64,000 nt of DNA. It comes from Euglena gracilis. Lineage: Eukaryota. The first letter of the stretch is position 1, and each line of letters opens with the position of its first letter. The notes below the pieces were generated by a model. The model made no database searches. It was not told the origin of the DNA and saw only the letters and a program-made list of their open reading frames with translations. A program made the position numbers and the translations under genes. Positions 1 to 64,000 of this stretch are shown in pieces. The stretch covers positions 16,634,140 through 16,698,139 of the forward strand of contig CP154954.1 of NCBI GenBank assembly GCA_039621445.1. The letters are read 5' to 3'.

Positions 1-3000
1 CATAAAACGGCCACAGCTTCAAATTTGAGATACGTGAGACGAGTCCCTTTAAGTCCCGAGCTTTGCTAACAAAAAGGCCAAAGCCATAACTCGTCCAGGG
101 CACTTGATATGTTACAAATTTCGGGTCCCACACACAAATAGCTCAAAAACCTTAAGAAATGGCTCAATCTGCAACGACAAGTCTGCATGAAATCCCGGTA
201 AATTAACATGGACATTCACAGGTCCTTGACCCTGTGAATGCCCGAATAACCTACGGGGGGGGGCAAAGAAAAAAATGATCGTTTTGGTAACCTGGCACAC
301 CGCCAGGTTTTTTGGTGGGGGTTTGGAGGGGGGGGGGTGCCCTCTCCATTGTACTGGCCATTGTTCAATGCTGTCCGAGTGGCTTTTCGGGGCACAGCGA
401 ATCACCACAGATCAGTGAAGGCCAGCTGCAAAAGGTGGAAATTTTCAGACCGTCGCAAAAGGTTTGGACTCATCATTGTAATTTTCTGTCGCAGTCACCC
501 CTTGATGAGAAAAAAAAATAATAATAATAAATGCGTGATGGATTTGGTGCCCCAGGATGTGGAGTTCCCTGAGGGTAAAACAAGGTTCATCCCCAATGGC
601 TCCCAGGCGAACAGACCCGGTTCAAATATGTCACTTTTTGATATTAGATGAGTGGGGAAGAACCGCCTTGGCTTTGGAACAGGCAGCCACAATAACAAAA
701 AAAGCAGGGCAGGGAAGCGGCAAATGCATATAACGAACCTCTTCCAGCACATCATTCTCAATACTAAAATGCAACCAAGGAGGGACAACACACGAAGATG
801 GAATTGTTTGCCTCCTCCTTTGTTTGTTGAATACCAGAGGGGGGGGTGGTGAATCCTACCCAGTTTGCACCCCTTGTTGACTGAATACCTCGGGCCTGGT
901 GGGAGTTAGGGGCCAACCAGAAGTGGTTCAGAAAGCCGGGATCCAGTCGCTCGCGATTGGGAAAAAATTTTGGGAACGGGGCAGGGGTCATGGTGATAAT
1001 CTGAAGTTTTCATTCCCATTGAAGAAAGGCCATCGCTCATCCACCCAAAAAGTCAAAAAATGCGGTTTTTTTATTTCATAATATTTCATTTTCAACCCTG
1101 TTCAACGCCCAGACCGGCCATTGGCAGTTCCTTAGTCCTAAGGCGGTCCATAATGGGGCAGTCTTTAAAAAAAATACACTGCCCCATTGACCGACCTGCC
1201 CTTGGGGGAAAAGCACATGGACCCAATGGACCAATGCATCACCTGTCCCGAGACGTGTACATCTGGAGGGAGGGGGCAGCCATCAGGCACCAGGTTTTCG
1301 GCGCATGATGCATGATGCATCGCCAGGTTCCAAGTGGTGGGCAAATGGGAGATCACGTAAAATAAAAGGAGAAATATGAAAAATCCAGATATTATGTGAA
1401 AAGGGGAACTCTGGGTGTCTTTTTGAGCTTGAAGAATTTCCCCAATAATACACCCCCCCGACTCAAGTACCCACCCTGGGCCCAAGTTTTGGATACCTGT
1501 ATAATAAAACACCACCAGGTATACCATTTGGGGGAGGGGTTTCATTGGGCGAGGGTCGCACCAGTAGGGCCTTGGTAGGTTTGTTGTACCAAGCATAATT
1601 TTAAAATATGCTTTTTTTCAGAGGGAATTTGATGAGTTTCCGCTTTGCTTGATTTCTATCAAGGAGTGTGGCTGGGGGTACATTATTTGGGCAGCTGAAA
1701 TCGCAGGCCAGGGGCGGGGTATATTATTTGGGGGGAAGTTTGTGAGGGTGTTTTGAAGGCTGCCGATCGATCATCTTCCCTCCATGTCTGTTGGATTTTT
1801 GGACGCACCTGCCATCAAGGGTCTCCATCCACCATGCCACCACAGTGTCCCCCAAGAGCTTGGGTTTCGGAGAGGGTCAGCGTTACAGTTGGTGTTTCGA
1901 ATTGAGGGTGAGGATTAGGGTTTAGGGCTGACGTCGGCGTTATTTCAGACAACTTCAGGTCTGAATTTGGACCTAATTTGGCCGATTCTTAAGACCAAAA
2001 TCCTAAAACTTTCGTTATTCTCTGCAATAACGCCAGCGCTGCCACAGATTGGGAGATGAAAGTGGCTGAACTGCAGCGGGTTTGAGTGTTTTAAGGGTGG
2101 GACATAGAAGTAAACAAAAGGTAAGTCCCGCCAGGCTCCGGCCACCTCCACGTACACAGACAAAAGGTTCAGAGGCAAAAAACAGCCAGAAGAAGGGAAC
2201 AGAAGAAGGGATAAAAGGCACCAAACAAACAGCCACAGTGCACACAGGGGCACTCGGGCCGAAAAGGCCAGAAACTTCAAAAAAAAATTCCCGTGGCTTC
2301 CGCGCCGGGTGGCCACTTTCGGGCATTCGTGGCCAACCTCCCGGGGGGGGGGGGCGTCCGGAGCCAAAAAACACTCCTAAAAAACCAGCCAATCACCCCC
2401 CTGGGGGTCAGACAAACCTTAAGCAATGGTATAGTCAGGACCCCCCTCCCCCGAACAAACAATTTTTTTTCTTCTCAAAGCGCCAGAAAAATTGGGGGGC
2501 CAAAAAAAAATGCATTTCACATTATTTTTTTTAACAATGACAATTTTTGGTTCTGGGCCGGGGCTTAGGCAGCCGAATTCGCACTTAAGGGTTTTCCCTT
2601 TAGGATGGGCGCATTTGCGCAAATGTACCATTTTTTTGTAACCCCTGGGACCCTGTACCCTGCCTGCCAAGAAAAATTTTTGTGATCGCGGACGGAACTC
2701 ATTAGGGCTGGGCAATTCGAACCCCTTCGAATACAAACTTGACTTCGCGACCGAACGGGCGCGCGAACATTTGTACCTCTCCCTCTCCGCAGATGGTTGT
2801 CTGCACACTGTCCGTGGGACACCCGCCGACACCCTCTTCCACCCCACACCACCCCGCGGCACCCAACTGGCCAGATCTGACGGCGTACGGTTTTTGACTT
2901 TTGGGTGTCCAAATGTGACCTGTGGATACTGAACGTTTGCCGGGCGATGAAATCAGACACCCTTGATGAATTTCGAAATTATTGTGATGGTGTGTTGGGT

Positions 3001-3707
3001 GCCATGACTTATGAATTACAATGTAATTGGGTGTGTCTGGAGAGGGGTGTGACACCCCTGTTTTGGACAAGGGCGAAGAAATGCCCGGTGATTGGAACCT
3101 TCTAATTGGTGTACGGAATAAATTTTGTTTGTGGCGCACTGCACACTTGCGCAAATGCGCGCATCAAACGATTATTCCTACTGTGATTGACTGTGCTGCT
3201 GAGAGGGTGGTTGACGCCCCAGATTGTGTCAGAAATGAAAAGTGGTTGTTTAACGACCCAGAGGGCGTTGTGCTGCCAGTCTATTGACCTGCACGTTGTC
3301 ATTCACTCGTTGTGTCAGTGGGGGTGTGATTTGTATGGCTGGTGGAGACGCTATGACCCATGGGAAGCTACGCTGCTCACCATTTGAGAGTGTGTGTGTG
3401 TTACGTGCTGGGTGGCTAAGGCTCTATGGTGGTGTATGGCCGGTGTCCCCTGTCTGGAGTTGACGTACATGGGGGATGGCCAGGCAGGGTACAGCGGTGT
3501 ATTAATGTGTGCTTTTTTGTTTGTGGACTTGCGCATTTTGCGCGCACAAACAGTTCCAAATAAAAGAAATGACACACAGGATTGTGGGACGTGTAGCGCG
3601 TAATGTGTCTGTATGAGTGATGTGGACAGGGTGGCGACAACGGGGGTGTGAAGTTAACAGATTTGAGGTGGTGGCGAAAAGGCGGCGTGCCGGCAGACCA
3701 GGACTGA

Positions 3708-6631
3708 ATGGAGTCCTTGCAGGCCAGCAGCACCCACTCCCGCCGCCGTGGCTACGAGGGCTACAGCGAGGAGGCCGCCTTGGCCGCGGAGGCCAGGAAG
3801 GTGCTGGGCCAGCTGGTGAAGGCCCACTTCGCCACCAGCTACGAGGAGTTTGTGGCGGCGGTGGTGCAGCGCGGCCACCCGCTGCAGACCCTGGTGGTGC
3901 AGGTGGCCCACACCCGGGTGCCGCTGCGGACGGAGGGGGGCGCGGCACTGCTGGAGGAGCTGGCCCGGGAGCCGCGGCGGCCGCGGATTGAGCTGCTGCT
4001 CAAGGACGCCTGGGCGGTGTACCGGGCGCTGCGGCAGCACGCCTGCCCGCGGTCGGCGCAGCGGGTGGTGGCGGAGGAGCACGAGGCGCTGCTGGCCAGG
4101 CACCGGGCGGCCAGCCGGCTGCTGCGGCCCAGTGGGATCCTGCCGGAGGAGCCGATGTGGAACCGGCAGTGGCGGCGGCAGCGGGCCTGTAAGCGGCTGG
4201 AGGACCTGTGGCAGCAGTCGGAGGGGCGGAGCTGCGTCCTGTGGTTCGACAACTTCTGGAAGAGGGCCATGACGTCGAACCCCCGGATGGTGATCCGCAC
4301 CCACGACTGCTGCGTGATGGCCATGATGCGGACGGCGGTGGACGCCATGCCGGAGTACCTGGGGTACCCGTCGCTGGAGCAGCTGCTGGGCCGCATCCAC
4401 CGGGTGTCCGCACGGCTGGTGCGGAGCGACCTGCCGGCGTTCCTGGAGCTGGTCTCGGAGATCAGCGCACGCCCGCTGGAGGCGCACGAGCTGCGCGTAC
4501 CGCTGGGCGTGCGCCGAACATCAGAATGACTGAATTTTTTTTTGGAACAGCCTGTGCAGGTCAATGGGATGAGGGGACAGAACAACTGCTTATGTTGGTG
4601 TTGATGTGTTGGTGGGAAATGGGTGCCTGTCAGCTGAAGAGAACTAAATTACACCGACATGCGCGCAAACACGCCAACATTACTCTGCATTACATGTTTT
4701 GAATTAGTCTTCGGTGATACAGCAGTGTTTCGTGCAAAGTTCTCTTTTGTACTGTTGGTTCAATTTGATTTGCGCATTTGCGCGCAGGTGCAATTTTAAA
4801 TCAGCCAAGGTACCGGACCTTACCCTGTATCTGATTAACGTTTGTAAACTGATTTGATGCGCGCATTTGCGCAAATGCGCGCATCGAATCAGTTTACCCT
4901 TTGTTTAGTATCGGTTGTGTGACTACGAAGTTGGTTTCACCCAGAAGGCGGTGACTCTGATGCCGTTGAGAGAACGCTCGGTGCCCGGTGTGGCGCCCCT
5001 TCATGCTGACGGACGACCGGATCTCCTCCCAGGTGGGGATGCTGAAGGTCATCCGCTTCCTGAAGGGTGATGTGCTGTCCCGCTCGAGGGCCCCGCTGCC
5101 CCTGCTGGTGGACATCAGCCTCTGGTACCGCCAGCTGAAGGTGGTGTACGGGCGAGAGTGCCAGAGGTGGGACGCGAGCGAGGCGCTGCGGCAGCTGCCC
5201 CCGCTGTACGGCGTGTGGCACGTGTACAAGCAGGTGCTGTACGTGCTGTACCGCCGCCTACTGCCGCTGTTCCTGTTCCTGCAGCGGGGCACGATGGCGC
5301 CGGGCGAGCAGTGGTCCACCAAGCGGGCGATGGAGATGTGGGTCGGCGCCATGCTGATGAAGCCAACGGACCGCCGCGCCCGCCTCCGACGGCTGATCCG
5401 GACCCTGCGACGGTGTCGGGACACCGTGCTGCCGGAGGTGGAGATGCAGCGGGCGTGGCAGTCGGGGAGCGGGGAAATGGAGTGCATCCGGCGGGTGGAG
5501 GACTGCCGCCGGAAGGAGGCCCAGGCGGTGGAGGCCCTGGAAGAGCTGGAGCTGGACCTGGTGGTGGCGCAGGCGCTGGAGGACCTGCTGGTGGTGTGGG
5601 CGCCGGCCTGCTTCGCGCTGGGGTGGCAGATGCGGGAGTCCCACTGGGAGGAGCGGCGGCCGCAGACCGGTGGACAGGCGCGGAAGGTGCTGTGCAACGC
5701 CCTGACGATGCTGCTCCACCTGGAGGCGCCGACACCCGGACACTGGCCGCGCGGCCACTCGGACTACGTGCGTAGGCTGGCGTGCACGCTGCTGATGTGG
5801 GACCGGTGGCACGAGCAGCTGCCCGCCTGCTGCTTCTCCGAGGAGGTCAACGAGGCGACCCTCAGCAGGCTGGGCGGCTCCATGCAGCAGCACCCGGAGG
5901 CGGTGGAGGTGGAGGACGTGATGGACCTGTACCTCCTGGTGAGGCAGGGGCACCACGGTGCCCGGGAGCTGCGAGCGGGCGGGGTGGACCGGCGGTGGAT
6001 GGCGGACTGCCTGCGCAACCTGGACTACCTGCTGGACGGCAGTGAGCTGCGCCCACCGCTGGACGCCCCCGACCGCCTGGTCCACCAGATGGTGACGTTC
6101 ACGTCGGTGAAGGGGCTGCGCACGGAGAGACGGCAGCCCGAGGACCTCGACGCGGACGAGGGGGAGGAGTCCGAGGACCAGTCGGTGGTCCTGCGGTGGC
6201 CGGACGGCTGGGTGGGTCCGCCATCCCTGCTGGCGCTCGACGCTGGACCGAAGGGCGAGACGGCGCTGAAGGACGTCCTGCAGTACGCGCTGCTGACGCT
6301 CCTGAAGGACCAGGTACCCTCCGCCGACGCTGCGACGGAGCTGGACCAGCTGTGCTACGACGCGCAGGCTGGCAGCAGTCGCCGGTCGCAGGCGGGGTTG
6401 GACCTGTGCCAGGTCCACTGGGACAGCGTGCTGGGTCGCCGCCGTCCACGCCAGGAGAGGGCTCCTGGGGAGGCAGCAGCCAGACTCGCGGTTGCGCAGT
6501 CAATTTGGGGGGCTATTCACTATCACCGTTGTCCTGCTAACATTCATATCTCAGGAACACGGAAGTGTTACTTAGCATTTGCGCATTTGCGCGCACAAAA
6601 AATAAAAAAAACATGTGCACGTGTGTGGTGA
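3708..6631 (+). CDS. Putative Academ-like DDE transposase; two exons 3708-4515 and 4968-6631, about 823 aa
   Basis: Strong GC3 codon bias. The two ORFs join in frame (..VPLGVRR|ENARCPVWRP..) across a non-conventional intron. Motifs WFDN (D at 4248), LLVD (5111), LYGVWH (~5210) and FSEEVNE (~5840) are conserved in order in the paralog at 56-59 kb. The last ~45 codons lose the coding bias and may be intronic. Confidence 0.7.
4516..4967 (+). other. Euglenid-type non-conventional intron
   Basis: 5' CATCAGAATGAC (4519) pairs with 3' GTGACTCTGATG (4951-4962). There is no GT-AG. The +4/-6 register gives a frame-preserving junction; the boundary can slide 2 nt on a GA repeat. Confidence 0.75.
4844..4897. 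repeat. 54-bp near-perfect palindrome inside the intron
   Basis: GTAAACTGATTTGATGCGCGCATTTGCGCAAATGCGCGCATCGAATCAGTTTAC has one mismatch and a perfect 30-bp core (4856-4885). Confidence 0.95.
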
Positions 6632-9502
6632 TGCTGTCAATACGGTTGTACCTTATGAAACAATTTATACTTTTTATTTGCGCAATTGCGCGCATCAAAA
6701 GTATAAACTGTTCCATATTCATCCTAAGTGACATGTGCAGTAGGCCTTGTACGTGTACTTTTGACAATTTGGCTACCCTGGGGAGTTATTTCTGGATCAT
6801 TGGGATTACTTTAAGGGCTCCCGGGACCATGTGGGAGGCTTCCCTAAAAGACAACTCCCTGGGGAGGGAGGCAGTTCATACCGGGAAACGGGGGTTCTAA
6901 TTATGTAGCCCAAAAGGCGGGGTGTCGGGGGGGGGGGTTCCCCTGGAAAGCTTCGATGTTACTCATAAAGGGACAAGAGCTCAGCGACCCTAACCCTATC
7001 TGAACCCCAAGATTGACACACTGGAAAGCCAAACCCCCAAACATGTTCAAGAAAGTGTTCGTCTCTCTGTTATAAGGGGGGCAGTTCTCCAAGGATAACC
7101 ACCTTGATAGCTCAGACAATAGAACCTGGTCGGTTGCAATGTAATACCCAGTGAAAACCTGGTGGGAATCCCTTGAAGAGCACAAAAAGCCCAAGAGGCC
7201 AAAAAATGATGCCAAGAAAAAAATGGGGGGAAATATTTATTTGTGAACAGCTGCAAACCAAGTGACCAGAAAGAGATCAAATGCCCGGAGAATAATGAGG
7301 AACAGCGACAAGACACTTGGGACCTTGGGACTGGGTCAAGGCAGCGCTGATGGAACTGGGATGAGGTCGACTTAGACCCGCGGCACTTTCTTCAAATATT
7401 TTTTTAGTGTGACCGGAGCATTTTAATGTTGTCGAAAAAAATGCAATTCTCGAAGTCTCCTAATTTTTTTCAAAAAAGCGCATTTGAATTTCATTCTAGG
7501 TACCAAAAAACTTAAATGCAACATCGACAAACTCGCCTAAATCGCATTTGCCAACCCTCCAAATGTCGAACGGCAAGCCTTTCCAAAAAGGGTCAGCCAC
7601 AAAACAGGGCAGGCAGTTGGGGCTGTGCCTGCAGGACAATTTAACTGGCTGCTCGGCAAGCAGCAAGCAGCAAGCAGGAACAAATGGCACGCCGTCACTG
7701 ACTGTTCACCAACAACAAAGACCGCAGTCAAAGAAGGAGGTCACTGAATGGTGGAACCATGACTGCCCAGCAACGATGGAAGGAGTCGTAAGCTTTCACA
7801 ACGGGCTAGATTTGCTTCCAACACTGCGAAACCATAATGGACGGGGTTTAGAGTCCCAACCACAAACATGTATTGAAAAATAAACTACCAAAACAGAAAT
7901 TGTTTATTGCATTGTACAGTGGAATGTTCCTGAAACTTTAAACATGAAAACTTACTCCCCCCTCCCTGGGCGCTTGGGTCCGCTCCTTCTTACGTGCAAA
8001 CTTGGCCCCCGTAAAGTTGGTCTTCAGCTTTAACTTGCAATTTGGCCCCCCATTAATGCTTTGGTCCTCTTTTGCACATGGCTCACTGAAATCCTTAACA
8101 TGCAAACTTGGTTCCTGAGGTTGGCCCCCCGGCCTTGCCTTCAGTCATGGCCCAGGCCAAGCGCCTGGGGGGGGGGGGACACTCTTAGTTAGTTACGCTC
8201 TTGAGAATTCACCGACACCTCACAAAAGTCAGTATTAATATAATCCACTTCTTTCAGACACCTGGCGACCCACATAGTGAAAATGTGCGGCAACCAATAG
8301 ACGAGCCTGGTCCAAGCATTCCAGAGTTGCAAGCACGGATCAGGGATATATGAGAAGCCCGGAGAAGGGTGGGACCGACCAATGAAAATTTGAACTCTGA
8401 ATTATCTTCACAAAAAAACTGTCACAGCTTTTCTCTCGAGAAACTGTCATATTATCTTCAGAGGGGGGAAAACCTCCAAATTCCCCGTCACAAAAAAAAT
8501 CGAATTTGTTTCATCAAAATTACACAACCTCTTTTTTAATCCATGTTCTTATAGCACTCATTCCATTAATTTTCATCCCGGATGGATCAAGAAAAATTCA
8601 GAAACTATAAAAAACCAAAATGCAGACAAATCAAAACTTTCGCACACAAAAAAAAATACGTTGGGACAATATAATTTGGAGAAAATAAAAAAAAGGGAAA
8701 CACATTGGGAAACACATTGGGAAACATAAAAGACATTTATAGACAAAATTTCCAACATCTCCCACATTACCTTGCCCCATAAACAAATGACCGATAACTT
8801 TTCAAAACTTGCAAATAAATGTATAGAAGAAATTATATTTCATTCTGGCTCCTTTTTCTCCCTTTTGCCGTTTAAAAACGTTGAAAATAAAAGCTTCCTG
8901 AATTATTAGAGATGCATTTGATTTCGAGGGAAATATTTCATTTTTTTTTCACATCTGGGAGAAAAACTTAATAAATTGCGATTGAGGTACATAATTTTAG
9001 ACAACTTAACTTAACATTTGATTCCAAAAGTGGTTTGTGTGGCAAAAAGCACAATTTTGCAATTATATTGTTTTGTGCAAATTAACTATTTTCATTATCA
9101 ATTCTCTTCTCTGATTTTAGAAGCATATTTAGGCCTTTAAATGTAAAAAATACATGCTGAAAAAAAAGGAAATAATTTTTTTTTGAAAAACATCCTCCAT
9201 ATTGAATTATTGGCAGGAAAAAAAATTCTCTGACAACTTAAAAAAATACAATTTTGACCAAAAAAAAGCAAATTTGATGGACAAAATGTATATTGGGTTT
9301 CATGTTAAGCAAAAAAACTATTCTTGGATATTTCGGCGATTCTTCAATAATTTGCACATTTTATCCATTACATATAATGTTCATTTTTTTGTCCTTTCCA
9401 ACTGGGAGATATTTTTGAGGAAAAAAAGCCAAAATATTGATATCTGGAATTCACAAGAATACAGAGGGCTTCTTTTCATTAAAATATCAAAGAAATGTTG
9501 AA

Positions 9503-9510
9503 ATATATAT

Positions 9511-9589
<79 letters not shown>

Positions 9590-9780
9590 CATACATACAT
9601 ACATACATACATACATACATACATACATACATACATACATACATACATACATACATACATACATACATACATACATACATACATACATACATACATACAT
9701 ACATACATACATACATACATACATACATACATACATACATACAAACAAACATACATACAGACACACACACACACACACAC

Positions 9781-9871
<91 letters not shown>

Positions 9872-9903
9872 TACATACATACATACATACATACATACAT
9901 ACA

Positions 9904-9932
<29 letters not shown>
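9503..9932. repeat. Compound microsatellite (TA)n-(CATATA)n-(CATA)n-(CA)n-(CAGA)n-(CATA)n
   Basis: Directly visible tandem units. Confidence 0.98.
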
Positions 9933-9934
<2 letters not shown>

Positions 9935-9963
9935 GCATACATATATGTACATACGTATATATT

Positions 9964-10014
9964 GCAGGTGGGAAGTTTAATACCCCCCCGGGGGGTATTG
10001 AACTTCCCACCTGC
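9964..10014. mobile_element. 51-bp hairpin, possible minimal MITE in TA-rich DNA
   Basis: GCAGGTGGGAAGTTTAATACCCCCC-C-GGGGGGTATTGAACTTCCCACCTGC has 25-bp arms with one mismatch and is flanked by TATA. Confidence 0.6.
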
Positions 10015-13000
10015 CATATACATACACACACACACATATATATATACATATATGCATACATATATATATATACAAAACTTAATATATGTATATTTCTTAC
10101 AGAATTGGATCTTTGTTGTACTAAAACTCGGTTGCCTGACTTTTTTGCAATTCTTTATTTTGTTATTTTATTCTTTCGTTTGAATTCACATTTATTGTCT
10201 TTTATTATTTCTTTTAAAAAAATTGCAAAAGTGAAACCCCCCCTTCGCTTGACACAGCACACGCACAACTAGGAACAAGCCGTGGACAAGGGGGTTTGGG
10301 GACGGTACCGTCTGTCAACAGAACGGTGCCATTAGGGGATAGCAGTAGCAAAATGACCCCTTGTATGTGATTTTGGTGCTGTTTACCAATTATTGAGCAA
10401 ATCATCAAATTTCTTGAGACAATTAGAAGAAAAGGCATTGAATGTCATGATCTGAGACCGTTTTCAACAGAGCCCCCACCCCACCCCCCTGGGGTATGGG
10501 GTTTGGGGTGGCGTTGCAGTCAGTTTTTTCAGTGAAATTGGGGAAACAGGATCGAGGAGGAAATTCTTCCTAAATTTGCCTTGTGTGGGTCTGCTGGCAA
10601 CAGCTGTCCCCAAAGGATCAGACTTTCTATGAACAACCACGGGGGGTAGGGGGCCTTGTGCAACGAGGTGCCTGCCCGTGGCAGGCACGCAGTTCTGTTT
10701 TGGATTCCGAGTTTAGTCGACAGAGCCAATATTTGACCTTGAAATGGCGTTTTCGGGGCAGCGGTGCCTTCAGCGCCGGGGGGGGGGGTACAATAGCAAT
10801 ACCCACCCCAAACCCTGAAGTGCCCCTCCTGCCAGCTCGAATCCTGCAAAGGACACCACTGCTCACAAAAAAAAACCTGTTCACAAAAAAACAACCTTGT
10901 TGCAGTCGCATAAAATAATGTGTCATGACTTCTCCTGGCGAGCGATACCACAGGCCGGCAGGCAGAGCAAAACAGAGGCCACCAGGACGCTCACCGTCAC
11001 CAGAATGCACAGTGTGCACATGAAGCCCCCTTTCGCTGGTGCAATACAGGGGTTCAGTGACAGGCAAAACTGAACCTGCCTGCTGGTGTGGTCCAAACCA
11101 GGGTATTGACGCAGGGGCAAAACACCCAACAGTGGTTGTTTTGGGAGTGCGTCGTGTCAGACCAACAACACAGCGTTGCGGGATTGGCTGCCCACGTGGT
11201 CCGTACATTCCAATGATGACAGCCAAAGTCGCAACGTTATGCCTGTTGATTATTATGATGATTATTTTATTGACCAGATTTATACATATATGTATATTTC
11301 TGCATTCTGTTACCTCACCGACTACCCCCCCCCCCCAGCGGGTGGGGCACCTGTGGTGGAGGACCCTTTTGGGGGAGCCATTTTGTGCTGCCAAAAAATA
11401 AAGGTGCATCGCGTCAAAAAAAGCAGGGGTGGCTTCCTTCAAGGTCGCCACTAGTCCAGTCCCTCAGAGAGTGCGTCTGGCTACCCACCCGCCTGCCCAA
11501 CTACCAAAAAAAATCGACTCTCCTGTCGATTTCTAGCAAGGGGGTGCTTCCTTGTTGCGGCCTTCTGGCAGTGCTCTGTGAGAGGGAAAATGCATGCAAG
11601 GTTACAAGGGGCGTGATTGAGGGGCCCTTCTGACCCCTCCCCCGGGATTGGATCAAAAAGTATCCCCAACAAAAAATGTAATCTGCTGTCAAAGTTCACA
11701 TGCACACCTGATGCTGGGAGGGGGGAGGTAAAAAAAAAAGTTGTAACCCAGAAAGGGAACACCAAATTGTAACCAAATTGTAACCCACCCACAGGGTAGG
11801 GGTGATTGGGAATTAGGGTACAAGCCAGAAAGAGGAATTTGGATAAGAGGGGATTTGCTGAAATCCACCTCCGAAAAATTGGGGCAACCTGGCTGGCGTG
11901 GCAAATCCCCCCCAGCCAGCCCGGCAACCTTGAACCCCATTGGTATCAAACAGGTGTACAAAGAACCACCAAAAAATCCACGGTGGACTGGGGAAACTGG
12001 AACACCGGCATAAGAAATCGAGAAAACACTCTCAACCTGCAGTAACCTGCAGTTTGGTGGCTCGCCGGCCCAACCACTGTCCAATTTCAGGCGTTGGTGC
12101 TGCCATGCGAGTGTTGGTCCATAAATTGTGCTGTCATCAGTGCTCTGGGGTACCTTCTCAGCCAAAACCCACACAGCAACTTACGGTCAGCCGACAGATC
12201 GCCGCAGCAAGCTGTGATAAGGGGGAGGGGGCGTGGTTTGGAATACCGCCAGTCGGCATCAGCCACCCCAAAGTATGACCTTCCCGGAACCCACCCCTAC
12301 CCACGGCAGGCTGGGCTGCGGGGCTGAAAACAGTTGGTTTGGGCCCTTGCCCAGGTTGGTTGCAGGAGGGGGGCGGAGGTAAGTCCATCCCAACCACTTT
12401 GAAAGGAAAATTCCTTTGGTGCCTTTTGCGCGAAAACTGAAAAGACGACGACGGCGGCTGATGCTGGGTGGGTGTCGAGGGTTTGATATAAAGGCAAATG
12501 GGGAGGGTCGGACCCCCCCTCCAGTCCAGCAAGAGGGGGTGGTTGGGGGGACACCCCCCTCCTGTACAGTGGCACAGTCCAGGTGGCCGAAATTCTGCCC
12601 GGTGCGAAGCGCTGTGCCGATGCCCGGATGGTGGTGGCAGACCACCTTGGTTCTGGGCGCGCATGCTCTGCAGGTGGGCTAGTCGAGTCACGGCCCCTTG
12701 GGCACCCACCTGGAGAGCACCTCTTCAGTTACATGGCCCTCGGGTGTGCCCCCACACCCGAGGTACGGCCCGCGTCCGAACTTCCGTTGCCTCGGATTGG
12801 GGGCTTGTGGTGCAACCCCATCTCCTTGGCATAAAGGTGGTCACCCCTCTGGGATACTCTGGTCCGCGGCCAGCACCGACGGGGTCCTGGCTACCCCTCA
12901 GCCCGCCTCTTTCACCCAGAGATGGGCCAGACTTCCTGGAGCGACCCGCATAGAGTCGCCGTGGGGAGCCCTAGCCCGCGTCTCACCAGGAGGGTATAAG

Positions 13001-13224
13001 GGGCTTCACCCACGTGACTCTCTCCCCGGTGCCGAATTGCACTTGGGGCTGCGCGGGAGGACCTTTCGCTCGAGTCCTCGCAGGCCGAGAGCACCACCTC
13101 GGTTGCTGCGTGGGGGACCTCGTTCATATGTTTAAACCACCTGAGCTGGCGGGAGCCCATATTGTATCCTCGCCGTGGGCGGTTGCATGGTTGCATGGGC
13201 GGTTGCAGTTGCGCGCGCTCTCTA

Positions 13225-14455
13225 TCTCTCTTCTGAAGCGGTGTTGCTGGGAGAACTCCTTGGAGGGAACTCCTTGCCGACCCGAGTGTGCGTCCTTGTG
13301 GGGAAAATGTGTTGTAAGTTGGTGTGGGTGCGTGTGTTGTCAGTCTGTGTTGCGGTTTCGCCCCAGGCTGGCAGTTGGGGCATTGTCAGGGGTGACGACT
13401 GTGCCAACCCTTGTCCCCGACCGCTCTTGTCTGTGTGGCATTAATTTTTGAAAATTTATTTTTGATGCGCGCAATTGCGCCCACAAAATGCATTCTGCGT
13501 GTTCAGGGAGGGAGGGTGTGACCCCCCCATCCTCAAAAACGTTCGTAGTCTCAAACTTACGAAGCCACAAACATTCAGTACCTTCCCATCTACTTTTAGA
13601 ACACAAAGAATTCCCAAAAGAAATGTGGGGTATGTACAGGTGTACAAACGCCTGCACTAATGGGCCACTATTTTCACAGGGGACTGAAGGAACTCTTTGT
13701 CGGACGCAGTACACGTACAAGGCCTACCGCACATGTCACTTAGGATGAATATGGAACAGTTTATACTTTTGATGCGCGCAATTGCGCAAATAAAAAGTAT
13801 AAATTGTTTCATAAGGTACAACCGTATTGACAGCATCACCACACACGTGCACATGTTTTTTTTTTACTTTTGATGCGCAAATGCGCAAATGCTAAGTAAC
13901 ACTTCCGTGTTCCTGAGATATGAATGTTAGCAGGACAACGGTGATAGTGAATAGCCCCCCAAATTGACTGAGCAACCGCGAGTCTGGCTGCTGCCTCCCC
14001 AGGAGCCCTCTCCTGGCGTGGACGGCAGCGACCCAGCACGCTGTCCCAGTGGACCTGGCAGAGATCCAACTCCGCCTGCGACCGGCGACTGCTGCCAGCC
14101 TGCGCGTCGTAGCACAGCTGGTCCAGCTCCGTCGCAGCGTCGGCGGAGGGTACCTGGTGCTTCAGTAGAGTCCGCATCGCGTACTGTAGGACATCCTTCA
14201 GCGCCGTCTCGCCCTTCGGTCCAGCGTCGGGCGCCAGCAGGGATGGCGGACCCACCCAGCCGTTTGGCCACCGCAGGACCACCGACTGGTCCTCGGACTC
14301 CTCCCCCTCGTCCGCGTCGAGGTCCTCGGGCTGCCGTCTCTCCGTGCGCAGCGCAGGACGGAAAAATGGCTCCACTACCTGTGGGGCACCCTCCGGGAAA
14401 GCACCCTTTGGGGAGGGCTAGTCAGGCCCTTTCGGTGTGGAGAGTGGCAAAAAAT
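13225..14455 (-). repeat. Dispersed repeat homologous to 34110-34511 (probable LINE 5' region), interrupted by a transposase fragment
   Basis: 13225-13440 aligns with 34110-34322, and 14350-14455 aligns with ~34405-34511. Confidence 0.85.
13441..14352 (-). pseudogene. Inverted 5'-truncated copy of the 3' part of element 1 and its transposase
   Basis: 13708-14352 is the reverse complement of 6115-6759 with scattered substitutions (ORF 13836-14375 repeats LRTERRQPEDLDADEG...). 13441-13707 continues with another GCGCAATTGCGC motif at ~13467. Confidence 0.92.
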
Positions 14456-16310
14456 ATCTCTCTCTCTCACACTCTCTCTCTCTGAAACAGTTGCTGGGTG
14501 AACTCCTTGGGGAGATCTCTCTCTCTCTCTCTCTCTCTACCCTCCCACCGGGACCCCAGCGGCGCCCAGCCTCCACGCGGCGGGAGGGGGACAACGTGCC
14601 GAAGGCACAGCCAACCGGGCAAAATTTCTGGGAAGAGGTGGACACCCCCACCTGAGCTTTTGCCCCCCCCCCCAAACCCCTGATATACCCCCCCACTTTA
14701 CCCTCCCTAGCTCCTGGCGAAGGACGGTGCGGACTTATCGGCTGGGTCCAACACCCCCATTTGACAAGGGACGTGGTCACTCCACCCTCCTCGAGCCCAA
14801 ACCACTAGAGGCAGCAGTCGTGACCTACGGCTGTGGGCCGCAGGGCAACACAGGCCACAAGGCCGAAGGCCTTCCACCCCAAGCCCTGACAGAGGCCACT
14901 GGCTCGAGAGCCAATGCTGGAGTGAAGACAACTCCACATGTGTTGGGTATTGAACCCAGTGTTGGCACCCAAAGCAACATCGTATGCTGCACAAGTTGCT
15001 GATGCGGAGAGGATCGCCCTGTTCCCGACTGGCACGTGCCGTGCCGGACTTTGTAAGGGTTGGGAACCAACCCCCAATAACAAGTAGAACCCGGGGGGTT
15101 TTTGACTTCCCTTTGATCTTCACGTCCGGCACGCATCTGACCAGAACGCCGACCTCACGAGGTACCCCCCCTCCTGGCCTCCTCCCAATCATCACAGATT
15201 TGCAATCCCCTCTGGCCCCCGCACCAAATGCGAGCGCCCTCCCCCTGGAAGGATATCCCAGCAAGCCCATGTCCAAGCAGAGAGCCACCGGTACTAATCA
15301 TCACAGGCCCACCCCGCCCCTCCCCGGCGTCCACTACTGGGTGAACCAGATCAGGTCGAGAGACCTCCTCCTGAATTGTTGTGAAAAATAAGAGCGCACT
15401 CTCATAACCACCCTCAGCCTTAGCAACACTTTTTCACGACCCTCTGCCCCCCCCCCAATATCTAACGGGGTGTGCTAGCCACATAACCCCGCCTCCAACC
15501 CTGTCAGACCTCCTGCTGCAGTGGGCATGGTAGTCACCCTGACCCCTCACGGGGACCCCGTCCTGCCAAGTACCCAAAACATCATGTCCCCCAGACGCAG
15601 CAGCTCCGCCTGGACCATCATCTCACAGGCGGAGGTGGCCAAACCCCACCTAGCCGATTGATTGCAAGGTGATCTATTGAACATTCCGGCCACAGGCGAT
15701 TAACCAATCAAAATATTATTGTCCCATGTTCCTCTCAGATTTTATTATTTATCGATTATACCGAATCAACAGGCCCATAAAGGATCATTTCAGCGGATGG
15801 GGCCTTATTGTTTCTAAAATTTGACACCATTTTCACGTTTCAGCAACGTGTACATCAACCTCAGCTGAGAGACTCCGGCAGTTAAAAGTTTATTCCGCAT
15901 GTTTTTGACTGGCTAAAAATCTTTTCCTGATGATACCTCGAATTGAGTGGAACCTAGGTCGTTGTAGTCAATGGTGTGGTGAGACAAAATAGCCATCTGG
16001 TGACCCATGCTGTGACTCATGATGCATTTTCTCATTAATTATAATTTGAGTGCCTCCAATTAACTCATCGTGGGGTATGCCGCCACATACTCCGTCTCCA
16101 GCACCTGCTCCCATTCTGGCTGTGGTGGACATGGTCGCCACCCTGACCCCTCACAGGGACCCAGCCTTGCTCTTCTGCATGGATCCCGGACATCTAGACC
16201 CAGCAAACCCCCACCAAACCCTTCCCATACAGGTGGCGGTACCCAATCCCCACCTGGTCCCGAATCACCTGCTGATCGAGTTTAGTAGGGTGCATGAAGT
16301 GTGAGTCACA

Positions 16311-16315
16311 AACAC

Positions 16316-16371
<56 letters not shown>
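16311..16371. repeat. (CA)n microsatellite
   Basis: Visible tandem repeat. Confidence 0.95.
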
Positions 16372-16372
<1 letters not shown>

Positions 16373-17447
16373 ATTCAATGGTCAGGGTCTGGTTCTCTTA
16401 ATGCACGAAAAGTTGTGGCACACAACCACTGTGTCAACGGCAGGTTGGCAGTGTGCTATGTGTGCTATGTTGGCAGGGCTCTATTAATCACACCCGTGTC
16501 CCCAATCCCCTAGTCAGCAAGACATCCCAGGCTGCAAGGACAGTGACCTGGGGGGCTGGCAACACCCACAGAAAAGACGGGGGGGACCTCTGAGCACCGA
16601 GTGACCTTGGGCGACCACAACGTACCAAGGGGTGGTTGCAGGAGTCAAATTGCATCTGCCCGCCCAACCAAGGTCACCCCCCCCAACCCAGCAACACCAG
16701 GAAGCCAAACAAGTTGGGCAAGCGCGCCTTGTGGAGGAGAAAGAGGGGTGGTGTGGTATTTGAGCAGTTCTGGGTTCTAGTGGTAAAGAAGGAGGGAAAG
16801 TGTATTTCACTGGCTAAAATCGCGAGAGAGGGAGAGAGAGTGAGTGAGAGAGAGAGATACACCTTCCCAACAACCAACTCGACCACCAACCACCCGATCG
16901 GAAGGCCCAAGGTTGACAGAAGGCTCAGGAGCAAAGGCCGATGGGTCTTCTAAGATCAGCCCCAATTCCACCGGTCGGGGCAAACCGCACCAGGCAACCA
17001 CGACTGCCATGCGACCCAACAACCATCTCCCCACGCTTACCAATTTTCCAAGTGAGAAAGAGAGAGAGAGAGAGCGTGAAGCTGGATGGTCATGTAAGCA
17101 ACCCCAGACAGACCTGCGACACCCCAGTTACCCTAAAGGAACCATGTTTAGGGCAATGTTATATTAACTGTTAGGTGGTTTACACACCACCATGCTGAAT
17201 AGGGTGTGCTACCCCCTCAGTTCTCCCCCCCTGGTCAGCCTGCAGTGTGGGTGAGCTCCCAGGTGCGCAGCCCCTCGGATCATACGCACTGCACCCAAAC
17301 ATGCCCTCCCCAGGGAGACAACACGCCTCCTTCCCTGAGACATCCTTACCTTATGGTTGCAATAATTTGGCCCCCCTGTGACATTTAGGCTCCCATTCTG
17401 CGGGAATCTGGCTGCTTTCCCGTGACACCCTGACTTCGAATCTGCAG

Positions 17448-17650
17448 CATCCCGGCTCCTTCCCGCGACATCCCTGCTCCTTTCCGCAACACCCTGGCTC
17501 CTTCCCACGTCATCCTTGCTCCTACTTCACGACACCTTGGCTCCAATCCGCAACACCCTGGCTCCCTCCCTCGACATCCTGGCTCCCCGTCAGTGGCATG
17601 ACGGCCTCTGCTCTGCAACATCCCGGCACCAACCCGACACCCTGGCTCCC
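17448..17650. repeat. Degenerate ~21-bp minisatellite (CAYCCTGGCTCCYTCCCGCRA-like)
   Basis: At least 7 units containing CAYCCYKGCTCC at ~21-bp spacing. Confidence 0.85.
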
Positions 17651-18350
17651 ACCCCCCGACACCTTCATCCCACAACGCCCCCATCATCAGCATCACATGG
17701 CCGCTTCACAAAATGTAGAACAATCCCAGTTCTGGGGCGTCTGTTTTTACATCAATTTGCCAAAATTTGCCAAATATTGCAAATCTTGGCAATTACTCGC
17801 CTTTTTTTGGGCTTCCTCCAAATATCTGCTGGGAAATTGCTTCAACTTAGAAATTTCTGCTTGTTTCTGTTTTGATTACTTGCTTTCCTTTTTTGGAATT
17901 TTTACCCAAGGAATCCAATATTTCCAGAATCAGCATGACCCCCCCAAAAACACGCTTTTGGATCATTTTTTTTTAAAAAAAAAAGTAGTTAACGGCTCAG
18001 AATTTACACCTAAATTCCTTAAATGACCAACATATGTGTGATTTCTCCAATTCCCCTTCAGCAGAAGTGGATTAATTCCTGAAACCGCATTTCCCGCAAT
18101 TTCCGCAATTTCCGCAAATTTTCCAAAGGCCTCCGACACTAATCCCCTCCCCCTTGCACTGGCACAGGGAGTTCAAAAACTGGTTGAATTGTCTGGTCTG
18201 AGCTGTGGCTGCCGGCCCGCAATTGGTTTTGGAGGACACCCTGGACCTGGACCAAAGGTTTTTCGCCTATTTTTGCGCATGGTTTGCCGAAATTCTCCAC
18301 ATCCAAACTTGACCCTTCCTGTCCCCGCGACACCCCCTCGTTTTCAGGCC

Positions 18351-18511
18351 CGGGGGGTGGTCGTAAATGAGGTGGCGGTAATAGGTAAGGTGGTGTTAAA
18401 TTTTTCGCAACCTGCAACCTGTGACCAGGGGGGGGGTCATAACACCCCCATGACCTGCAACCTGTGACCAGAGGGTGGTCGTAAATGAGGGGGTACAACT
18501 AGGGGGGGGGT
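18351..18511 (+). mobile_element. Fragment (right end) of the CCTGCAACCTGTGACC MITE-like family
   Basis: Aligns with 42700-42870. Confidence 0.8.
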
Positions 18512-19445
18512 TGATCATAAATGAGGGGAGAGACTGCTCTGTTGTTTACTGATCAGGGGGGGGGCAAACTGAAGGGAAACCAACGATAAGCGTCGCATGT
18601 GATGGGTTAAAATCAGGTCCCAGCTTCTCAAAATACTCTGCACCAAGACTCCTGGGACTTCTACTGATGTGGCGCCATGAACAGCAATAGCCACCAACTT
18701 CCCACTTTCTGCACGGCCCAGGCGAGTCACGGCGTACACCAGGGCGGGTCTCAAGGTAGCGTTGCTGCACGTCTGGGGCCAGATGGATGAAGTCGGCAGA
18801 GTGGTGGCATGGGGAGACCATAATAGAAAACATCAGCCCATGAATTCTGAAAAACAAGCATATGGCCATCGACAACATTGAAAAATGGCTCAATGTCCGG
18901 TGTCCGCAATTTCTTCTGCTGGCTGTTATTAACTGCAGGGGACAGGGGTTATGGGGTTGTGAAAGGGAGCGGTGCTGAGTGGTGCATCGACAAAATGAAT
19001 CAGTTTAGGGGCTTGGTTGATTGTCCAAGGGGAGACAATCTCCTCATGGACCGAAAATGATGTCGTCGGTGGGAGCTTCTGCTGGTGTGGGAGCAGCTGG
19101 AGGGGTGAGCAAACACATCGCGGTGGATGAGAGGCTGTGATGATGGGGCGGTCGATGGGGGAGGGCGGTGGCTGTTGGGGTGGAGCAGATGCCAGCAACC
19201 CCAGGCAACCCTGCCAGCAACCCCAGGCAACCCTGAGGTTTAATCCATCACATTACTCTAAAGAAGCTCTCAATCCAGAAGAGAGGAGAATGGAACTAAT
19301 CACAAATGATGTTTCTCGTTCTGAAAAGGGCAAGAGGACTGCTGTACCCATCAAGATCAACAACCCGCCAATGGACACTATAGCACTATAGCACACTATA
19401 TCTGAGCCTCAGGGCCGACCACTTTGAGAAAATGCAAAGAACCAG

Positions 19446-19546
19446 GCGGTCACAGGTTGCAGGTTATGGGGGTTTTATGGCCACCCCCCCCCCCCCCGGT
19501 CACAGGTTGCAGGAACCCGGTCATACGACTAGGGGGGGGTACCCTG
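19446..19546 (-). mobile_element. Fragment (left end, inverted) of the CCTGCAACCTGTGACC MITE-like family
   Basis: Reverse complement of 42611-42705. Confidence 0.8.
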
Positions 19547-19819
19547 GTCAACTTTCTCCCCCTGTTTTCCCCCTCACCAAGTCAATTGTATATAACTGAC
19601 AAAATCAATTTCACCATTTGGCTTTTTCGCATTATGAATGGCATCCATGTAGCAAAGCACATGTGTCACAGACACTGCTTTGGTCCCAAGTCAGATGTCT
19701 GTAACTCAATTCAGCTTTTTCCCCCTCCAATTAGTTCACTTTTTTTTGTGGCCTGTCCCGCATGCTGTTCTTCATGCCCCCATGCAACACCCTTCTCACA
19801 CCACCCCGCCGTTAAGAGT

Positions 19820-20310
19820 TTTGGCATCTGGTTTAGTGTGCTACGCGGTACCCTCCCCCCCACAGATGTGGAATTACTGAGAATTGCATACCCAGGCTTC
19901 TTATGGCTGTCTGCGCGAGAGGTGTCCGAGGATCTATTACAACGCATCTCCGATGCAGCATCGTGCGATGAGGTCGTTTCCGCCTTGCTGTCTTTCCACC
20001 ATTTCCCGGCTGGTGCGGAACGACTAGCTACAGCGAGAACAACAGGATGATTCGCACCTTTATTTCCGACCTGACCCCCGACACACAGCGCTCTCGCGGC
20101 TGCACGCACTCGTGATGCGGTGTAGGCCGGCATCGCCAACTCGCTGTTGGAAGCCCCAGATGCCGACTCTCTGGGAATTCTCGAGGACGCCGTCTACATT
20201 CTCCTGGCCCCCCAGAAGCCTACACCGGACTGGTTTAGCACGTCGCTGGGTGATAGTGCCTCTGTGCGGGTCGGCTGCTCAACCCCTGCCGTTGGAATAC
20301 CTAGCCATTA
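19820..20310 (+). pseudogene. Possible decayed coding segment, unknown family
   Basis: A protein-like frame (GIWFSVLRGTLPPTDVELLRIAYPGFLWL...GILEDAVYILLAP) continues through three in-frame stops. No family recognised. Confidence 0.3.
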
Positions 20311-22617
20311 AATTTGATTGGGGAGGCTTTGTTTTTATTTTTTTTTGTAAGGTCTTTTTATCTATTTTGTTTTATTATTTATTATTTATTATTATTATTT
20401 TATTTATTATTATTTATTATTATTTATTATTATTATTTATTATTTATTTTTTCTTATTAATTAATTTTTCTTTTCTTTCTCTTTTGTCGGGAATCCTCCG
20501 CTTTTGCTTGGGTTTGATAATCTCCTTTTTTTTGTTTTTGTCTTACCTTATTTTCTCCCTTTCTTTCTCCTTTCCTCCATCTATTTTTAACCAAACCATT
20601 TTCAGTGTTCGCAAAACCAGGGTCTGTGTTAGAATTCAGGCTCAGGCAACCATACCCTGACTTCTAGCTAAGGAATTTACACATTCACCACACCCCCAAT
20701 TTCTTGGACCTTCGATCTCAGCTTTTTCGACATCAACTAAGCAAGGTGCTTCCAGCTTACCTGTTTGCATTCAGGAGCTGACCCGATTCCTCCACTCCTC
20801 CTTTTGGGACGCCCCTGCCCCAGGCCGCCTCTGTGGCGGTAGCACCCCCGCCCAGTACCCAAGCCCCTATCGGCAGCCTCAACAACATATATGCAGCTAG
20901 AGCCACCTCGTCCTCCTCAGGCACCTGCCATTGCAGGAACAGCTGCACCTGCTGCCGCTGACCTCACGACTGCCTCTGATAGGTAGAGACTGGCAATCAT
21001 ATCACCACCCCCAACCTCCAGATTCTCCCAGCACGAAACATCTCCTAATACGAGACAATTTATACCATTTTCTTTGTATCCTATGGGGTGATTCTGGTGT
21101 TCTATGCTCCGTTTTCACTTATTGAGGGAGGGCTCCACCCCCTGCAATCCCGGCATTAAACCCGAATTGCCCTTGCCTGTTTTCAGTATGCAAGAGATGT
21201 AGTATTACGCTTTATCCAGTCTCCACCATTTCTGATATTGTGGCAGTCCGGATGTATCAATTGGTTGGCCTGGATCTTGTGATGGTGAATGAAACATTTC
21301 ATCATCATCTTGGTTTTGTGGGGGATGTGACGCCAATGGCTACTTGTCGGGGCTACTGGTACACCACCATACCAGACGCCCTTGGGTTTATTTAGCTGGT
21401 GCAACCCATACCATCAATTAGTCATCGGCAGATGCCCCAGGGGACTGGTGCTGTCCCCCCCCCCTTTTTTTCCTTGCTTCCCCCCCATTGCCGTTCTTTG
21501 CTTCTTGGCTTGATTTCTTTTCTAAAGAGGCCAACTGATGAGGCTTAGCCCATCCCCCTGACAATTTGCAAGACACCACCGAAGTGACCCGGCACAGATG
21601 GCGCCAAGAAAAAAGTGTTTTGAGTTTTCTTTTTCTTTGTTTAATCTCTTCACACTGGCCAGACTCCATGAGACCCCCATTAATTTTTCAAAACTGGAAA
21701 TTACACCCTTCTACCCCGAGGCCAGTAACAAATTGTATGGCGCGGACGCAGTCTTGGAGTTCCCCCTCCCCTCCGGAGCCGTTTTCCGAGTCACCTCCCG
21801 CCACCCAGACGGTACACCCATGTATTGCATCAACACCCGCCGCCCTGACGTTGCCCCCCCCCCCCAGCCAAGCGACCCCGCCTTCAACCCCCAGTGGTGC
21901 CCACCATCTCTCAGTCCCCACAGCCCCACTGCACCCAGTTCGGCACCCTCCCAGCGTTTCCATGGCAAGAACTCCTTAGTCGGCAGCAGGCTGAGGGACC
22001 TGCACCTCGTCGCGGCCGCTCCAGATCTCACCGTCCACTCCGTCACAAACGTCCAAATTCCGCAGGCCGACGCCCACCCTCCCCTCCCCGCGCACGGAAT
22101 CCCTCCTCACGAAGCAGTTCTGCGCTCTCGCCGCCAAGGAAGCCCTCCACGTCTCCCACGGTCGGCCCAACGTCAGCAACAGCCACCCCGTCCCCTGCTC
22201 TGCAGAGCGGTCCATGAGGGACGGGGAAGTTTGCACCTTTATTTAATTCTATTTTATTTTAGTTTCTTAAGGACTGCCCCTCCTTCGGGCCAAAATGCCG
22301 GCCAAGGGCCGGATTGGGATTGGAACGAAGTCGAAATTCAACAGGTCAAAAAATGCATCTTTAGATACATTGGGTGGATTGTCAACGGTTCAGGTTCAGA
22401 TGCTAGCAGTCAATTTTTCTCCCAGTTCTTGCCTTTCCGAACTTCCTTTATTTTTTCACTTTTATTATTTTTTTTTATTGTTGTTGTTGTTGTTGTCGTT
22501 ATTTTTAGTTTGCTTTTTTTTGTTTTCCTAAGGACCGCCCTGCCGCTTTCCAGTGGAGCTCCTGCAAGGGTGTGCCGGGAGCCCGCAAGGGCCCCCTATG
22601 CAGGGTGGTCCGCAAGG

Positions 22618-25600
22618 GCTTTTTTACAGCCACCAGCCTTCTTTACAGCCCCCAGCCGTATTTACAGCCCACATCATGCTTTTTTTTACAGCTCCCATCC
22701 TTTTTTACAGCCCCCAGAATTTTTTTTTTACAGCCCCCAGCCTTTTTTTACAGTCCCCAGCCGTTTTTACAGCCCCCAGCCTTTTTTTTACAGCCCCCAG
22801 GCTTTTTTACAGTCCCCAGCCGTTTTTATGGCCCCCGGCCTTTTTTACAGCCCCCAGTCTTTTTTACAGTCCCCGGCCGTTTTTACGGCCCCCAGCCGTT
22901 TTTACAGTCCCCGGCCGTTTTTACGGCCCCCAGCCGTTTTTACGGCCCCCAGGCTTTTTTACAGCCCCCAGCCTTTTTTACAGCCCCCATGCTTTTTTAC
23001 AGCCCCCAGCCGTTTTTACGGCCCCCAGCTGTTTTTACAGCACCCAGGCTTTTTTACAGCCCCCAGAATTTTTTTTTTACGGCCCCCAGCCGTTTTTACA
23101 GCCCCCAGGCTTTTTTACAGCCCCCAGCCTTTTTTACAGCCCCCAGCCTTTTTTTACAGCCCCCAGTCTTTTTTACATCCCCCAGCCCATGCTTTTTTTT
23201 TACGCCCCCAGCCTTTTTTACAGCCCCCAGCCTTTTTTACAGCCCCCAGCTGTTTTTACGGCCCCCAGCCGTTTTTACGGCCCCCAACCTTTTTTTACAG
23301 TCCCCAACCTTTTTTACAGCCCCCAGCCGTTTTTACAGCCCCCAGGCTTTTTTACAGCCCCCAGGCTTTTTTACAGCCCCCAAGCTTTTTTACAGCCCCC
23401 AGGCTTTTTTTACAGCCCCCAGCCTTTTTTACAGCCCACATCCCAGCCTTTTTTTTTGCCCCAGCCTTTTTTACAGCCCCCAGGCTTTTTTACAGCCCCC
23501 AAGCTTTTTTACAGCCCCCAGCCTTTTTTCATCCCCCATGCTTTTTTCAGTTCCCAGCCATTTTTACGGCCCCCAGCCTTTTTTACAGCCCCCAGCCCTT
23601 TTACAGCTCCCATCCTTTTTTACATCCCTCAGCCCTTTTTTCCAGCCCTAGGCTTGTTTACAGCCCCCAGCCTTTTTTACAACCACCAGCGCTTTTCACA
23701 GCCCCCATCCTTTTTTTTACCCCCCCCACTTTTTTACAGCCCCCAGGTTTTTTTTACAGCCCCCAGCCTTTTTTTCATCCCCCATGCTTTTTACAGCCCC
23801 CAGCTTTTTTACAGCCCCCCTGCTTTTTTTCCGCCCCCCTGCTTTTTTCCCGCCCCCCGGCTTTTTTTACAGCCCCCAGCCGTTTTTACAGCCCCCAGCC
23901 TTTTTTTACAGCCCCTAGCTTTTTTTTACAGCCCCCAGCCGTTTTTTAAAGCCCCCAGGCTTTTTTACAGCACCCAGCTTTTTTTAACGCCCCCAGCCGT
24001 TTTTACGGCCCCAGCCGTTTTTACAGCCCCCAAGCTTTTTTACAGCCCCCAGGTTTTTTTTACAGCCCCCAGCCTTTTTTCCAGCCCCCAGGCTTTTTTA
24101 CAGCCCCCAAGCTTTTTTACAGCCCCCATGCTTTTTTTACAGCCCCCAGCCTTTTTTACAGCCCCCAGCCTTTTTTACAGCCCCCAGCCTTTTTTACAGC
24201 CCCCAGCCTTTTTTTACAGCCCCCAGGTTTTTTTCAGCCCCCAGCTTTTTACAGCCCCCAGTCTTTTTTACAGCCCCCAGTCTTTTTTTACGGCCCCAGC
24301 CGTTTTTACAGCCCTCAGCCTTTTTTACAGCCCCCAGGCTTTTTTACAGCCCCCAGCCTTTTTTACAGCCCCCAGCCTTTTTTACAGCCCCCAGCCTTTT
24401 TTACAGCCCCCAGCCTTTTTTACAGCCCTAGGCTTGTTTACAGCCCCGAGCCTTTTTTACAGCCCCCAGCCTTTTTTACAGCCCCCAGCTTTTTTACAGC
24501 CCCAGCCATTTTTACGGCCCACAGCCCAGCCCCCAGCCTTTTTTACAGCCCCCAGGCTTTTTTACAGCCCCCAAGCTTTTTTACAACCCCCCGAACCTTT
24601 TTTACAGCCCCCAGCTTTTTTTTCCAGCCCCCAGCCTTTTTTACAGCCCCCAGCCTTTTTTACAGCCCCCCAGGCCTTTTTACAGCCCAGCCTTTTTTAC
24701 CGCCCCCCGCCTTTTTTTACAGCCCCCAGCCTTTTTACAGCCCCCAGCTTTTTTACAGCCCCCCAGCCGTTTTTACAGCCCCCAGCCTTTTTTACAGCCC
24801 CAGCCTTTTTTACAGCCCCCAGCCTTTTTTTCCCCCCCCGGCCTTTTTTACAGCCCCCAGCCCTTTTTTACCGCCCCCAGCCTTTTTTACAGCCCCCAGC
24901 CTTTTTTACAGCCCCCAGCTTTTTTTTTTACAGCCTTTTTTTTTGCCCCAGCCTTTTTTACAGCCCCCAGGCTTTTTTACAGCCCCCAGCCTTTTTAGAG
25001 CCCCCAGCCTTTTTTACAGCCCCCAGCTTTTTCACAGCTCCCAGGCTTTTTTACAGTCCCCAGCCTGTTTTTTTTTTTTACAGCCCCAGCCGTTTTTACA
25101 GCCCCCATCCTTTTTTACAGCCCCCCAGCCGTTTTTACAAGCCCCAGCCTTTTTTACAGCCCAGCCTTTTTTTAACAGCCCCCAGGCTTTTTACAGCCCC
25201 CCATTTTTTTTTACAGCCCCAGCTTTTTTTACAGCCCCCCGTCTTTTTTTTACAGCCCCCGGCTTTTTTACAAGCCCCCAGCTTTTTTTTCAAAGCCCCA
25301 GTCTTTTTTTACAGCCCCCCCAGCCTTTTTTTACAGCCCCAGCCTTTAACAGCCCCCGGCCGTTTTTTACAGCACCCAGCCTTTTTTACAAGCCCCCAGC
25401 CTTTTTTTACAGCCCCCAGGCTTTTTTTTTTTCCAGCCCCCAGCCTTTTTAGCCCCCAGCCCTTTTTACAGCCCCCCGCCCTTCTTTTTACAGCCCCCAG
25501 CCTTTTTTACAGCCCCCAGCCTTTTTTTACAGCCCCCAGCCTTTTTTTACAGCCCCCGACCCTTTTTACAGCCCCCAGCCTTTTTTTACAGCCCCCAGCC

Positions 25601-28600
25601 CTTTTTACAGCCCCCAGGCTTTTTTAACACCCCCCAGACCCTTTTTACCAAGCCCCCAGGCTTTTTTTACCAGCCCCCATCTTTTTTTACAGCCCCCCGC
25701 CTTTTTTACAGCCCCATCCTTTTTTACAGCGCCCAGCTTTTTTTTTTTTCACAGCCCCCATCCTTTTTTTTTTTCAGCCCCAGCCTTGTTTACAGCTCCT
25801 AGTAGTTTTTTTTTTTACAGCCCCCAAGTTTTTTTACAACCCCAGCTCTTTTTACAGCCCAGCCTTTTTTACAGCACCCAGCCGTTTTTACAGCCCCCAG
25901 CCTTTTTTACAGCCTCCAGCCTTTTTTTAACGCCCTCAGGGTTTTTTTTTTACAGCCCCCAGTTTTTTCACAGCCCAGCCTTTTTTACAGCCCCCAGCTT
26001 TTTTTTTTTAACCCGCGTTTTTTACAACCCTAGCTCTTTTTACAGCCCAGCCTTTTTTACCGCCCCCAGCCGTTTTTACAGCCCCCAGCCTTTTTTACAG
26101 CCCCAGCCTTTTTCACAGCTCCCAGGCTTTTTTACAGTCCCCATCGTGTTGTGTTTTTTTTTTACAGCCCCAGCCGTTTTTACAGTCCACATCCTTTTTT
26201 TACAGCCCCCAGCCGTTTTTACAGCCCCCAGCCTTTTTTCCAGCCCTAGCCTTGTTTACAGCACCCAGCATTTTTTTGTTACAGCCCACAGGCTTTTTTT
26301 ACAGCCCCCAGTCTTTTTTACAACCCCAGCTTTTTTTACAACCCCAGCTTTTTTCAAAGCCCAGTCTTTTTTACAGCACCCAGCCGTTTTTACAGCCCCC
26401 AGCCTTTTTTACAGCCCACATCCCAGCCTTTTTTTTGCCCCAGCCTTTTTTACAGCACCCAGCATTTTTTTTTTTACAGCCCCCCAGCCTTTTTTACAGC
26501 CCCCACCAGCCCAGCCTTTTTTGCAGCCCTCAGCCCTTTTTACAGCCCCCAGCCTTTTTTTACAACCCCCAGCTTTTTTTTACAGCCCCAGCATTTTTTA
26601 CAGCCCCCAGCCTTTTTTACAGCCCCCAGGCTTTTTTACAGCCCCCAGCCCTTTTTACAGCCCCCATCCTTTTTTACAACCCCCAGGCTTTTTTACAGCC
26701 CCCCGCCGTTTTTACAGCCCCCCGCCTTTTTTAAAGCCCCCAGCCGTTTTTACAGTACCCAGCCATTTTTACGGCCCCCAGCCTTTTTTACAGCGCCCAG
26801 CTTTTTTTTTTTTCACAGCCCCCATCCTTTTTTTTTTTATCCCCAGCCTTGTTTACAGCTCCTAGTATTTTTTTTTTTTACACCCCCCAAGTTTTTTTAC
26901 AACCCCAGCTCTTTTTACAGCCCAGCCTTTTTTACAGCACCCAGCCGTTTTTACCGCCCCCAGCCTTTTTTACTCCCTCCAGCCTTTTTTTTTCTCCCTC
27001 CGCCTTTTTTTTTACACCCCCCCGTTTTTTCACAGCCCAGCCTTTTTTACAGCCCCCAGCTTTTTTTTTTGAAGCAGCGTTTTTTACAACCCTAGCTCTT
27101 TTTACAGCCCAGCCTTTTTAGCCCCAGCCCATAACAGCCATAGCCCCCCACCTCCAGGCTTTTTTACCCCCCCAGCCGTTTTTACAGCCCCCTTTAGCAC
27201 CAGCACAGCCCCCACCCCTCTTTTTTACAGCCCCACAGCCCCACTTTACCCAGCCTTTTTTAGCAGCCCTTTTAACGCCGTTTTTTACAGAAGCCAGCTT
27301 TTTTACACAGCCAGCCTTTTTTTACAGCCACAGGTTTTTCCAGCCCAGCCTTTTTTTACAAAAGCCCCCAGCCACAAAGCCCCCAGTTTTTACAGCGGCC
27401 CAGCCCCTTTTTTACAACCCCCAGCCACAGCCCCCGCCTTTTTTACAAGCCCAGCCCTTTTTCACAGCCCAGCCACAGCCCCAGCCTTTTTACCGCCCCC
27501 AGCCTTTTTTAACAGCCCCCCTTCTTTTTTTACAGCCCCCACCCGCCCACAGCCCCCAGCCTTTTTTACAGCCCAGCCCACAGCAGCCCACCAGCCGTTG
27601 GCACACAGCCCCAGCCCACAGCCCCAGCTTTTTTACAACCCCACTTTTTTACAGCCAACCCCAGGCCCAGCCCAACAGCCCCAGCACCCCCAGCCGTTTT
27701 TTTACAGCCCCCAGCCTTTTTACAGCCCACCCCCCAGCCTTTTTTGCCCCAGCCTTTTTACAGCCCCAGCAACAGCCCCCAGCCTTTTTACAGCCCCCAC
27801 CCAGCCCAAGCCCAGCCCCCAGCCCAGGACAGCACAGCCCCAGCCAACAGCCCCCTTTACAGCCCCAGCATTTTTTACAGCCCCCAGCCTTTTTTTACAG
27901 CCCCCAGGCTTTTTTACAGCCCCCAGCCCTTTTTTCAGCCCCATCCTTTTTTACAGCCCCCAGGCTTTTTTTCAGGCCCCGGCCGTTTTTACAGCCCCCG
28001 CCTTTTTTTAAAGCCCCCAGCCGTTTTTACAGTCCCCAGCCATTTTTACGGCCCCCAGCCTTTTTTACTGCTGCCAGGCTTTTTTACAGCCCCCAGGTTT
28101 TTTTTCAGCCCCGGCTTTTTTTACAGCCCCCATCATGTTTTTTTGTCTCATTTTTCTTTTACAGCCCCCAGCCCTTTTAACAGCCCCTAGGCTTATTTAC
28201 AGTCCCCAGGCTTTTTTTACAGCCCACATCATGTTTTTTTTTTACAGCCCCCAGCCTTTTTTTTAGCCCCAGCCTTTTTTTTAGTGCCGAGCATTTTTTT
28301 TTTTTACAGCCCCCAGGCATCATGTTTTTTTTGTGTAGCTTTTTTTTACAGCCCCCAGGCTTTTTTTACAGCCCCTAGTTTTTTTTTCCAACACCAGCTT
28401 TTTTTACAACCCCAGCCTTTTTTACAGCCCCCAGCCTTTTTTTTCACAGCCCCCAGCTTTTTTTTCAGCCCCAGCCTTGTTTACAGCGACTGGCTTTTTT
28501 TTTTACAGCCCTCAGGTTTTTTTTTTTATAGCCTCCCCCCTTTTTTTCAACCCCAGCCTTTTTTACAGCCCCAGCCTTTTTTACAGCCCCCAGCCTTTTT

Positions 28601-28900
28601 TACAGCCCCCAGGCTTTTTTTTTAACAGCCCCCAGGCTATTTTTTTTACAGCCCCCCACCTTTTTTACAGCCCCCAACCTTTTTTACCGCCCTCAGGCTA
28701 TTTTTTACAGCCCCCAGCCTTTTTTTACAGCCCCCATCCTTTTTTTTTCACAGCCCCCATCCTTTTTTTTCCACAGCCCCCAGCCTTTTTACAGCCCCCA
28801 GCTTTTTTCACAGCCCTCGGCCCTTTTTGCAGCCCTCAACCCCTTTTTTTTTTATACAGCGCAGGCTTTTTTACAGCCTCCGGCCTTTTTTACAGCCCTC
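22618..28900. repeat. ~6.3-kb minisatellite, unit ~17-18 bp (TTTTTTACAGCCCCCAGCC)
   Basis: Hundreds of tandem variant units. It explains the long FTAP/LQPP/FYSP pseudo-ORFs. Confidence 0.98.
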
Positions 28901-30399
28901 AGGGGCCCTGATCTGGTCTGCTCTCTCAAACACATCGCACTCCCTTCTTGGTCTTTTTCTTGACCCATCTTCACACTTTCTTCTCTCGCTTTTCCTCTCA
29001 TCCGACATCATCAGCCATTATTTACGGATTTTTATCGAGCCAACCTGTGGGCTTGTGCTGGTTTTGAATGGAGTGAGAGAGGTTCTTAATCACATGGGAT
29101 AGTTGTTCCCTCCTATTTAGAGCCACCCTGCCCCTGTGACTACCACAGCAACTCCCCCGTGGAGTGGAGTGCCCGGCTGCCTTATTGAAGTGGCGGTGCT
29201 CCTTGTACAGCCCTTCCCCCACTATCTGTCAGCCCGGCACAACCTCTCCCGCATCCTGCAGCTCACCATCCTCTCGGTTGCAGCCGTCAGCCAAATCTCC
29301 AGAGCTCCCCCCCCCCCCTGACACTACCCACGGTGTACTGGGACGCCCCGTCTGCCTGGCATGCTCCCAAATCCTCCCTGGGGCTCAGGCAGAATCTTTC
29401 ATGTTATATTTTTTTTAACTACTCTCTTGTTCCTGTCCTTCAGATTCAAATAATACACAAGCCGGTGAATGTCTGGGATCCTCAAATATGGTGTTCCAAT
29501 TGTGCCAGACAATGGTGCCATGGTTTGCTCACAGGTGGGCACACTGCGGTGGTGTTATTCTTGTTCTACTGTTTTTTTTAACTGTTCCTGTTTTTTTTTT
29601 TTAACCAGCACATAATAACAATTTAAAATCAGGCATATATACACCCCGGAAAGAGAACATGTAATTTTATTGGGAGCACTGTCGGTCTTGCTCTCAGGGC
29701 GCCTCGTCGCCAATAGCCCCCAGGCCATAGGCAGGCCATAGTCCTGGGTCTGCTGGTTTTCCCCACAACTACTGGCACCTCTTCTCGACCAACCCCCCTC
29801 CCCCACGGTGTTTTTTCGTCCCAGTGCTTTGCTGAGCCGCAAATTGGTCACCTGGACCACGCCATTTTAGGTTGGGGGTCCTGCCACCTGCCTTTACGTC
29901 AAATCCTAGGCAAGACGGTTATGGATTTTTGGGTGCCAAATCAGGGGCAAATGGGTTGGGCAATTCTTTGGTCAAAAAGGATTCTTTTTTGCAATTGGCA
30001 GTTTCATGAGCATTTACAGTAAGGGACTCCGTCTTGTCTCTCTTATGACACTCAGGACTCCCCCTTCCGTTTCAAGGGACGGCAAAAAGAGCTGAATAGG
30101 GAACTGATGATAGTCAAAATATCGAAAGTCGGCACAATACTTATTATTACAGGTGATGATTCAGGAAGCTGCAACTAGGGAGAATTTTTTGACTTTTTTT
30201 TCTGTGTATTTCTCGTCGATATGCCCTGGCAGGCCCAACTGGGTGTCCCTGCCCTGGCCTTGCCGGATCAATCCCCTCCCCCCCTTTCTGTCCTCCCGGA
30301 GAGGCTCAAAGGTTGGTCTGCAGCGGCACTTTCCAATAGGTAAGCACACTATTGTAGTATATAAGGGGAGGGGGGTGCCGTGTGTCCTGGGGAGTTCAG

Positions 30400-31015
30400 G
30401 GAGGTGCATTTGCCATTGATAACGACAGGGCAGGCGGAAAGTTGGCCGTTTGTGTGGGAGGGGGTCTGACAGGAGAGTGTGCAAGTACCCATCCAGCCTA
30501 GGCGAGAACGGGAACTGTCTCCAGGCGATATAACATCTCCCAGGGAGGGAGAGCTGTTGGAAGACGGGTGGGAGGTCAGGAATCCTCTCCATACTCACGG
30601 AGTGTGAAACCGTTTCGACCGCCATCGCGTCCCTCCAGCACCTGACTCACGACCCGAGCCACTCCTAACTCCCCGCTTCTGCCCATGGTGCTATGGGGCA
30701 ATGTTGGGCACTGGATGATGGCAGCACCTTTTCTGTTTCTCCTCCATTGTGCTGTTCCCGCCGCTGGTGCCGGTGCATACACCTATCTGAGTGCGTATGC
30801 CTGGGTCCCCGGAGTGACCAGATGAGCTCCGGATGAAGGCCAATGTTGCGCAACGGCATGTTAGTTCTTCTTTTGAGTCTTGTCCCAGGACGACCCACTC
30901 GGCGGCACTAGGCTAATGGTGGCCCCAGATAGCATGGTAACTGTTGGAATAGAATTTTTTTTCCAGTTGATATATCTGGCCATATTCCTGACAGTGTTCC
31001 TCTTTTGTTATGATT
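30400..31015 (-). pseudogene. APE endonuclease remnant of LINE ORF2
   Basis: Frameshifted motifs occur in the expected order: VLIITKEEH (~31000), I(G)VYAP (~30780), YIAW...SPRLDGYL (~30500) and SDP for SDH (~30465). Confidence 0.5.
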
Positions 31016-31418
31016 AAAACTCTAGCTTGATAGTCCCCTCTTCGGTGGGGGGAAGTCGGCCGGGCTGCAGCCTGCTAGTAACCACCGACGATGGAAGCCA
31101 CTTATTTTCCTCTTCTTTTTCTGATCTACTCCTCTGTCTATAATCTCTATCTCTATCTATAAATATATTATTGCTGTTTTTTTGTTTTTCATTTTTGTTT
31201 TTGTTGGACCGGCGGCTGTGGGATCCCCACCCCTGCCCATTGCCCCAGCCCGCCCGCCCGCCTGCCCGCCCGAGCGCTGGCCGCATCACCCGCAAAATAA
31301 CACCTAATAATAGGGGGGGCTGAGGGTACATGGCCCGGTCACGGTCGTGGATATCATGCATATGATACCACCTGCGGCCAGCGTATTCCATGAATACGAA
31401 CGTGACTTTGAACTCAAC

Positions 31419-31425
31419 TCAACTC

Positions 31426-31503
<78 letters not shown>

Positions 31504-32246
31504 GATTGGTGTGGATGGGAAGTGTGTGGTGCGGGTGTGTCGGAGGTGGAGGGGGCTGCTTTGTTTTCATTCCAGGAGGTGCTCTGGGTGGTGACGGCAG
31601 GGCGTCCCCCGCCTGGCCTCCGACACAGCGAAACCGGGGGTGCCGGCTCACTACGCTGCGTCATCACTGGCCCACCACCACGGCCCCCGGTGTCCTCCTG
31701 GAAGGAAAGCTGCCGCTGCTGCTGGCGCTGCTGCTGCTGCTGCTGCTGCTGCTGTCGCTGTTGCTGCTGCTGCTCCTGCTGCTGCCTGCGGGAGTTGGTT
31801 TGGGTCGTTTTGTCGGGTTTGCGGCTTTGCCGGTCCCTTGGGGGGTAGGAGGCTCCTCCCGTGGTTGTTGAACCCTCCCCCCTCCCGCTGGGGCTGGGTT
31901 GCTGCTGCTGCTGCCTTCGGCTGCGGCGGCTTTGGAGCACATCCCATTGGTTGGGGTGTGCGGGGATCGGAGGGGGGCCTGCCCGGTTTGCCCCATTCTC
32001 TCCCCTGGTGCTCCTTTGGTTGGCTGGGGGCACCGACTCCCCCCGACAGTGGCGTTCTTCAAAATTTTCCTTCATTTGTTGGACTTCTCGGGTCAGTGCA
32101 GCGATGGTCTCTGCCATTCGCTTCAGCTGCTTATGCACGGCTGCCCCTCGCCTGCCGTACACAGGGGTCCACTCGGCACCCTCTTCCTCTCTTAAGCCTT
32201 GGGTGCCCTGCACACTCTCAGGGCGGGAGGGTCTGAAAAATCTCAT
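31419..32246 (-). CDS. ORF1/gag-like N-terminal region (coiled coil, polyQ), disrupted by (GA)n
   Basis: EWTPVYGRR, coiled coil KQLKRMAETIAALTREVQQMKE and WDVLQSRRSRR are typical of LINE ORF1 N-termini. It lies upstream of the APE remnant. Confidence 0.45.
31427..31498. repeat. (CT)n microsatellite; further (CT)n tracts at 34049-34113 and 34702-34780
   Basis: Visible tandem repeats. Confidence 0.95.
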
Positions 32247-32303
32247 GGCGGCGGGGTTTTCTGTCTCCCCAGGGCGGTGCCCACGGGTCGCTTCCCTATT
32301 GGG

Positions 32304-33941
32304 TCACCAAGGGGCTTGGGGCCGGGGCAAATCCCGCTTTGCGAACTCCCCTGCGGAACGGGTTGGCGGGACACAGGCACCACGCTGCCTGCCGCCCGCC
32401 TGGACATTGTGCTGTCTCGCTCCGGGAGCGTGGGGCCCGGAGTGGTTGTTAGATGGCTGCCCTGGGGGTTTGCCTTCCGGGTGGTGGTGTCGAGGACCAG
32501 GGTGGTCGGCCTCCCCGATCCTGGCGCCTTCGTGCCAGTCGTGCGACAGGTGTTCCTGGGCAGTGCTGCTGGCCATGTGGCTGGCTGCTGCTTCGTCTAG
32601 CCATTGCTGGATGGCCTCCCTCCGTTGTGGCCCACAGCAGGCCCAGACTTGGCTTTGCAGCTCGTGGTCCCAAGAAAAGAATATTGCCTTCCCTCGGCCT
32701 GGGTGCCTGCGCCTCATTGCTGACTTCCATTCCTCGTACTTCTCCCTCCACTCTTTCGGCCACTCGCTCAAAATGGTGTACTTGCGCTTCTTGGAGGGGG
32801 CTTGTGACGACGAGTCATCCTCTTCTTGTTCTTCTTCTTCGGCGAGGAATGCTTGTGGTGGGGGGGCAGGCAGCATGAGACGATTGGCAGCCTCGATGGC
32901 TGGGATGGCTAGGGCCTCGATGAGGCCTGTGGGTGCCGGGCCGTTGATGAGTGCATTGACTTGCACGTTTTGCACCAGGGCCGGGGGTTGTCCCTGTTGG
33001 TGGCTGGGGAGGTAGATGGGAATTGGGACCCGCACCTCGACTGGCACCGGCACCCGAACCTCCACGGGCACCTGCACTGGGACCTGCACGAGGCGCTCCA
33101 CGATGCGATCCACGAAGACCGGCTCCCGGACCGGAACAGGTACCTGCCTCTCCACGATCACCGGTCGATCCACCAGGACCACCCGTTCCTGGTAGACCTC
33201 GCGGATGGCTGGCACCGGTGGAGCTGTTGTGGAGGTCTGGTCTGCCTCAGCATGGTGCTGGGAGGATGCACCATCGTGGATGGCCGGGGAGTCTTCCACT
33301 GGCGGTGGTGGGGGTGGGAGAGGCTCCAGGACAGGGGTAGGGATTGAAAGATCTAGAAAAGCCGGCGATCGACAGGCCAGCCTGGGCGGGGAAGCCGGGA
33401 GAGACACTGAGGCGTCCCCCAGTGTGGAGTCAGGCTGGCCTCGGTCCCTTCCCACCTCCCACAAGAGGGCTCGGTCACCGTCACCCCCCTGGACGTCTCC
33501 AGCATGCAGGTTGGCGGATGTACCAGGCGGTATCGGGACCGCGGCTGACATCGCCGGTTGGGGAGAGGAGGATTGTATTGGAGGCGGGGACATTCCCGGA
33601 GGGGCTGCAGCAGAAACAGCAGCCTGGCCGACAGCCTCAACGCCCCGAGGGGGAGCCCCCGGGGTGGAAGCAGGCCGGTGTTCGTTGGGCAAATGTGCGG
33701 CGCCCCTGGGTGGATGTGCTCGCGCAGAACCCTCTCCTTTGCCTTGCCCTGGAGCCTCTGGTGGTGGGTGGATGTGTGCGTGCTTGGGCACCCGCTGCTT
33801 TCCGTGTCGCACGTGGGCCGCGTGGTCGACCTCCATCACGTCAGAGTCTGACCCCGCTCTCGGTGAAGCTGGGGGAGTCATTTCCGCCAGGAGGTCGTCA
33901 ATGCCTTCTGTGGGCGCGGGTGCGGCGGGATGTCCAAACAC
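32304..33941 (-). CDS. Hypothetical Pro-rich protein with VPV repeats, acidic patch and NLS-like PSKKRKY (element-borne)
   Basis: 545-codon open frame with protein-like composition and a small Trp-rich globular segment (EWPKEWREKYEEWK...FFSWDHELQSQVW). Confidence 0.5.
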   Translation of the reverse strand: MFGHPAAPAPTEGIDDLLAEMTPPASPRAGSDSDVMEVDHAAHVRHGKQRVPKHAHIHPPPEAPGQGKGEGSARAHPPRGAAHLPNEHRPASTPGAPPRGVEAVGQAAVSAAAPPGMSPPPIQSSSPQPAMSAAVPIPPGTSANLHAGDVQGGDGDRALLWEVGRDRGQPDSTLGDASVSLPASPPRLACRSPAFLDLSIPTPVLEPLPPPPPPVEDSPAIHDGASSQHHAEADQTSTTAPPVPAIREVYQERVVLVDRPVIVERQVPVPVREPVFVDRIVERLVQVPVQVPVEVRVPVPVEVRVPIPIYLPSHQQGQPPALVQNVQVNALINGPAPTGLIEALAIPAIEAANRLMLPAPPPQAFLAEEEEQEEDDSSSQAPSKKRKYTILSEWPKEWREKYEEWKSAMRRRHPGRGKAIFFSWDHELQSQVWACCGPQRREAIQQWLDEAAASHMASSTAQEHLSHDWHEGARIGEADHPGPRHHHPEGKPPGQPSNNHSGPHAPGARQHNVQAGGRQRGACVPPTRSAGEFAKRDLPRPQAPW

Positions 33942-34047
33942 AGCGAGTAAATCCTCCGTTGAGGGAGCATGTGCTTGGTCCAGCGGTATGGCGGTGGCCC
34001 ACGGGGCAGGCGGCGCGCGGTTTGGGCCGCTGAGAAGCCACCTCCAG

Positions 34048-34117
<70 letters not shown>

Positions 34118-34698
34118 GAATCGGTGTTGCTGGGGGAACTCCTTGGGGGGAACTCCTTGCCGACCCGAGAGTGTGTGCTTGTGGGGGAAGTGTGTTGTCA
34201 GTCGGTGTGGGTGCGTGTGTTGTCAGTCTGTGTTGCGGTTTCGCCCCAGGCTGGCAGGTGGGGCATCGTCAGGGGTGACGACCCTGCCAACCCTCGTCCC
34301 CGACCGCTCTTGTCTGTGTGGCGCAGACCGTTACAAACGAGCTCTGCGTCACCCTCCCGGGGGTGGGGGAGGGGGGGGTGAAAAAAACCGGCCCCAAGAA
34401 CAAGGCAGCGCGGGACGGAAAAATGGTCCACTACCTACGGGGCACCCTCCGGGACAGCACCCTTTTGGGAGGGCGAGACAAGGCCCTTTCGGTGTGGAAA
34501 GAGGCAAAAATTGCCGAAAAATACGGACGGCACCCGAAGGCTTGGGGCGCGAGTACCCAAATTAAGCCGCCGGTCCTGGGGTCGCAGCACCAACCCCTGG
34601 GGGAGGGGGTGGCCTGAGCCGCCGGTTGCTCAGCAGAACTGCCGCGTGTTTAGCCCACAAAATGGGGCGCTGGGGGCGAGGCATGGGGGTGCGAAACA

Positions 34699-34781
<83 letters not shown>

Positions 34782-34783
<2 letters not shown>

Positions 34784-35194
34784 GTAAACCCTCCCCCCAA
34801 ATAATAACCCCCCCAAATTACCCCCCAAATCCCCCTCGGGCCGAGACTTCGGTGACCCCCGCCCCCCCCCCCTAATTTCGGGCCGACGTCCCGATTTTGA
34901 AAATGTAGGTAAATAAATAACCATCTTTGACAATAAATTACACAAAAAAATTATTCATTACAAAAATATTTTTCTGGATCATCTGGCGTCCAAAAATGCT
35001 AAATTTCATGAGAAAATAAAATAAATGACCAAAAAAGGGGGGGTTGGGTGCTATTTTGGGTCCTATGTGACTTCAAAAAACTTCGAAAATTCTGGGGAGC
35101 TATTACTCCCCCCAAATAATACCCACCCCTCGTGCGGGACTTCGGGCGAAAAAATAATAACCCGGGGGGGGATATTATTTGGGGGGGTTACACC
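34782..35194. mobile_element. MITE-like element with imperfect terminal inverted repeats
   Basis: Left end TGGTAAACCCTCCCCCCAAATAATAACCCCCC versus right end GGGGGGATATTATTTGGGGGGGTTACACCA. A related end occurs at ~1715-1740. Confidence 0.65.
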
Positions 35195-38100
35195 AGGGTG
35201 CGTCCACCTCCCCCATTTCTGGTATGCTGTGGCAGACTGCCTGTCATGTGGTCTGGGAGCAGTCCGGGCCACCCAAGTCAGGGGGGGGGAGGCCTGACCT
35301 TGGGGGGATGGCCCTATGGCCTGGGGGCGGTCCGGGCCGCTTCGGAGCCGCGCAGCTGCAGCCACAGGTCAGACTTGCTGGGGAGCTGCTGCATGAGGCT
35401 GAACGGCGCGGCCATACGGCTTGGGGGGGGGGGCACGGAACGCTGGAGAACCCTGGTGGAGGTGGGAAGGGTGGCAGGAAGGCGTAGATTGGATTGAGAC
35501 GTCTGGACCTTCGGATGATCAGAGGTTGGGGGCAGATTGCCTCCAACCGGGTGGACTGCATTGCAACACGTTTCAAAAATGTTTAGTATTGTTGAAAATT
35601 CAAAATGAAATTTAATGGGGGGACTAAGATATGTTTCCCATTATCGATGCATGCCGCGTTGGTTGCTGAAAGAACAGCCGTCAAACTATATGAATGCAGT
35701 TTTCTTCCATCATGTTAATCCTTTGGTTTTTTTAATTGCGGCCACCAGATCACCGAAATGTTCCTACCTAGACTTCCCCCCCATCCAGGGGGTTTGAGTA
35801 TGTGTCCCGCCGAAAGTTTCACAGCAAAGGAGAGTCTCCAAGGGTGGGGGGCACCCCCCAAGAGGCATGGGGGTGGTGGGTCCTTGAGAGTGGGTGGGCG
35901 GTGGGCGGGGTTGGGCTGCTGGACCAACCGGGCGTTGATAGTGCTGTATTTTCTTCAGAAGTAGCTCTGGATGGGTGTTCGTAAAGACACATAATCACTG
36001 GGGGGGGGGGGCTGTGCTCCCCGTTCCTTGGGCCTCCTGTTGTGGGATTTGTGGTGCGTGGTGTGATGGATGACGTCGCTGATCGTCATTCTTTCGGCCA
36101 GGGCTCCCTCACCTGCTTGGTCCCCCACCAGATGCACAACGCGACGATGAAGCCCACACGCATCGCTTCGTCATGTACCGCATTGCGCGTGCACGACGGA
36201 CGTCAACTTGCCACGAAGAGGCAAGAACGGGCAAGAGGCCTCTGTCTGCACTGGCAACCGTTGGGGGTTCTTGGGTACGCAATCCACAGGACCCCCCAAA
36301 GATGCGAAATCACAGGTTGGACTAAGATTGGTCATTCTTGGCATCCCTTTGTGGGTCTCTAGAAAATTTTCTGTGACTGAGAACTACATCTGAATGGTGG
36401 CGTCACGTACAGCATTGCCAACCGTTGCCAGACAAGAACAGGCTCAGATGAAATAGTTATGGTTTTCCTTGGTATATGAAGCGGGGTTGAGGGAGGACAG
36501 CGAAGACCCGCTTTGGCTTAGACGGGGGCAGCCACCGCAAACGCAAAGACCCCCTGCTCGTTGGATCGGAAACCAAGCAAGAACCCTTCAAAAATCACTG
36601 AACCAGGCTTAAAATTCCCTTGAGTGCGATTCTGCGTCGTTTTTTATTTTGGGTCAAAAACCGTGAATTTTCTCTTGCAGAAAAAAACCACAGTTGGTGT
36701 CAGCTCCTACCCCCACCCTCCCCATCTTCCAGGGCGGGGGAGGGTTCAACAAGGCGTTCCCGTACAGCCCTGCCTCCGCGTTTTGGTACAAATTGCCAGT
36801 TTTCCCCCACTCATCGCATCGGAATTGATCCAAAACGAAAGCAAAAGGCATGGCTTTCCACTTTCAAAAGCCACTCAATCGATTTTGGAAAAGGGGGTTG
36901 GTCACCAGGGGTTTTCGGACCATCCGGGGGGGGGGGATCATGCGGGCCGGCGGTAAAAAGGTGCTGGTTGGACACCACCCCCCAGGGCAGGGTGGGTCCA
37001 AAGGGGGGGGGGGGAGTCTGGCCAGCTGGGAGCAGGCCCCGGAGGGTTCCCAAAAATTCCCTCAAAAAAAGCCCAAATCCAGCTGGGTTGGCTTTTCGGA
37101 TTTTGGTTTTTCAGCCAAAATTTGGAGGTGAAAACCCAAAGACCATCCAAAATACCATTTTTGGCCATTTTTGACCCCTTTTTCAAAAATTTTCGGTGCT
37201 TTTCGCTGAAAAAAATTTCGGTCCAGACCGGCTTCGCCAGGAAGAACCCAACTGTATTTCAGCCGACCCCAGGGGGGGAGTCCGCAGCCCAGCTGGGAGG
37301 TGCTGGCTGGAAACAGGATGCTGGCTGGCTGGACCCCGGGGGGGGGGGTAGGACCCCCTCCGACTTAAGAAAACCCCGGTCCCTTGCAACAATGGCTCTA
37401 AATCGATGAATTTGGCACATTTTTCAAATCCGATTCCTTTGGCGCCAGGCAGCAATTATCAGTCGTTCTGGCCGACCTCACCCCCCCCATGGGGGAGAGA
37501 GCCAAAAAACACTGCGAAACCAATCAATTACCCCGGTGGTGGGTCAGGAACATACTTAACAAAAATATGGTCAATGGGGGTATTTTCTGGGTGTATGAAG
37601 CGGAACTTTGGTGTAGCAGGGCTCAAAAAATCATTTAGGAAAAAACCACACAAAGAAAGAGTTTAAAAATGCAAAATTAACAAAAATGAAACCCTTCCAA
37701 AGAAAAACAGCCCATGCAGGCTGGGGAAGAAACTACCACTGCACAATAATCAAAAACAAATTTGAACACAACAATGAAAAAAGAGTTGCTTGCAAAAGAT
37801 CAACGAGGACTCTGTAAATAATGAAAATATAAATAAATAATAAGCAATAAACAATATTAATAATAATAAAAATAATAATATACTCCATAAATAACAATAA
37901 TAAACTAAACAAAAACCTCAGCCCCTTGCCCTCTTCCAAAAAGCAACAGCAGTTGCAGATGGGCCGAGTGGACCAGCACACTGCCTGTCCCGAGGTGGGA
38001 TACACAGGGAGGGCACGGGACGCTGGTAATAGGCACCCGGCGAGAGTGACCCTCCGTTGCAACATGGTCTGGGGCGGGGCCGCGGAGGTGGGCATGTGGG

Positions 38101-39456
38101 AGGGCACCTGAAACGGAGCTGTAAGTGAACGGCCACCCAGCATGGAATGTGTGCAGAGGACTGTCTGTCCCTGGACCTCAATGATGACGGGTGTCCCTAA
38201 AGTTAGCAAAAGTGACCCTTTTATAATATATAATATTATATAATATCTTAATATATATATATATACATATAAGATATAAGAATAAGTATGTTATTAGAGT
38301 AGAGATAGTATGGATATGATAGAGATATTAGGTGAGATGATGAGAGAGATAGAGAGGAGAGACACAGTATAGGGATATATGATATATATATAGAAAAAAA
38401 GAGAGTAGAAGTATGGTGGTATTATGGGAGAGATGAGAGATTACATATTAGTGATAAAAATAATATATATATAATATATATAATAATATATAATACTTGA
38501 TAGATATAAATAAGATATAATATAATTATAATAAAAATGTTATTAGAATATAATATATACAATTATATTGCATATATATATATATATATTATACTATACA
38601 TTTTTCCCGCACATTTCTGCAGTGGTCCGTGGCGTGTGGTTTGGCCATATGCCACAGACTACTGCAGAGATTTGCGGGGGGAAATAAAAACACATGCCAG
38701 ATACAAAAAACACTGTGTGTAATGACTTTGATATGCTTTTATTTTGTGTAATACACACAAGGTTTTTGCTGATTGAGCCATCCTTTCTTGCATCCTTTTT
38801 AACACCTTGTCATATTTTTTTCATGTGTTGGTGTTAAGTTTCATCCTTCGATGGCGTACAGTGGCAATTGTATGATAATATGTTTGTCACCACGGGGGGG
38901 GGGGTGTAAACCACATGGTGGTGCATTCTGCTTTCTCCCTATGAAGGCATATCCTTCAACCTCACCATTTTTCGCAGTTTCTGGGGTCGAGGTGCAAAGG
39001 AAGAAAGAAATCGCCTAGAAGCCAGAAAAAAACCTCTGTCAGACATAGAAACGTTCGGTCTGCATTCCACGCTGTCTGTCATTTGCAGGCGTCGCCAAGC
39101 CTATGGACCGTTCTGTCGGTTTCCCCACTCACTGAACCAAGGTGGGGCCCCAATTTTTGTTGTGGTCTTGGTGCGAAAGCTCTTGGAAGCTCTGCAAGTC
39201 TTCCGAATCGTGCGTCGCGTTCCCTCTGCTTGCGACCCAGCTCGGGCTTGCATCCGTCCGTGTGGGCCCCCACCTGATTGGTCCACCCCGAAGGGTTCAT
39301 GGCAGGCAAATGACTGGTCTTTTTGCTCACTTTCCTGTGATTGGTTCCCAGGGGGGGGGGGAATTCCCCAAGAAGGAAGGAAGGAAAGAAGGAAGAGTGG
39401 ACAAAATGGCCGAAAGTAACCGTGACTTTCGTGACCAAAATTGACCAAATGCGCTC

Positions 39457-39730
39457 AAAAGCAGTCAAAAGCAGCCAAAAGTTTGCAACGTTGCCAAACG
39501 TTGCCTAAAAGCGGCCAAAAGTTGCCAAAAGTTGGCAAAAGCGGCCAAAAGCAACAACAGCAGCTAAAATAGCATAAAAGTTGCCAAAGAGCAACTAGAA
39601 GCAGCCAAAGAATGCTTAAACTGGCCAGAAGTCACAAAAAAATTAGCCAAATATAAGCGAAAGCGACCAAAAATGGCCCAAGGCCCCTAAAAGCCTCCCA
39701 AAAGCAGCCAAAACAGCCAAAACTGGCAGA
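39457..39730. repeat. Degenerate ~10-bp tandem repeat CAAAAGYNGC (phased A-tracts)
   Basis: CAAAAGCAGT CAAAAGCAGC CAAAAGTTTG ... CAAAAGTTGC CAAAAGTTGG CAAAAGCGGC. Confidence 0.85.
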
Positions 39731-40499
39731 AGTGTCTTAAAAGTGCAGTATGTGGTCGGGTACATGCTCATTTTTTATTGACTCCCCCTCAAATGCCCGA
39801 CTACCTGCCGGCCAGGGCCGAGCCGGGCTGACTAGAGCACCAAAGTGGGAAGTGGCCGTAGGTGCTGGAGGGGGAAAATGTCTGACCTGGACATTTGCTG
39901 TTGGGAAATATACAGCCAGGAAAAATATTGGACAAATGCTTAAATGTAGGTGGAAAAAAATTCTGGACGAAAACGTCTCTTGAACCCATTTTTCTAAATT
40001 AAGCAAAGAACACATTTTTTTTGGATGATCAATGCACTTTCTAACAGGTGATTTGGAACAAAAATGCATTCCAAGAATTGGTGCAAAGCACCGAAGAAAT
40101 CCCTTGGGCGTCCACTGGAGTTAATTGTATTTTTCTTAAATTTGCCAAGAAAAATCCTTGATGGATCTTTAAAATGGCAGGGAAAATCAAAATTTCGTCC
40201 AAAATGTTTCCCACAACAATTTCTCCTGTCAAGTCCCCCCCCCCCAGGTGGAGGCCTTTGTTTTAAGCACTCCCTTTTCTCTACAAATTTAACTTTTCCT
40301 GCGTTTCCTCTATGAATATCAAATTGAATAATGGACCCCAAAGGTGAAGGAGAATAACGACTTTCGGCGCGACGTGGAGGATTCCAGTCAGTCCTCTTTG
40401 TCCAAGCACCACTCCCTGGTTCTGCCCACATTATGTGTTTATTGGAATAAGCACCCTACACCATGGTCTTCCACAAAGAAGGCGTCACATTTTGGCTTT

Positions 40500-40844
<345 letters not shown>

Positions 40845-42610
40845 TCTGGACCCCTCTCTCCTGCCAAGGGAACAAGGAACCCCCAAAACGTCCACTTTTC
40901 TTTTCTTACGGCACTTTGCAGCAATTTTTTTTTGAAAATTTGTCAAATTTTTGCTATTGGAAGTGCCACAAGTCCCGGCCGACCTCATCCCAGTTCCCCA
41001 TCAGCGCAGCTCATCCCGCTGTACTTCTGCCCATCTGCGTGGAAGGGCCCTGGACTTTGCACTCAGTGTGTGTTTTTTGACTGAATAGTTCAAGGGGAAA
41101 ACACCGGCAACATCGTCCTCACATTGCGTTTCTTGGTGCATTCCTGCGCCATTTGTGATATGGTGCCCCAAAAACCCCCTCCCCTTCTTGTCCCCAACAC
41201 AGTAGGTCGTTGACCCCCCCCCCGGTCCAGATCTGTGCCATGTCTTGGCCAGGGGGTATACCACCCTCTGGTCTCTTGGGTCATCGGGGTCGATGCGGCT
41301 GGGGCTGATGGGACATTTTCCCCATTTTGTGCAAGGCGTATCGGGGGTCGCCAGAAATGACCGAAAGTGACACACGACTCCGAAGGAGCCGGAAGAAAAT
41401 TCCCTCAAAAAATACACCCCCTCCGAAGCTTACCCGGGGGAATTTATGTCGGAGTGAGGATACAACAATCTTAAACGGTCTTTTATCATGGCATCCCCAC
41501 CGCATCCCCCTTCCAATTTTCAGGTTTTCTTTCAAGGATTCCTCCAGAATGGTACTGTTCTCCGATGTTCTCTTTTTCACATGTTCTTGACCCAAAAAAA
41601 AACCAATCTGTGGACCAATCACCCCTGGTTGGGGGGGATTGGAGCCCAATAAGCAACGGTATGAACGGGTGACATCAAACAAACGGAGTGGGGTTTCGAT
41701 GCAGTGATTGGATGGTTATTTTGAACCGACCAAGCCTTTTTCTTTGGAGCCGCATGAAAGCCCTTTGGACCTGTTGGGAAAACAGAGCCAGGGATGGTGT
41801 TGCAGCCAGGCTGCTGTTCATTTTTGAACATACCCTGGATTGCTCTGCACGCCCCTTCACCAGCTGCCCCCAACCCCAGGACCGCCAAGTTGGGGTTTTC
41901 TTTAAATAAATAAAAAAGACCCATGAGGGGGGGGGGTCGTGTGGGTTGGCTGAAATAAGGTGCTGGCTTAACCCCACCCATAGGGGTGGGGTGTCCGGGG
42001 GTAAGGGTCCTGTCCAGAGATTTCTTTTAAAACCGCGGGAGAGGGGGGTCCCCCACCCACCCAGGGGGTACCCCCAACCCCCTAACTCCCCCCCAGGGGA
42101 GGGGGGTCCGGGAGACCCACTTTTGGGGGTCAATTTGGGGGTCAAGAAGTCAAGAAGAAAACTCGGCTATTCGCGCCGAAAAAGCCAAAACCCACGGGGA
42201 CCCACAGCGCCCTTGCGGGTACCTGGGGGGGGGGGGTCGGCGGGCTCACCGACCCCCCCCCCCGGAGGGTCCAAAGTTTAAAAATCCCTGGCCTTGCCAA
42301 CTTGCAGCTGGACCTGGCTTTGACGGCAATCAGCCATTTCATGTGCGTTCCGTGTCCTGTGGTCTTGCCGGTGAAAATGCGTTTTTTGGAAAAATAGTTG
42401 GTGGGTGGCCTGGGCCTGGGTAAAAGTGCCCCCCCCCCCCCTCGAGAGGTCACTGAGTGAATCTACGCCTGCACCCTTCATGCCTTGTTTTTCCGCACTG
42501 GTTGGATGGGGAGTCTTGTCTTTGCCCATCCGCAACCCACGTCAACCACCAGCTTCCCCCTCTCGCATATGTTTTAAAGCGACTGCAAGAAGGATGTTTT
42601 CTTTCAAATG

Positions 42611-42870
42611 CAGGGTACCCCCCCCTAGTCGTATGACCGGGTTCCTGCAACCTGTGACCGGGGGGGGGGGTCATAACACCCCCATAACCTGCAACCTGTG
42701 ACCGGGGGGTGGTCAAAATGAGGGGGCGGTCGAAGGTAAGGTGGTGTTAAATTTTTCGAAAACCTGCAACCTGTGACCGGGGGGGGGTCATAACACCCCC
42801 ATGACCTGCAACCTGTGACCGGGGGGTGGTCATAAATGAGGGGTGGTCATACGCCTAGGGGGGGGGGGTA
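42611..42870 (+). mobile_element. MITE-like element with four internal CCTGCAACCTGTGACC repeats
   Basis: Terminal inverted repeats TACCCCCCCCTAGTCGTATGACC and GGTCATACGCCTAGGGGG...GTA. Partial copies at 18351 and 19446. Confidence 0.8.
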
Positions 42871-43296
42871 ACAGAACAATCTTCAACATATTTCATTGAA
42901 ATCAAGATTTCAAAGACTCCATTGAAAAATAAGCAAAAAAGGGACGAGATTTCGCTGTCTCTCTGGGGTGGGGTCAAAATCGATCGGGTGTGCGTCCGGC
43001 TGAACTGCAAGGTGCCACCCGATTCAGGGTGCCACCCACCTGATTGATTTTTGTCGCCAAATGCACAGCAGCATGGAGCAAATTTTGAAATAGATTGACA
43101 GCCTCGACAGAAACCAGACAAACAAAGCCCAAAAGACAGCTGGCTTGGAGCCTTTCAGCCGAGGATTTGGAAATGAAAAACCAAAACCGCCCTCGAAAAT
43201 GCCGTTTTTTTCTGGGCCATTTTTGATCCTTCTTTTTCTGAAATTTTCAATGCTTTTGCATCGAAAAAATTTTCTGTCCAGCCGGGCTGCCCCAAC

Positions 43297-43977
43297 CAGG
43301 TTTTTTTTTTAACGGAAGTGCAGCCCCCTTGGGGGTAGGTGCTATGGGCAGGCGTGGGTGGGCTGGGGGGGGGGGAGGGTTTTGGGGTGGGTCGTGCTAC
43401 AGCACACCCCCGGCCAGGGTTCGATATAAGGAGGGCGTACATGGTTTAGGTGGGGGGGTGCCCCCCCCACCCCCCCCTCCTGGCCCGCAGGGGGGGGGTC
43501 CGGACCACCCCCCACCTGCAAGGGGGGTCCGGACCGACCCTCGGGGGGTACCCGGGACCCCCCCCCAAAAAAGGGTCAATTTTTTCCTCCGGCGCTTTGC
43601 GCCGAAAATTTTTTGCATTTTTGGCCAATTTTTGGTCGTTTTGGGGGGTCAAAATTTTTCGGCCCGGCGCAAAGCGCCGGGCCGAAAATTGGTCACCCTG
43701 ACCGCGCCACTAGGAAGGTACCCGGGGGGGGGGGGGGGTGCCCCCCCCACCCCCCCCCCCGCCTGGCCCGCAGGGGGGGGCCCGACCACCCCCCCCTCCT
43801 CTCCTTATATCGAACCCTGCCCCCGGCGCCAAAGGCGCCAGGGGCCCGAAAATGGGAATTTTCAAAAAAGGAAATTTGGCTGGGTCGGCGCAGGTACCGT
43901 GTGCCTGCTATGGGCAGGCACCCCATACCACAAGGCACCCCCCTCCCCTCCCCCTGGGGTTGGTAAAAAGAAGCCTG
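43297..43977. mobile_element. hAT-type MITE (outer) containing a nested MITE
   Basis: CAGGTTTTTTTT...AAAAAGAAGCCTG termini; 8-bp TSD GCCCCAAC (43289-43296) / GCCCCGAC (43978-43985), one mismatch. Confidence 0.7.
43415..43819. mobile_element. hAT-type MITE (inner, young)
   Basis: Perfect 19-bp TIR CAGGGTTCGATATAAGGAG; perfect 8-bp TSD CCCCCGGC (43407-43414 / 43820-43827). Confidence 0.92.
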
Positions 43978-44226
43978 GCCCCGACCCAGGTGGGGGGTTG
44001 GCTGCCCGGCACTCAAGGCACCCAGATCCGACCCGGGGGGGGGGGGGTCATGCCAAACTGGCACTTGTCCACGGCACGCTGGCGCCGAAGGCTGCGGAAG
44101 GTCAGGAAAAGCCCATCACACAGGTGTTAAGTCAATCGATGGTGCAGAAAGCACTTTTGCTGGCTTAGCCTGGGCGCCCTGTTGAAGCGCGCCAGGCTGA
44201 GCAACGTAAGGCTAAACTGCCACAAG

Positions 44227-44669
44227 CAGACATTTGCTTATGGACCCCGGGGGGGGGGTACTGGCTAGCCAATCGGCCAGACACTGGAAAAAATGGAGGT
44301 GCTAGACCCCCGGGGGGGGGGGGGGAGTCCGGGGGTACCCCCAACTGGAAAAAGATTTTTCCTCCGGCGCTGCGCGCCGAGGTGGAAATGAGGTTTTTAA
44401 TAAGTTTTTGGCTGATTCTGTTCCAAAAATTCCCAAAAATGGCCAAAACCGGGCATTTTTGGCCATTTGGAGGGGGGGGGGGTTCCAAAGAAATTTTCCG
44501 GCGCTTCGCGCCGGTCACTGAAAAAAAAATTTCCACTAGCTAACCCTGCTAGCAGACCCCCCCCCCAGGGGGGGTCTGCTAGGAATGCCACTAGCCAAAT
44601 TTGGACCCGCTGCAGTCCGCCCCCCCCCCCCGGGGGGGGGGGTACTGCAATCCCTTAAGCAGAAGCCTG
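44227..44669. mobile_element. hAT-type MITE
   Basis: Imperfect TIRs CAGACATTTGCTTATGG / CCTTAAGCAGAAGCCTG; perfect 8-bp TSD GCCACAAG (44219-44226 / 44670-44677). Confidence 0.88.
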
Positions 44670-44945
44670 GCCACAAGCCATCGCATTTCCAGCATGGAAC
44701 GACCCAGGAAAATGGAGGCCGGGGAGGGGGGGGAAGGCCTCTCAACGTTTCTGCCGTGTCAAACTTTGCATCAATGCGGGAAGATGCAAGTTGCATCTGT
44801 AAGTATCCTGAGATCCTGCCAGAGTGAATATCCAACTGATATTTTGGGCCACATATCAGTGCGGGCTGTGGTGCCTTGTGCTGGCTATTCCCAGAGGGTT
44901 TTGCAGAAGTGGGCGGTGGCACAGCGGCACCACGCCACCTGACAA

Positions 44946-44946
<1 letters not shown>

Positions 44947-45040
<94 letters not shown>
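44947..45040. repeat. (CA)n microsatellite
   Basis: Visible tandem repeat. Confidence 0.97.
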
Positions 45041-45044
<4 letters not shown>

Positions 45045-47148
45045 CAAACGCACGCGCGCACACACACAGGCATGTGCAGGCAAGAACGGTATAGATGGGG
45101 CTTGCCCAGTAGGGCTGCAACGATCCAGCCGCTGCCCCAACCCTGGGATTAAACACTTATTTTCTTTATTTGCGGTACATTTATTTATGTTGGAAGCTCA
45201 GCTCATGAAAACGACAGACCCTAACTAAGCCTTCGCTTGAGAACCTCCGGGCCTCGACCTCCGAGGGTGCGGACTAAAATTCACTTGCTTGAAAGACAGC
45301 TGCTTCAACACAGGGCTGAGGGCAGGAGCAACCCGGGGCTGAACTGGGCACCAAAAAAAGCGAAAATTGCAAAAAATGTATAAAAAAGTGTAGAAAAATG
45401 TGGATAATGGCTCAAAACTCGCATCTATGTTGAAAAATGACCATATTTGTGAAATTTTGCTGGTTCCCTTCCAGCAAAAAGGTCCAAAAGCAGGATTTTT
45501 GTAAATTTGGGAAGATGCTGATTCTGGGAATATGGAATTTTTTGAGTGAAAAAAAGGCAAAAAAATGACGAAAACTTTGGTATCAGGTATAATCTGGTCC
45601 GGGATGCTAAATTTTTCTTGGTCAAATTATTTCTCAACAGAAATTGGAGAAAAGCCTTTTTTTTAAAAAAAAATTGCCAAATTTTGTCAAAAATTTGTGA
45701 ATTTTGGCAAATTTTGGCAAATTTGCAACAAAATAACAAAAAATCACTTCCCTTGTAAACGCTCAATGAATGTCCGGAACTCATTTTGCCTTCCATGCGG
45801 AAAAAATGCGGAAAGGGAAAAAAAACTGCAGAAAAAATTGCGGAAATCGCGGAAAAATTGCGGATATCAGTTTCCCACCCTGAGTGCTACTACCCCCCCC
45901 CCCTTGCCCACCGGGGGGGAGGGGTGTCAGTGGGCTGGTTTGGAGTGCGGCCACGGTAAGCGCCAGCCATCCCCATTGACTGCCGCCCAGATGGGGGACT
46001 GGCACAGATTCATTGAACCTCTGCGTGACCCAATGGGGTAGGGGTCAGAGGGTATTTTTAGGACCCGGGGGGGGGGTCCGGACCCCCACCCACCCCCTGG
46101 GAGGAGGGGTCTTGGGGGAACCCTTTTGGGGTCAATTTTGGGTCCAAAAGAATTTTCGGCGCTTTGTGCCGAAAATGGAGTGAAAACCCTCCTCTCGCGG
46201 GGTACCCACTTGTCCCAACCCCAACCCCCAGGGGAGGGTGAGGGGCTCGGCCTGGACCTGCTCACCCCACTGGGTCACCAAACTATGAAAAAAAGTCTCT
46301 GTTGGTGGGTTTTGAGTCGGTGTTTGACATAAAAACATGCAGGGGGGGGATCTGACCGGGAACAATTGGTATGGGGGTGGGGAACCTGGAGGGGGTTTGC
46401 CGGTTGGTTCAAGAAAAAGGTGCTGGCTTGGAAGAGAAAAAAGGGGCTGGCTGGACCTTCTGCCGAGGGGCATCTGGGGGGACAGGTCCGAAGCTGATCT
46501 GGAGCCCGAAAGTGGCAAAAAAAAGTCCAAACCCACCTAGGTTGGGATTTTTCCGCCGGACAGCCCCAGAAAAAAAAATTCCGTTTTTAAAACCATTTTG
46601 ACCCTTCTTTTGGGGCTTTGTGCTGACGACTTTTGCGGGCCAGCCCAGCTTTGCCCGGTTGGCCCCAACGTTCCTTCGGCAGACCCCAGCAGGCGGGGTC
46701 CACAACCCAGCTGGCGAAGAGGGGGGAAGATGCCGGCTGGCTTGACCGCCCGGGGGTGGGTCTTTCCGGCTTAAAAAAACCACCGGCTTTATATTTAACA
46801 AACCTGCGGGTGGGGGCGGGGCTTGTGGAAGGGTGGGCCTGCTCACGGCTCCCTGTAGGGTATCAGTTTTGAGTCTCGGCCAGGTCCGACCCAGGTAACT
46901 TTATCCTAAAATGGCAAACCTCAGCCAGGCATCGTTTTGAGATGCCTTTAAAACGTTTTAAAAAAAAAACCTCAAAAGTTCAAAAAAAAACTTTGGGTTA
47001 AAATGCCTTTAATACCTTCAAAGAAAAACTTTGCAAATCATTGCGGCAAAATTTTTGTCGACTGAGCGAAAATGCAGTTGCCAAATCTCCACAACAGCAA
47101 GCCAATTGCCACTGAGGGGAAAAAAAGTATTTCTGGCATCGTTTGGAA

Positions 47149-47450
47149 CATGCTTGTGCTTACCGACCGGGGGGGGGAGGGGGGGGTGGGTGCTATAGGG
47201 TGCCTGCCCCTAGCAGGCACCCCCCCCCCCCCCGGGGGGGGATAGGGGTCCGGGCCGGACCCAGAAAATTTTCATTGAAAATGGCCTTTTCCGGGCCCCC
47301 GGCGCCTTCGGCGCCGGGGTCGGAGGGGGGTCGGATCCCCCAAAACCCTACCCCCCCCGGGGGGGGGGGGCGGATCGGGTGCTATGGGGTGTCTGCCCCT
47401 AGCACCCACCCCCCCCCCGTGGGGTAGGCACCCGACTAAGGGAAAGCCTA
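47149..47450. mobile_element. hAT-type MITE
   Basis: Imperfect TIRs CATGCTTGTGCTTA / TAAGGGAAAGCCTA; 8-bp TSD GTTTGGAA (47141-47148 / 47451-47458). Confidence 0.8.
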
Positions 47451-50400
47451 GTTTGGAACATTGCCAACGCCGGGGAGGGGCGGCAAGCCCCCCGAGGGGG
47501 ATCCACCCCCAAAAATGGGGGTTTCGCCTATTTTGATCATCGACCCCGTTTGATGCTCGGATGGCCCTTGGACCGCCCTCAGGAAACTGAATCTTAGGAC
47601 ATCTTAAAAACGCCTTCAAAAACCCCTGAGAAAGTCCTTTACAAACCTTAATATTTATATTTTCTTTGGTTGTTGGGGATTGGGCATAGATAATGGTGGT
47701 GGGAAAAAGTTGGGCAGGTTTCTTAAAATGATTCGGAAACATTTGGGCACTCTTTGGAAATCGGTCTGGGAAACTGATACCAGACAGTGAAAAAAATGGG
47801 GGAATCCTGAAAAAGGTCCGAAATATTTGGGCGGGTTTTGCCAACCAACTTTTTTTTACGAAATTCTCCCTCGCGTGGATGGCACCCAAGGAGGTTCCAA
47901 TGCCCTTGCTGCAGAAAAGGTGATGCAATGGCTCTGGACTGTCCCCTCGTCTCGACTGGAGACAGGGCTTGGTTTTCCTGGACTTTGCTTGTTGGATAGA
48001 GAAAACGAAATGCCATTCTTCATTTTGAAGGTTGTTTTGGTTCTTTCTGGCATCCCTCCACAAGAACAACCCCTCTCCATTGAGGCGACGGATGACCCTT
48101 GTACAGCAGCGAAAAGTATTCCATGTTTTCTTTCTGGACACTGGCGCCCCAGAATTTTGTTAAAAAAGGATGTTTTCCCCCAACATATAAGGTACATCAA
48201 ACTCCCACCCGGCCAAGTCATGTCACCCAGAAGAAGAGTACCTCTATGAATTCCAACCAAAATTGAATTGGTTCTGAAGCCCCCAAATTTGTAACTTAAA
48301 CAAAAACGAAAAACTATAAAAAGATCTCTGCCGATGAGATGATGAGATGCTCGACCTCTGCAGTGTCCAAGTGGTGTTCTTTTCTGCAGCCGCACCGCCA
48401 GACCAAAAAGACGCACCGCCGGCTTTCTGGTCCGCACCGAAATGTCCACACCGGAAGGTGAAGACCATTTGGTGAGGCAGTCACCAGAAACAGACACATT
48501 ACAAATTACAGGCACTTTACCCAAATTTTTGTCACCCGTAATTGTTGTCCGCCTTGTGAGGCCAGGGACGCCTGACCTGTTTCTCCTTTTTGGAGCATGC
48601 AATGCTTCCAGCTCAATGATAAAATTGCACAAACGTTAGCACGTATTGACTCTTGCTCTCAGAAAATCTGGGGACTTCTAGGCCCCAAGCAACCCTTTCA
48701 GCCCCAAGCAGTCCTGCGCAGGAGGCAGGGGGCTGAGGGCTGCGAAGTGCCTGCAAGGCAGGAACCCCGCACCGCTTGAACCAAACTAGGGGTTACTGGG
48801 CTTTGGCTGCGGAGGACACACTCAGAGAGTTGGGCAGGGAGGTGCTTGAGCAGGTTGTTGGGGAGGGGGGTTTCGCACAGGGGTGCTGGCAATGTGCACT
48901 GGCCAAAGAATCCGGAAGCCACTGGATGTATGTGTGCTGTGTCTTTTGCTGTCACAAGCTATAAAGCTGGACAAGAAATGCGCGGCGGCACATTAGTGCT
49001 TCGTGTGCCGCACATCGTTGCCAGGAGGCTGAATTTGACCAACCCCGGGTGGGGAAGGGGGTATCGGAGTTCCGGGTGTGTTTCCATGCAGGCGATACCC
49101 CCAGGGGTCATACCTACCTCAGAAATCTGCCCAGAACAGGTCCCTTTGGGGACCCCAGAAGGGTTTGCACCTTTGCACCGGTGGTGGGGGTCAATCCCCA
49201 CCACCCATGGGGTTTCGGGCATTCCTAAACTGCCTCCCCCCCCCAGGGGGCTTGGACTCATCTCGCGGGGGAGTGAAAAAAATTTTCGATCGAAAAGGCA
49301 CTCAAACCCCCACTTTTCATCATTTCGACTTTTTCTTGAAAATAATCTTTTAGGGTCATTTTTCCGGGTTTGTCTCAGAAAGAAAATTTCGAAACCCCAA
49401 TCGCCCAACAATGTCGGCCAATTTCTTAAAGTAAGTACCAGTACTTTGCATCGGAAACTTTCGGCTCGACCCATACCCAGGCCCTCCAGCACGAGAGCCA
49501 CTCTTGTGCATGAAAAGCACAAGAGTGGCAAAACGTCCAATTGCGAAGCCATTTTATTTATACCACATCATCCTTACCATGGACCCTGAAGTATTTCCCT
49601 TGAACCTTGGGCTCTGGGTCTGAGTTGCAGGACAGCTCCGCATTTGTGGCAGAAAAAAATGCGCGGCTCGTATCATGTTTCGGGTTGAGCCAAGCCAGTG
49701 GGGTGAACAACCCCAGACAGAAAACATCACCCATGGGAGGGGGTCCGAGTCTGGGAATTGAAGCCGTCACCCCAAACAAAATATCAGTCAGCCACCTCCC
49801 TCTCTGGGTGTCTCGGTGTGAAGGAAACAGCAAACTCTGGGGTGGGGCAGCCAGGCGGACCGCCTGAGCCTAAGCCTCAGCAGGAGCCTTGGGACGACCC
49901 GGCAGAAGGGGCAACAGACAGGACTGGAAAGGCTTGGGAGAGGAGGTCTTCCAAACACCCACCCCTTGGCTCCATCGTGGCAGGGATGAACTCTGTGCCC
50001 ATATGGTGCATCCAGGGGAGTCCATGTGTTCCACCTGAGGCTCACTTTCGGGGAAAGCCAGGGGGATTTCTTAGGATTAGGGTCACGGCTGGACTCCCGA
50101 GAACTCCCTTTTTTTTGAATTTGGCCCTGTTCCGGAAGAAGTTAGGCCGAAGATGGTCAGGAAAATTTAGACAAAAAAGGTCTAGCAGGCTTTCTGGGCG
50201 GTGGATCTCGCACTTCAGCTTTTTTTCTTTGTTGATGTGGGCAAATGCTCGCCTCGACATTTTTTTATGTAAGTCCTAAACCGGCTGACCGCTTGTTACG
50301 AGTTTTGCAACACCCATCAGGAAACACAAAGGTTTCAAACCAATTTTATTATCCTAACGAGCGGTGTAATTACATCCTGAGCGACAGCTTGTGCTTCTGT

Positions 50401-50602
50401 CTGTCAAACAGGTTGGATGTACACGCTGGTTGTTGCGCCCAGAGGTATTGGTGTGTACGTACCGCCTGTTCTTGCTGTGTGTTGCATCCCAGTTTTGTGC
50501 CGAGCGATGCCACCATTTTGAACTTCTAGAAAAAAAGGCAGGTGGTATGTTTCTTGTGGTAATAAAAATAATTTAGATACCTAACTTCAGATGAACCAGA
50601 CA

Positions 50603-50850
50603 CGGTCAGTGTGCGCATTTGCACACACCGGCGATGTGCGCATTTGTGCACACCTTATTTGTGTTAGTGGTCAATGTACGCATGTGCGCACATCGACCAC
50701 TTTGCCTTTCTTGTGTGAATGGTTGGTGTGCACAAATGCGCACATCGACCATTCACAAAAATACAAGTGGTCGATGTGCGCAAATACGCACACCGACCAC
50801 TCACACAATTGCACAGGTGGCCGGTGTACACGAATGTGCAAATCGACCCT
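50603..50850. repeat. Array of ~32-bp imperfect palindromes, consensus TGGTCGATGTGCGCAAATGCGCACATCGACCA
   Basis: Units at ~50603, 50630, 50668, 50720, 50768 and 50818, plus an outlier at ~51079. Confidence 0.85.
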
Positions 50851-53290
50851 CATTCTGCATATTTATGTCACGTGAAGGTTCCGTTTGACATATGCACATT
50901 TCGGTGCCTTATAAGTGGAAGTGTTCTGAAAAGGTTCTGTCATGCCATGATCATTGTCTAAGAAAACTTGGGGCAAGGTTTTTGAATGGCTACCAGTTCC
51001 AATGTGCGACAGAGAACGGTGGCTTGTAAATGTGTCTTTGTTTTGACCTCCGTATTTGGCTGTCTCTTCGCCCTAAACGGTTGGCATGCGCACTTGCGCA
51101 CACCAACCATTGTGGAGGCAAAACTTTTGCAACTTGCGTGGTGAAGAAATTCTGGTTTCAGGTAATAAGGAATGTTCAGTTGAACAAGCTCTATGACAGG
51201 AGAAAACTGGTCCATCTGCAGGTTTGTTTGTGTTGTCTCCAACCCACACAGCCCATCGTGTTCACGCCATCCGTTTGGAAGGTGCGTGGGAGGAACTGAT
51301 GAATTGGAACCCCCGTGACTTTTGGACACTTTTCTTCAAAAAAAAACGAGTTCCAGAATTTCAAAATTGCACATGTGTAATCTTCCGGTTATTTCGGCCA
51401 GTATCATTTTTCTGTTTTCACCACGATGATGTCTCTCTTTTTTTTTCCATCAGAAAACAGGAAACACGCCAGTTTTTGTGCATAATATCTGTGTGTTGAG
51501 TTCCAGTACTTTCTCACACCCCATTAATCCGCAAAAATTCAATGTTCTCTGTCTCCAAAACAGTGGGATTTGTGGCCACATTTATGATGCTGCAATTTTC
51601 CATTGTTTCCGTGGAGCTGCAGCATGTCTGCCCCACCCCCCGTCTGCTGTCCCAGTTGTGGTGGATAACACGACCACCCCCGTGGCTCTGAAGGGTTGAT
51701 GACAGCCTTGTGGCTGCTGAAGCGCCATCACCTGTCCTCAGTTGGGCATCTGTTTCGGCAAGCTGGTAACCTGTAGGGAATGATTATCACGAGTGAAGAG
51801 TGAAACATATCTCTTTTTTTGAAAACTCGAGCTTTACACTTGGCTACTTGAGCCTCCCTGTCTGGTTGACTCCGCAGAGGCTCCTTCAGATAACCGGGAA
51901 GGCAGGTTGCATTTTTGTTTTGCAGGTACACAGGGTTCGCACCCCCCCCCCACCAGCCCAACACCCATTTTTGGTCATTTCTGGGATTTCTTTTGTGGGA
52001 CAAAGTCAGCCAAAACACACATAGAAAACCATGTTTCCACCACGGCACGCAACGCTGAAGGAAAATATTTTATTGTCGGGGGGACCCCCCAGACCACCGG
52101 CACGATCATGTGCACCTGCGCACGTAGGGACACCCCACCTTCACGCGCACACTTGCGCACAACTTGAACCCACAATCGCACGCATATGCAGACGCTTGGA
52201 GGGTAAGTTTGGGCGGCGTGTGAATCAGCGCTGGGGCACCCAGAACGGTCGGCGACACTCGCCACTAACCCCCAGTGGCTGCAGGACCACGAGTCGGCCG
52301 CCGAAAAACTACGGAACACACAGCAGGTGACAGGAACACACCCCCTTCGCCGCCCGTGTTGGAAATCCCGAGCCAGATGGACCCACACCCAGCACCGAAC
52401 CGCGCGAACCTGCGCCTGTGGACACACACACTTCGTGCCCACTTGAGCACGACTGAGGGCAGGTTGAGGGACCCTGTGACCCGGGCTGAAAACCCAGGCA
52501 GAGACGTGATGCTTCACGCAAGTGTCGTGCGTATGTCCGCACGTTAGTCACCCCCCAGCTCTTCGTCTGCGCGGCCCTATTTTGAAGCCCCTGCCAGCAA
52601 GCACGTCGCAGGGAGGCAGCCACTGTCCAGGCAGCACAGCACCGGGCTGAGGCCTTGAAGGTGGTCATGGAAGAGGGGTCTTTGGTGGCCGGGGTCGCGC
52701 GCATGTGCGCCTAATTGGGGGTCTTTGAGGAAAGAATCACATGTCTGAAAATGTGATGAACGGGGGGTTAAACCTCATTGAGCAACACGGTAGAAACCTC
52801 CCACACTATTGGTTCTGAAACGCACCTCAAAACGCCCTGATTTATTGCGATAGCTGACATTGGTACGGCAGTCGCAAGGAGGGGGGCGGCGCGTATGACC
52901 AACCTGGGGTTGAAGGAACCAAGTCGGTGGCAGGGGGGGGTACATGGACAAGGCCTCGTTTTTTTGAATTTGGGTCCCTTCTTTTTGGGCAAGTCCGATT
53001 TCGACTGGTGTTCATGTTGTGTGCAATCCAGAAACCGGGTCTGTGGAGGGGGGGTATCTCAAAAACAGACCAAACCTGCAACCCCCGACCAGACCGAAAG
53101 TTTTTGGTCTCCCAAAACAGTCAAAAATGCCATTTTGGGCACTTTCTGGGCAAAAATTTGTCAAAAAATCAGGGGGGATTGATTTCGGAGACCTTCGGGG
53201 AAATTGCAGGAAAATTGCAGAAATTGCAGAAAAAATTGCGGAAAAATGCAGTTTTGGGAATGAGTAAACCCCCCACTTCTAATTAATAAT

Positions 53291-53965
53291 TAGTAAACCT
53301 ATCCTATAACCCCCCCACGTATACCCCCCCCCTGGGCCCGACCACCAAAGCGTGACTATAATCTCTAATAATAATAATAATTAATATACATATCCCCCCC
53401 CCTAGAGGGAAAAGTGGCTAAGACTTAGGCGGCGTAAATTGCCCATGACAAAATTGACTGAAGTGGCACCCGGAACAGTAGAAAAATGCTCCAAAAAACA
53501 GCCAAAATTTTCGAGTTGTGCATCAGGACAGAAATTTTTCAGCGTTATTGCGTATGTAACAGACGAAGCGGAAAACCGCTTCGATAATTTCTGAAATTTA
53601 TTTTTAGTAGATTCACAGGTAAATACGAATAGTAAACCTATCCTATAACCCCCCCACGTATACCCCCCCCTGGGCCCGACCACCAAAGCGTGACTATAAT
53701 CTCTAATAATAATAATAATTAATATACATATCCCCCCCCTAGAGGGAAAAGTGGCTAAAACTTAGGCGGCGTAAATTGCCCATGAAAAAATTGACTGAAG
53801 TGGCACCCGGAACAGTAGAAAAATGCTCCAAAAAACAGCCAAAATTTTCGAGTTGTGCATCAGGACAGAAATTTTTCAGCGTTATTGCGTATGTAACAGA
53901 CGAAGCGGAAAACCGCTTCGATAATTTCTGAAATTTATTTTTAGTAGATTCACAGGTAAATACGA
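53291..53965. repeat. Tandem duplication of ~338 bp at the left end of element 2
   Basis: 53291-53628 and 53630-53965 are nearly identical, and each contains one GAAGCGGAAAACCGCTTC. Confidence 0.95.
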
Positions 53966-56194
53966 CGCAGCAAAAAGGTTGCAGAAAACCTACCACAATC
54001 GACACACAACGAATGATGTCATCTGTCAAGCAGACACACAGAGACAGAAAAATAATATATACATAGCAAATACCTGCGAGCAACTAACGAATCAGTATAA
54101 CAAGGAAATTTAAGTAAAATGCCGAATGAAGCGGAATACCTCTTCATCGACACCCAGAGTCGTGATATTACATTAAGTGCAACTGAATCAGAGGTAACAG
54201 GAATACATGTACAATTATGCTGTACAGGATAAAAAGGAGGAGAGACCACGTTGCACCTTTGTGATCAACTCGACCTGACACCGACGTTGGCCACCGTCGG
54301 TGTCGGTTGTTCCTGTGGGCTGCCGGGGCCGCAAGCGGCGGAAGCAGGCACCTGGCAGCCCCGTGGCTCCCCGCCTTGCACTGCCAGAGACAGACTGGTT
54401 TTAGGCCTAAACAGAATGAAAAACTAACATTTGAGGTTTGTGGTGCACTTGGCAGTTTGGTGGTTGTGTAGTGCGCGGAACAAATGCGTAGGTCCATGAG
54501 AAGCAGATAATGAATACAAAGCAAGCGGTTTTCCGCTTCCTTTGCACGTAATGGACACAATTTCACAAAAAGGGGAGAGGCTGGACCGGGTCCAATTCAC
54601 TTCCCCGTACCCCTGAACGGTGCCCAGCCGTCAGGGGTTCAGTTACGGCTTTTGCTGGACCAGGCAGGCGAGCGTACAGTCCAGGCTCCCCGTTCATCGC
54701 AGTACATACGCGTTACGTAGTGTACGATGAATCTTGCGCATTGCACTTTGTGGTTCAGTCAAACGTTAAACGGTTAACAACATCGCGCATCGCATTGCAA
54801 TGCGGACGAACGCACTCAGAATACAACGACAGAATGAACATGAAGCGGTTTTCCGCTTCTTTTTAATAAGATGAGCAATATGCTTAATGTCCATCGCGAG
54901 GTGAGGTACATAACTGTTTACCGGTTGCATGTACCATGAACAGGACACCAATCGTCATCTTAGCATCCAAATTGAAGAACTAAGTTACAGTGGTGTACCG
55001 AAGTCAAGATTGGTCCACTGCAATTCGTTGTGCACGTATCTCCGCCTGTGCTACGACACTTGCGCTGAGTTCATCGAGTCCATGAGAAGTCCTCTGCAAA
55101 CATGACCTTGGCGGAGTTTTTATTATCAAAGTCAGGATGGAAGACAGTTTTATATGTCCAACAGATGAAAATGAAGCGGAAAACCGCTTCACCTACGCCT
55201 GAAATCGCGATGCCGTCTGTTCATACCGAGTGATGTGACCACAAAGTACTACATTGTCCAGACCCCATGCATTCAGGTAGTTTAACTGAATGTGCTCTTC
55301 GGGCTGCCGCTGGCAATGGCCAGCAAAGGCCGTATGTGGCGGGGACTGCCCACCCCTCCCACGTACTGTCTGTGGTTCCCTACCAGTGACAGCCTCCTTT
55401 TTTGCTTTTACTGGAGGCAGCGGGAATCCACTTCATACGTGTGGGTAGCGACTGTGATCACCCAGGCAGTCGGGTTCATCAGTGCAGATTGGACTCAATT
55501 TGCTGGACGATGTTTACTTTCTGGTGCAGTGCTAAGTCACATTGGTATGGACAGCTGAAGAAAGACGTGAGGTCAGTGTATATACCGAGATCAAGATACT
55601 ACATACGCCTGTGATGTTGTGATTAGTTGGTTAGTCCGCAGGGCAGGGTAGTGACTGTGATCACGGCAGGCAGTCAAGCAAATGTGGGTAGTGACTGTGA
55701 TCACCCAGGCGGTTGTACCAAAAAAAACATGCATTAATTTAAAATGAGACAGAATAGGAAGCGTTTTTCCGCTTCCTGAAAAAATGGAAGAAAAAATACG
55801 TAAATCCAACCCTACGTTTCTGAATCGCGAGGTTTCTAACCGACGTAAAATGGCAGTTGTACCACCAACCACATCAATTCACCATAAGTTCCTAGGTACT
55901 CGTGTTTTGGGAAGGATTTTACCTGACATCGCGCTCTGGATGCGCCCATTTTGAGAGACCAACGTCCTGTTGCACCCCCCGTTTCAAAATAAGAATACCC
56001 TTACCAAACAGCACCCCAAAAACAGCACTACCGTCCAAATGAAGCGGAAAACCGCTTCATAAATGAAACTATAAGCTATTTAACAAACAGTTCTGAGTTT
56101 AATGTGTTATAAACACCAGATTGCCAAGAGGAAGCGGTTATCCGCTTCCTTTTCTGTCAGTATATCCGTATCTGCCCATTGAAACAGAGAACAC

Positions 56195-58927
56195 ATGCCC
56201 GCTGTTGCATCGCCTGTCCAATTGGTCCTGAACATTCGGGGCCTTCGCGCCTATTTGCAACATGGCAGGCCTCGTTCGGGATGGGACCTATTTTACGATG
56301 CTTTCGTAGCTCGTCAAGTAGGTGCCCAAGCAATTGTTTCACTGTGCTGCATGGTGCGGCTGAATCGACGTTCACGTCGCACAGTGGAAGCGGTGCGGGA
56401 GGCCTACATGCGGTCTTCGTCTCACCGTCCACGTTGGCTGGGACAGCTCGCCACTGGGGCGTATGCTGTGTGGCGTACGCTGCATCGACATCGACATCGA
56501 CATCGGCATCGACAGGCACAACCCCTTGCAGACCCCAGTACAGTGGCCGAGAACAATCCCAGCATGCGGGCACTGCAGCAGCTTCCGAGGGCAATGCGGA
56601 GAACTCTACGGCACACTGGCATGGTGGGTTGTACGGAGGTGCCGGTTGCAGCCCGGGCAGCAGTGGCGGAGCGGGACATCCTGGCCTCCCTGCGGAACCA
56701 CCAGGTTGTCCTCTGGCTGGACAACTTCTGCTGGCTATGCTGGGGAACGGACCCGGCCACCCCAAACCTGAGCCAGAACCTCACTGCTTTTGGAACAGTG
56801 CAGGGTATAAATCATACTGATGTGTGCATGATTCAATGAATCACTGGTTGGATCCTGAAGCAGTTAAGAATTAAACGACTTTCGGTGAATGGTAATGAAG
56901 CGGAAAACCGCTTCATTAATACTCAATATGTTTGCATGGTTGTTTGTGGTTCAACTGTAACAAGTAAATGATTCAGAAGCATGGTAACACCCGTACTTTG
57001 CACTGATGACGCTTTCTGCAGCTGGAGAACCTGTTGCACCGACAGGGGACGAGGACACGTTCCTTGACCTTCCCGGTGTCTCCAGGACACCCAGAGCTGA
57101 GCGACCTGATTGGCAACTTGGAGGTGGTGGCGTCCTCCTGTTGTACCGCATCGTTGCTGCTGCACCAAGCCGTGGGTCGCATACAACGGATGCAGCTGAC
57201 GGAGACGAGTATCAGGGTGCCGCTGGATGTGGCGCGGACCGACATGCGGTCACTGCAGTGGCGTCCGCTGTCGCTGACCGAGCAGGTGGTGTTAGCCAAC
57301 CTGGACCTGCTGCTGGTGCTGCAGACGGCGAAGTCACTGCAGCACCTCACTCGTCGCCAAACGCCTCTCCTGGTGGATGAGAACATCCACTACCGGTGTA
57401 TGCGGCTGCTGTACTCTGCATCGGCATCGCGGTACTACGTGTCCCGCTATCTGGCCGAGGTCCCCCTGTTGTACGGCATCTGGCACGCGTACAAACACAC
57501 GGTGATCGTCGTGTACCGGGCGTTCTTCCCGGTGCTGGCCCACCTGGAGGTGTCCCCTGGTGACCACCACTTGACGTGCAGCCTGCGGAGCCACCGGAAA
57601 GTGCTGTACATGGAGAAGCTGTTTGCCAGCCTTCTGTTGTCCCGCGAGTCGGTCATGTCCCACTCTGAGTCGCGCATAGCACCAGGGAAGCGGTTTTCCG
57701 CTTGCTTGACGTTCACTGATGCAATTTCATGATGTATGTGACATGCTATCTGCGATTCAGTAGTCAACTGGCAACCAGAATGGGAGATTGGAGTCGCTCT
57801 GGGAGTACACGAGCTGAACAACAGCAGCAACTCCGGTCCTACCTGTACCAGCTGCTGCAAGGGCTGTGGAACATCCTGGTCTTCTATGCCCCGGCCTTGC
57901 TGCACCTGGGACATGAGGTCCGACAGTGTACCTGGAGTGGTAGACCCGAGGACGAGGTGAAGGGCACCACCGTGCTGCAGAAGTGCCTCCTGCTGATGTT
58001 GCACCTGGAGCGCCTGATGAGTCCCGGAAGGCCGCCGCCCTTGGAGTACCAGCGGACCATCTCCCTGGCCCTGCTGGGGTGGCAGGACTGGATGTCCCGG
58101 CTGCTGGGCTGCGTGTTCGTGGAGGAGGCTGGTGAGGCCATGCTGTCGAGGTTGTCCTCTGCCTGCAAGCGGAATCCCCACGTGACCAGCTTCGAGGGTA
58201 CGCTGCAGCTGTTCCTGAACCTCGGCGAGCCCTCCGGCAAGGCTCACCACAGCCGTGGCAGCCTCCGGAAGCAGCTCGTGCAGGAGATGGCACGTCGTGT
58301 TCGTGGCCTGCTTGGCAGCCCTGGTGACCGTCCATTTCCGAAGCGGGTGGACAGCACAACCGTACGGTGGCTGGTGGACCCAGAGACCTACCCCACCTGG
58401 ATGGCACCGGAACCTCCACCAACGCGGATGACCACTGAGCAGCTGCTGCCCGTCCTGCGACACTCCGTGCAGACGCTGGTCCGAGGACAGCGCCTCGCTG
58501 CAGACGTGGAGGAGTGGTTCAGGACCAACGTGGGCACTGTTGATCCAGATATTCTGCAAGAAAGAGAAGAGGCGATGTACCCCTTCCTCACGCGCAGAAG
58601 AAGCAGGGCTCCACAGCGGAACATCCTCTTCAGCGTCCAGATGAAGCGGAAAACCGCTTGCACGACACGGATGAAGCGGATACCTGCTTCGATGTCAACT
58701 CAGCTGAGATGGAGGTGGCAGAGGCCTCGATCGTGGTGGGTGACCAGGAGGAAGGCAGCAGTCTGTACGAGCCACCGGAGTCCCTCTACGAGCCGCCCGG
58801 TGACTTATCGGACGGCTACGTGTCCGTGGGGGCCTCCGACGGATTGGACTGGCTGGGCTCACTGCAAGGCAGTGATATATCCGATGCTTCATCGGACGTA
58901 TCCGTAGCAGTGGTGTGTAAATGCTGA
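56195..58927 (+). CDS. Putative Academ-like DDE transposase, paralog of 3708-6631; exons 56195-56792, 57011-57661 and 57766-58927, about 800 aa, with a probable 1-nt frameshift near 58595
   Basis: Two non-conventional introns give in-frame junctions (LTAF-G-FLQL; VMS-Q-LATR). Motifs: WLDN (D at 56720), IRVPLDV..WRP, LLVD (57376), LYGIWH (~57475) and FVEEAGEAMLSRL (~58122). The acidic tail (ORF 58658-58927) lies in another frame. Confidence 0.7.
56793..57010 (+). other. Non-conventional intron
   Basis: CAGTGCAGGGTA (56796) pairs with TACTTTGCACTG (ending 57005). CAG is at +4 and CTG at -8; the frame is preserved. Confidence 0.85.
57662..57765 (+). other. Non-conventional intron
   Basis: CTGAGTCGCGCATAGCA (57665) pairs with TGCTATCTGCGATTCAG (ending 57760). 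The +4/-6 register restores the frame. Confidence 0.8.
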
Positions 58928-59254
58928 TTGCTGTTTGTGGGAGATTTCTGTTGTATATACGGTATTTGGGACACGTTGGGTTCACACGCTGGCTATTACT
59001 AACTAATACATAAGCAAATATGGGCATACCGGACCATGACCACTACAGACAACAAGAAAAGGGATGCCTTTTTTAAACATGGTGCTGTTTGGTCCAGGTT
59101 GGCAGTGTAAAATGGAGAGTGTTTTGAAAACAACAAGCAAAATCAAAAAAAATAACCAATTTTGTTGGGTTTTATAAGTTCTTTTTGGGAAATAAATGAT
59201 GCAAATCCATTCAACTCAGCTTTATTTTCCACAGATTGGATGATTATGTACATA

Positions 59255-59277
59255 TTTTTCGATTTTTTTCTTCACAG
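59255..59277 (+). promoter_or_regulatory. Candidate spliced-leader trans-splicing acceptor (polypyrimidine-CAG); similar sites end at 56160 and 63927
   Basis: TTTTTCGATTTTTTTCTTCACAG lies 10 nt upstream of the ATG at 59288, with no obvious upstream exon. Confidence 0.5.
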
Positions 59278-59287
59278 ACCAGTACAC

Positions 59288-62200
59288 ATGCCTGCGAAGA
59301 AGCTGGCGAAGGCAGACACCACGGGACAGTCGATCCCGAAGCTGCTGGAAGACGAGGAGATGTGGCTGCAGAGGGAACAGGGTTAGATTTGTGGTTCCTT
59401 TTGGTGAATGAACATACATTCTTCAATGAAGCAAACATTCAGAAGCATTGACAGATAAAAAATCACTTTGGTCAACTAATGAAGCGGAAACACTCTTCAT
59501 TGCTGTGAATTGCATTATTTCTCCCACAAAAGAAATATATCTTAACTAACCCTGTAGTCGGGCAGCTGGTCCTGGACGTTGACCTGAGCCGGGGGCAGGT
59601 CCGGTGGCCCCGTCAGGAGCACGTGAACGACCTCATCACCGAGCTGAAGAACAATCCGCCGCAGGAGCTGGTGCTGACAGTGTGGCCGGAGAGAGGTGTC
59701 CACCAGCCCCCTCCATATTGTGTTTGTCGTTCCTGTGGATCAGACCCCCACACGTCAAGTTGGTTGTTTGCCGGAAGTGGGTTGGAACTTTGGACATGGG
59801 TTCTGTGTTTCTCTATTTCATCATATGGAAATCATCATGCGTTGTGTGGGGCAATGGATCGTTTCTGAATGTGTTCCCCTCTTCTCAGCTACGGGGAAGT
59901 GGGTCATCCTGAGTGGTCAACATCGTTTCCTGGCCGCGTCGGCCATCGCCGACGCCGCCATCGCCGATGCCCGGCGGCCGCCAGCCTTCACGGAGAAGTT
60001 CCGGTGCAAGGTGGTGAAGGAGAACACCAGCATCATCGAGCGCCAGCAGCTGGCCGGCAGGTTGCAGGCCATGGACGGCAACGTCATGGACATGACCCTG
60101 GCGGACCGCCTGCACTGGCTGCTGAAGGAGGACACCCACAACCGGGAGATTGCCGAGGCGGAAGGGGTGGCGTACAACCCCACCAAGGCGGAGCTGTTGA
60201 AGAACGTGTACAGCAAGACGGGATGCCGCGAGACCGTGGACGGTGCCCTATGTTCTGTCGCCTATGGATGATTGTGCAGCCCAGAATGACTATATGATAT
60301 TTGATGATTGATGGCATATTCAGTTTGTTGTCAGTTTGTTGTTGGTGGTTTTCAAATGCGATCGCAAAAGGAAGCGTTTTCCCGCTTCATTACCCTCCCG
60401 TTTTTAATTTTTAACCTTCTCAGGGTACGTGGGTCAAAGCCATGATCCCGGTCACGGAGTGGGTGCTGCAGAGTGGGACCGAGGCTGTGGAGGTGGTGAA
60501 GAGGATGGAGGCCCGTGGTGGGGACCGTGTGTCCCCACACACGTTCAAGTGCCTGGAGGCCATCTACCACCCGGACGACTACGCGGAGCTGGCCCAGGTG
60601 ATGTTGGACGAGAAGTCCAAGCCCACCACCCAGCGGCTGGTCCAGTCTCCACATTTTGCATTCCACATCTGGCGGATGGTTATAAATCCCGAAAATAAAG
60701 AGGGACTTTTCATCAACAACGCAGACAGGAAGCGTGTTTCCGCTTTGTACATAAACTTTTTTAATTTTTAATGTATAATTGTGTTCATAGTGTTCACCCA
60801 CTCATCCAAAATACAAAATGGAGTCTGCTGCCAGGCAGGAGACGGCGAAGCTGGTGCGCCGCAGGACCTGGACGTGGCTGCTGCAGCACCCGGAGCTGGA
60901 TGCCGACGTTCTTCACCCGACCAGAAGTGTGTGCTGTTTAATTATTTGCATTAATCATATGCATGCACGTCTAAGAACTGCTGGCTTTCTCCATTTTTGA
61001 TAACTGGTTCTTTACATGGATAAAATTCAGTCTGTATCATGAAGCGTTTTTCCGCTTCACTTTGCCAATTTGTGTTTTTTTTTGCAGAGGACCTGGCGCA
61101 GGTGGCCGCGCTGGAGACCGCCCTGCAGCCGGAGCACGTGAAGGTGCCGATGACCGGGGTGAAGTGGAGGTGGTCGCCCGAAGCCCCCTGTGCGGGGACC
61201 AACTTCTGATTTGTAAAAACAATTCTCGTTTCACAGCCTGGAGTGAATGCACCCCTCCCAGTGAATGCATGCACACCCCTCTCTGATGCGATGTCAGTTG
61301 TCCCCCGGCATTGGCCACCCGTCGAGGTAGTACGCCGCGCGCCGCTGTGGGCCGACCCCCTGTACGAGGGACTGAGGCAGCGGCTGCTGGGCCAGGTGAT
61401 GGAGCCCGTCGTCAAGATCGGGGGCGTCTTCGGCACCCTGGACCTGCACGGCATGAGCCTGCCTGGCCGTGGACCGTCAACGCCCGGCAAACCAAAGAAA
61501 CCGGAGGAGGAGGTGTCCAGCACCCAGGAGATCTCCACGCCGGGCCGGGCCTCGGCCAAGCGGGCCGCCCAGCCTGAGGTGCTGAAGACCGGCCTCATCC
61601 ACGTGGTGCCCATGCAGTCCACGGACAACGCCTGGCCGAAGGACCTCCGTCTGCTGGACCTGGCAGCTGTGGTGGTGGAGGTGGAGCCCCAGCAGTTCGC
61701 CGACAATGACAGCGTGCATACCGAGGTGTTCAGGCTCATGCTGACGGGGGTGCCCATGATCGCCGTCGGGAGGGACATCGACCTGCGAGATCTCCAAGCG
61801 CGGCTGACGAAGATGCTGGCCAGTGAGATGACCGTCTTCCGCAAGGACATCGTCCTCTTCATCCCGCAGTCGGGGCCCGACCCGGACTGGATCTGGGCGC
61901 GAAGGACCCTGTCTGTGATCACCACGAACAAGAAGACGATGAAGGTGCACCATCTATTTTATTTTATGATGAAGCGGAAAAGCGCTTCCTGTTAATGAGA
62001 GCAGTTCTTTTCTTTTCTTGTCTATGTCATAGTGAATGCATACATGTACATCGTACAAAACAGAAAATCCTTGTCCCTTCCCGTCGTAGGACCCCGGCCA
62101 GATCACCTTGCAGGGGATGCACCAGGTCCCGGATTGCACTTAGCATGCCAGTTAAGAATGTTGTCTTCAGTTTTCATACTTCAAGCATGAACTTGTGTCC

Positions 62201-63407
62201 CTGTTGTTGAGGGCAGTGTCAACCAACCTCGTTAGTTTTTGGCGATGTCTGTTTTGAAGTGCAACCCGGTGCACCTGACGTTGCCCATCTTGTTCCTGTG
62301 GAGGTCGTCTGGTGGTTCCTGCGGCGGCTGGAGGTGGCCACCACTGACTGGGTGATGGTGCTGAGTTCCCGACCGGTGCTGTCCGCCCAGCTGGCCGTGC
62401 GGGCGGGCAGCGCCATCAACCTGCTGTGGGGCGTGCCGGCCCTCCCCTCCGACGACGCAGAGGCCCAGCAGCACTGCCTGGAGGACATCGGCCGCGAAAT
62501 GAGGGTGGCCGACGGGCTACCGCCGTTGATCTGGGTGCAGGGTGGCCCAGGCTTCTGTCTCTTACTTTCACCGAACTTTAATTTCACATGGTTTGTCATT
62601 TAACGAATGCAAAAGGAAATCACCTGGTTCATTCTATGTCTTTTTTTCTGGATTTAACAATTGAAGCGTAAAACCGCTTCAAATTACTTTGCTTAAATTT
62701 TTTTTGCTGTTTTGTATCTGTATTCCAATTCCCTTCTGATTCCGGATAAAATAATTTCATTGGGTTGCCTTGTGGTCAAGGACGTCCACCTGAGGATCGT
62801 ACGCCACCTGGCCCTGAACGTGTCCGGGTACATCCCGGAGGGGACGGAGCCGGCCCCCGCACCACCGACGGAGGAGGAGCCCCCGTCCAAGCAGAGCGGC
62901 CGGGACCCGAAGGAGTCCAAGTCCAAGGAGACCAAGGAGTCCCAGGACAAGCCCAAGGAGAAGGAGACCAAGGACAAGCAGGACAAGAAGACCAAGGACA
63001 CGCCCAAGAAGGGCGCCCGGGGGAAGCAGTCCGCCTCCTCGCAGCAGCCGGCCCGGCACTCCTACGAGTCGTCCCCGGAACCGCCTGAGCGCCCGACACA
63101 CAGGGAACGGCCTAATGGTGGATTGTCTGTGATGATCGTATGTCCTGTTTCGATTTTGGCAGTAATTTCACAATTCTGTTTGATGAAGAGTTTTTCCGCT
63201 TCCTTATGATTAAAGTCAGAGTAATTTTCCTAAGATTGGAAGTGCGTTCACGTTCTACTATAAATTGGTTCCGCTGCGATGCAACACAATGGTATCTAAT
63301 CAAAACCGTTATCTGCGTTCCACGCCTCCCGTTTGCGCCGCTCCCTGTTGCCGAGGAAGCGGTCCGCCCTGGAGAACATCCAGGAGATGCTGGTGGACGA
63401 CGAGTGA
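59288..63407 (+). CDS. 11-exon gene, about 760 aa: N-terminal ParB/Srx-like domain, possible inactive beta-class amino-MTase domain, Lys/Glu-rich tail
   Basis: Exons: 59288-59374, 59560-59695, 59889-~60245, 60424-60639, 60833-60926, 61088-61189, 61313-61944, 62090-~62125, ~62274-62534, 62778-63097 and 63353-63407 (TGA). All are GC3-rich. Eight of ten junctions are frame-exact, by GT-AG or the +4/-6 pairing rule; introns 3 and 8 have uncertain ends. The spliced N-terminus contains VRWPRQEHVNDLITELKNNPPQELVLTVWPERATGKWVILSGQHRFLAASAI. Confidence 0.8.
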
Positions 63408-63950
63408 GCGGGCGGCTGCGGCGGCCGCGGTGGCAGCGGGCGGCTGGTGCCGCCAGCGAGGGAGGGACAAGCGAGACCCAGACCCAGACCGGACCAGACC
63501 CATACCCACACCCAGACCCAGTCCCCAATCATGCGCACACCTTCGCCACACCACACCCACCTATTTCGCTGTTTTCTTTCCTTTGTGTTTGCCTTTGGCA
63601 TGGCTGCGGAACTGGGGGCTGTGGGGTTTGCTCCAGCTGTGACCTTTGTTTTGAGAATCAAAGTTACAAACCCACAACTTGCTCGGTTTAGGTTCTTTTC
63701 TTCGTGATACAATGCATCTTCTCAATATTGTTTGATGCGGGATTCACGTTTGTTGGTTAGTTCAAGTTTGGCATATGTCATTACATTCAACATTCAGTTG
63801 GCTCAGTGATGTTGGCAATGTACTTAATTTGGGACCAGTACAATACAGTTTGTTTTGGACTTATTTCCTTCTCTCCGATTTGAGGAAGCGGAAAACCGCT
63901 TCATCGTTTTCATGATTGTTTTTGCAGGTTTTCCCTCCTACCCGCTTACG

Positions 63951-64000
63951 ATGGCCCAGTACCTCAAGTGCGGACTTTGACTACAGGTCTGTATCGTTCT
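63951..64000 (+). CDS. Possible first exon of a third element gene (MAQYL...)
   Basis: A palindrome at 63885 and a TTTTTGCAG acceptor (63927) precede ATGGCCCAGTACCTCAA and a GTGCGG donor-like sequence. Truncated by the window end. Confidence 0.25.

Follow-up and report, generated by a model that had tools for sequence, protein, structure and literature searches.

The hAT, P-element and Transib/RAG1-type transposases cut an element out and rejoin it elsewhere by means of two metal ions, and introns are a feature of both P elements and Ac. The Academ transposases, in turn, are characterized by the signature D-N ... D ... GxxH ... E, and their target duplications measure either 3–4 bp or 9–10 bp; the family DUF6589 (PF20231) is presumably equivalent to the Academ transposase. 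Academ elements are reported from Pucciniomycotina and Mortierella (PMC5751038) as well as from bivalves (PMC10294476), and two described lineages, AcademX and AcademH, are defined by an XPG nuclease and by a helicase, respectively (PMC10045372). Academ is also described as having been, until recently, without a covering Pfam model (PMC5751038). As far as euglenids are concerned, a MITE-like origin has been proposed for their nonconventional introns (PMC11282704).

Here we describe two genes, A and B, found in a stretch of 64,000 nucleotides of Euglena gracilis DNA (contig CP154954.1), hereafter called the window. With a probability that we put at roughly 0.78, A and B are intact DDE-type cut-and-paste transposases representing two old lineages of one large, unannotated transposon family, which we read as recently active.

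Gene Structure and Divergence of the Two Paralogs

The features of the two genes are the following:

3708–6631, + strand: gene A, with one intron
3708–4524, + strand: gene A exon 1, which encodes the N-terminal helical domain and, after it, strands 1–2 of the putative catalytic core
4525–4976, + strand: gene A intron of about 452 nt, each border ± 5 nt
4977–6631, + strand: gene A exon 2, including the C-terminal domain; stop codon 6629–6631
56195–58927, + strand: gene B, with about three introns
56195–56795, + strand: gene B exon 1, 3' border approximate; WLD176NF at 56720–56722
57014–57718, + strand: gene B exon 2, both borders approximate
57838–58658, + strand: gene B exon 3, both borders approximate; YAPALLHLG and the C-terminal domain
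58682–58927, + strand: gene B exon 4, in a different frame, 5' border approximate; stop codon 58925–58927

Scripted models built from the window give a protein of 823 aa for spliced gene A (3708–4524 + 4977–6631) and of 790 aa for spliced gene B (56195–~56795 + ~57014–~57718 + ~57838–~58658 + ~58682–58927), both with zero internal stops. The start of gene A agrees with the N-termini of its homologues. Exon 1 of this gene contains WFD181NF (D codon 4248–4250) and terminates in RVPLG, where G267 (codon 4506–4508) replaces an Asp found in 98% of the family; should this Asp be important, gene A might lack activity. Its exon 2 encodes PLLVD318 (5111–5113), GVWH354 (5219–5221), a shortened coiled coil and SE561E562VNE565A (5840–5854). 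In gene B, exon 2 encodes RVPLD272 (57226–57228), PLLVD322 (57376–57378) and GIWH358 (57484–57486), exon 3 encodes VE531E532AGE535A (58122–58136), and exon 4 an acidic tail with YEPPESLYEPP, a tail motif also present in the relative P0015. A gene downstream of B has an exon at 59678–60271, for which neither relatives among longer proteins nor a Pfam family were found.

The sequence-only reading had proposed two deeply diverged paralogs with little similarity in their DNA, and both points are borne out. The two spliced proteins, each encoded on the + strand, are 28.1% identical over 730 aligned columns, and their local alignment score of 446 is to be compared with a mean of 43.7 (sd 5.8, maximum 71) in 200 shuffles. 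The exon 2 frame of A (4970–6631) gives two matches in frames of B, one of 33% identity (E 2e-15) and one of 31% (E 1e-14); the match between the N-terminal frames is weak (E 0.012). At the DNA level, a blastn comparison of the window against itself (E <= 1e-10) gave zero A–B matches. Of the collinear motifs listed in that reading, the third was split into two test pieces because the intron of A interrupts it, and eight of the ten tested pieces occur literally and in the same order in both proteins. The piece L[LM]HLE is literal in A alone, its counterpart in B being MLHLE (pattern [LM]LHLE). Neither protein contains the two longest strings exactly, owing to a spacer that is one residue too short, but their residues are all present.

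Concerning expression, raw RNA reads (run X21, 5% sample) gave a depth of 0–0.5 across the exons of gene A, and none of the RNA datasets was listed as containing the gene. Exon-only pieces resembling gene A are present in run X15, presumed to be RNA, and they differ from the window by 2–11 letters, so that they come from paralogs of gene A.

A Large Family With Invariant Acidic Residues

Proteins of this type are abundant. Among 1.84 billion sequences, 1239 representatives were retrieved at E <= 0.001, 803 at E <= 1e-10 and 280 at E <= 1e-30, the 1239 being clusters at 50% identity, many of which are fragments. In the family tree, A and B fall in separate, well-supported deep clades.

In an alignment of 130 rows, numbered after the relative P0003, the D-N / D / GxxH / E scaffold noticed in the two genes turned out to consist of family invariants rather than chance resemblances. 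D165 is present in 107 of the 107 rows that have a residue at this position and D303 in 119 of 119; N166 is conserved at 98%, G336 at 94%, H339 at 98%, E584 at 94% and E587 at 95%. More generally, W163, N166, R248, P250, D252, R255, W338, H339, E380, E584 and E587 are conserved at 94–100%, and the motifs WxDN, RVPLD, PLLVD, GxWH and SEExxEA are invariant across the family. Both window genes retain the two Asp, the His and the EE..E helix.

The family is not matched by any Pfam model. The scanned set comprised 62 sequences (five window frames, six homologues at E <= 1 and 51 members at E <= 10, in which the six are included), and none of them matched a Pfam transposase model; the matches obtained at loose thresholds, Frey, FA_desaturase and HTH_91 (2/51), were discarded as scattered chance matches. 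A profile search of the PDB sequences with the family gave a best E of 0.31, a word-indexed search with the 51-row profile recovered 11 close relatives only and zero DUF6589-annotated proteins, and an Rfam scan of the window found no match. The family is missed by standard annotation because it has no Pfam, PDB-sequence or named-protein match.

Copy Number, Decayed Copies and Element Ends

Gene A, for which summed depth was measured, belongs to a high-copy, young repeat, as the sequence-only reading had suggested checking. In the contigs of run X1, from the same organism, the summed depth in ten bins over gene A (3769–6908) ranges from 21,566 to 76,620, against values mostly of 134–297 in the flanking bins (1–628, 1257–1884, 7223–7850 and 8479–9400); the gene thus reaches about 120–420 times the depth of its flanks, a ratio of summed contig depths that is not a copy number. 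The repeat block around the gene extends for about 5 kb, and the 9.4-kb stretch containing it collects 6779 contig pieces, 2216 of them at 99% identity or more and 4563 at 95–99%. For reference, the contigs of one run of the organism amount to about 1.5 billion letters. Gene A adjoins a second repeat, 1885–2826, which is even more abundant.

Another copy of the same family lies within the window:

13708–14352, − strand: inverted A-family copy, 5'-shortened, corresponding to 6115–6759 at 96.4% DNA identity

This copy and gene A have a common 3' boundary (~6762 / 13708), and its 5' break falls inside the coding region. It carries the A sequence only, without the 1885–2826 repeat, and its differences from A are evenly distributed over the codon positions (12/13/16). 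Furthermore, P0042 is 92% identical to A across 229 residues, after which the alignment ends; we read this end, on the basis of sequence, as a probable frameshift.

As regards the limits of the element, the boundary of A is supported on the 3' side only (~6762), from a single second copy. Terminal inverted repeats, target-site duplications and empty sites were searched for with one full copy per lineage and none was found, the inverted repeats recovered being short internal palindromes. The 3' end of A was considered as a terminal inverted repeat and discarded, its reverse complement occurring only at the two known copies and nowhere upstream. Contig joints between palindromes (3170 to 6672 and others) have sides only 20–23 letters long, and we take them for other genomic copies of the palindrome rather than for deletion derivatives; a joint from 2250 to 7995, a candidate empty site, was read in the same way and not counted. 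The TAG trinucleotides that had been proposed as left ends (2601, 53291 and 53403) do exist, but as mere trinucleotides they carry no weight as ends, and 53291 is the start of a 338-bp tandem duplication.

These data also bear on a different explanation, which we regard as unlikely, namely that A and B belong to a host multigene family derived from a transposase, domesticated or expanded and now immobile, with a DNA-binding or nuclease role, for instance on the surrounding palindromes. The introns and intact frames of both genes, the lack of element ends in our searches, the Gly of A at an Asp conserved at 98% and the position of each gene amid copies of its own palindrome, which might represent binding sites, are all in line with it. 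Introns, however, are compatible with mobility, and a summed depth exceeding that of the flanks by some two orders of magnitude, together with the thousands of contig pieces of 95–99% identity, is difficult to reconcile with an immobile host family, as are the shortened and the probably frameshifted copies, the even spread of differences over codon positions and the 1239 clusters, fragments included.

Predicted Fold and Comparison With hAT and P-Element Transposases

The AlphaFold model of P0003, a protein 53% identical to A, has a pLDDT of 92.3 and a pTM of 0.88. It displays a strand at 159–172 carrying D165, a strand at 180–192, strands at 255–269, a helix at 276–293, a strand at 300–302 with D303 directly after it, a helix at 304–315, a strand at 333–335, a helix at 338–351, a coiled coil at 391–517 and a helix at 584–599. 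When the whole 799-residue model was used in open structural searches, coiled-coil proteins matching residues 391–492 dominated the results, and for this reason a natural core-only fragment, P0016, was folded (pLDDT 89.3). In these two confident models the order of the core is strand1-strand2-strand3-helix-strand4-helix-strand5, as in the RNase H-like fold that had been suggested for the two genes. Of the acidic residues kept in A and B, the P0003 model places the first on strand 1, the second behind strand 4 and the remaining ones on a helix further along; the AlphaFold models have a long helical insertion before the SEExxEA helix.

When the P0016 core was searched openly, the best 12 rows were all RNase H-like domains, with modest scores, every core Z being below 8: foamy-virus RT (Z 6.5, 98 aligned), MVV integrase (Z 5.8, rmsd 2.4, 81 aligned) and RNase H1 (Z 5.2, 107 aligned). 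Further matches include Hermes (Z 5.8, 153 aligned), ISCth4, Transib, RAG1 and Tn5. The solved structures of Hermes (PDB 4d1q, 6dww, 6dwz) are the sole ones that align with the P0003 model over core, helical insertion and putative final catalytic helix together, with Z 9.2–9.4 over 265–312 residues, values that lie under the caution line of the search tool for helix-rich models. In particular, residues 111–622 of the model align with 111–609 of chain 4d1q_A (Z 9.4, rmsd 4.9, 265 aligned), and 6dwz_A gives Z 9.2 with 312 aligned. Counted from either end of the aligned range, D303 and E584 sit within a few residues of the positions taken by D248 and E572 in Hermes, and GxWH presumably occupies the place of the C/DxxH motif of hAT. 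On the other hand, identity to Hermes is 10–12%, hAT Pfam families, including the hAT dimerisation domain, match 0 of the 62 scanned sequences, the insertion is here a 125-residue coiled-coil hairpin, and strands 2 and 3 are separated by an additional helix and by the conserved RVPLD loop.

In Foldseek, the best match of both models is the Drosophila P-element transposase (PDB 6pe2, 6p5a), whose RNase H core is likewise split by an inserted domain and whose gene likewise contains introns. The E-values of the whole model and of the core are only 0.04–0.05 (E 0.041, prob 0.91; E 0.052, prob 0.75), zero matches being found at E <= 0.001, and neither a THAP nor a GTP-binding domain is detected here by Pfam.

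A further reading is that of an RNase H-like protein with a function other than transposition, such as RNA processing or repair, its abundance being due to hitch-hiking in another repeat. The best core matches are RT-associated RNase H/connection domains and integrases rather than transposases, all at Z < 8, and A adjoins the more abundant repeat 1885–2826. We judge this most improbable, considering that core, insertion and E-helix together are matched by transposases only (Hermes), that two Asp and an acidic helix are invariant family-wide, and that the copy at 13.7 kb holds the A sequence alone.

For A and B as transposases, we propose the following organization, which is the same overall build as in the hAT, P-element and Transib/RAG1-type enzymes. 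An N-terminal helical domain, probably DNA-binding, would precede an RNase H-like catalytic core with the first Asp on strand 1 (WxDN) and the second directly after strand 4 (PLLVD), GxWH opening the helix that follows strand 5. A long helical insertion, predicted as a coiled-coil hairpin and a helical bundle with conserved Trp and Arg, would then bring the SEExxEA helix back to the core to supply the third acidic residue; E380, conserved at 96%, is an alternative candidate for this role.

Possible Relationship With Academ and DUF6589

The sequence-only reading had gone further, assigning the two genes to a euglenid branch of the Academ superfamily proper, with DUF6589 as its transposase. This assignment, which nests inside our main reading, is partly supported, and we consider it a lead rather than a membership, with odds a little short of even. 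The Academ signature D-N ... D ... GxxH ... E is present in the family, the proteins are of about 800 aa and the element is long, provided that the ~5-kb repeat block is the element; curated bivalve Academ elements have a mean of 5565 bp (PMC10294476). The earlier absence of a Pfam model for Academ has its parallel in the A/B family.

By protein-language-model features, DUF6589 is the nearest family for both lineages. In ESM Atlas, DUF6589 clusters account for 25 of the 30 matches listed for P0003, an A-type relative (score 0.91, 176 of 256 features shared), and for 29 of the 30 listed for P0015, a B-type relative compared with named clusters only (score 0.94, 200 features shared), but such matches come with no alignment or E-value, and the recognition scores of 1593 and 1799 are low compared with 2300 for most known families. 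Among the members of the clusters matched by P0015, 97–100% carry DUF6589, and the taxa of the DUF6589 clusters (Basidiomycota, Mollusca, Mucoromycota) agree with the reported range of Academ.

Against the assignment stands the profile comparison, hmmscan with PF20231 matching 0 of the 62 sequences, even at E <= 10. Moreover, Pfam domains of XPG nucleases and helicases, the partners that define the two described Academ lineages, are lacking from both window genes, from the 51 relatives and from the neighboring frames, and it is from the agreement in taxon range that DUF6589 is presumed to be the Academ transposase. A and B further differ from Academ in their introns and in their protist host lineage, no report of Academ for Euglena having been found in the literature searched.

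Palindromes and Putative Noncanonical Introns

Each gene has its own short palindrome, located in its introns and flanks:

2604–6699, no strand: span of the A-type palindrome family, core TTGCGCAAATGCGCGCATC, with copies at 2604, 3147, 4856/4867 and 6678
4764 and 6575, no strand: related copies of the A-type palindrome
53565–63902, no strand: span of the B-type 18-nt palindrome GAAGCGGAAAACCGCTTC, within which every copy in the window falls

The A-type palindrome gave 9 matches at <= 3 mismatches versus 0.01 expected, and it is also found beside the inverted A-copy (13464 and 13771); the intron of gene A contains the palindromes 4764–4792 and 4844–4897 (27-nt arms, 96% complementary). The B-type palindrome gave 22 matches at 21 sites versus 0.03 expected, distributed upstream of B, in its inferred introns (56897, 57687, 58643 and 58673) and between the coding segments of the downstream gene.

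These introns recall the nonconventional introns of euglenids and the introners derived from transposons, since GT-AG borders are absent from all eight best-scoring junctions of the A intron, and the intron positions differ between A and B, with a short palindrome in each. They differ from them in that the palindromes are internal to the introns and not terminal, and in that the published CAG/CTG end-pairing, inspected by eye, does not fit the A intron; a junction candidate based on CAG/CTG yields a stop codon and was rejected. A speculative and quite improbable scenario is that each transposase would bind its own palindrome and scatter it locally as a minimal hairpin element, and that hairpins landing in genes, the transposase genes themselves among them, would be spliced out of the RNA as non-canonical introns peculiar to each lineage.

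Significance

If A and B are indeed transposases, the repeat-rich genome of this protist harbors a transposon family of great size and diversity, and a profile built from the sequences of this family would make it possible to annotate a large part of the repeats classed as "unknown" in such genomes. Should the Academ lead prove true, the Academ/DUF6589 group would be extended to a further branch of the eukaryotes, in a reduced form with the transposase only. Finally, were the hairpin-intron scenario correct, a named enzyme family would be linked to nonconventional introns, whose origin and spread await an explanation, and the association of each paralog with a palindrome of its own, in introns specific to one gene or the other, provides a concrete system for testing DNA transposons as seeds of non-canonical introns.

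Gene structure and relationship of A and B

The two related genes that the sequence-only reading had placed at 3708-6631 (gene A) and 56195-58927 (gene B) were confirmed by open frames, by protein matches and by a local A-B alignment score of 446, against 43.7 ± 5.8 in shuffles (n = 200). The gene models were built with the guidance of public relatives.

Open reading frames and models of the two genes
3708-4529 and 4970-6631, + strand: open frames of gene A
3708-4524 joined to 4977-6631, + strand: model of gene A
56183-56839, 57010-57732 and 57720-58907, + strand: open frames of gene B
56195-~56795, ~57014-~57718, ~57838-~58658 and ~58682-58927, + strand: model of gene B

Gene A has a single intron (~452 nt), with GT-AG in none of its eight best-scoring junctions, and the spliced products (823 residues for A, 790 for B) have no internal stops. 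The last exon of B lies in a different frame and encodes a YEPPESLYEPP tail, also present in its public relative P0015. The intron position of A is absent from B, and those of B are absent from A. Alignment with the relatives P0001-P0010 (40-66% identity to A, at most 892 aa) runs the whole length of the two frames of A and, more loosely, of the three of B.

At the protein level A and B share 28.1% identity over 730 columns. The second frame of A matches the second (E 2e-15, 33% identity) and third (E 1e-14, 31% identity) frames of B, with a weak match (E 0.012) between the N-terminal frames. The little DNA similarity remarked on earlier was borne out, blastn of the window against itself giving no A-B match. 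The motif strings proposed for the pair are present and collinear in both genes, except that in two of them a spacer lacks one residue and in another the first letter has to be changed. In a tree of 53 full-length rows, A falls in a nine-row clade (support 100; nearest relative P0002, 53% identity) and B pairs with P0015 as its sister (support 99, 48% identity) within a seven-row clade (support 98). Since several deep forks separate the two clades, the description of A and B as deeply diverged paralogues was right, and this old paralogue pair is real.

Family size and conserved residues

A profile search run against 1.84 billion cluster representatives retrieved 1239 proteins at E <= 0.001; the count fell to 803 at a cut-off of 1e-10 and to 280 at 1e-30, and many of the 150 listed were fragments. 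In a 130-row alignment, numbered after the A-type relative P0003, the invariant or near-invariant residues include D165 (107/107 rows), with W163 and N166, and D303 (119/119 rows), together with R248, P250, D252 (98%), R255 and W263; G336, W338, H339, Y341 and K342; E380 (96%); P503, G509, R513, W517, Y557 and W568; and E583, E584 and E587 (90-95%). Both A and B keep WxDN, PLLVD, GxWH and the EE..E helix; the D252 position is Gly in A and likewise in P0001.

Predicted fold

No Pfam family was found in five window frames, six full-length relatives or 51 members searched singly at E <= 10, and a sequence-profile search of the PDB gave no match. The AlphaFold2 model of P0003, made from the 130-row alignment, reached a pLDDT of 92.3 and a pTM of 0.88.

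Elements of the P0003 model (AlphaFold2), in order
N-terminal helical domain, first element
159-172: long strand, holding D165
180-192: strand, followed by an inserted helix
255-269: strands
276-293: helix
300-302: strand, directly followed by D303
304-315: helix
333-335: strand
338-351: helix, beginning with W338-H339
391-517: coiled-coil hairpin, then a helical bundle
584-599: helix, holding E584 and E587
C-terminal domain, last element

This predicted order is that of an RNase H-like core with an insertion ahead of the last catalytic helix. With the whole model, Foldseek placed the P-element transposase first (E 0.041, probability 0.91) and Hermes next; Hermes aligned over 265-312 residues (model 71/111/133 to 622, Z 9.2-9.4), and in the whole-model structural search everything ranked above it was a coiled coil that matched residues 391-492. 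P0016, a natural fragment comprising the core alone, was also modelled (pLDDT 89.3), and the first 12 rows of its open search were exclusively RNase H-like domains. Its core compared with RT-associated domains at Z 5.6-6.5, with lentiviral integrases at Z 5.6-5.8 (rmsd 2.4-2.7) and with RNase H1 at Z 5.2; Foldseek-guided comparison added Hermes, ISCth4, Transib, RAG1 and Tn5. No score was strong (no Foldseek E <= 0.001, no core Z >= 8), and the results were modest yet consistent. The RNase H fold for which structure prediction had been suggested as a check appears in the model, in core order and, at these modest scores, in core neighbours; at the level of a predicted structure, both this fold class and the positions of the conserved residues are supported.

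Possible affinity with DUF6589 and Academ

By ESM Atlas features, DUF6589 clusters (Pfam PF20231) made up 25 of the 30 matches of P0003 (score 0.91, 176 shared features) and 29 of the 30 of the B-type P0015 (score 0.94, 200 shared features), whose neighbouring clusters carry DUF6589 on 97-100% of members. The clusters near P0003 come from Basidiomycota, Mollusca and Mucoromycota. These taxa correspond to those from which Academ elements have been described, namely Pucciniomycotina and Mortierella (PMC5751038) and bivalves, in which the elements average 5565 bp (PMC10294476). PF20231 was found by HMMER in 0 of 62 sequences. An XPG nuclease or a helicase accompanies the transposase in the two Academ lineages described so far (PMC10045372); neither was found with A, B or their relatives. 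In the literature searched, DUF6589 appears in a single paper, as a domain without explanation, and no report of Academ in Euglena was found. The proposed Academ assignment is partly supported; we read the family as a candidate distant relative of the DUF6589/Academ group that has the transposase alone, and not as an established member.

Copies of gene A

Contigs and reads from public runs of the same organism were aligned to 1-9400.

Summed word depth in run X1 (summed depth is not copy number)
Most flank bins: 134-297
1885-2826: 106,351-145,602
2827-3768: 9,085-11,396
3769-6908, ten bins, gene A: 21,566-76,620
6909-7222: 2,354
7223-7850: about 184

The suggested check on genomic copies gave, for gene A, a step of about a hundredfold over the flanks, in summed depth rather than copy number. 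Without many young copies in the genome, such a step coinciding with the gene would be difficult to account for. The contig pieces over 1-9400 number 6779 (2216 at >= 99% and 4563 at 95-99% identity), and single-copy contigs begin again at 6928. A second, truncated copy lies inverted in the window (6115-6759 = 14352-13708, 96.4% identity), its similarity ending sharply at ~6762/13708 and, at the other end, inside the coding sequence; differences are spread evenly across codon positions (12/13/16). The public protein P0042 follows A at 92% identity for 229 residues, after which the alignment stops, probably through a frameshift. Two results count against mobility: no terminal inverted repeats, duplicated target sites or empty sites were found, and raw RNA reads (5% sample of run X21) reach a depth of 0-0.5 over the A exons.

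Other features of the window

The commonest repeat in 1-9400 is 1885-2826, with TTAGGG-like units near 1912-1925. One single-copy X1 contig joins 1865 straight to 2053, which suggests an insertion/deletion polymorphism of 187 bp (1866-2052). A 338-bp tandem duplication (98.8% identity) occupies 53291-53965; position 53291, once a candidate left end of B, is just the start of this unit. Degenerate internal repeats fill ~6.3 kb at 22617-28903, where self-similarity is 72-78% at many offsets and the strands are extremely asymmetric (GC skew to -0.54, AT skew to -0.38). Three related short-period satellite arrays (9503-9961, 40493-40843, 44942-45072) are 73-97% similar, partly in opposite orientation. 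Dispersed repeats of 90-93% identity (13218-13439/34101-34322, 14348-14453/34405-34510, 31434-31519/34049-34134) connect the surroundings of the truncated A copy with a GC-rich block at 31-34 kb, whose long open frames are low-complexity, Pro/Gln/Glu-rich, and contain no Pfam family. The gene downstream of B (59500-62000, + strand) has several coding frames, one containing GKWVILSGQHRFLAASAI, which we take to resemble a ParB/DGQHR-type motif; neither a Pfam family nor, in a protein search, any relative was found for it.

Palindromes and introns

A and B are each surrounded by copies of a short palindrome of their own. The B-type palindrome GAAGCGGAAAACCGCTTC (18 nt, perfect) has 22 matches at 21 sites in the window, against 0.03 expected (<= 3 mismatches). 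All lie within 53565-63902, every few hundred bases, the other 53 kb being free of them; they stand upstream of B, in the non-coding gaps that separate the coding frames of the next gene downstream, and in or at the three inferred introns of B (56897, 57687, 58643/58673), conservation being confined to ~18-22 nt per copy. The A-type core TTGCGCAAATGCGCGCATC has nine matches in the window against 0.01 expected, and the A-type palindrome, which includes a 54-nt hairpin at 4844-4897 (27-nt arms, 96% complementary), occurs in many further genomic contexts in contigs and RNA reads.

Sites of TTGCGCAAATGCGCGCATC
2604, 3147, 4856/4867 (A intron) and 6678: span 2604-6699
13464 and 13771: beside the truncated A copy
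About 50633-50746 (~50.7 kb): two weak sites

Euglenid nonconventional introns have been proposed to derive from MITE-like elements (review, PMC11282704). That proposal involves pairing at intron ends, whereas the palindromes of A and B are internal to the introns; a tie between these palindromes and an intron origin of that kind would be the most daring interpretation compatible with the data, and an improbable one.

For the family itself, the reading that we consider most likely is that A and B are transposase genes from a large family of DDE transposons that lacks annotation; its build would be hAT/P-like and its affinity with DUF6589/Academ remote.

Follow-up and report, generated by a model that had tools for sequence, protein, structure and literature searches.

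Does a 64,000-nucleotide stretch of Euglena gracilis DNA (positions 16,634,140 to 16,698,139 of contig CP154954.1; hereafter the window) encode a protein of the ParB/sulfiredoxin (Srx) fold that its open reading frames (ORFs) show only in fragments? A sequence-only reading had proposed that three exons between 59288 and 60245 encode such a domain. It had also held that eukaryotic ParB-fold proteins other than Srx are rare, which agrees with the portion of a 2025 survey of the ParB-CTPase fold used here, where Srx is the main eukaryotic representative and eukaryotic proteomes were searched with PF02195 at the gathering score (PMC12704722).

A gene of 10 or 11 exons

Removal of 59375-59559 and 59696-59888 joins three frames into a stop-free sequence, and the spliced product of exons 1-3 contains the peptide quoted in the sequence-only reading: GQVR, HVNDLITEL, PQELVLTVWPE, GKWVILSGQHRFLAA and FRCKVV. 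The proposed start is borne out by direct reading of the sequence, as the ATG occupies 59288-59290 on the + strand. No exon end is established at the proposed position 60245, since candidate donors lie at 60236, 60245 and 60251. The gene extends well beyond this region: positions 59288-63407 (+) of the window hold a gene of 10 or 11 exons and about 750 codons. Each of the 12 combinations of the remaining splice choices yields 738-760 codons that run uninterrupted to the stop at 63407. The features are as follows.

59288-59374, + strand: exon 1, from the ATG; its end is 59381 under a GT-AG alternative
59375-59559, + strand: intron 1, 185 nt, nonconventional, GAA-CAG ... CTG-TAGTC; the next exon begins with G
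59560-59695, + strand: exon 2, with the first strand, GQVR loop, helix HVNDLITEL, NPP and strand LVLTVW of the ParB/Srx-like domain
59696-59888, + strand: intron 2, 193 nt, conventional, GTGTC ... C-rich tract ... CAG, phase 1
59889-60250, + strand: exon 3, candidate 3′ ends 60235, 60244 and 60250
60236-60423, + strand: intron 3, acceptor CAG 60421-60423 fixed by homology; candidate donors GT 60236, GC 60245 and TG 60251
60424-60639, + strand: exon 4, colinear with relatives P0002 and P0021
60640-60832, + strand: intron 4, 193 nt, nonconventional, GTC-CAG ... CTG-CTGCC; the next exon begins with A
60833-60926, + strand: exon 5, homologous to P0002 and P0021; GTGTG donor at 60927
60927-61087, + strand: intron 5, predicted by the model
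61088-61189, + strand: exon 6, predicted by the model
61190-61297 or 61190-61312, + strand: intron 6, predicted by the model
after intron 6 to 61944, + strand: large exon, predicted by the model; 93% identical to relative P0102
61945-62089, + strand: intron 7, predicted by the model; GT..AG joint seen in an RNA-type contig
62090-62125, + strand: possible mini-exon of 12 codons, then an intron to 62303, predicted by the model
62304-62534, + strand: exon, then an intron at 62535-62780, predicted by the model
62781-63097, + strand: K/E-rich exon, predicted by the model
63098-63352, + strand: last intron, nonconventional, ACA-CAG...CTG-TTGCC|G; 7 bp pairing
after 63352, + strand: last exon, predicted by the model; TGA stop at 63405-63407

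Exon 3 encodes a strand (WVIL), a helix opening with SGQHR, then FRCKVVK, AGRLQA and a helical region ending KTGC...DG. An acceptor-like CAG 10 nt 5′ of the ATG may serve for the addition of a spliced leader. In a splice-graph search intron 1 was likewise nonconventional, but the borders that this search gave introns 3 and 4 were rejected by the homology test, and the search therefore carries no weight here.

Predicted nonconventional introns at lineage-specific positions

In the part of PMC12501133 used here, Euglena nonconventional introns have paired ends and follow the code 5′-N3CDG-/-CH′GN5-6|R. The unusual borders of intron 1 fit this code, as do those of intron 4 and the last intron (63098-63352). 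Intron 1 pairs over 10 bp, ACAGGGTTAG at 59377-59386 with its reverse complement CTAACCCTGT at 59546-59555, and both predicted structures, MFE and centroid, contain this terminal pairing. Between 59200 and 63500 there are 4459 candidates, and intron 1 is one of 6 distinct code-compliant pairs with at least 10 bp of pairing. These paired decamers, as well as the GT-AG ends of intron 2 (GTGTCC at 59696, CAG at 59886-59888, both read directly), are present as described in the sequence-only reading. Its further claim, that gene finders relying on GT-AG would miss the gene, does not necessarily hold: because an in-frame GT-AG alternative to intron 1 exists at 59382-59557, such programs need not lose the frame.

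Comparison with relatives favors the nonconventional borders, which give better colinearity than GT-AG. With exon 1 ending at 59374, the N-terminal profile of the family runs ungapped into exon 2 and scores 39.0 bits, compared to 36.8 for the GT-AG end. Similarly, the nonconventional junction of intron 4 is ungapped, retains a conserved R and scores 98.6 and 96.7 bits against P0002 and P0021, while the GT-AG alternative is gapped and scores 92.4 and 90.5 bits against the same relatives.

The two classes of intron are distributed differently across the family. Intron 1 is absent from four relatives that read through the same position (P0014, P0049, P0066 and P0085), and intron 4 is absent from P0002 and P0021. 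The position of intron 2 is kept family-wide, as relatives begin at the same point with intron-like read-through before it. In five relatives a single ORF holds the exon 2 part followed by the exon 3 part, interrupted precisely at intron 2 by read-through sequence; this segment has low pLDDT in both AlphaFold models described below. The conventional introns of the gene have GTGTG-type donors, and together with the three introns that obey the nonconventional code they point to a euglenid host. In this locus nonconventional introns occupy lineage-specific positions and conventional introns family-wide ones, which agrees with the pattern of new positions for the former and conserved positions for the latter in the portion of PMC6221363 used here. 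The locus is a clean worked example of how the nonconventional splicing code of Euglena recovers a protein.

RNA data from four runs were sparse. Raw reads numbered only 3 (X21) and 32 (X24), and since their identity was mostly 95-99%, they come from other copies. At this very low coverage, the four runs contained no joints at introns 1-6 or at the last intron. One contig of run X1 carries a GT..AG joint, 61944->62090 (printed as 61942->62088, a shift of +2); other listed joints, whose sides were short (20-30 nt) and whose ends were unlike those of introns, were left out. In X1, RNA-type depth was 0 over the intron 2 bin, while the bins on either side had 20.7 and 11.6; in X24 the intron 2 bin was likewise at 0. 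The intron 1 bin was as deep as its neighbors (23.1 versus 25.2 and 20.7 in X1; 0.67 versus 0.38 and 0.54 in X24).

A large family known from exon-sized ORFs

Among 1.84 billion representatives, the exon 3 peptide matched 99 proteins at E ≤1e-3, including 3 spurious repeat proteins, and 22 at E ≤1e-10. By BLASTP, the exon 2 peptide matched the N-terminal parts of P0014 (3e-10) and P0049 (9e-10). Exons 2 and 3 thus each have a homologous segment in these proteins, one segment following the other, and their peptides are 30-38% identical to these two relatives. When an N-terminal profile made from five relatives, with the window excluded, was run against all window ORFs of at least 30 amino acids, its sole match was the exon 2 frame (E 1.8e-11; the next had E 2). 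P0001 is 97% identical to the window sequence, and P0102, the one relative found for the large exon, is 93% identical. Protein searches that depend on shared words found no full-length relatives. Searches for genomic loci of the family with a reduced alignment gave 32 pattern matches in metagenome contigs and 13 in viral contigs, and none of either was confirmed. The family is large and diverse and is known solely as exon-sized unnamed ORFs from metagenome and read-archive assemblies.

These data bear on whether there is a gene at all. Chance open frames in GC-rich DNA would account for the lack of RNA joints at introns 1 and 2 and of any Pfam match. As judged from sequence, this explanation already fails because two exons, each tested independently, match adjoining segments of shared proteins. 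Since it also conflicts with the exon/intron contrast in RNA-type depth, the GT-AG joint and the high-confidence folds of two relatives, we consider it hardly credible.

Relatives are predicted to adopt a ParB/Srx fold

Exons 1-3 encode an N-terminal domain of ~190 residues, and its close relatives are predicted to fold as ParB/Srx domains. AlphaFold (AF2) models of P0014 (pLDDT 87.7, pTM 0.78) and P0049 (pLDDT 79.3, pTM 0.71) represent these relatives with the intron read through as an insert (pLDDT about 60 in the insert regions), rather than the spliced protein of the window. Along this fold the elements run from a strand through an Arg-bearing loop, a helix, two strands and a helix with Gly-x-His-Arg/Lys to a final strand.

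Structure prediction had been proposed as a check, and it supports the fold. When the models were compared with 48,161 PDB chains using VIA-align, the best eight for each were all ParB/Srx-fold proteins. For P0014 these were PadC (Z 9.6, rmsd 2.9 over 98 residues), the pNOB8 ParB N-domain (Z 8.2, 150 aligned), KorB (Z 8.2), Arabidopsis Srx (Z 7.9), SerK (Z 7.7), Atu1540 (Z 7.2), SbnI (Z 7.1) and human Srx (Z 6.8), followed in ninth place by an unrelated chain at Z 5.2. The same eight proteins matched P0049 at Z 9.4-6.8. In a second structure comparison, M. xanthus ParB with CTPγS was best (Z 10.6, rmsd 2.4 Å over 95 residues) and B. subtilis ParB with CDP scored Z 10.2; the top 32 rows were all of the ParB/Srx fold, with a drop to Z 4.6 thereafter. 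Foldseek gave no PDB match at E ≤1e-3, though its named top rows all belonged to the ParB/Srx superfamily (best E 1.6e-3). In BFVD, 18 matches reached E ≤1e-3, the best of them (5.5e-6, about 200 columns) to a phage ParB/Spo0J. As a lead, feature similarity in the ESM Atlas pointed to ParB_N (0.93), DUF6551 (0.91) and DUF3723 (0.93).

Sequence profiles do not find this fold. The sequence-only reading had suggested a search with ParBc/DndB profiles, and its outcome in Pfam and NCBIfam was negative. Pfam gave no matches for four exon peptides of the window and no ParB-family matches at E ≤10 for seven relatives; PF02195 (ParB_N) matched 1 of 74 family members, at E 0.042. NCBIfam returned nothing relevant for P0014, P0049, P0085 and P0066, and hmmsearch of the PDB with 10-row and 74-row profiles found no ParB. 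Since the family fails the PF02195 profile, surveys based on it, such as PMC12704722 in the portion used here, would not detect this family. Its predicted fold is nonetheless closest to those of CTP-bound ParB, Noc, KorB and PadC, and it appears expanded to many copies in the host. Support for a ParB/Srx-fold domain across exons 1-3 thus comes from structure, through the models of relatives (Z up to 10.6), and not from profiles. On these models, we judge this to be a real, highly divergent eukaryotic ParB-fold family.

Several weaker candidates were set aside. S19e matched the 10-row PDB hmmsearch profile at E 0.0056, a match that weakened to E 0.69 with the 74-row profile. FA_desaturase matched an upstream frame at E 3.7e-4, below the cut-off, and the VMAP-M15 match to the large exon was weak and sub-threshold. 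Pfam found nothing relevant in neighboring ORFs, the ESM Atlas gave no usable match for an upstream exon and Rfam none in 52-64 kb of the window.

Likenesses and differences among ParB/Srx-fold systems

The N-terminal CTPase domains of ParB/Spo0J, Noc, KorB and PadC are the best matches overall (Z 10.6 to 8.3, rmsd 2.3-3.2 Å, 92-99 residues). The ParB N-domain has the same order of strands and helices as this family and shares with it a conserved Gly-x-x-basic motif that opens the second helix. The likeness extends beyond the core: the helical region of the family superposes on the region after the N-domain of ParB, KorB and pNOB8 ParB. The full superpositions on ParB-parS, KorB and pNOB8 ParB chains cover 125-157 residues, those on ParB-parS and KorB chains covering 125-132 (Z 8.8-8.5), and the match to phage ParB/Spo0J models spans about 200 columns. 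The longest overlap, 150-157 residues with Z 8.1-9.0, is with the N-domain and following helices of pNOB8-type archaeal ParB, which is 9-13% identical to the models of the family.

Unlike ParB, this gene is eukaryotic, intron-split and multi-copy, with ~750 residues and a long, unrelated C-terminal part. ParB has a ParA partner, a parS site and a C-terminal dimerization domain, of which no counterparts were identified at this locus; no profile match to an HTH or dimerization domain was obtained. pNOB8 ParB serves plasmid partition together with AspA and ParA, and neither partner was seen here.

The ESM resemblance to fungal DUF3723 (0.93 for two clusters) is a lead only. PF12520 (DUF3723) had no match at E ≤10 on seven relatives and is absent from the 25 families listed for the 74 members. 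DUF3723 is a conserved cargo gene of Starships, eukaryotic, linked to mobile elements and of unknown function, according to the part of PMC9156397 used here.

Conserved motifs suggest a nucleotide-binding domain

The N-domain of ParB has three phosphate-binding motifs, and its motif GERR (GERRxRA) carries a catalytic Glu. In Srx the equivalent motif is GCHR, with a catalytic Cys. Within the family alignment, the G and Q of the SGQHR motif are present in 74 of 74 sequences and the H in 73 of 74. The residue after this H is R or K in only 43 of 74, so that the Arg is not conserved. An A-G-x-x-Q motif occurs in 64-70 of 73 sequences. The family motif [SDA]GQH[RK] differs from canonical GERRxRA.

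GQ[IV]R, [SDA]GQH[RK] and AG[RK]xQ[AS] appear to sit where ParB has its phosphate-binding motifs, a correspondence of places and not of residues aligned one by one. On this placement, the most probable ligand of the domain is a nucleoside triphosphate (CTP, ATP or GTP). The domain would then be a switch controlled by that nucleotide and working on DNA or chromatin, rather than a sulfinic-acid reductase. Because Gln stands for both the Glu of ParB and the Cys of Srx, hydrolysis may be slow or absent. If the domain binds NTP, the family would be a nuclear, intron-bearing, multi-copy branch of a fold thought to act on DNA mainly in prokaryotes and mobile elements, and would offer a concrete protein for testing CTP switching in a eukaryote.

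Since Srx is eukaryotic, has the same fold (Z 6.8-8.0) and a motif of the G-x-H-R type, and is the commonest eukaryotic ParB-fold representative in the portion of PMC12704722 used here, we asked whether the gene could encode a divergent Srx. This is very unlikely. The position of the catalytic Cys is Gln in all 74 members, CTP-bound ParB chains match better, and Srx chains have 89-121 residues, while the gene model has 738-760 codons with a long extra region and belongs to a multi-copy, fast-diverging family.

The label 'DGQHR/DndB-type' in the sequence-only reading is correct as to likeness of motif, since DndB/DGQHR-type proteins have [D]GQ[HQ]R, which [SD]GQH[RK] resembles. The label gains no support beyond that. 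Membership in the DndB/DGQHR branch or in that of DUF262 (GmrS, SspE), as a regulator linked to DNA modification or a restriction NTPase, would fit the shared ParB/Srx fold. The scores are far lower, however: Z 3.0 for DndB (9jfl_A, 139 aligned, rmsd 5.3) and Z 4.3 for SspE (6jiv_A), compared to 10.6, the value for CTP-bound ParB, to 8.3 for ParB, Noc, PadC and KorB. No DndB, DGQHR or DUF262 match was obtained in NCBIfam or Pfam (E ≤10; P0014, P0049, P0085 and P0066), none is among the 25 families listed for the 74 members, and the gene showed no recognizable partner domain of dnd, ssp or nuclease type. We regard membership in this branch as improbable.

A missing donor in one of many near-identical copies

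The window copy departs from its relatives at the donor of intron 3. In the family alignment, V (GTN) directly follows DGxx in 63 of 63 relatives, and C follows V in 52 of 73. This 'VC' read-through after exon 3 matches the GTGTG donor consensus in the part of PMC11170887 used here. The window copy has TGT in place of the family GT donor. Its frame is open with each of the three candidate donors (60236, 60245 and 60251), and closes at TGA 60269-60271 if intron 3 is kept in the transcript. Because the conserved donor is missing, this copy may be impaired downstream of the ParB-fold domain.

The source organism also has the gene region in numerous, nearly identical copies: on 4.7 kb, run X20 contributes 1499 aligned contigs and run X1 a further 114, mostly at 95-99% identity. 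Copy number and donor together raise the possibility that the window holds a decaying copy of a repeated, perhaps mobile element, so that the domain is real while the copy is a pseudogene or encodes a truncated protein of ~200 residues (TGA 60269-60271). Many variants at 95-99% identity, TGT where 63 of 63 relatives have GT, the unexplained palindrome throughout a 10.5-kb block (see below) and the frequent location of prokaryotic ParB-fold genes on mobile elements (PMC12704722, in the portion used here) all speak for this reading. Yet none of the 12 splice models meets a stop before the shared one at 63407, in-frame donors exist at 60236 (GT) and 60245 (GC), and 50 of the 114 X1 contigs and 626 of the 1499 X20 contigs match at 99% identity or more. 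Moreover, no transposase or recombinase was recognized in the neighbors, and multi-copy genes are no proof of mobility. Decay is thus a serious possibility, although we think it the less likely one. In our view, the data are probably best explained by a 10- or 11-exon gene with a predicted ParB/Srx-fold N-terminal domain, likely an NTP-dependent switch, that belongs to an expanded family; we hold this reading with considerable confidence.

A palindrome confined to the block around the gene

An 18-nt palindrome, GAAGCGG-AAAA/TTTT-CCGCTTC, occurs in 21 copies and in both orientations, where 0.03 would be expected by chance. None of the 102 proteins compared contains a peptide translated from it. 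A speculative reading, which we think quite improbable, is that gene and palindrome form a eukaryotic pair resembling ParB and parS: the ParB-fold protein would recognize the palindrome, load as a nucleotide-dependent clamp and mark, silence, pair or partition amplified or mobile nuclear DNA. A ParB-type DNA clamp at work on eukaryotic nuclear DNA would, if this holds, be the first of its kind. The palindrome is restricted to the 10.5-kb block that holds the ParB-fold gene, where its sites lie in introns and spacers of three neighboring genes, and it is kept in the 93% identical paralogue.

Exon borders and homologues of the ParB-like gene

Direct reading of the sequence bore out the coordinates that the sequence-only reading had given for the start codon, the paired ends of intron 1 and the borders of intron 2:

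59288-59374, + strand: exon 1, beginning with ATG at 59288
59375-59559, + strand: intron 1, with ACAGGGTTAG at 59377-59386 and its reverse complement at 59546-59555
59560-59695, + strand: exon 2
59696-59888, + strand: intron 2, beginning GTGTCC at 59696 and ending CAG at 59888
from 59889, + strand: exon 3

When the two intervening stretches were removed, the three frames joined without a stop and the product contained every motif that had been quoted. The end proposed at 60245 is a candidate exon border, not a demonstrated one.

We compared the 117-aa exon 3 peptide with 1.84 billion representative proteins. There were 99 matches at E ≤ 1e-3 (22 at ≤ 1e-10), the best at 4e-69 and 97% identity; three of these matches are to repeat proteins aligning solely with an Ala-rich stretch. 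Nearly all true matches are 100-300 aa long, and the relatives begin and end at the exon 3 borders, with intron-like read-through on both flanks. Ten whose records were checked derive from contigs no longer than 4.9 kb in JGI, ENA and Logan assemblies, and are unnamed or called "hypothetical protein". Five matches (P0014, P0049, P0066, P0085 and P0095) additionally contain an N-terminal part. Exon 2 of the window aligned with the N-terminal part of exon 3 relatives (BLASTP 3e-10 and 9e-10), and a profile of the five N-termini, built without the window, found the exon 2 frame as its sole match among window ORFs of at least 30 aa (E 1.8e-11). All five relatives with both parts have an unalignable insert precisely at the intron 2 position. 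On these grounds the ParB-like gene is real, and its exon 2 and exon 3 pieces belong together.

Fold of the N-terminal domain

Sequence profiles did not recover the ParB/Srx (sulfiredoxin) domain that had been proposed across the three exons at 59288-60245. Pfam gave nothing on four exon peptides and no ParB-family match on seven relatives at E ≤ 10; with 74 members compared singly, there was a single match each to ParB_N (E 0.042) and DUF6551 (E 0.14). NCBIfam profiles returned nothing relevant, and two profile searches of PDB sequences returned no ParB. Where profiles failed, structure searches with models of the relatives P0014 and P0049 agreed on the ParB/Srx fold. The P0014 model, built from a 74-row alignment, had pLDDT 87.7 and pTM 0.78, with its read-through insert at about 60; the P0049 model (pLDDT 79.3, pTM 0.71) had the same topology. 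In a Foldseek-independent search of 48,161 chains, the first eight rows were all of ParB/Srx fold for both models. For P0014 these were PadC (Z 9.6), pNOB8 ParB-N (8.2), KorB (8.2), Arabidopsis Srx (7.9), SerK (7.7), Atu1540 (7.2), SbnI (7.1) and human Srx (6.8), after which the score fell to 5.2; P0049 gave the same eight chains at Z 9.4 to 6.8, then 5.5.

Foldseek's own E-values against the PDB were modest (best 1.6e-3). Re-scoring of its list placed Myxococcus xanthus ParB with CTPgammaS first (Z 10.6, rmsd 2.4 over 95), with Bacillus subtilis ParB with CDP at Z 10.2, and all 32 top rows came from the superfamily. Among viral models, 18 rows passed 1e-3, led by phage ParB/Spo0J (5.5e-6 over ~200 columns). 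Since DndB (Z 3.0) and SspE (Z 4.3) scored far below the ParB chains in the same structural re-scoring, the label "DndB-type" attached earlier to this domain reflects its motif only. Clusters of ParB_N, DUF6551 and fungal DUF3723 came up at 0.91-0.94 in a feature search of the ESM Atlas, a similarity that we regard as a lead.

The ParB/Srx fold is already known. The family is not a known one: no profile detects it, and two protein searches found no full-length or named relative. A literature search, judged by titles, found no paper linking Euglena and ParB. A 2025 survey that names Srx as the main eukaryotic ParB-fold protein used PF02195 at its gathering score (PMC12704722).

Conserved motifs and predicted function

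In the GQH motif, G and Q are invariant among 74 aligned members, 73 of which have H; R or K comes next in only 43, and Ala follows the GQH[RK]-type motif in 71. A P...W...FRC motif is near-invariant (P 72/74, W 60/73, F 64/73, R 52/72, C 69/72), and A-G-[RK]-x-Q-[AS] is found in 64-70 of 73 members. GQ[IV]R is shared by the six N-terminal sequences, five of which have a downstream NPP. By their place in the fold, we take these three family motifs to be the counterparts of ParB's three phosphate-contacting motifs. Because of these positions, we infer that the N-terminal domain is most likely a nucleotide-binding switch. A family Gln stands at the place of the catalytic Glu of ParB and of the Cys of Srx, which argues against Srx chemistry and suggests that hydrolysis is slow or does not occur. 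Past the core, the helices superpose on the post-N-domain region of ParB-parS, KorB and pNOB8 ParB (125-157 aligned residues, Z 8.5-9.0), compatible with putative DNA binding.

Nonconventional and conventional introns

The introns of this gene point to a Euglena-like host. Euglena nonconventional introns have a genetically defined signature, given in PMC12501133 as 5'-N3CDG-/-CH'GN5-6|R. The earlier borders of intron 1 (GAA-CAG ... CTG-TAGTC, then G) match it. A second in-frame reading, GT-AG at 59382-59557, keeps three more residues. MFE and centroid folds alike pair the intron ends over 10 bp. Since six distinct pairs with at least 10 bp occur among 4459 code-compliant candidates in 59200-63500, end pairing by itself is not decisive. 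If the nonconventional junction is used, exons 1 and 2 align with the family profile in one gapless stretch (39.0 bits); with GT-AG, the alignment stops at exon 2 (36.8 bits). Two further introns fit the code:

60640-60832, + strand: intron 4, GTC-CAG ... CTG-CTGCC, then A; nonconventional code and homology
63098-63352, + strand: last intron; nonconventional code likewise fits

The nonconventional junction of intron 4 is gapless against the relatives P0002 and P0021, with a conserved Arg (98.6 and 96.7 bits), versus 92.4 and 90.5 bits and a gap as GT-AG; homology thus requires this intron.

The conventional introns have GTG-type donors, C-rich tracts and CAG ends, features described for E. gracilis (PMC11170887). 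The codon right after the exon 3 end is GTN in 63 of 63 relatives, with Cys next in 52 of 73, which is a GTGTG donor read through. Relatives span the intron 1 and intron 4 sites without those introns, and introns 2 and 3 are family-wide, in agreement with a published pattern in which nonconventional introns arise at new positions and conventional ones occupy conserved sites (PMC6221363).

RNA evidence and copy number

RNA support was sparse. Four of 24 listed runs were compared. Raw RNA reads on the gene region numbered 3 and 32 in two runs; since 32 of the 35 were 95-99% identical, they derive mostly from other copies. No splice joints at introns 1 to 6 were reported from the four runs. One contig of run X1 has a GT..AG joint 61944->62090 (with a +2 cut). 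Depth in X1 was 0 in the intron 2 bin versus 20.7 and 11.6 in adjoining bins, and low in the bins with introns 3, 4 and 5 (2.0, 4.3 and 5.5). The intron 1 bin resembled its neighbours (X1, 23.1 versus 25.2/20.7; X24, 0.67 versus 0.38/0.54), which does not confirm the junction and could reflect retention or later removal of nonconventional introns. Such later removal is reported in PMC6221363. The region is highly repeated, with 1499 X20 and 114 X1 contigs on 4.7 kb and summed word depths in thousands.

A further nonconventional-code candidate, 62058-62256 (9 bp end pairing), starts within conventional intron 7 (61945-62089), and the one RNA-type joint implies a 12-codon mini-exon, 62090-62125. 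Together, these suggest nested or alternative splicing.

State of this copy

The window has TGT at the position of the intron 3 GT, which 63 of 63 relatives possess. Either a different donor serves this copy, with in-frame candidates at 60236 (GT) and 60245 (GC), or the intron is retained. With retention, the protein would end at 60269-60271, just past the ParB-like region. A GCC(C)TATG string occurs twice at 60245-60268, 15 nt apart, exactly at the expected donor, which this copy may have lost through a small duplication or deletion. All 12 combinations of the alternative splice choices give 738-760 codons without an internal stop, ending at TGA 63405-63407. Beyond the N-terminal domain no recognised family was found; the large exon has a single relative, 93% identical, and another exon is Lys/Glu-rich.

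Palindrome and neighbourhood

An 18-nt palindrome, GAAGCGG-AAAA/TTTT-CCGCTTC, has 21 sites (≤ 3 mismatches) in both orientations at 53565-63902, against a chance expectation of 0.03. Every site falls within the final 10.5 kb, and positions 1-53500 have none. Three + strand genes carry the palindrome in their introns and spacers, seven introns of the ParB-like gene among them, and the read-through of P0102, a 93% paralogue, retains the palindrome with one change. The boldest reading, that the palindrome of the 53.5-64 kb block is the binding site of the ParB-fold protein, has a low probability.

53402-54083: two tandem copies of ~337 bp, each bearing the palindrome (spacing 337 nt), with near-identical minus-strand ORF translations
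54500-58920, + strand: upstream multi-exon gene with the same intron palindrome as the ParB-like gene; large open frames 56183-56836, 57010-57729 and 57720-58904, acidic C-terminal frame 58544-58924; neither a Pfam family above cut-off nor an ESM Atlas match
63880-64000, + strand: palindrome-bearing intron ending in TTTTGCAG at ~63928, then a short exon rich in GC, with a GT donor near 63988; apparent start of a third gene
3500-6600 and 31400-34300: very high GC content (0.64-0.74), with long open frames in either direction; nothing passing the Pfam cut-off, and a single weak TFIIA match (E 0.0037)
21500-29000: extremely asymmetric strands (lowest GC skew -0.54, lowest AT skew -0.38); + strand frames free of stops for as many as 1031 codons, without a Pfam match; resembles low-complexity or repeat DNA more than a gene
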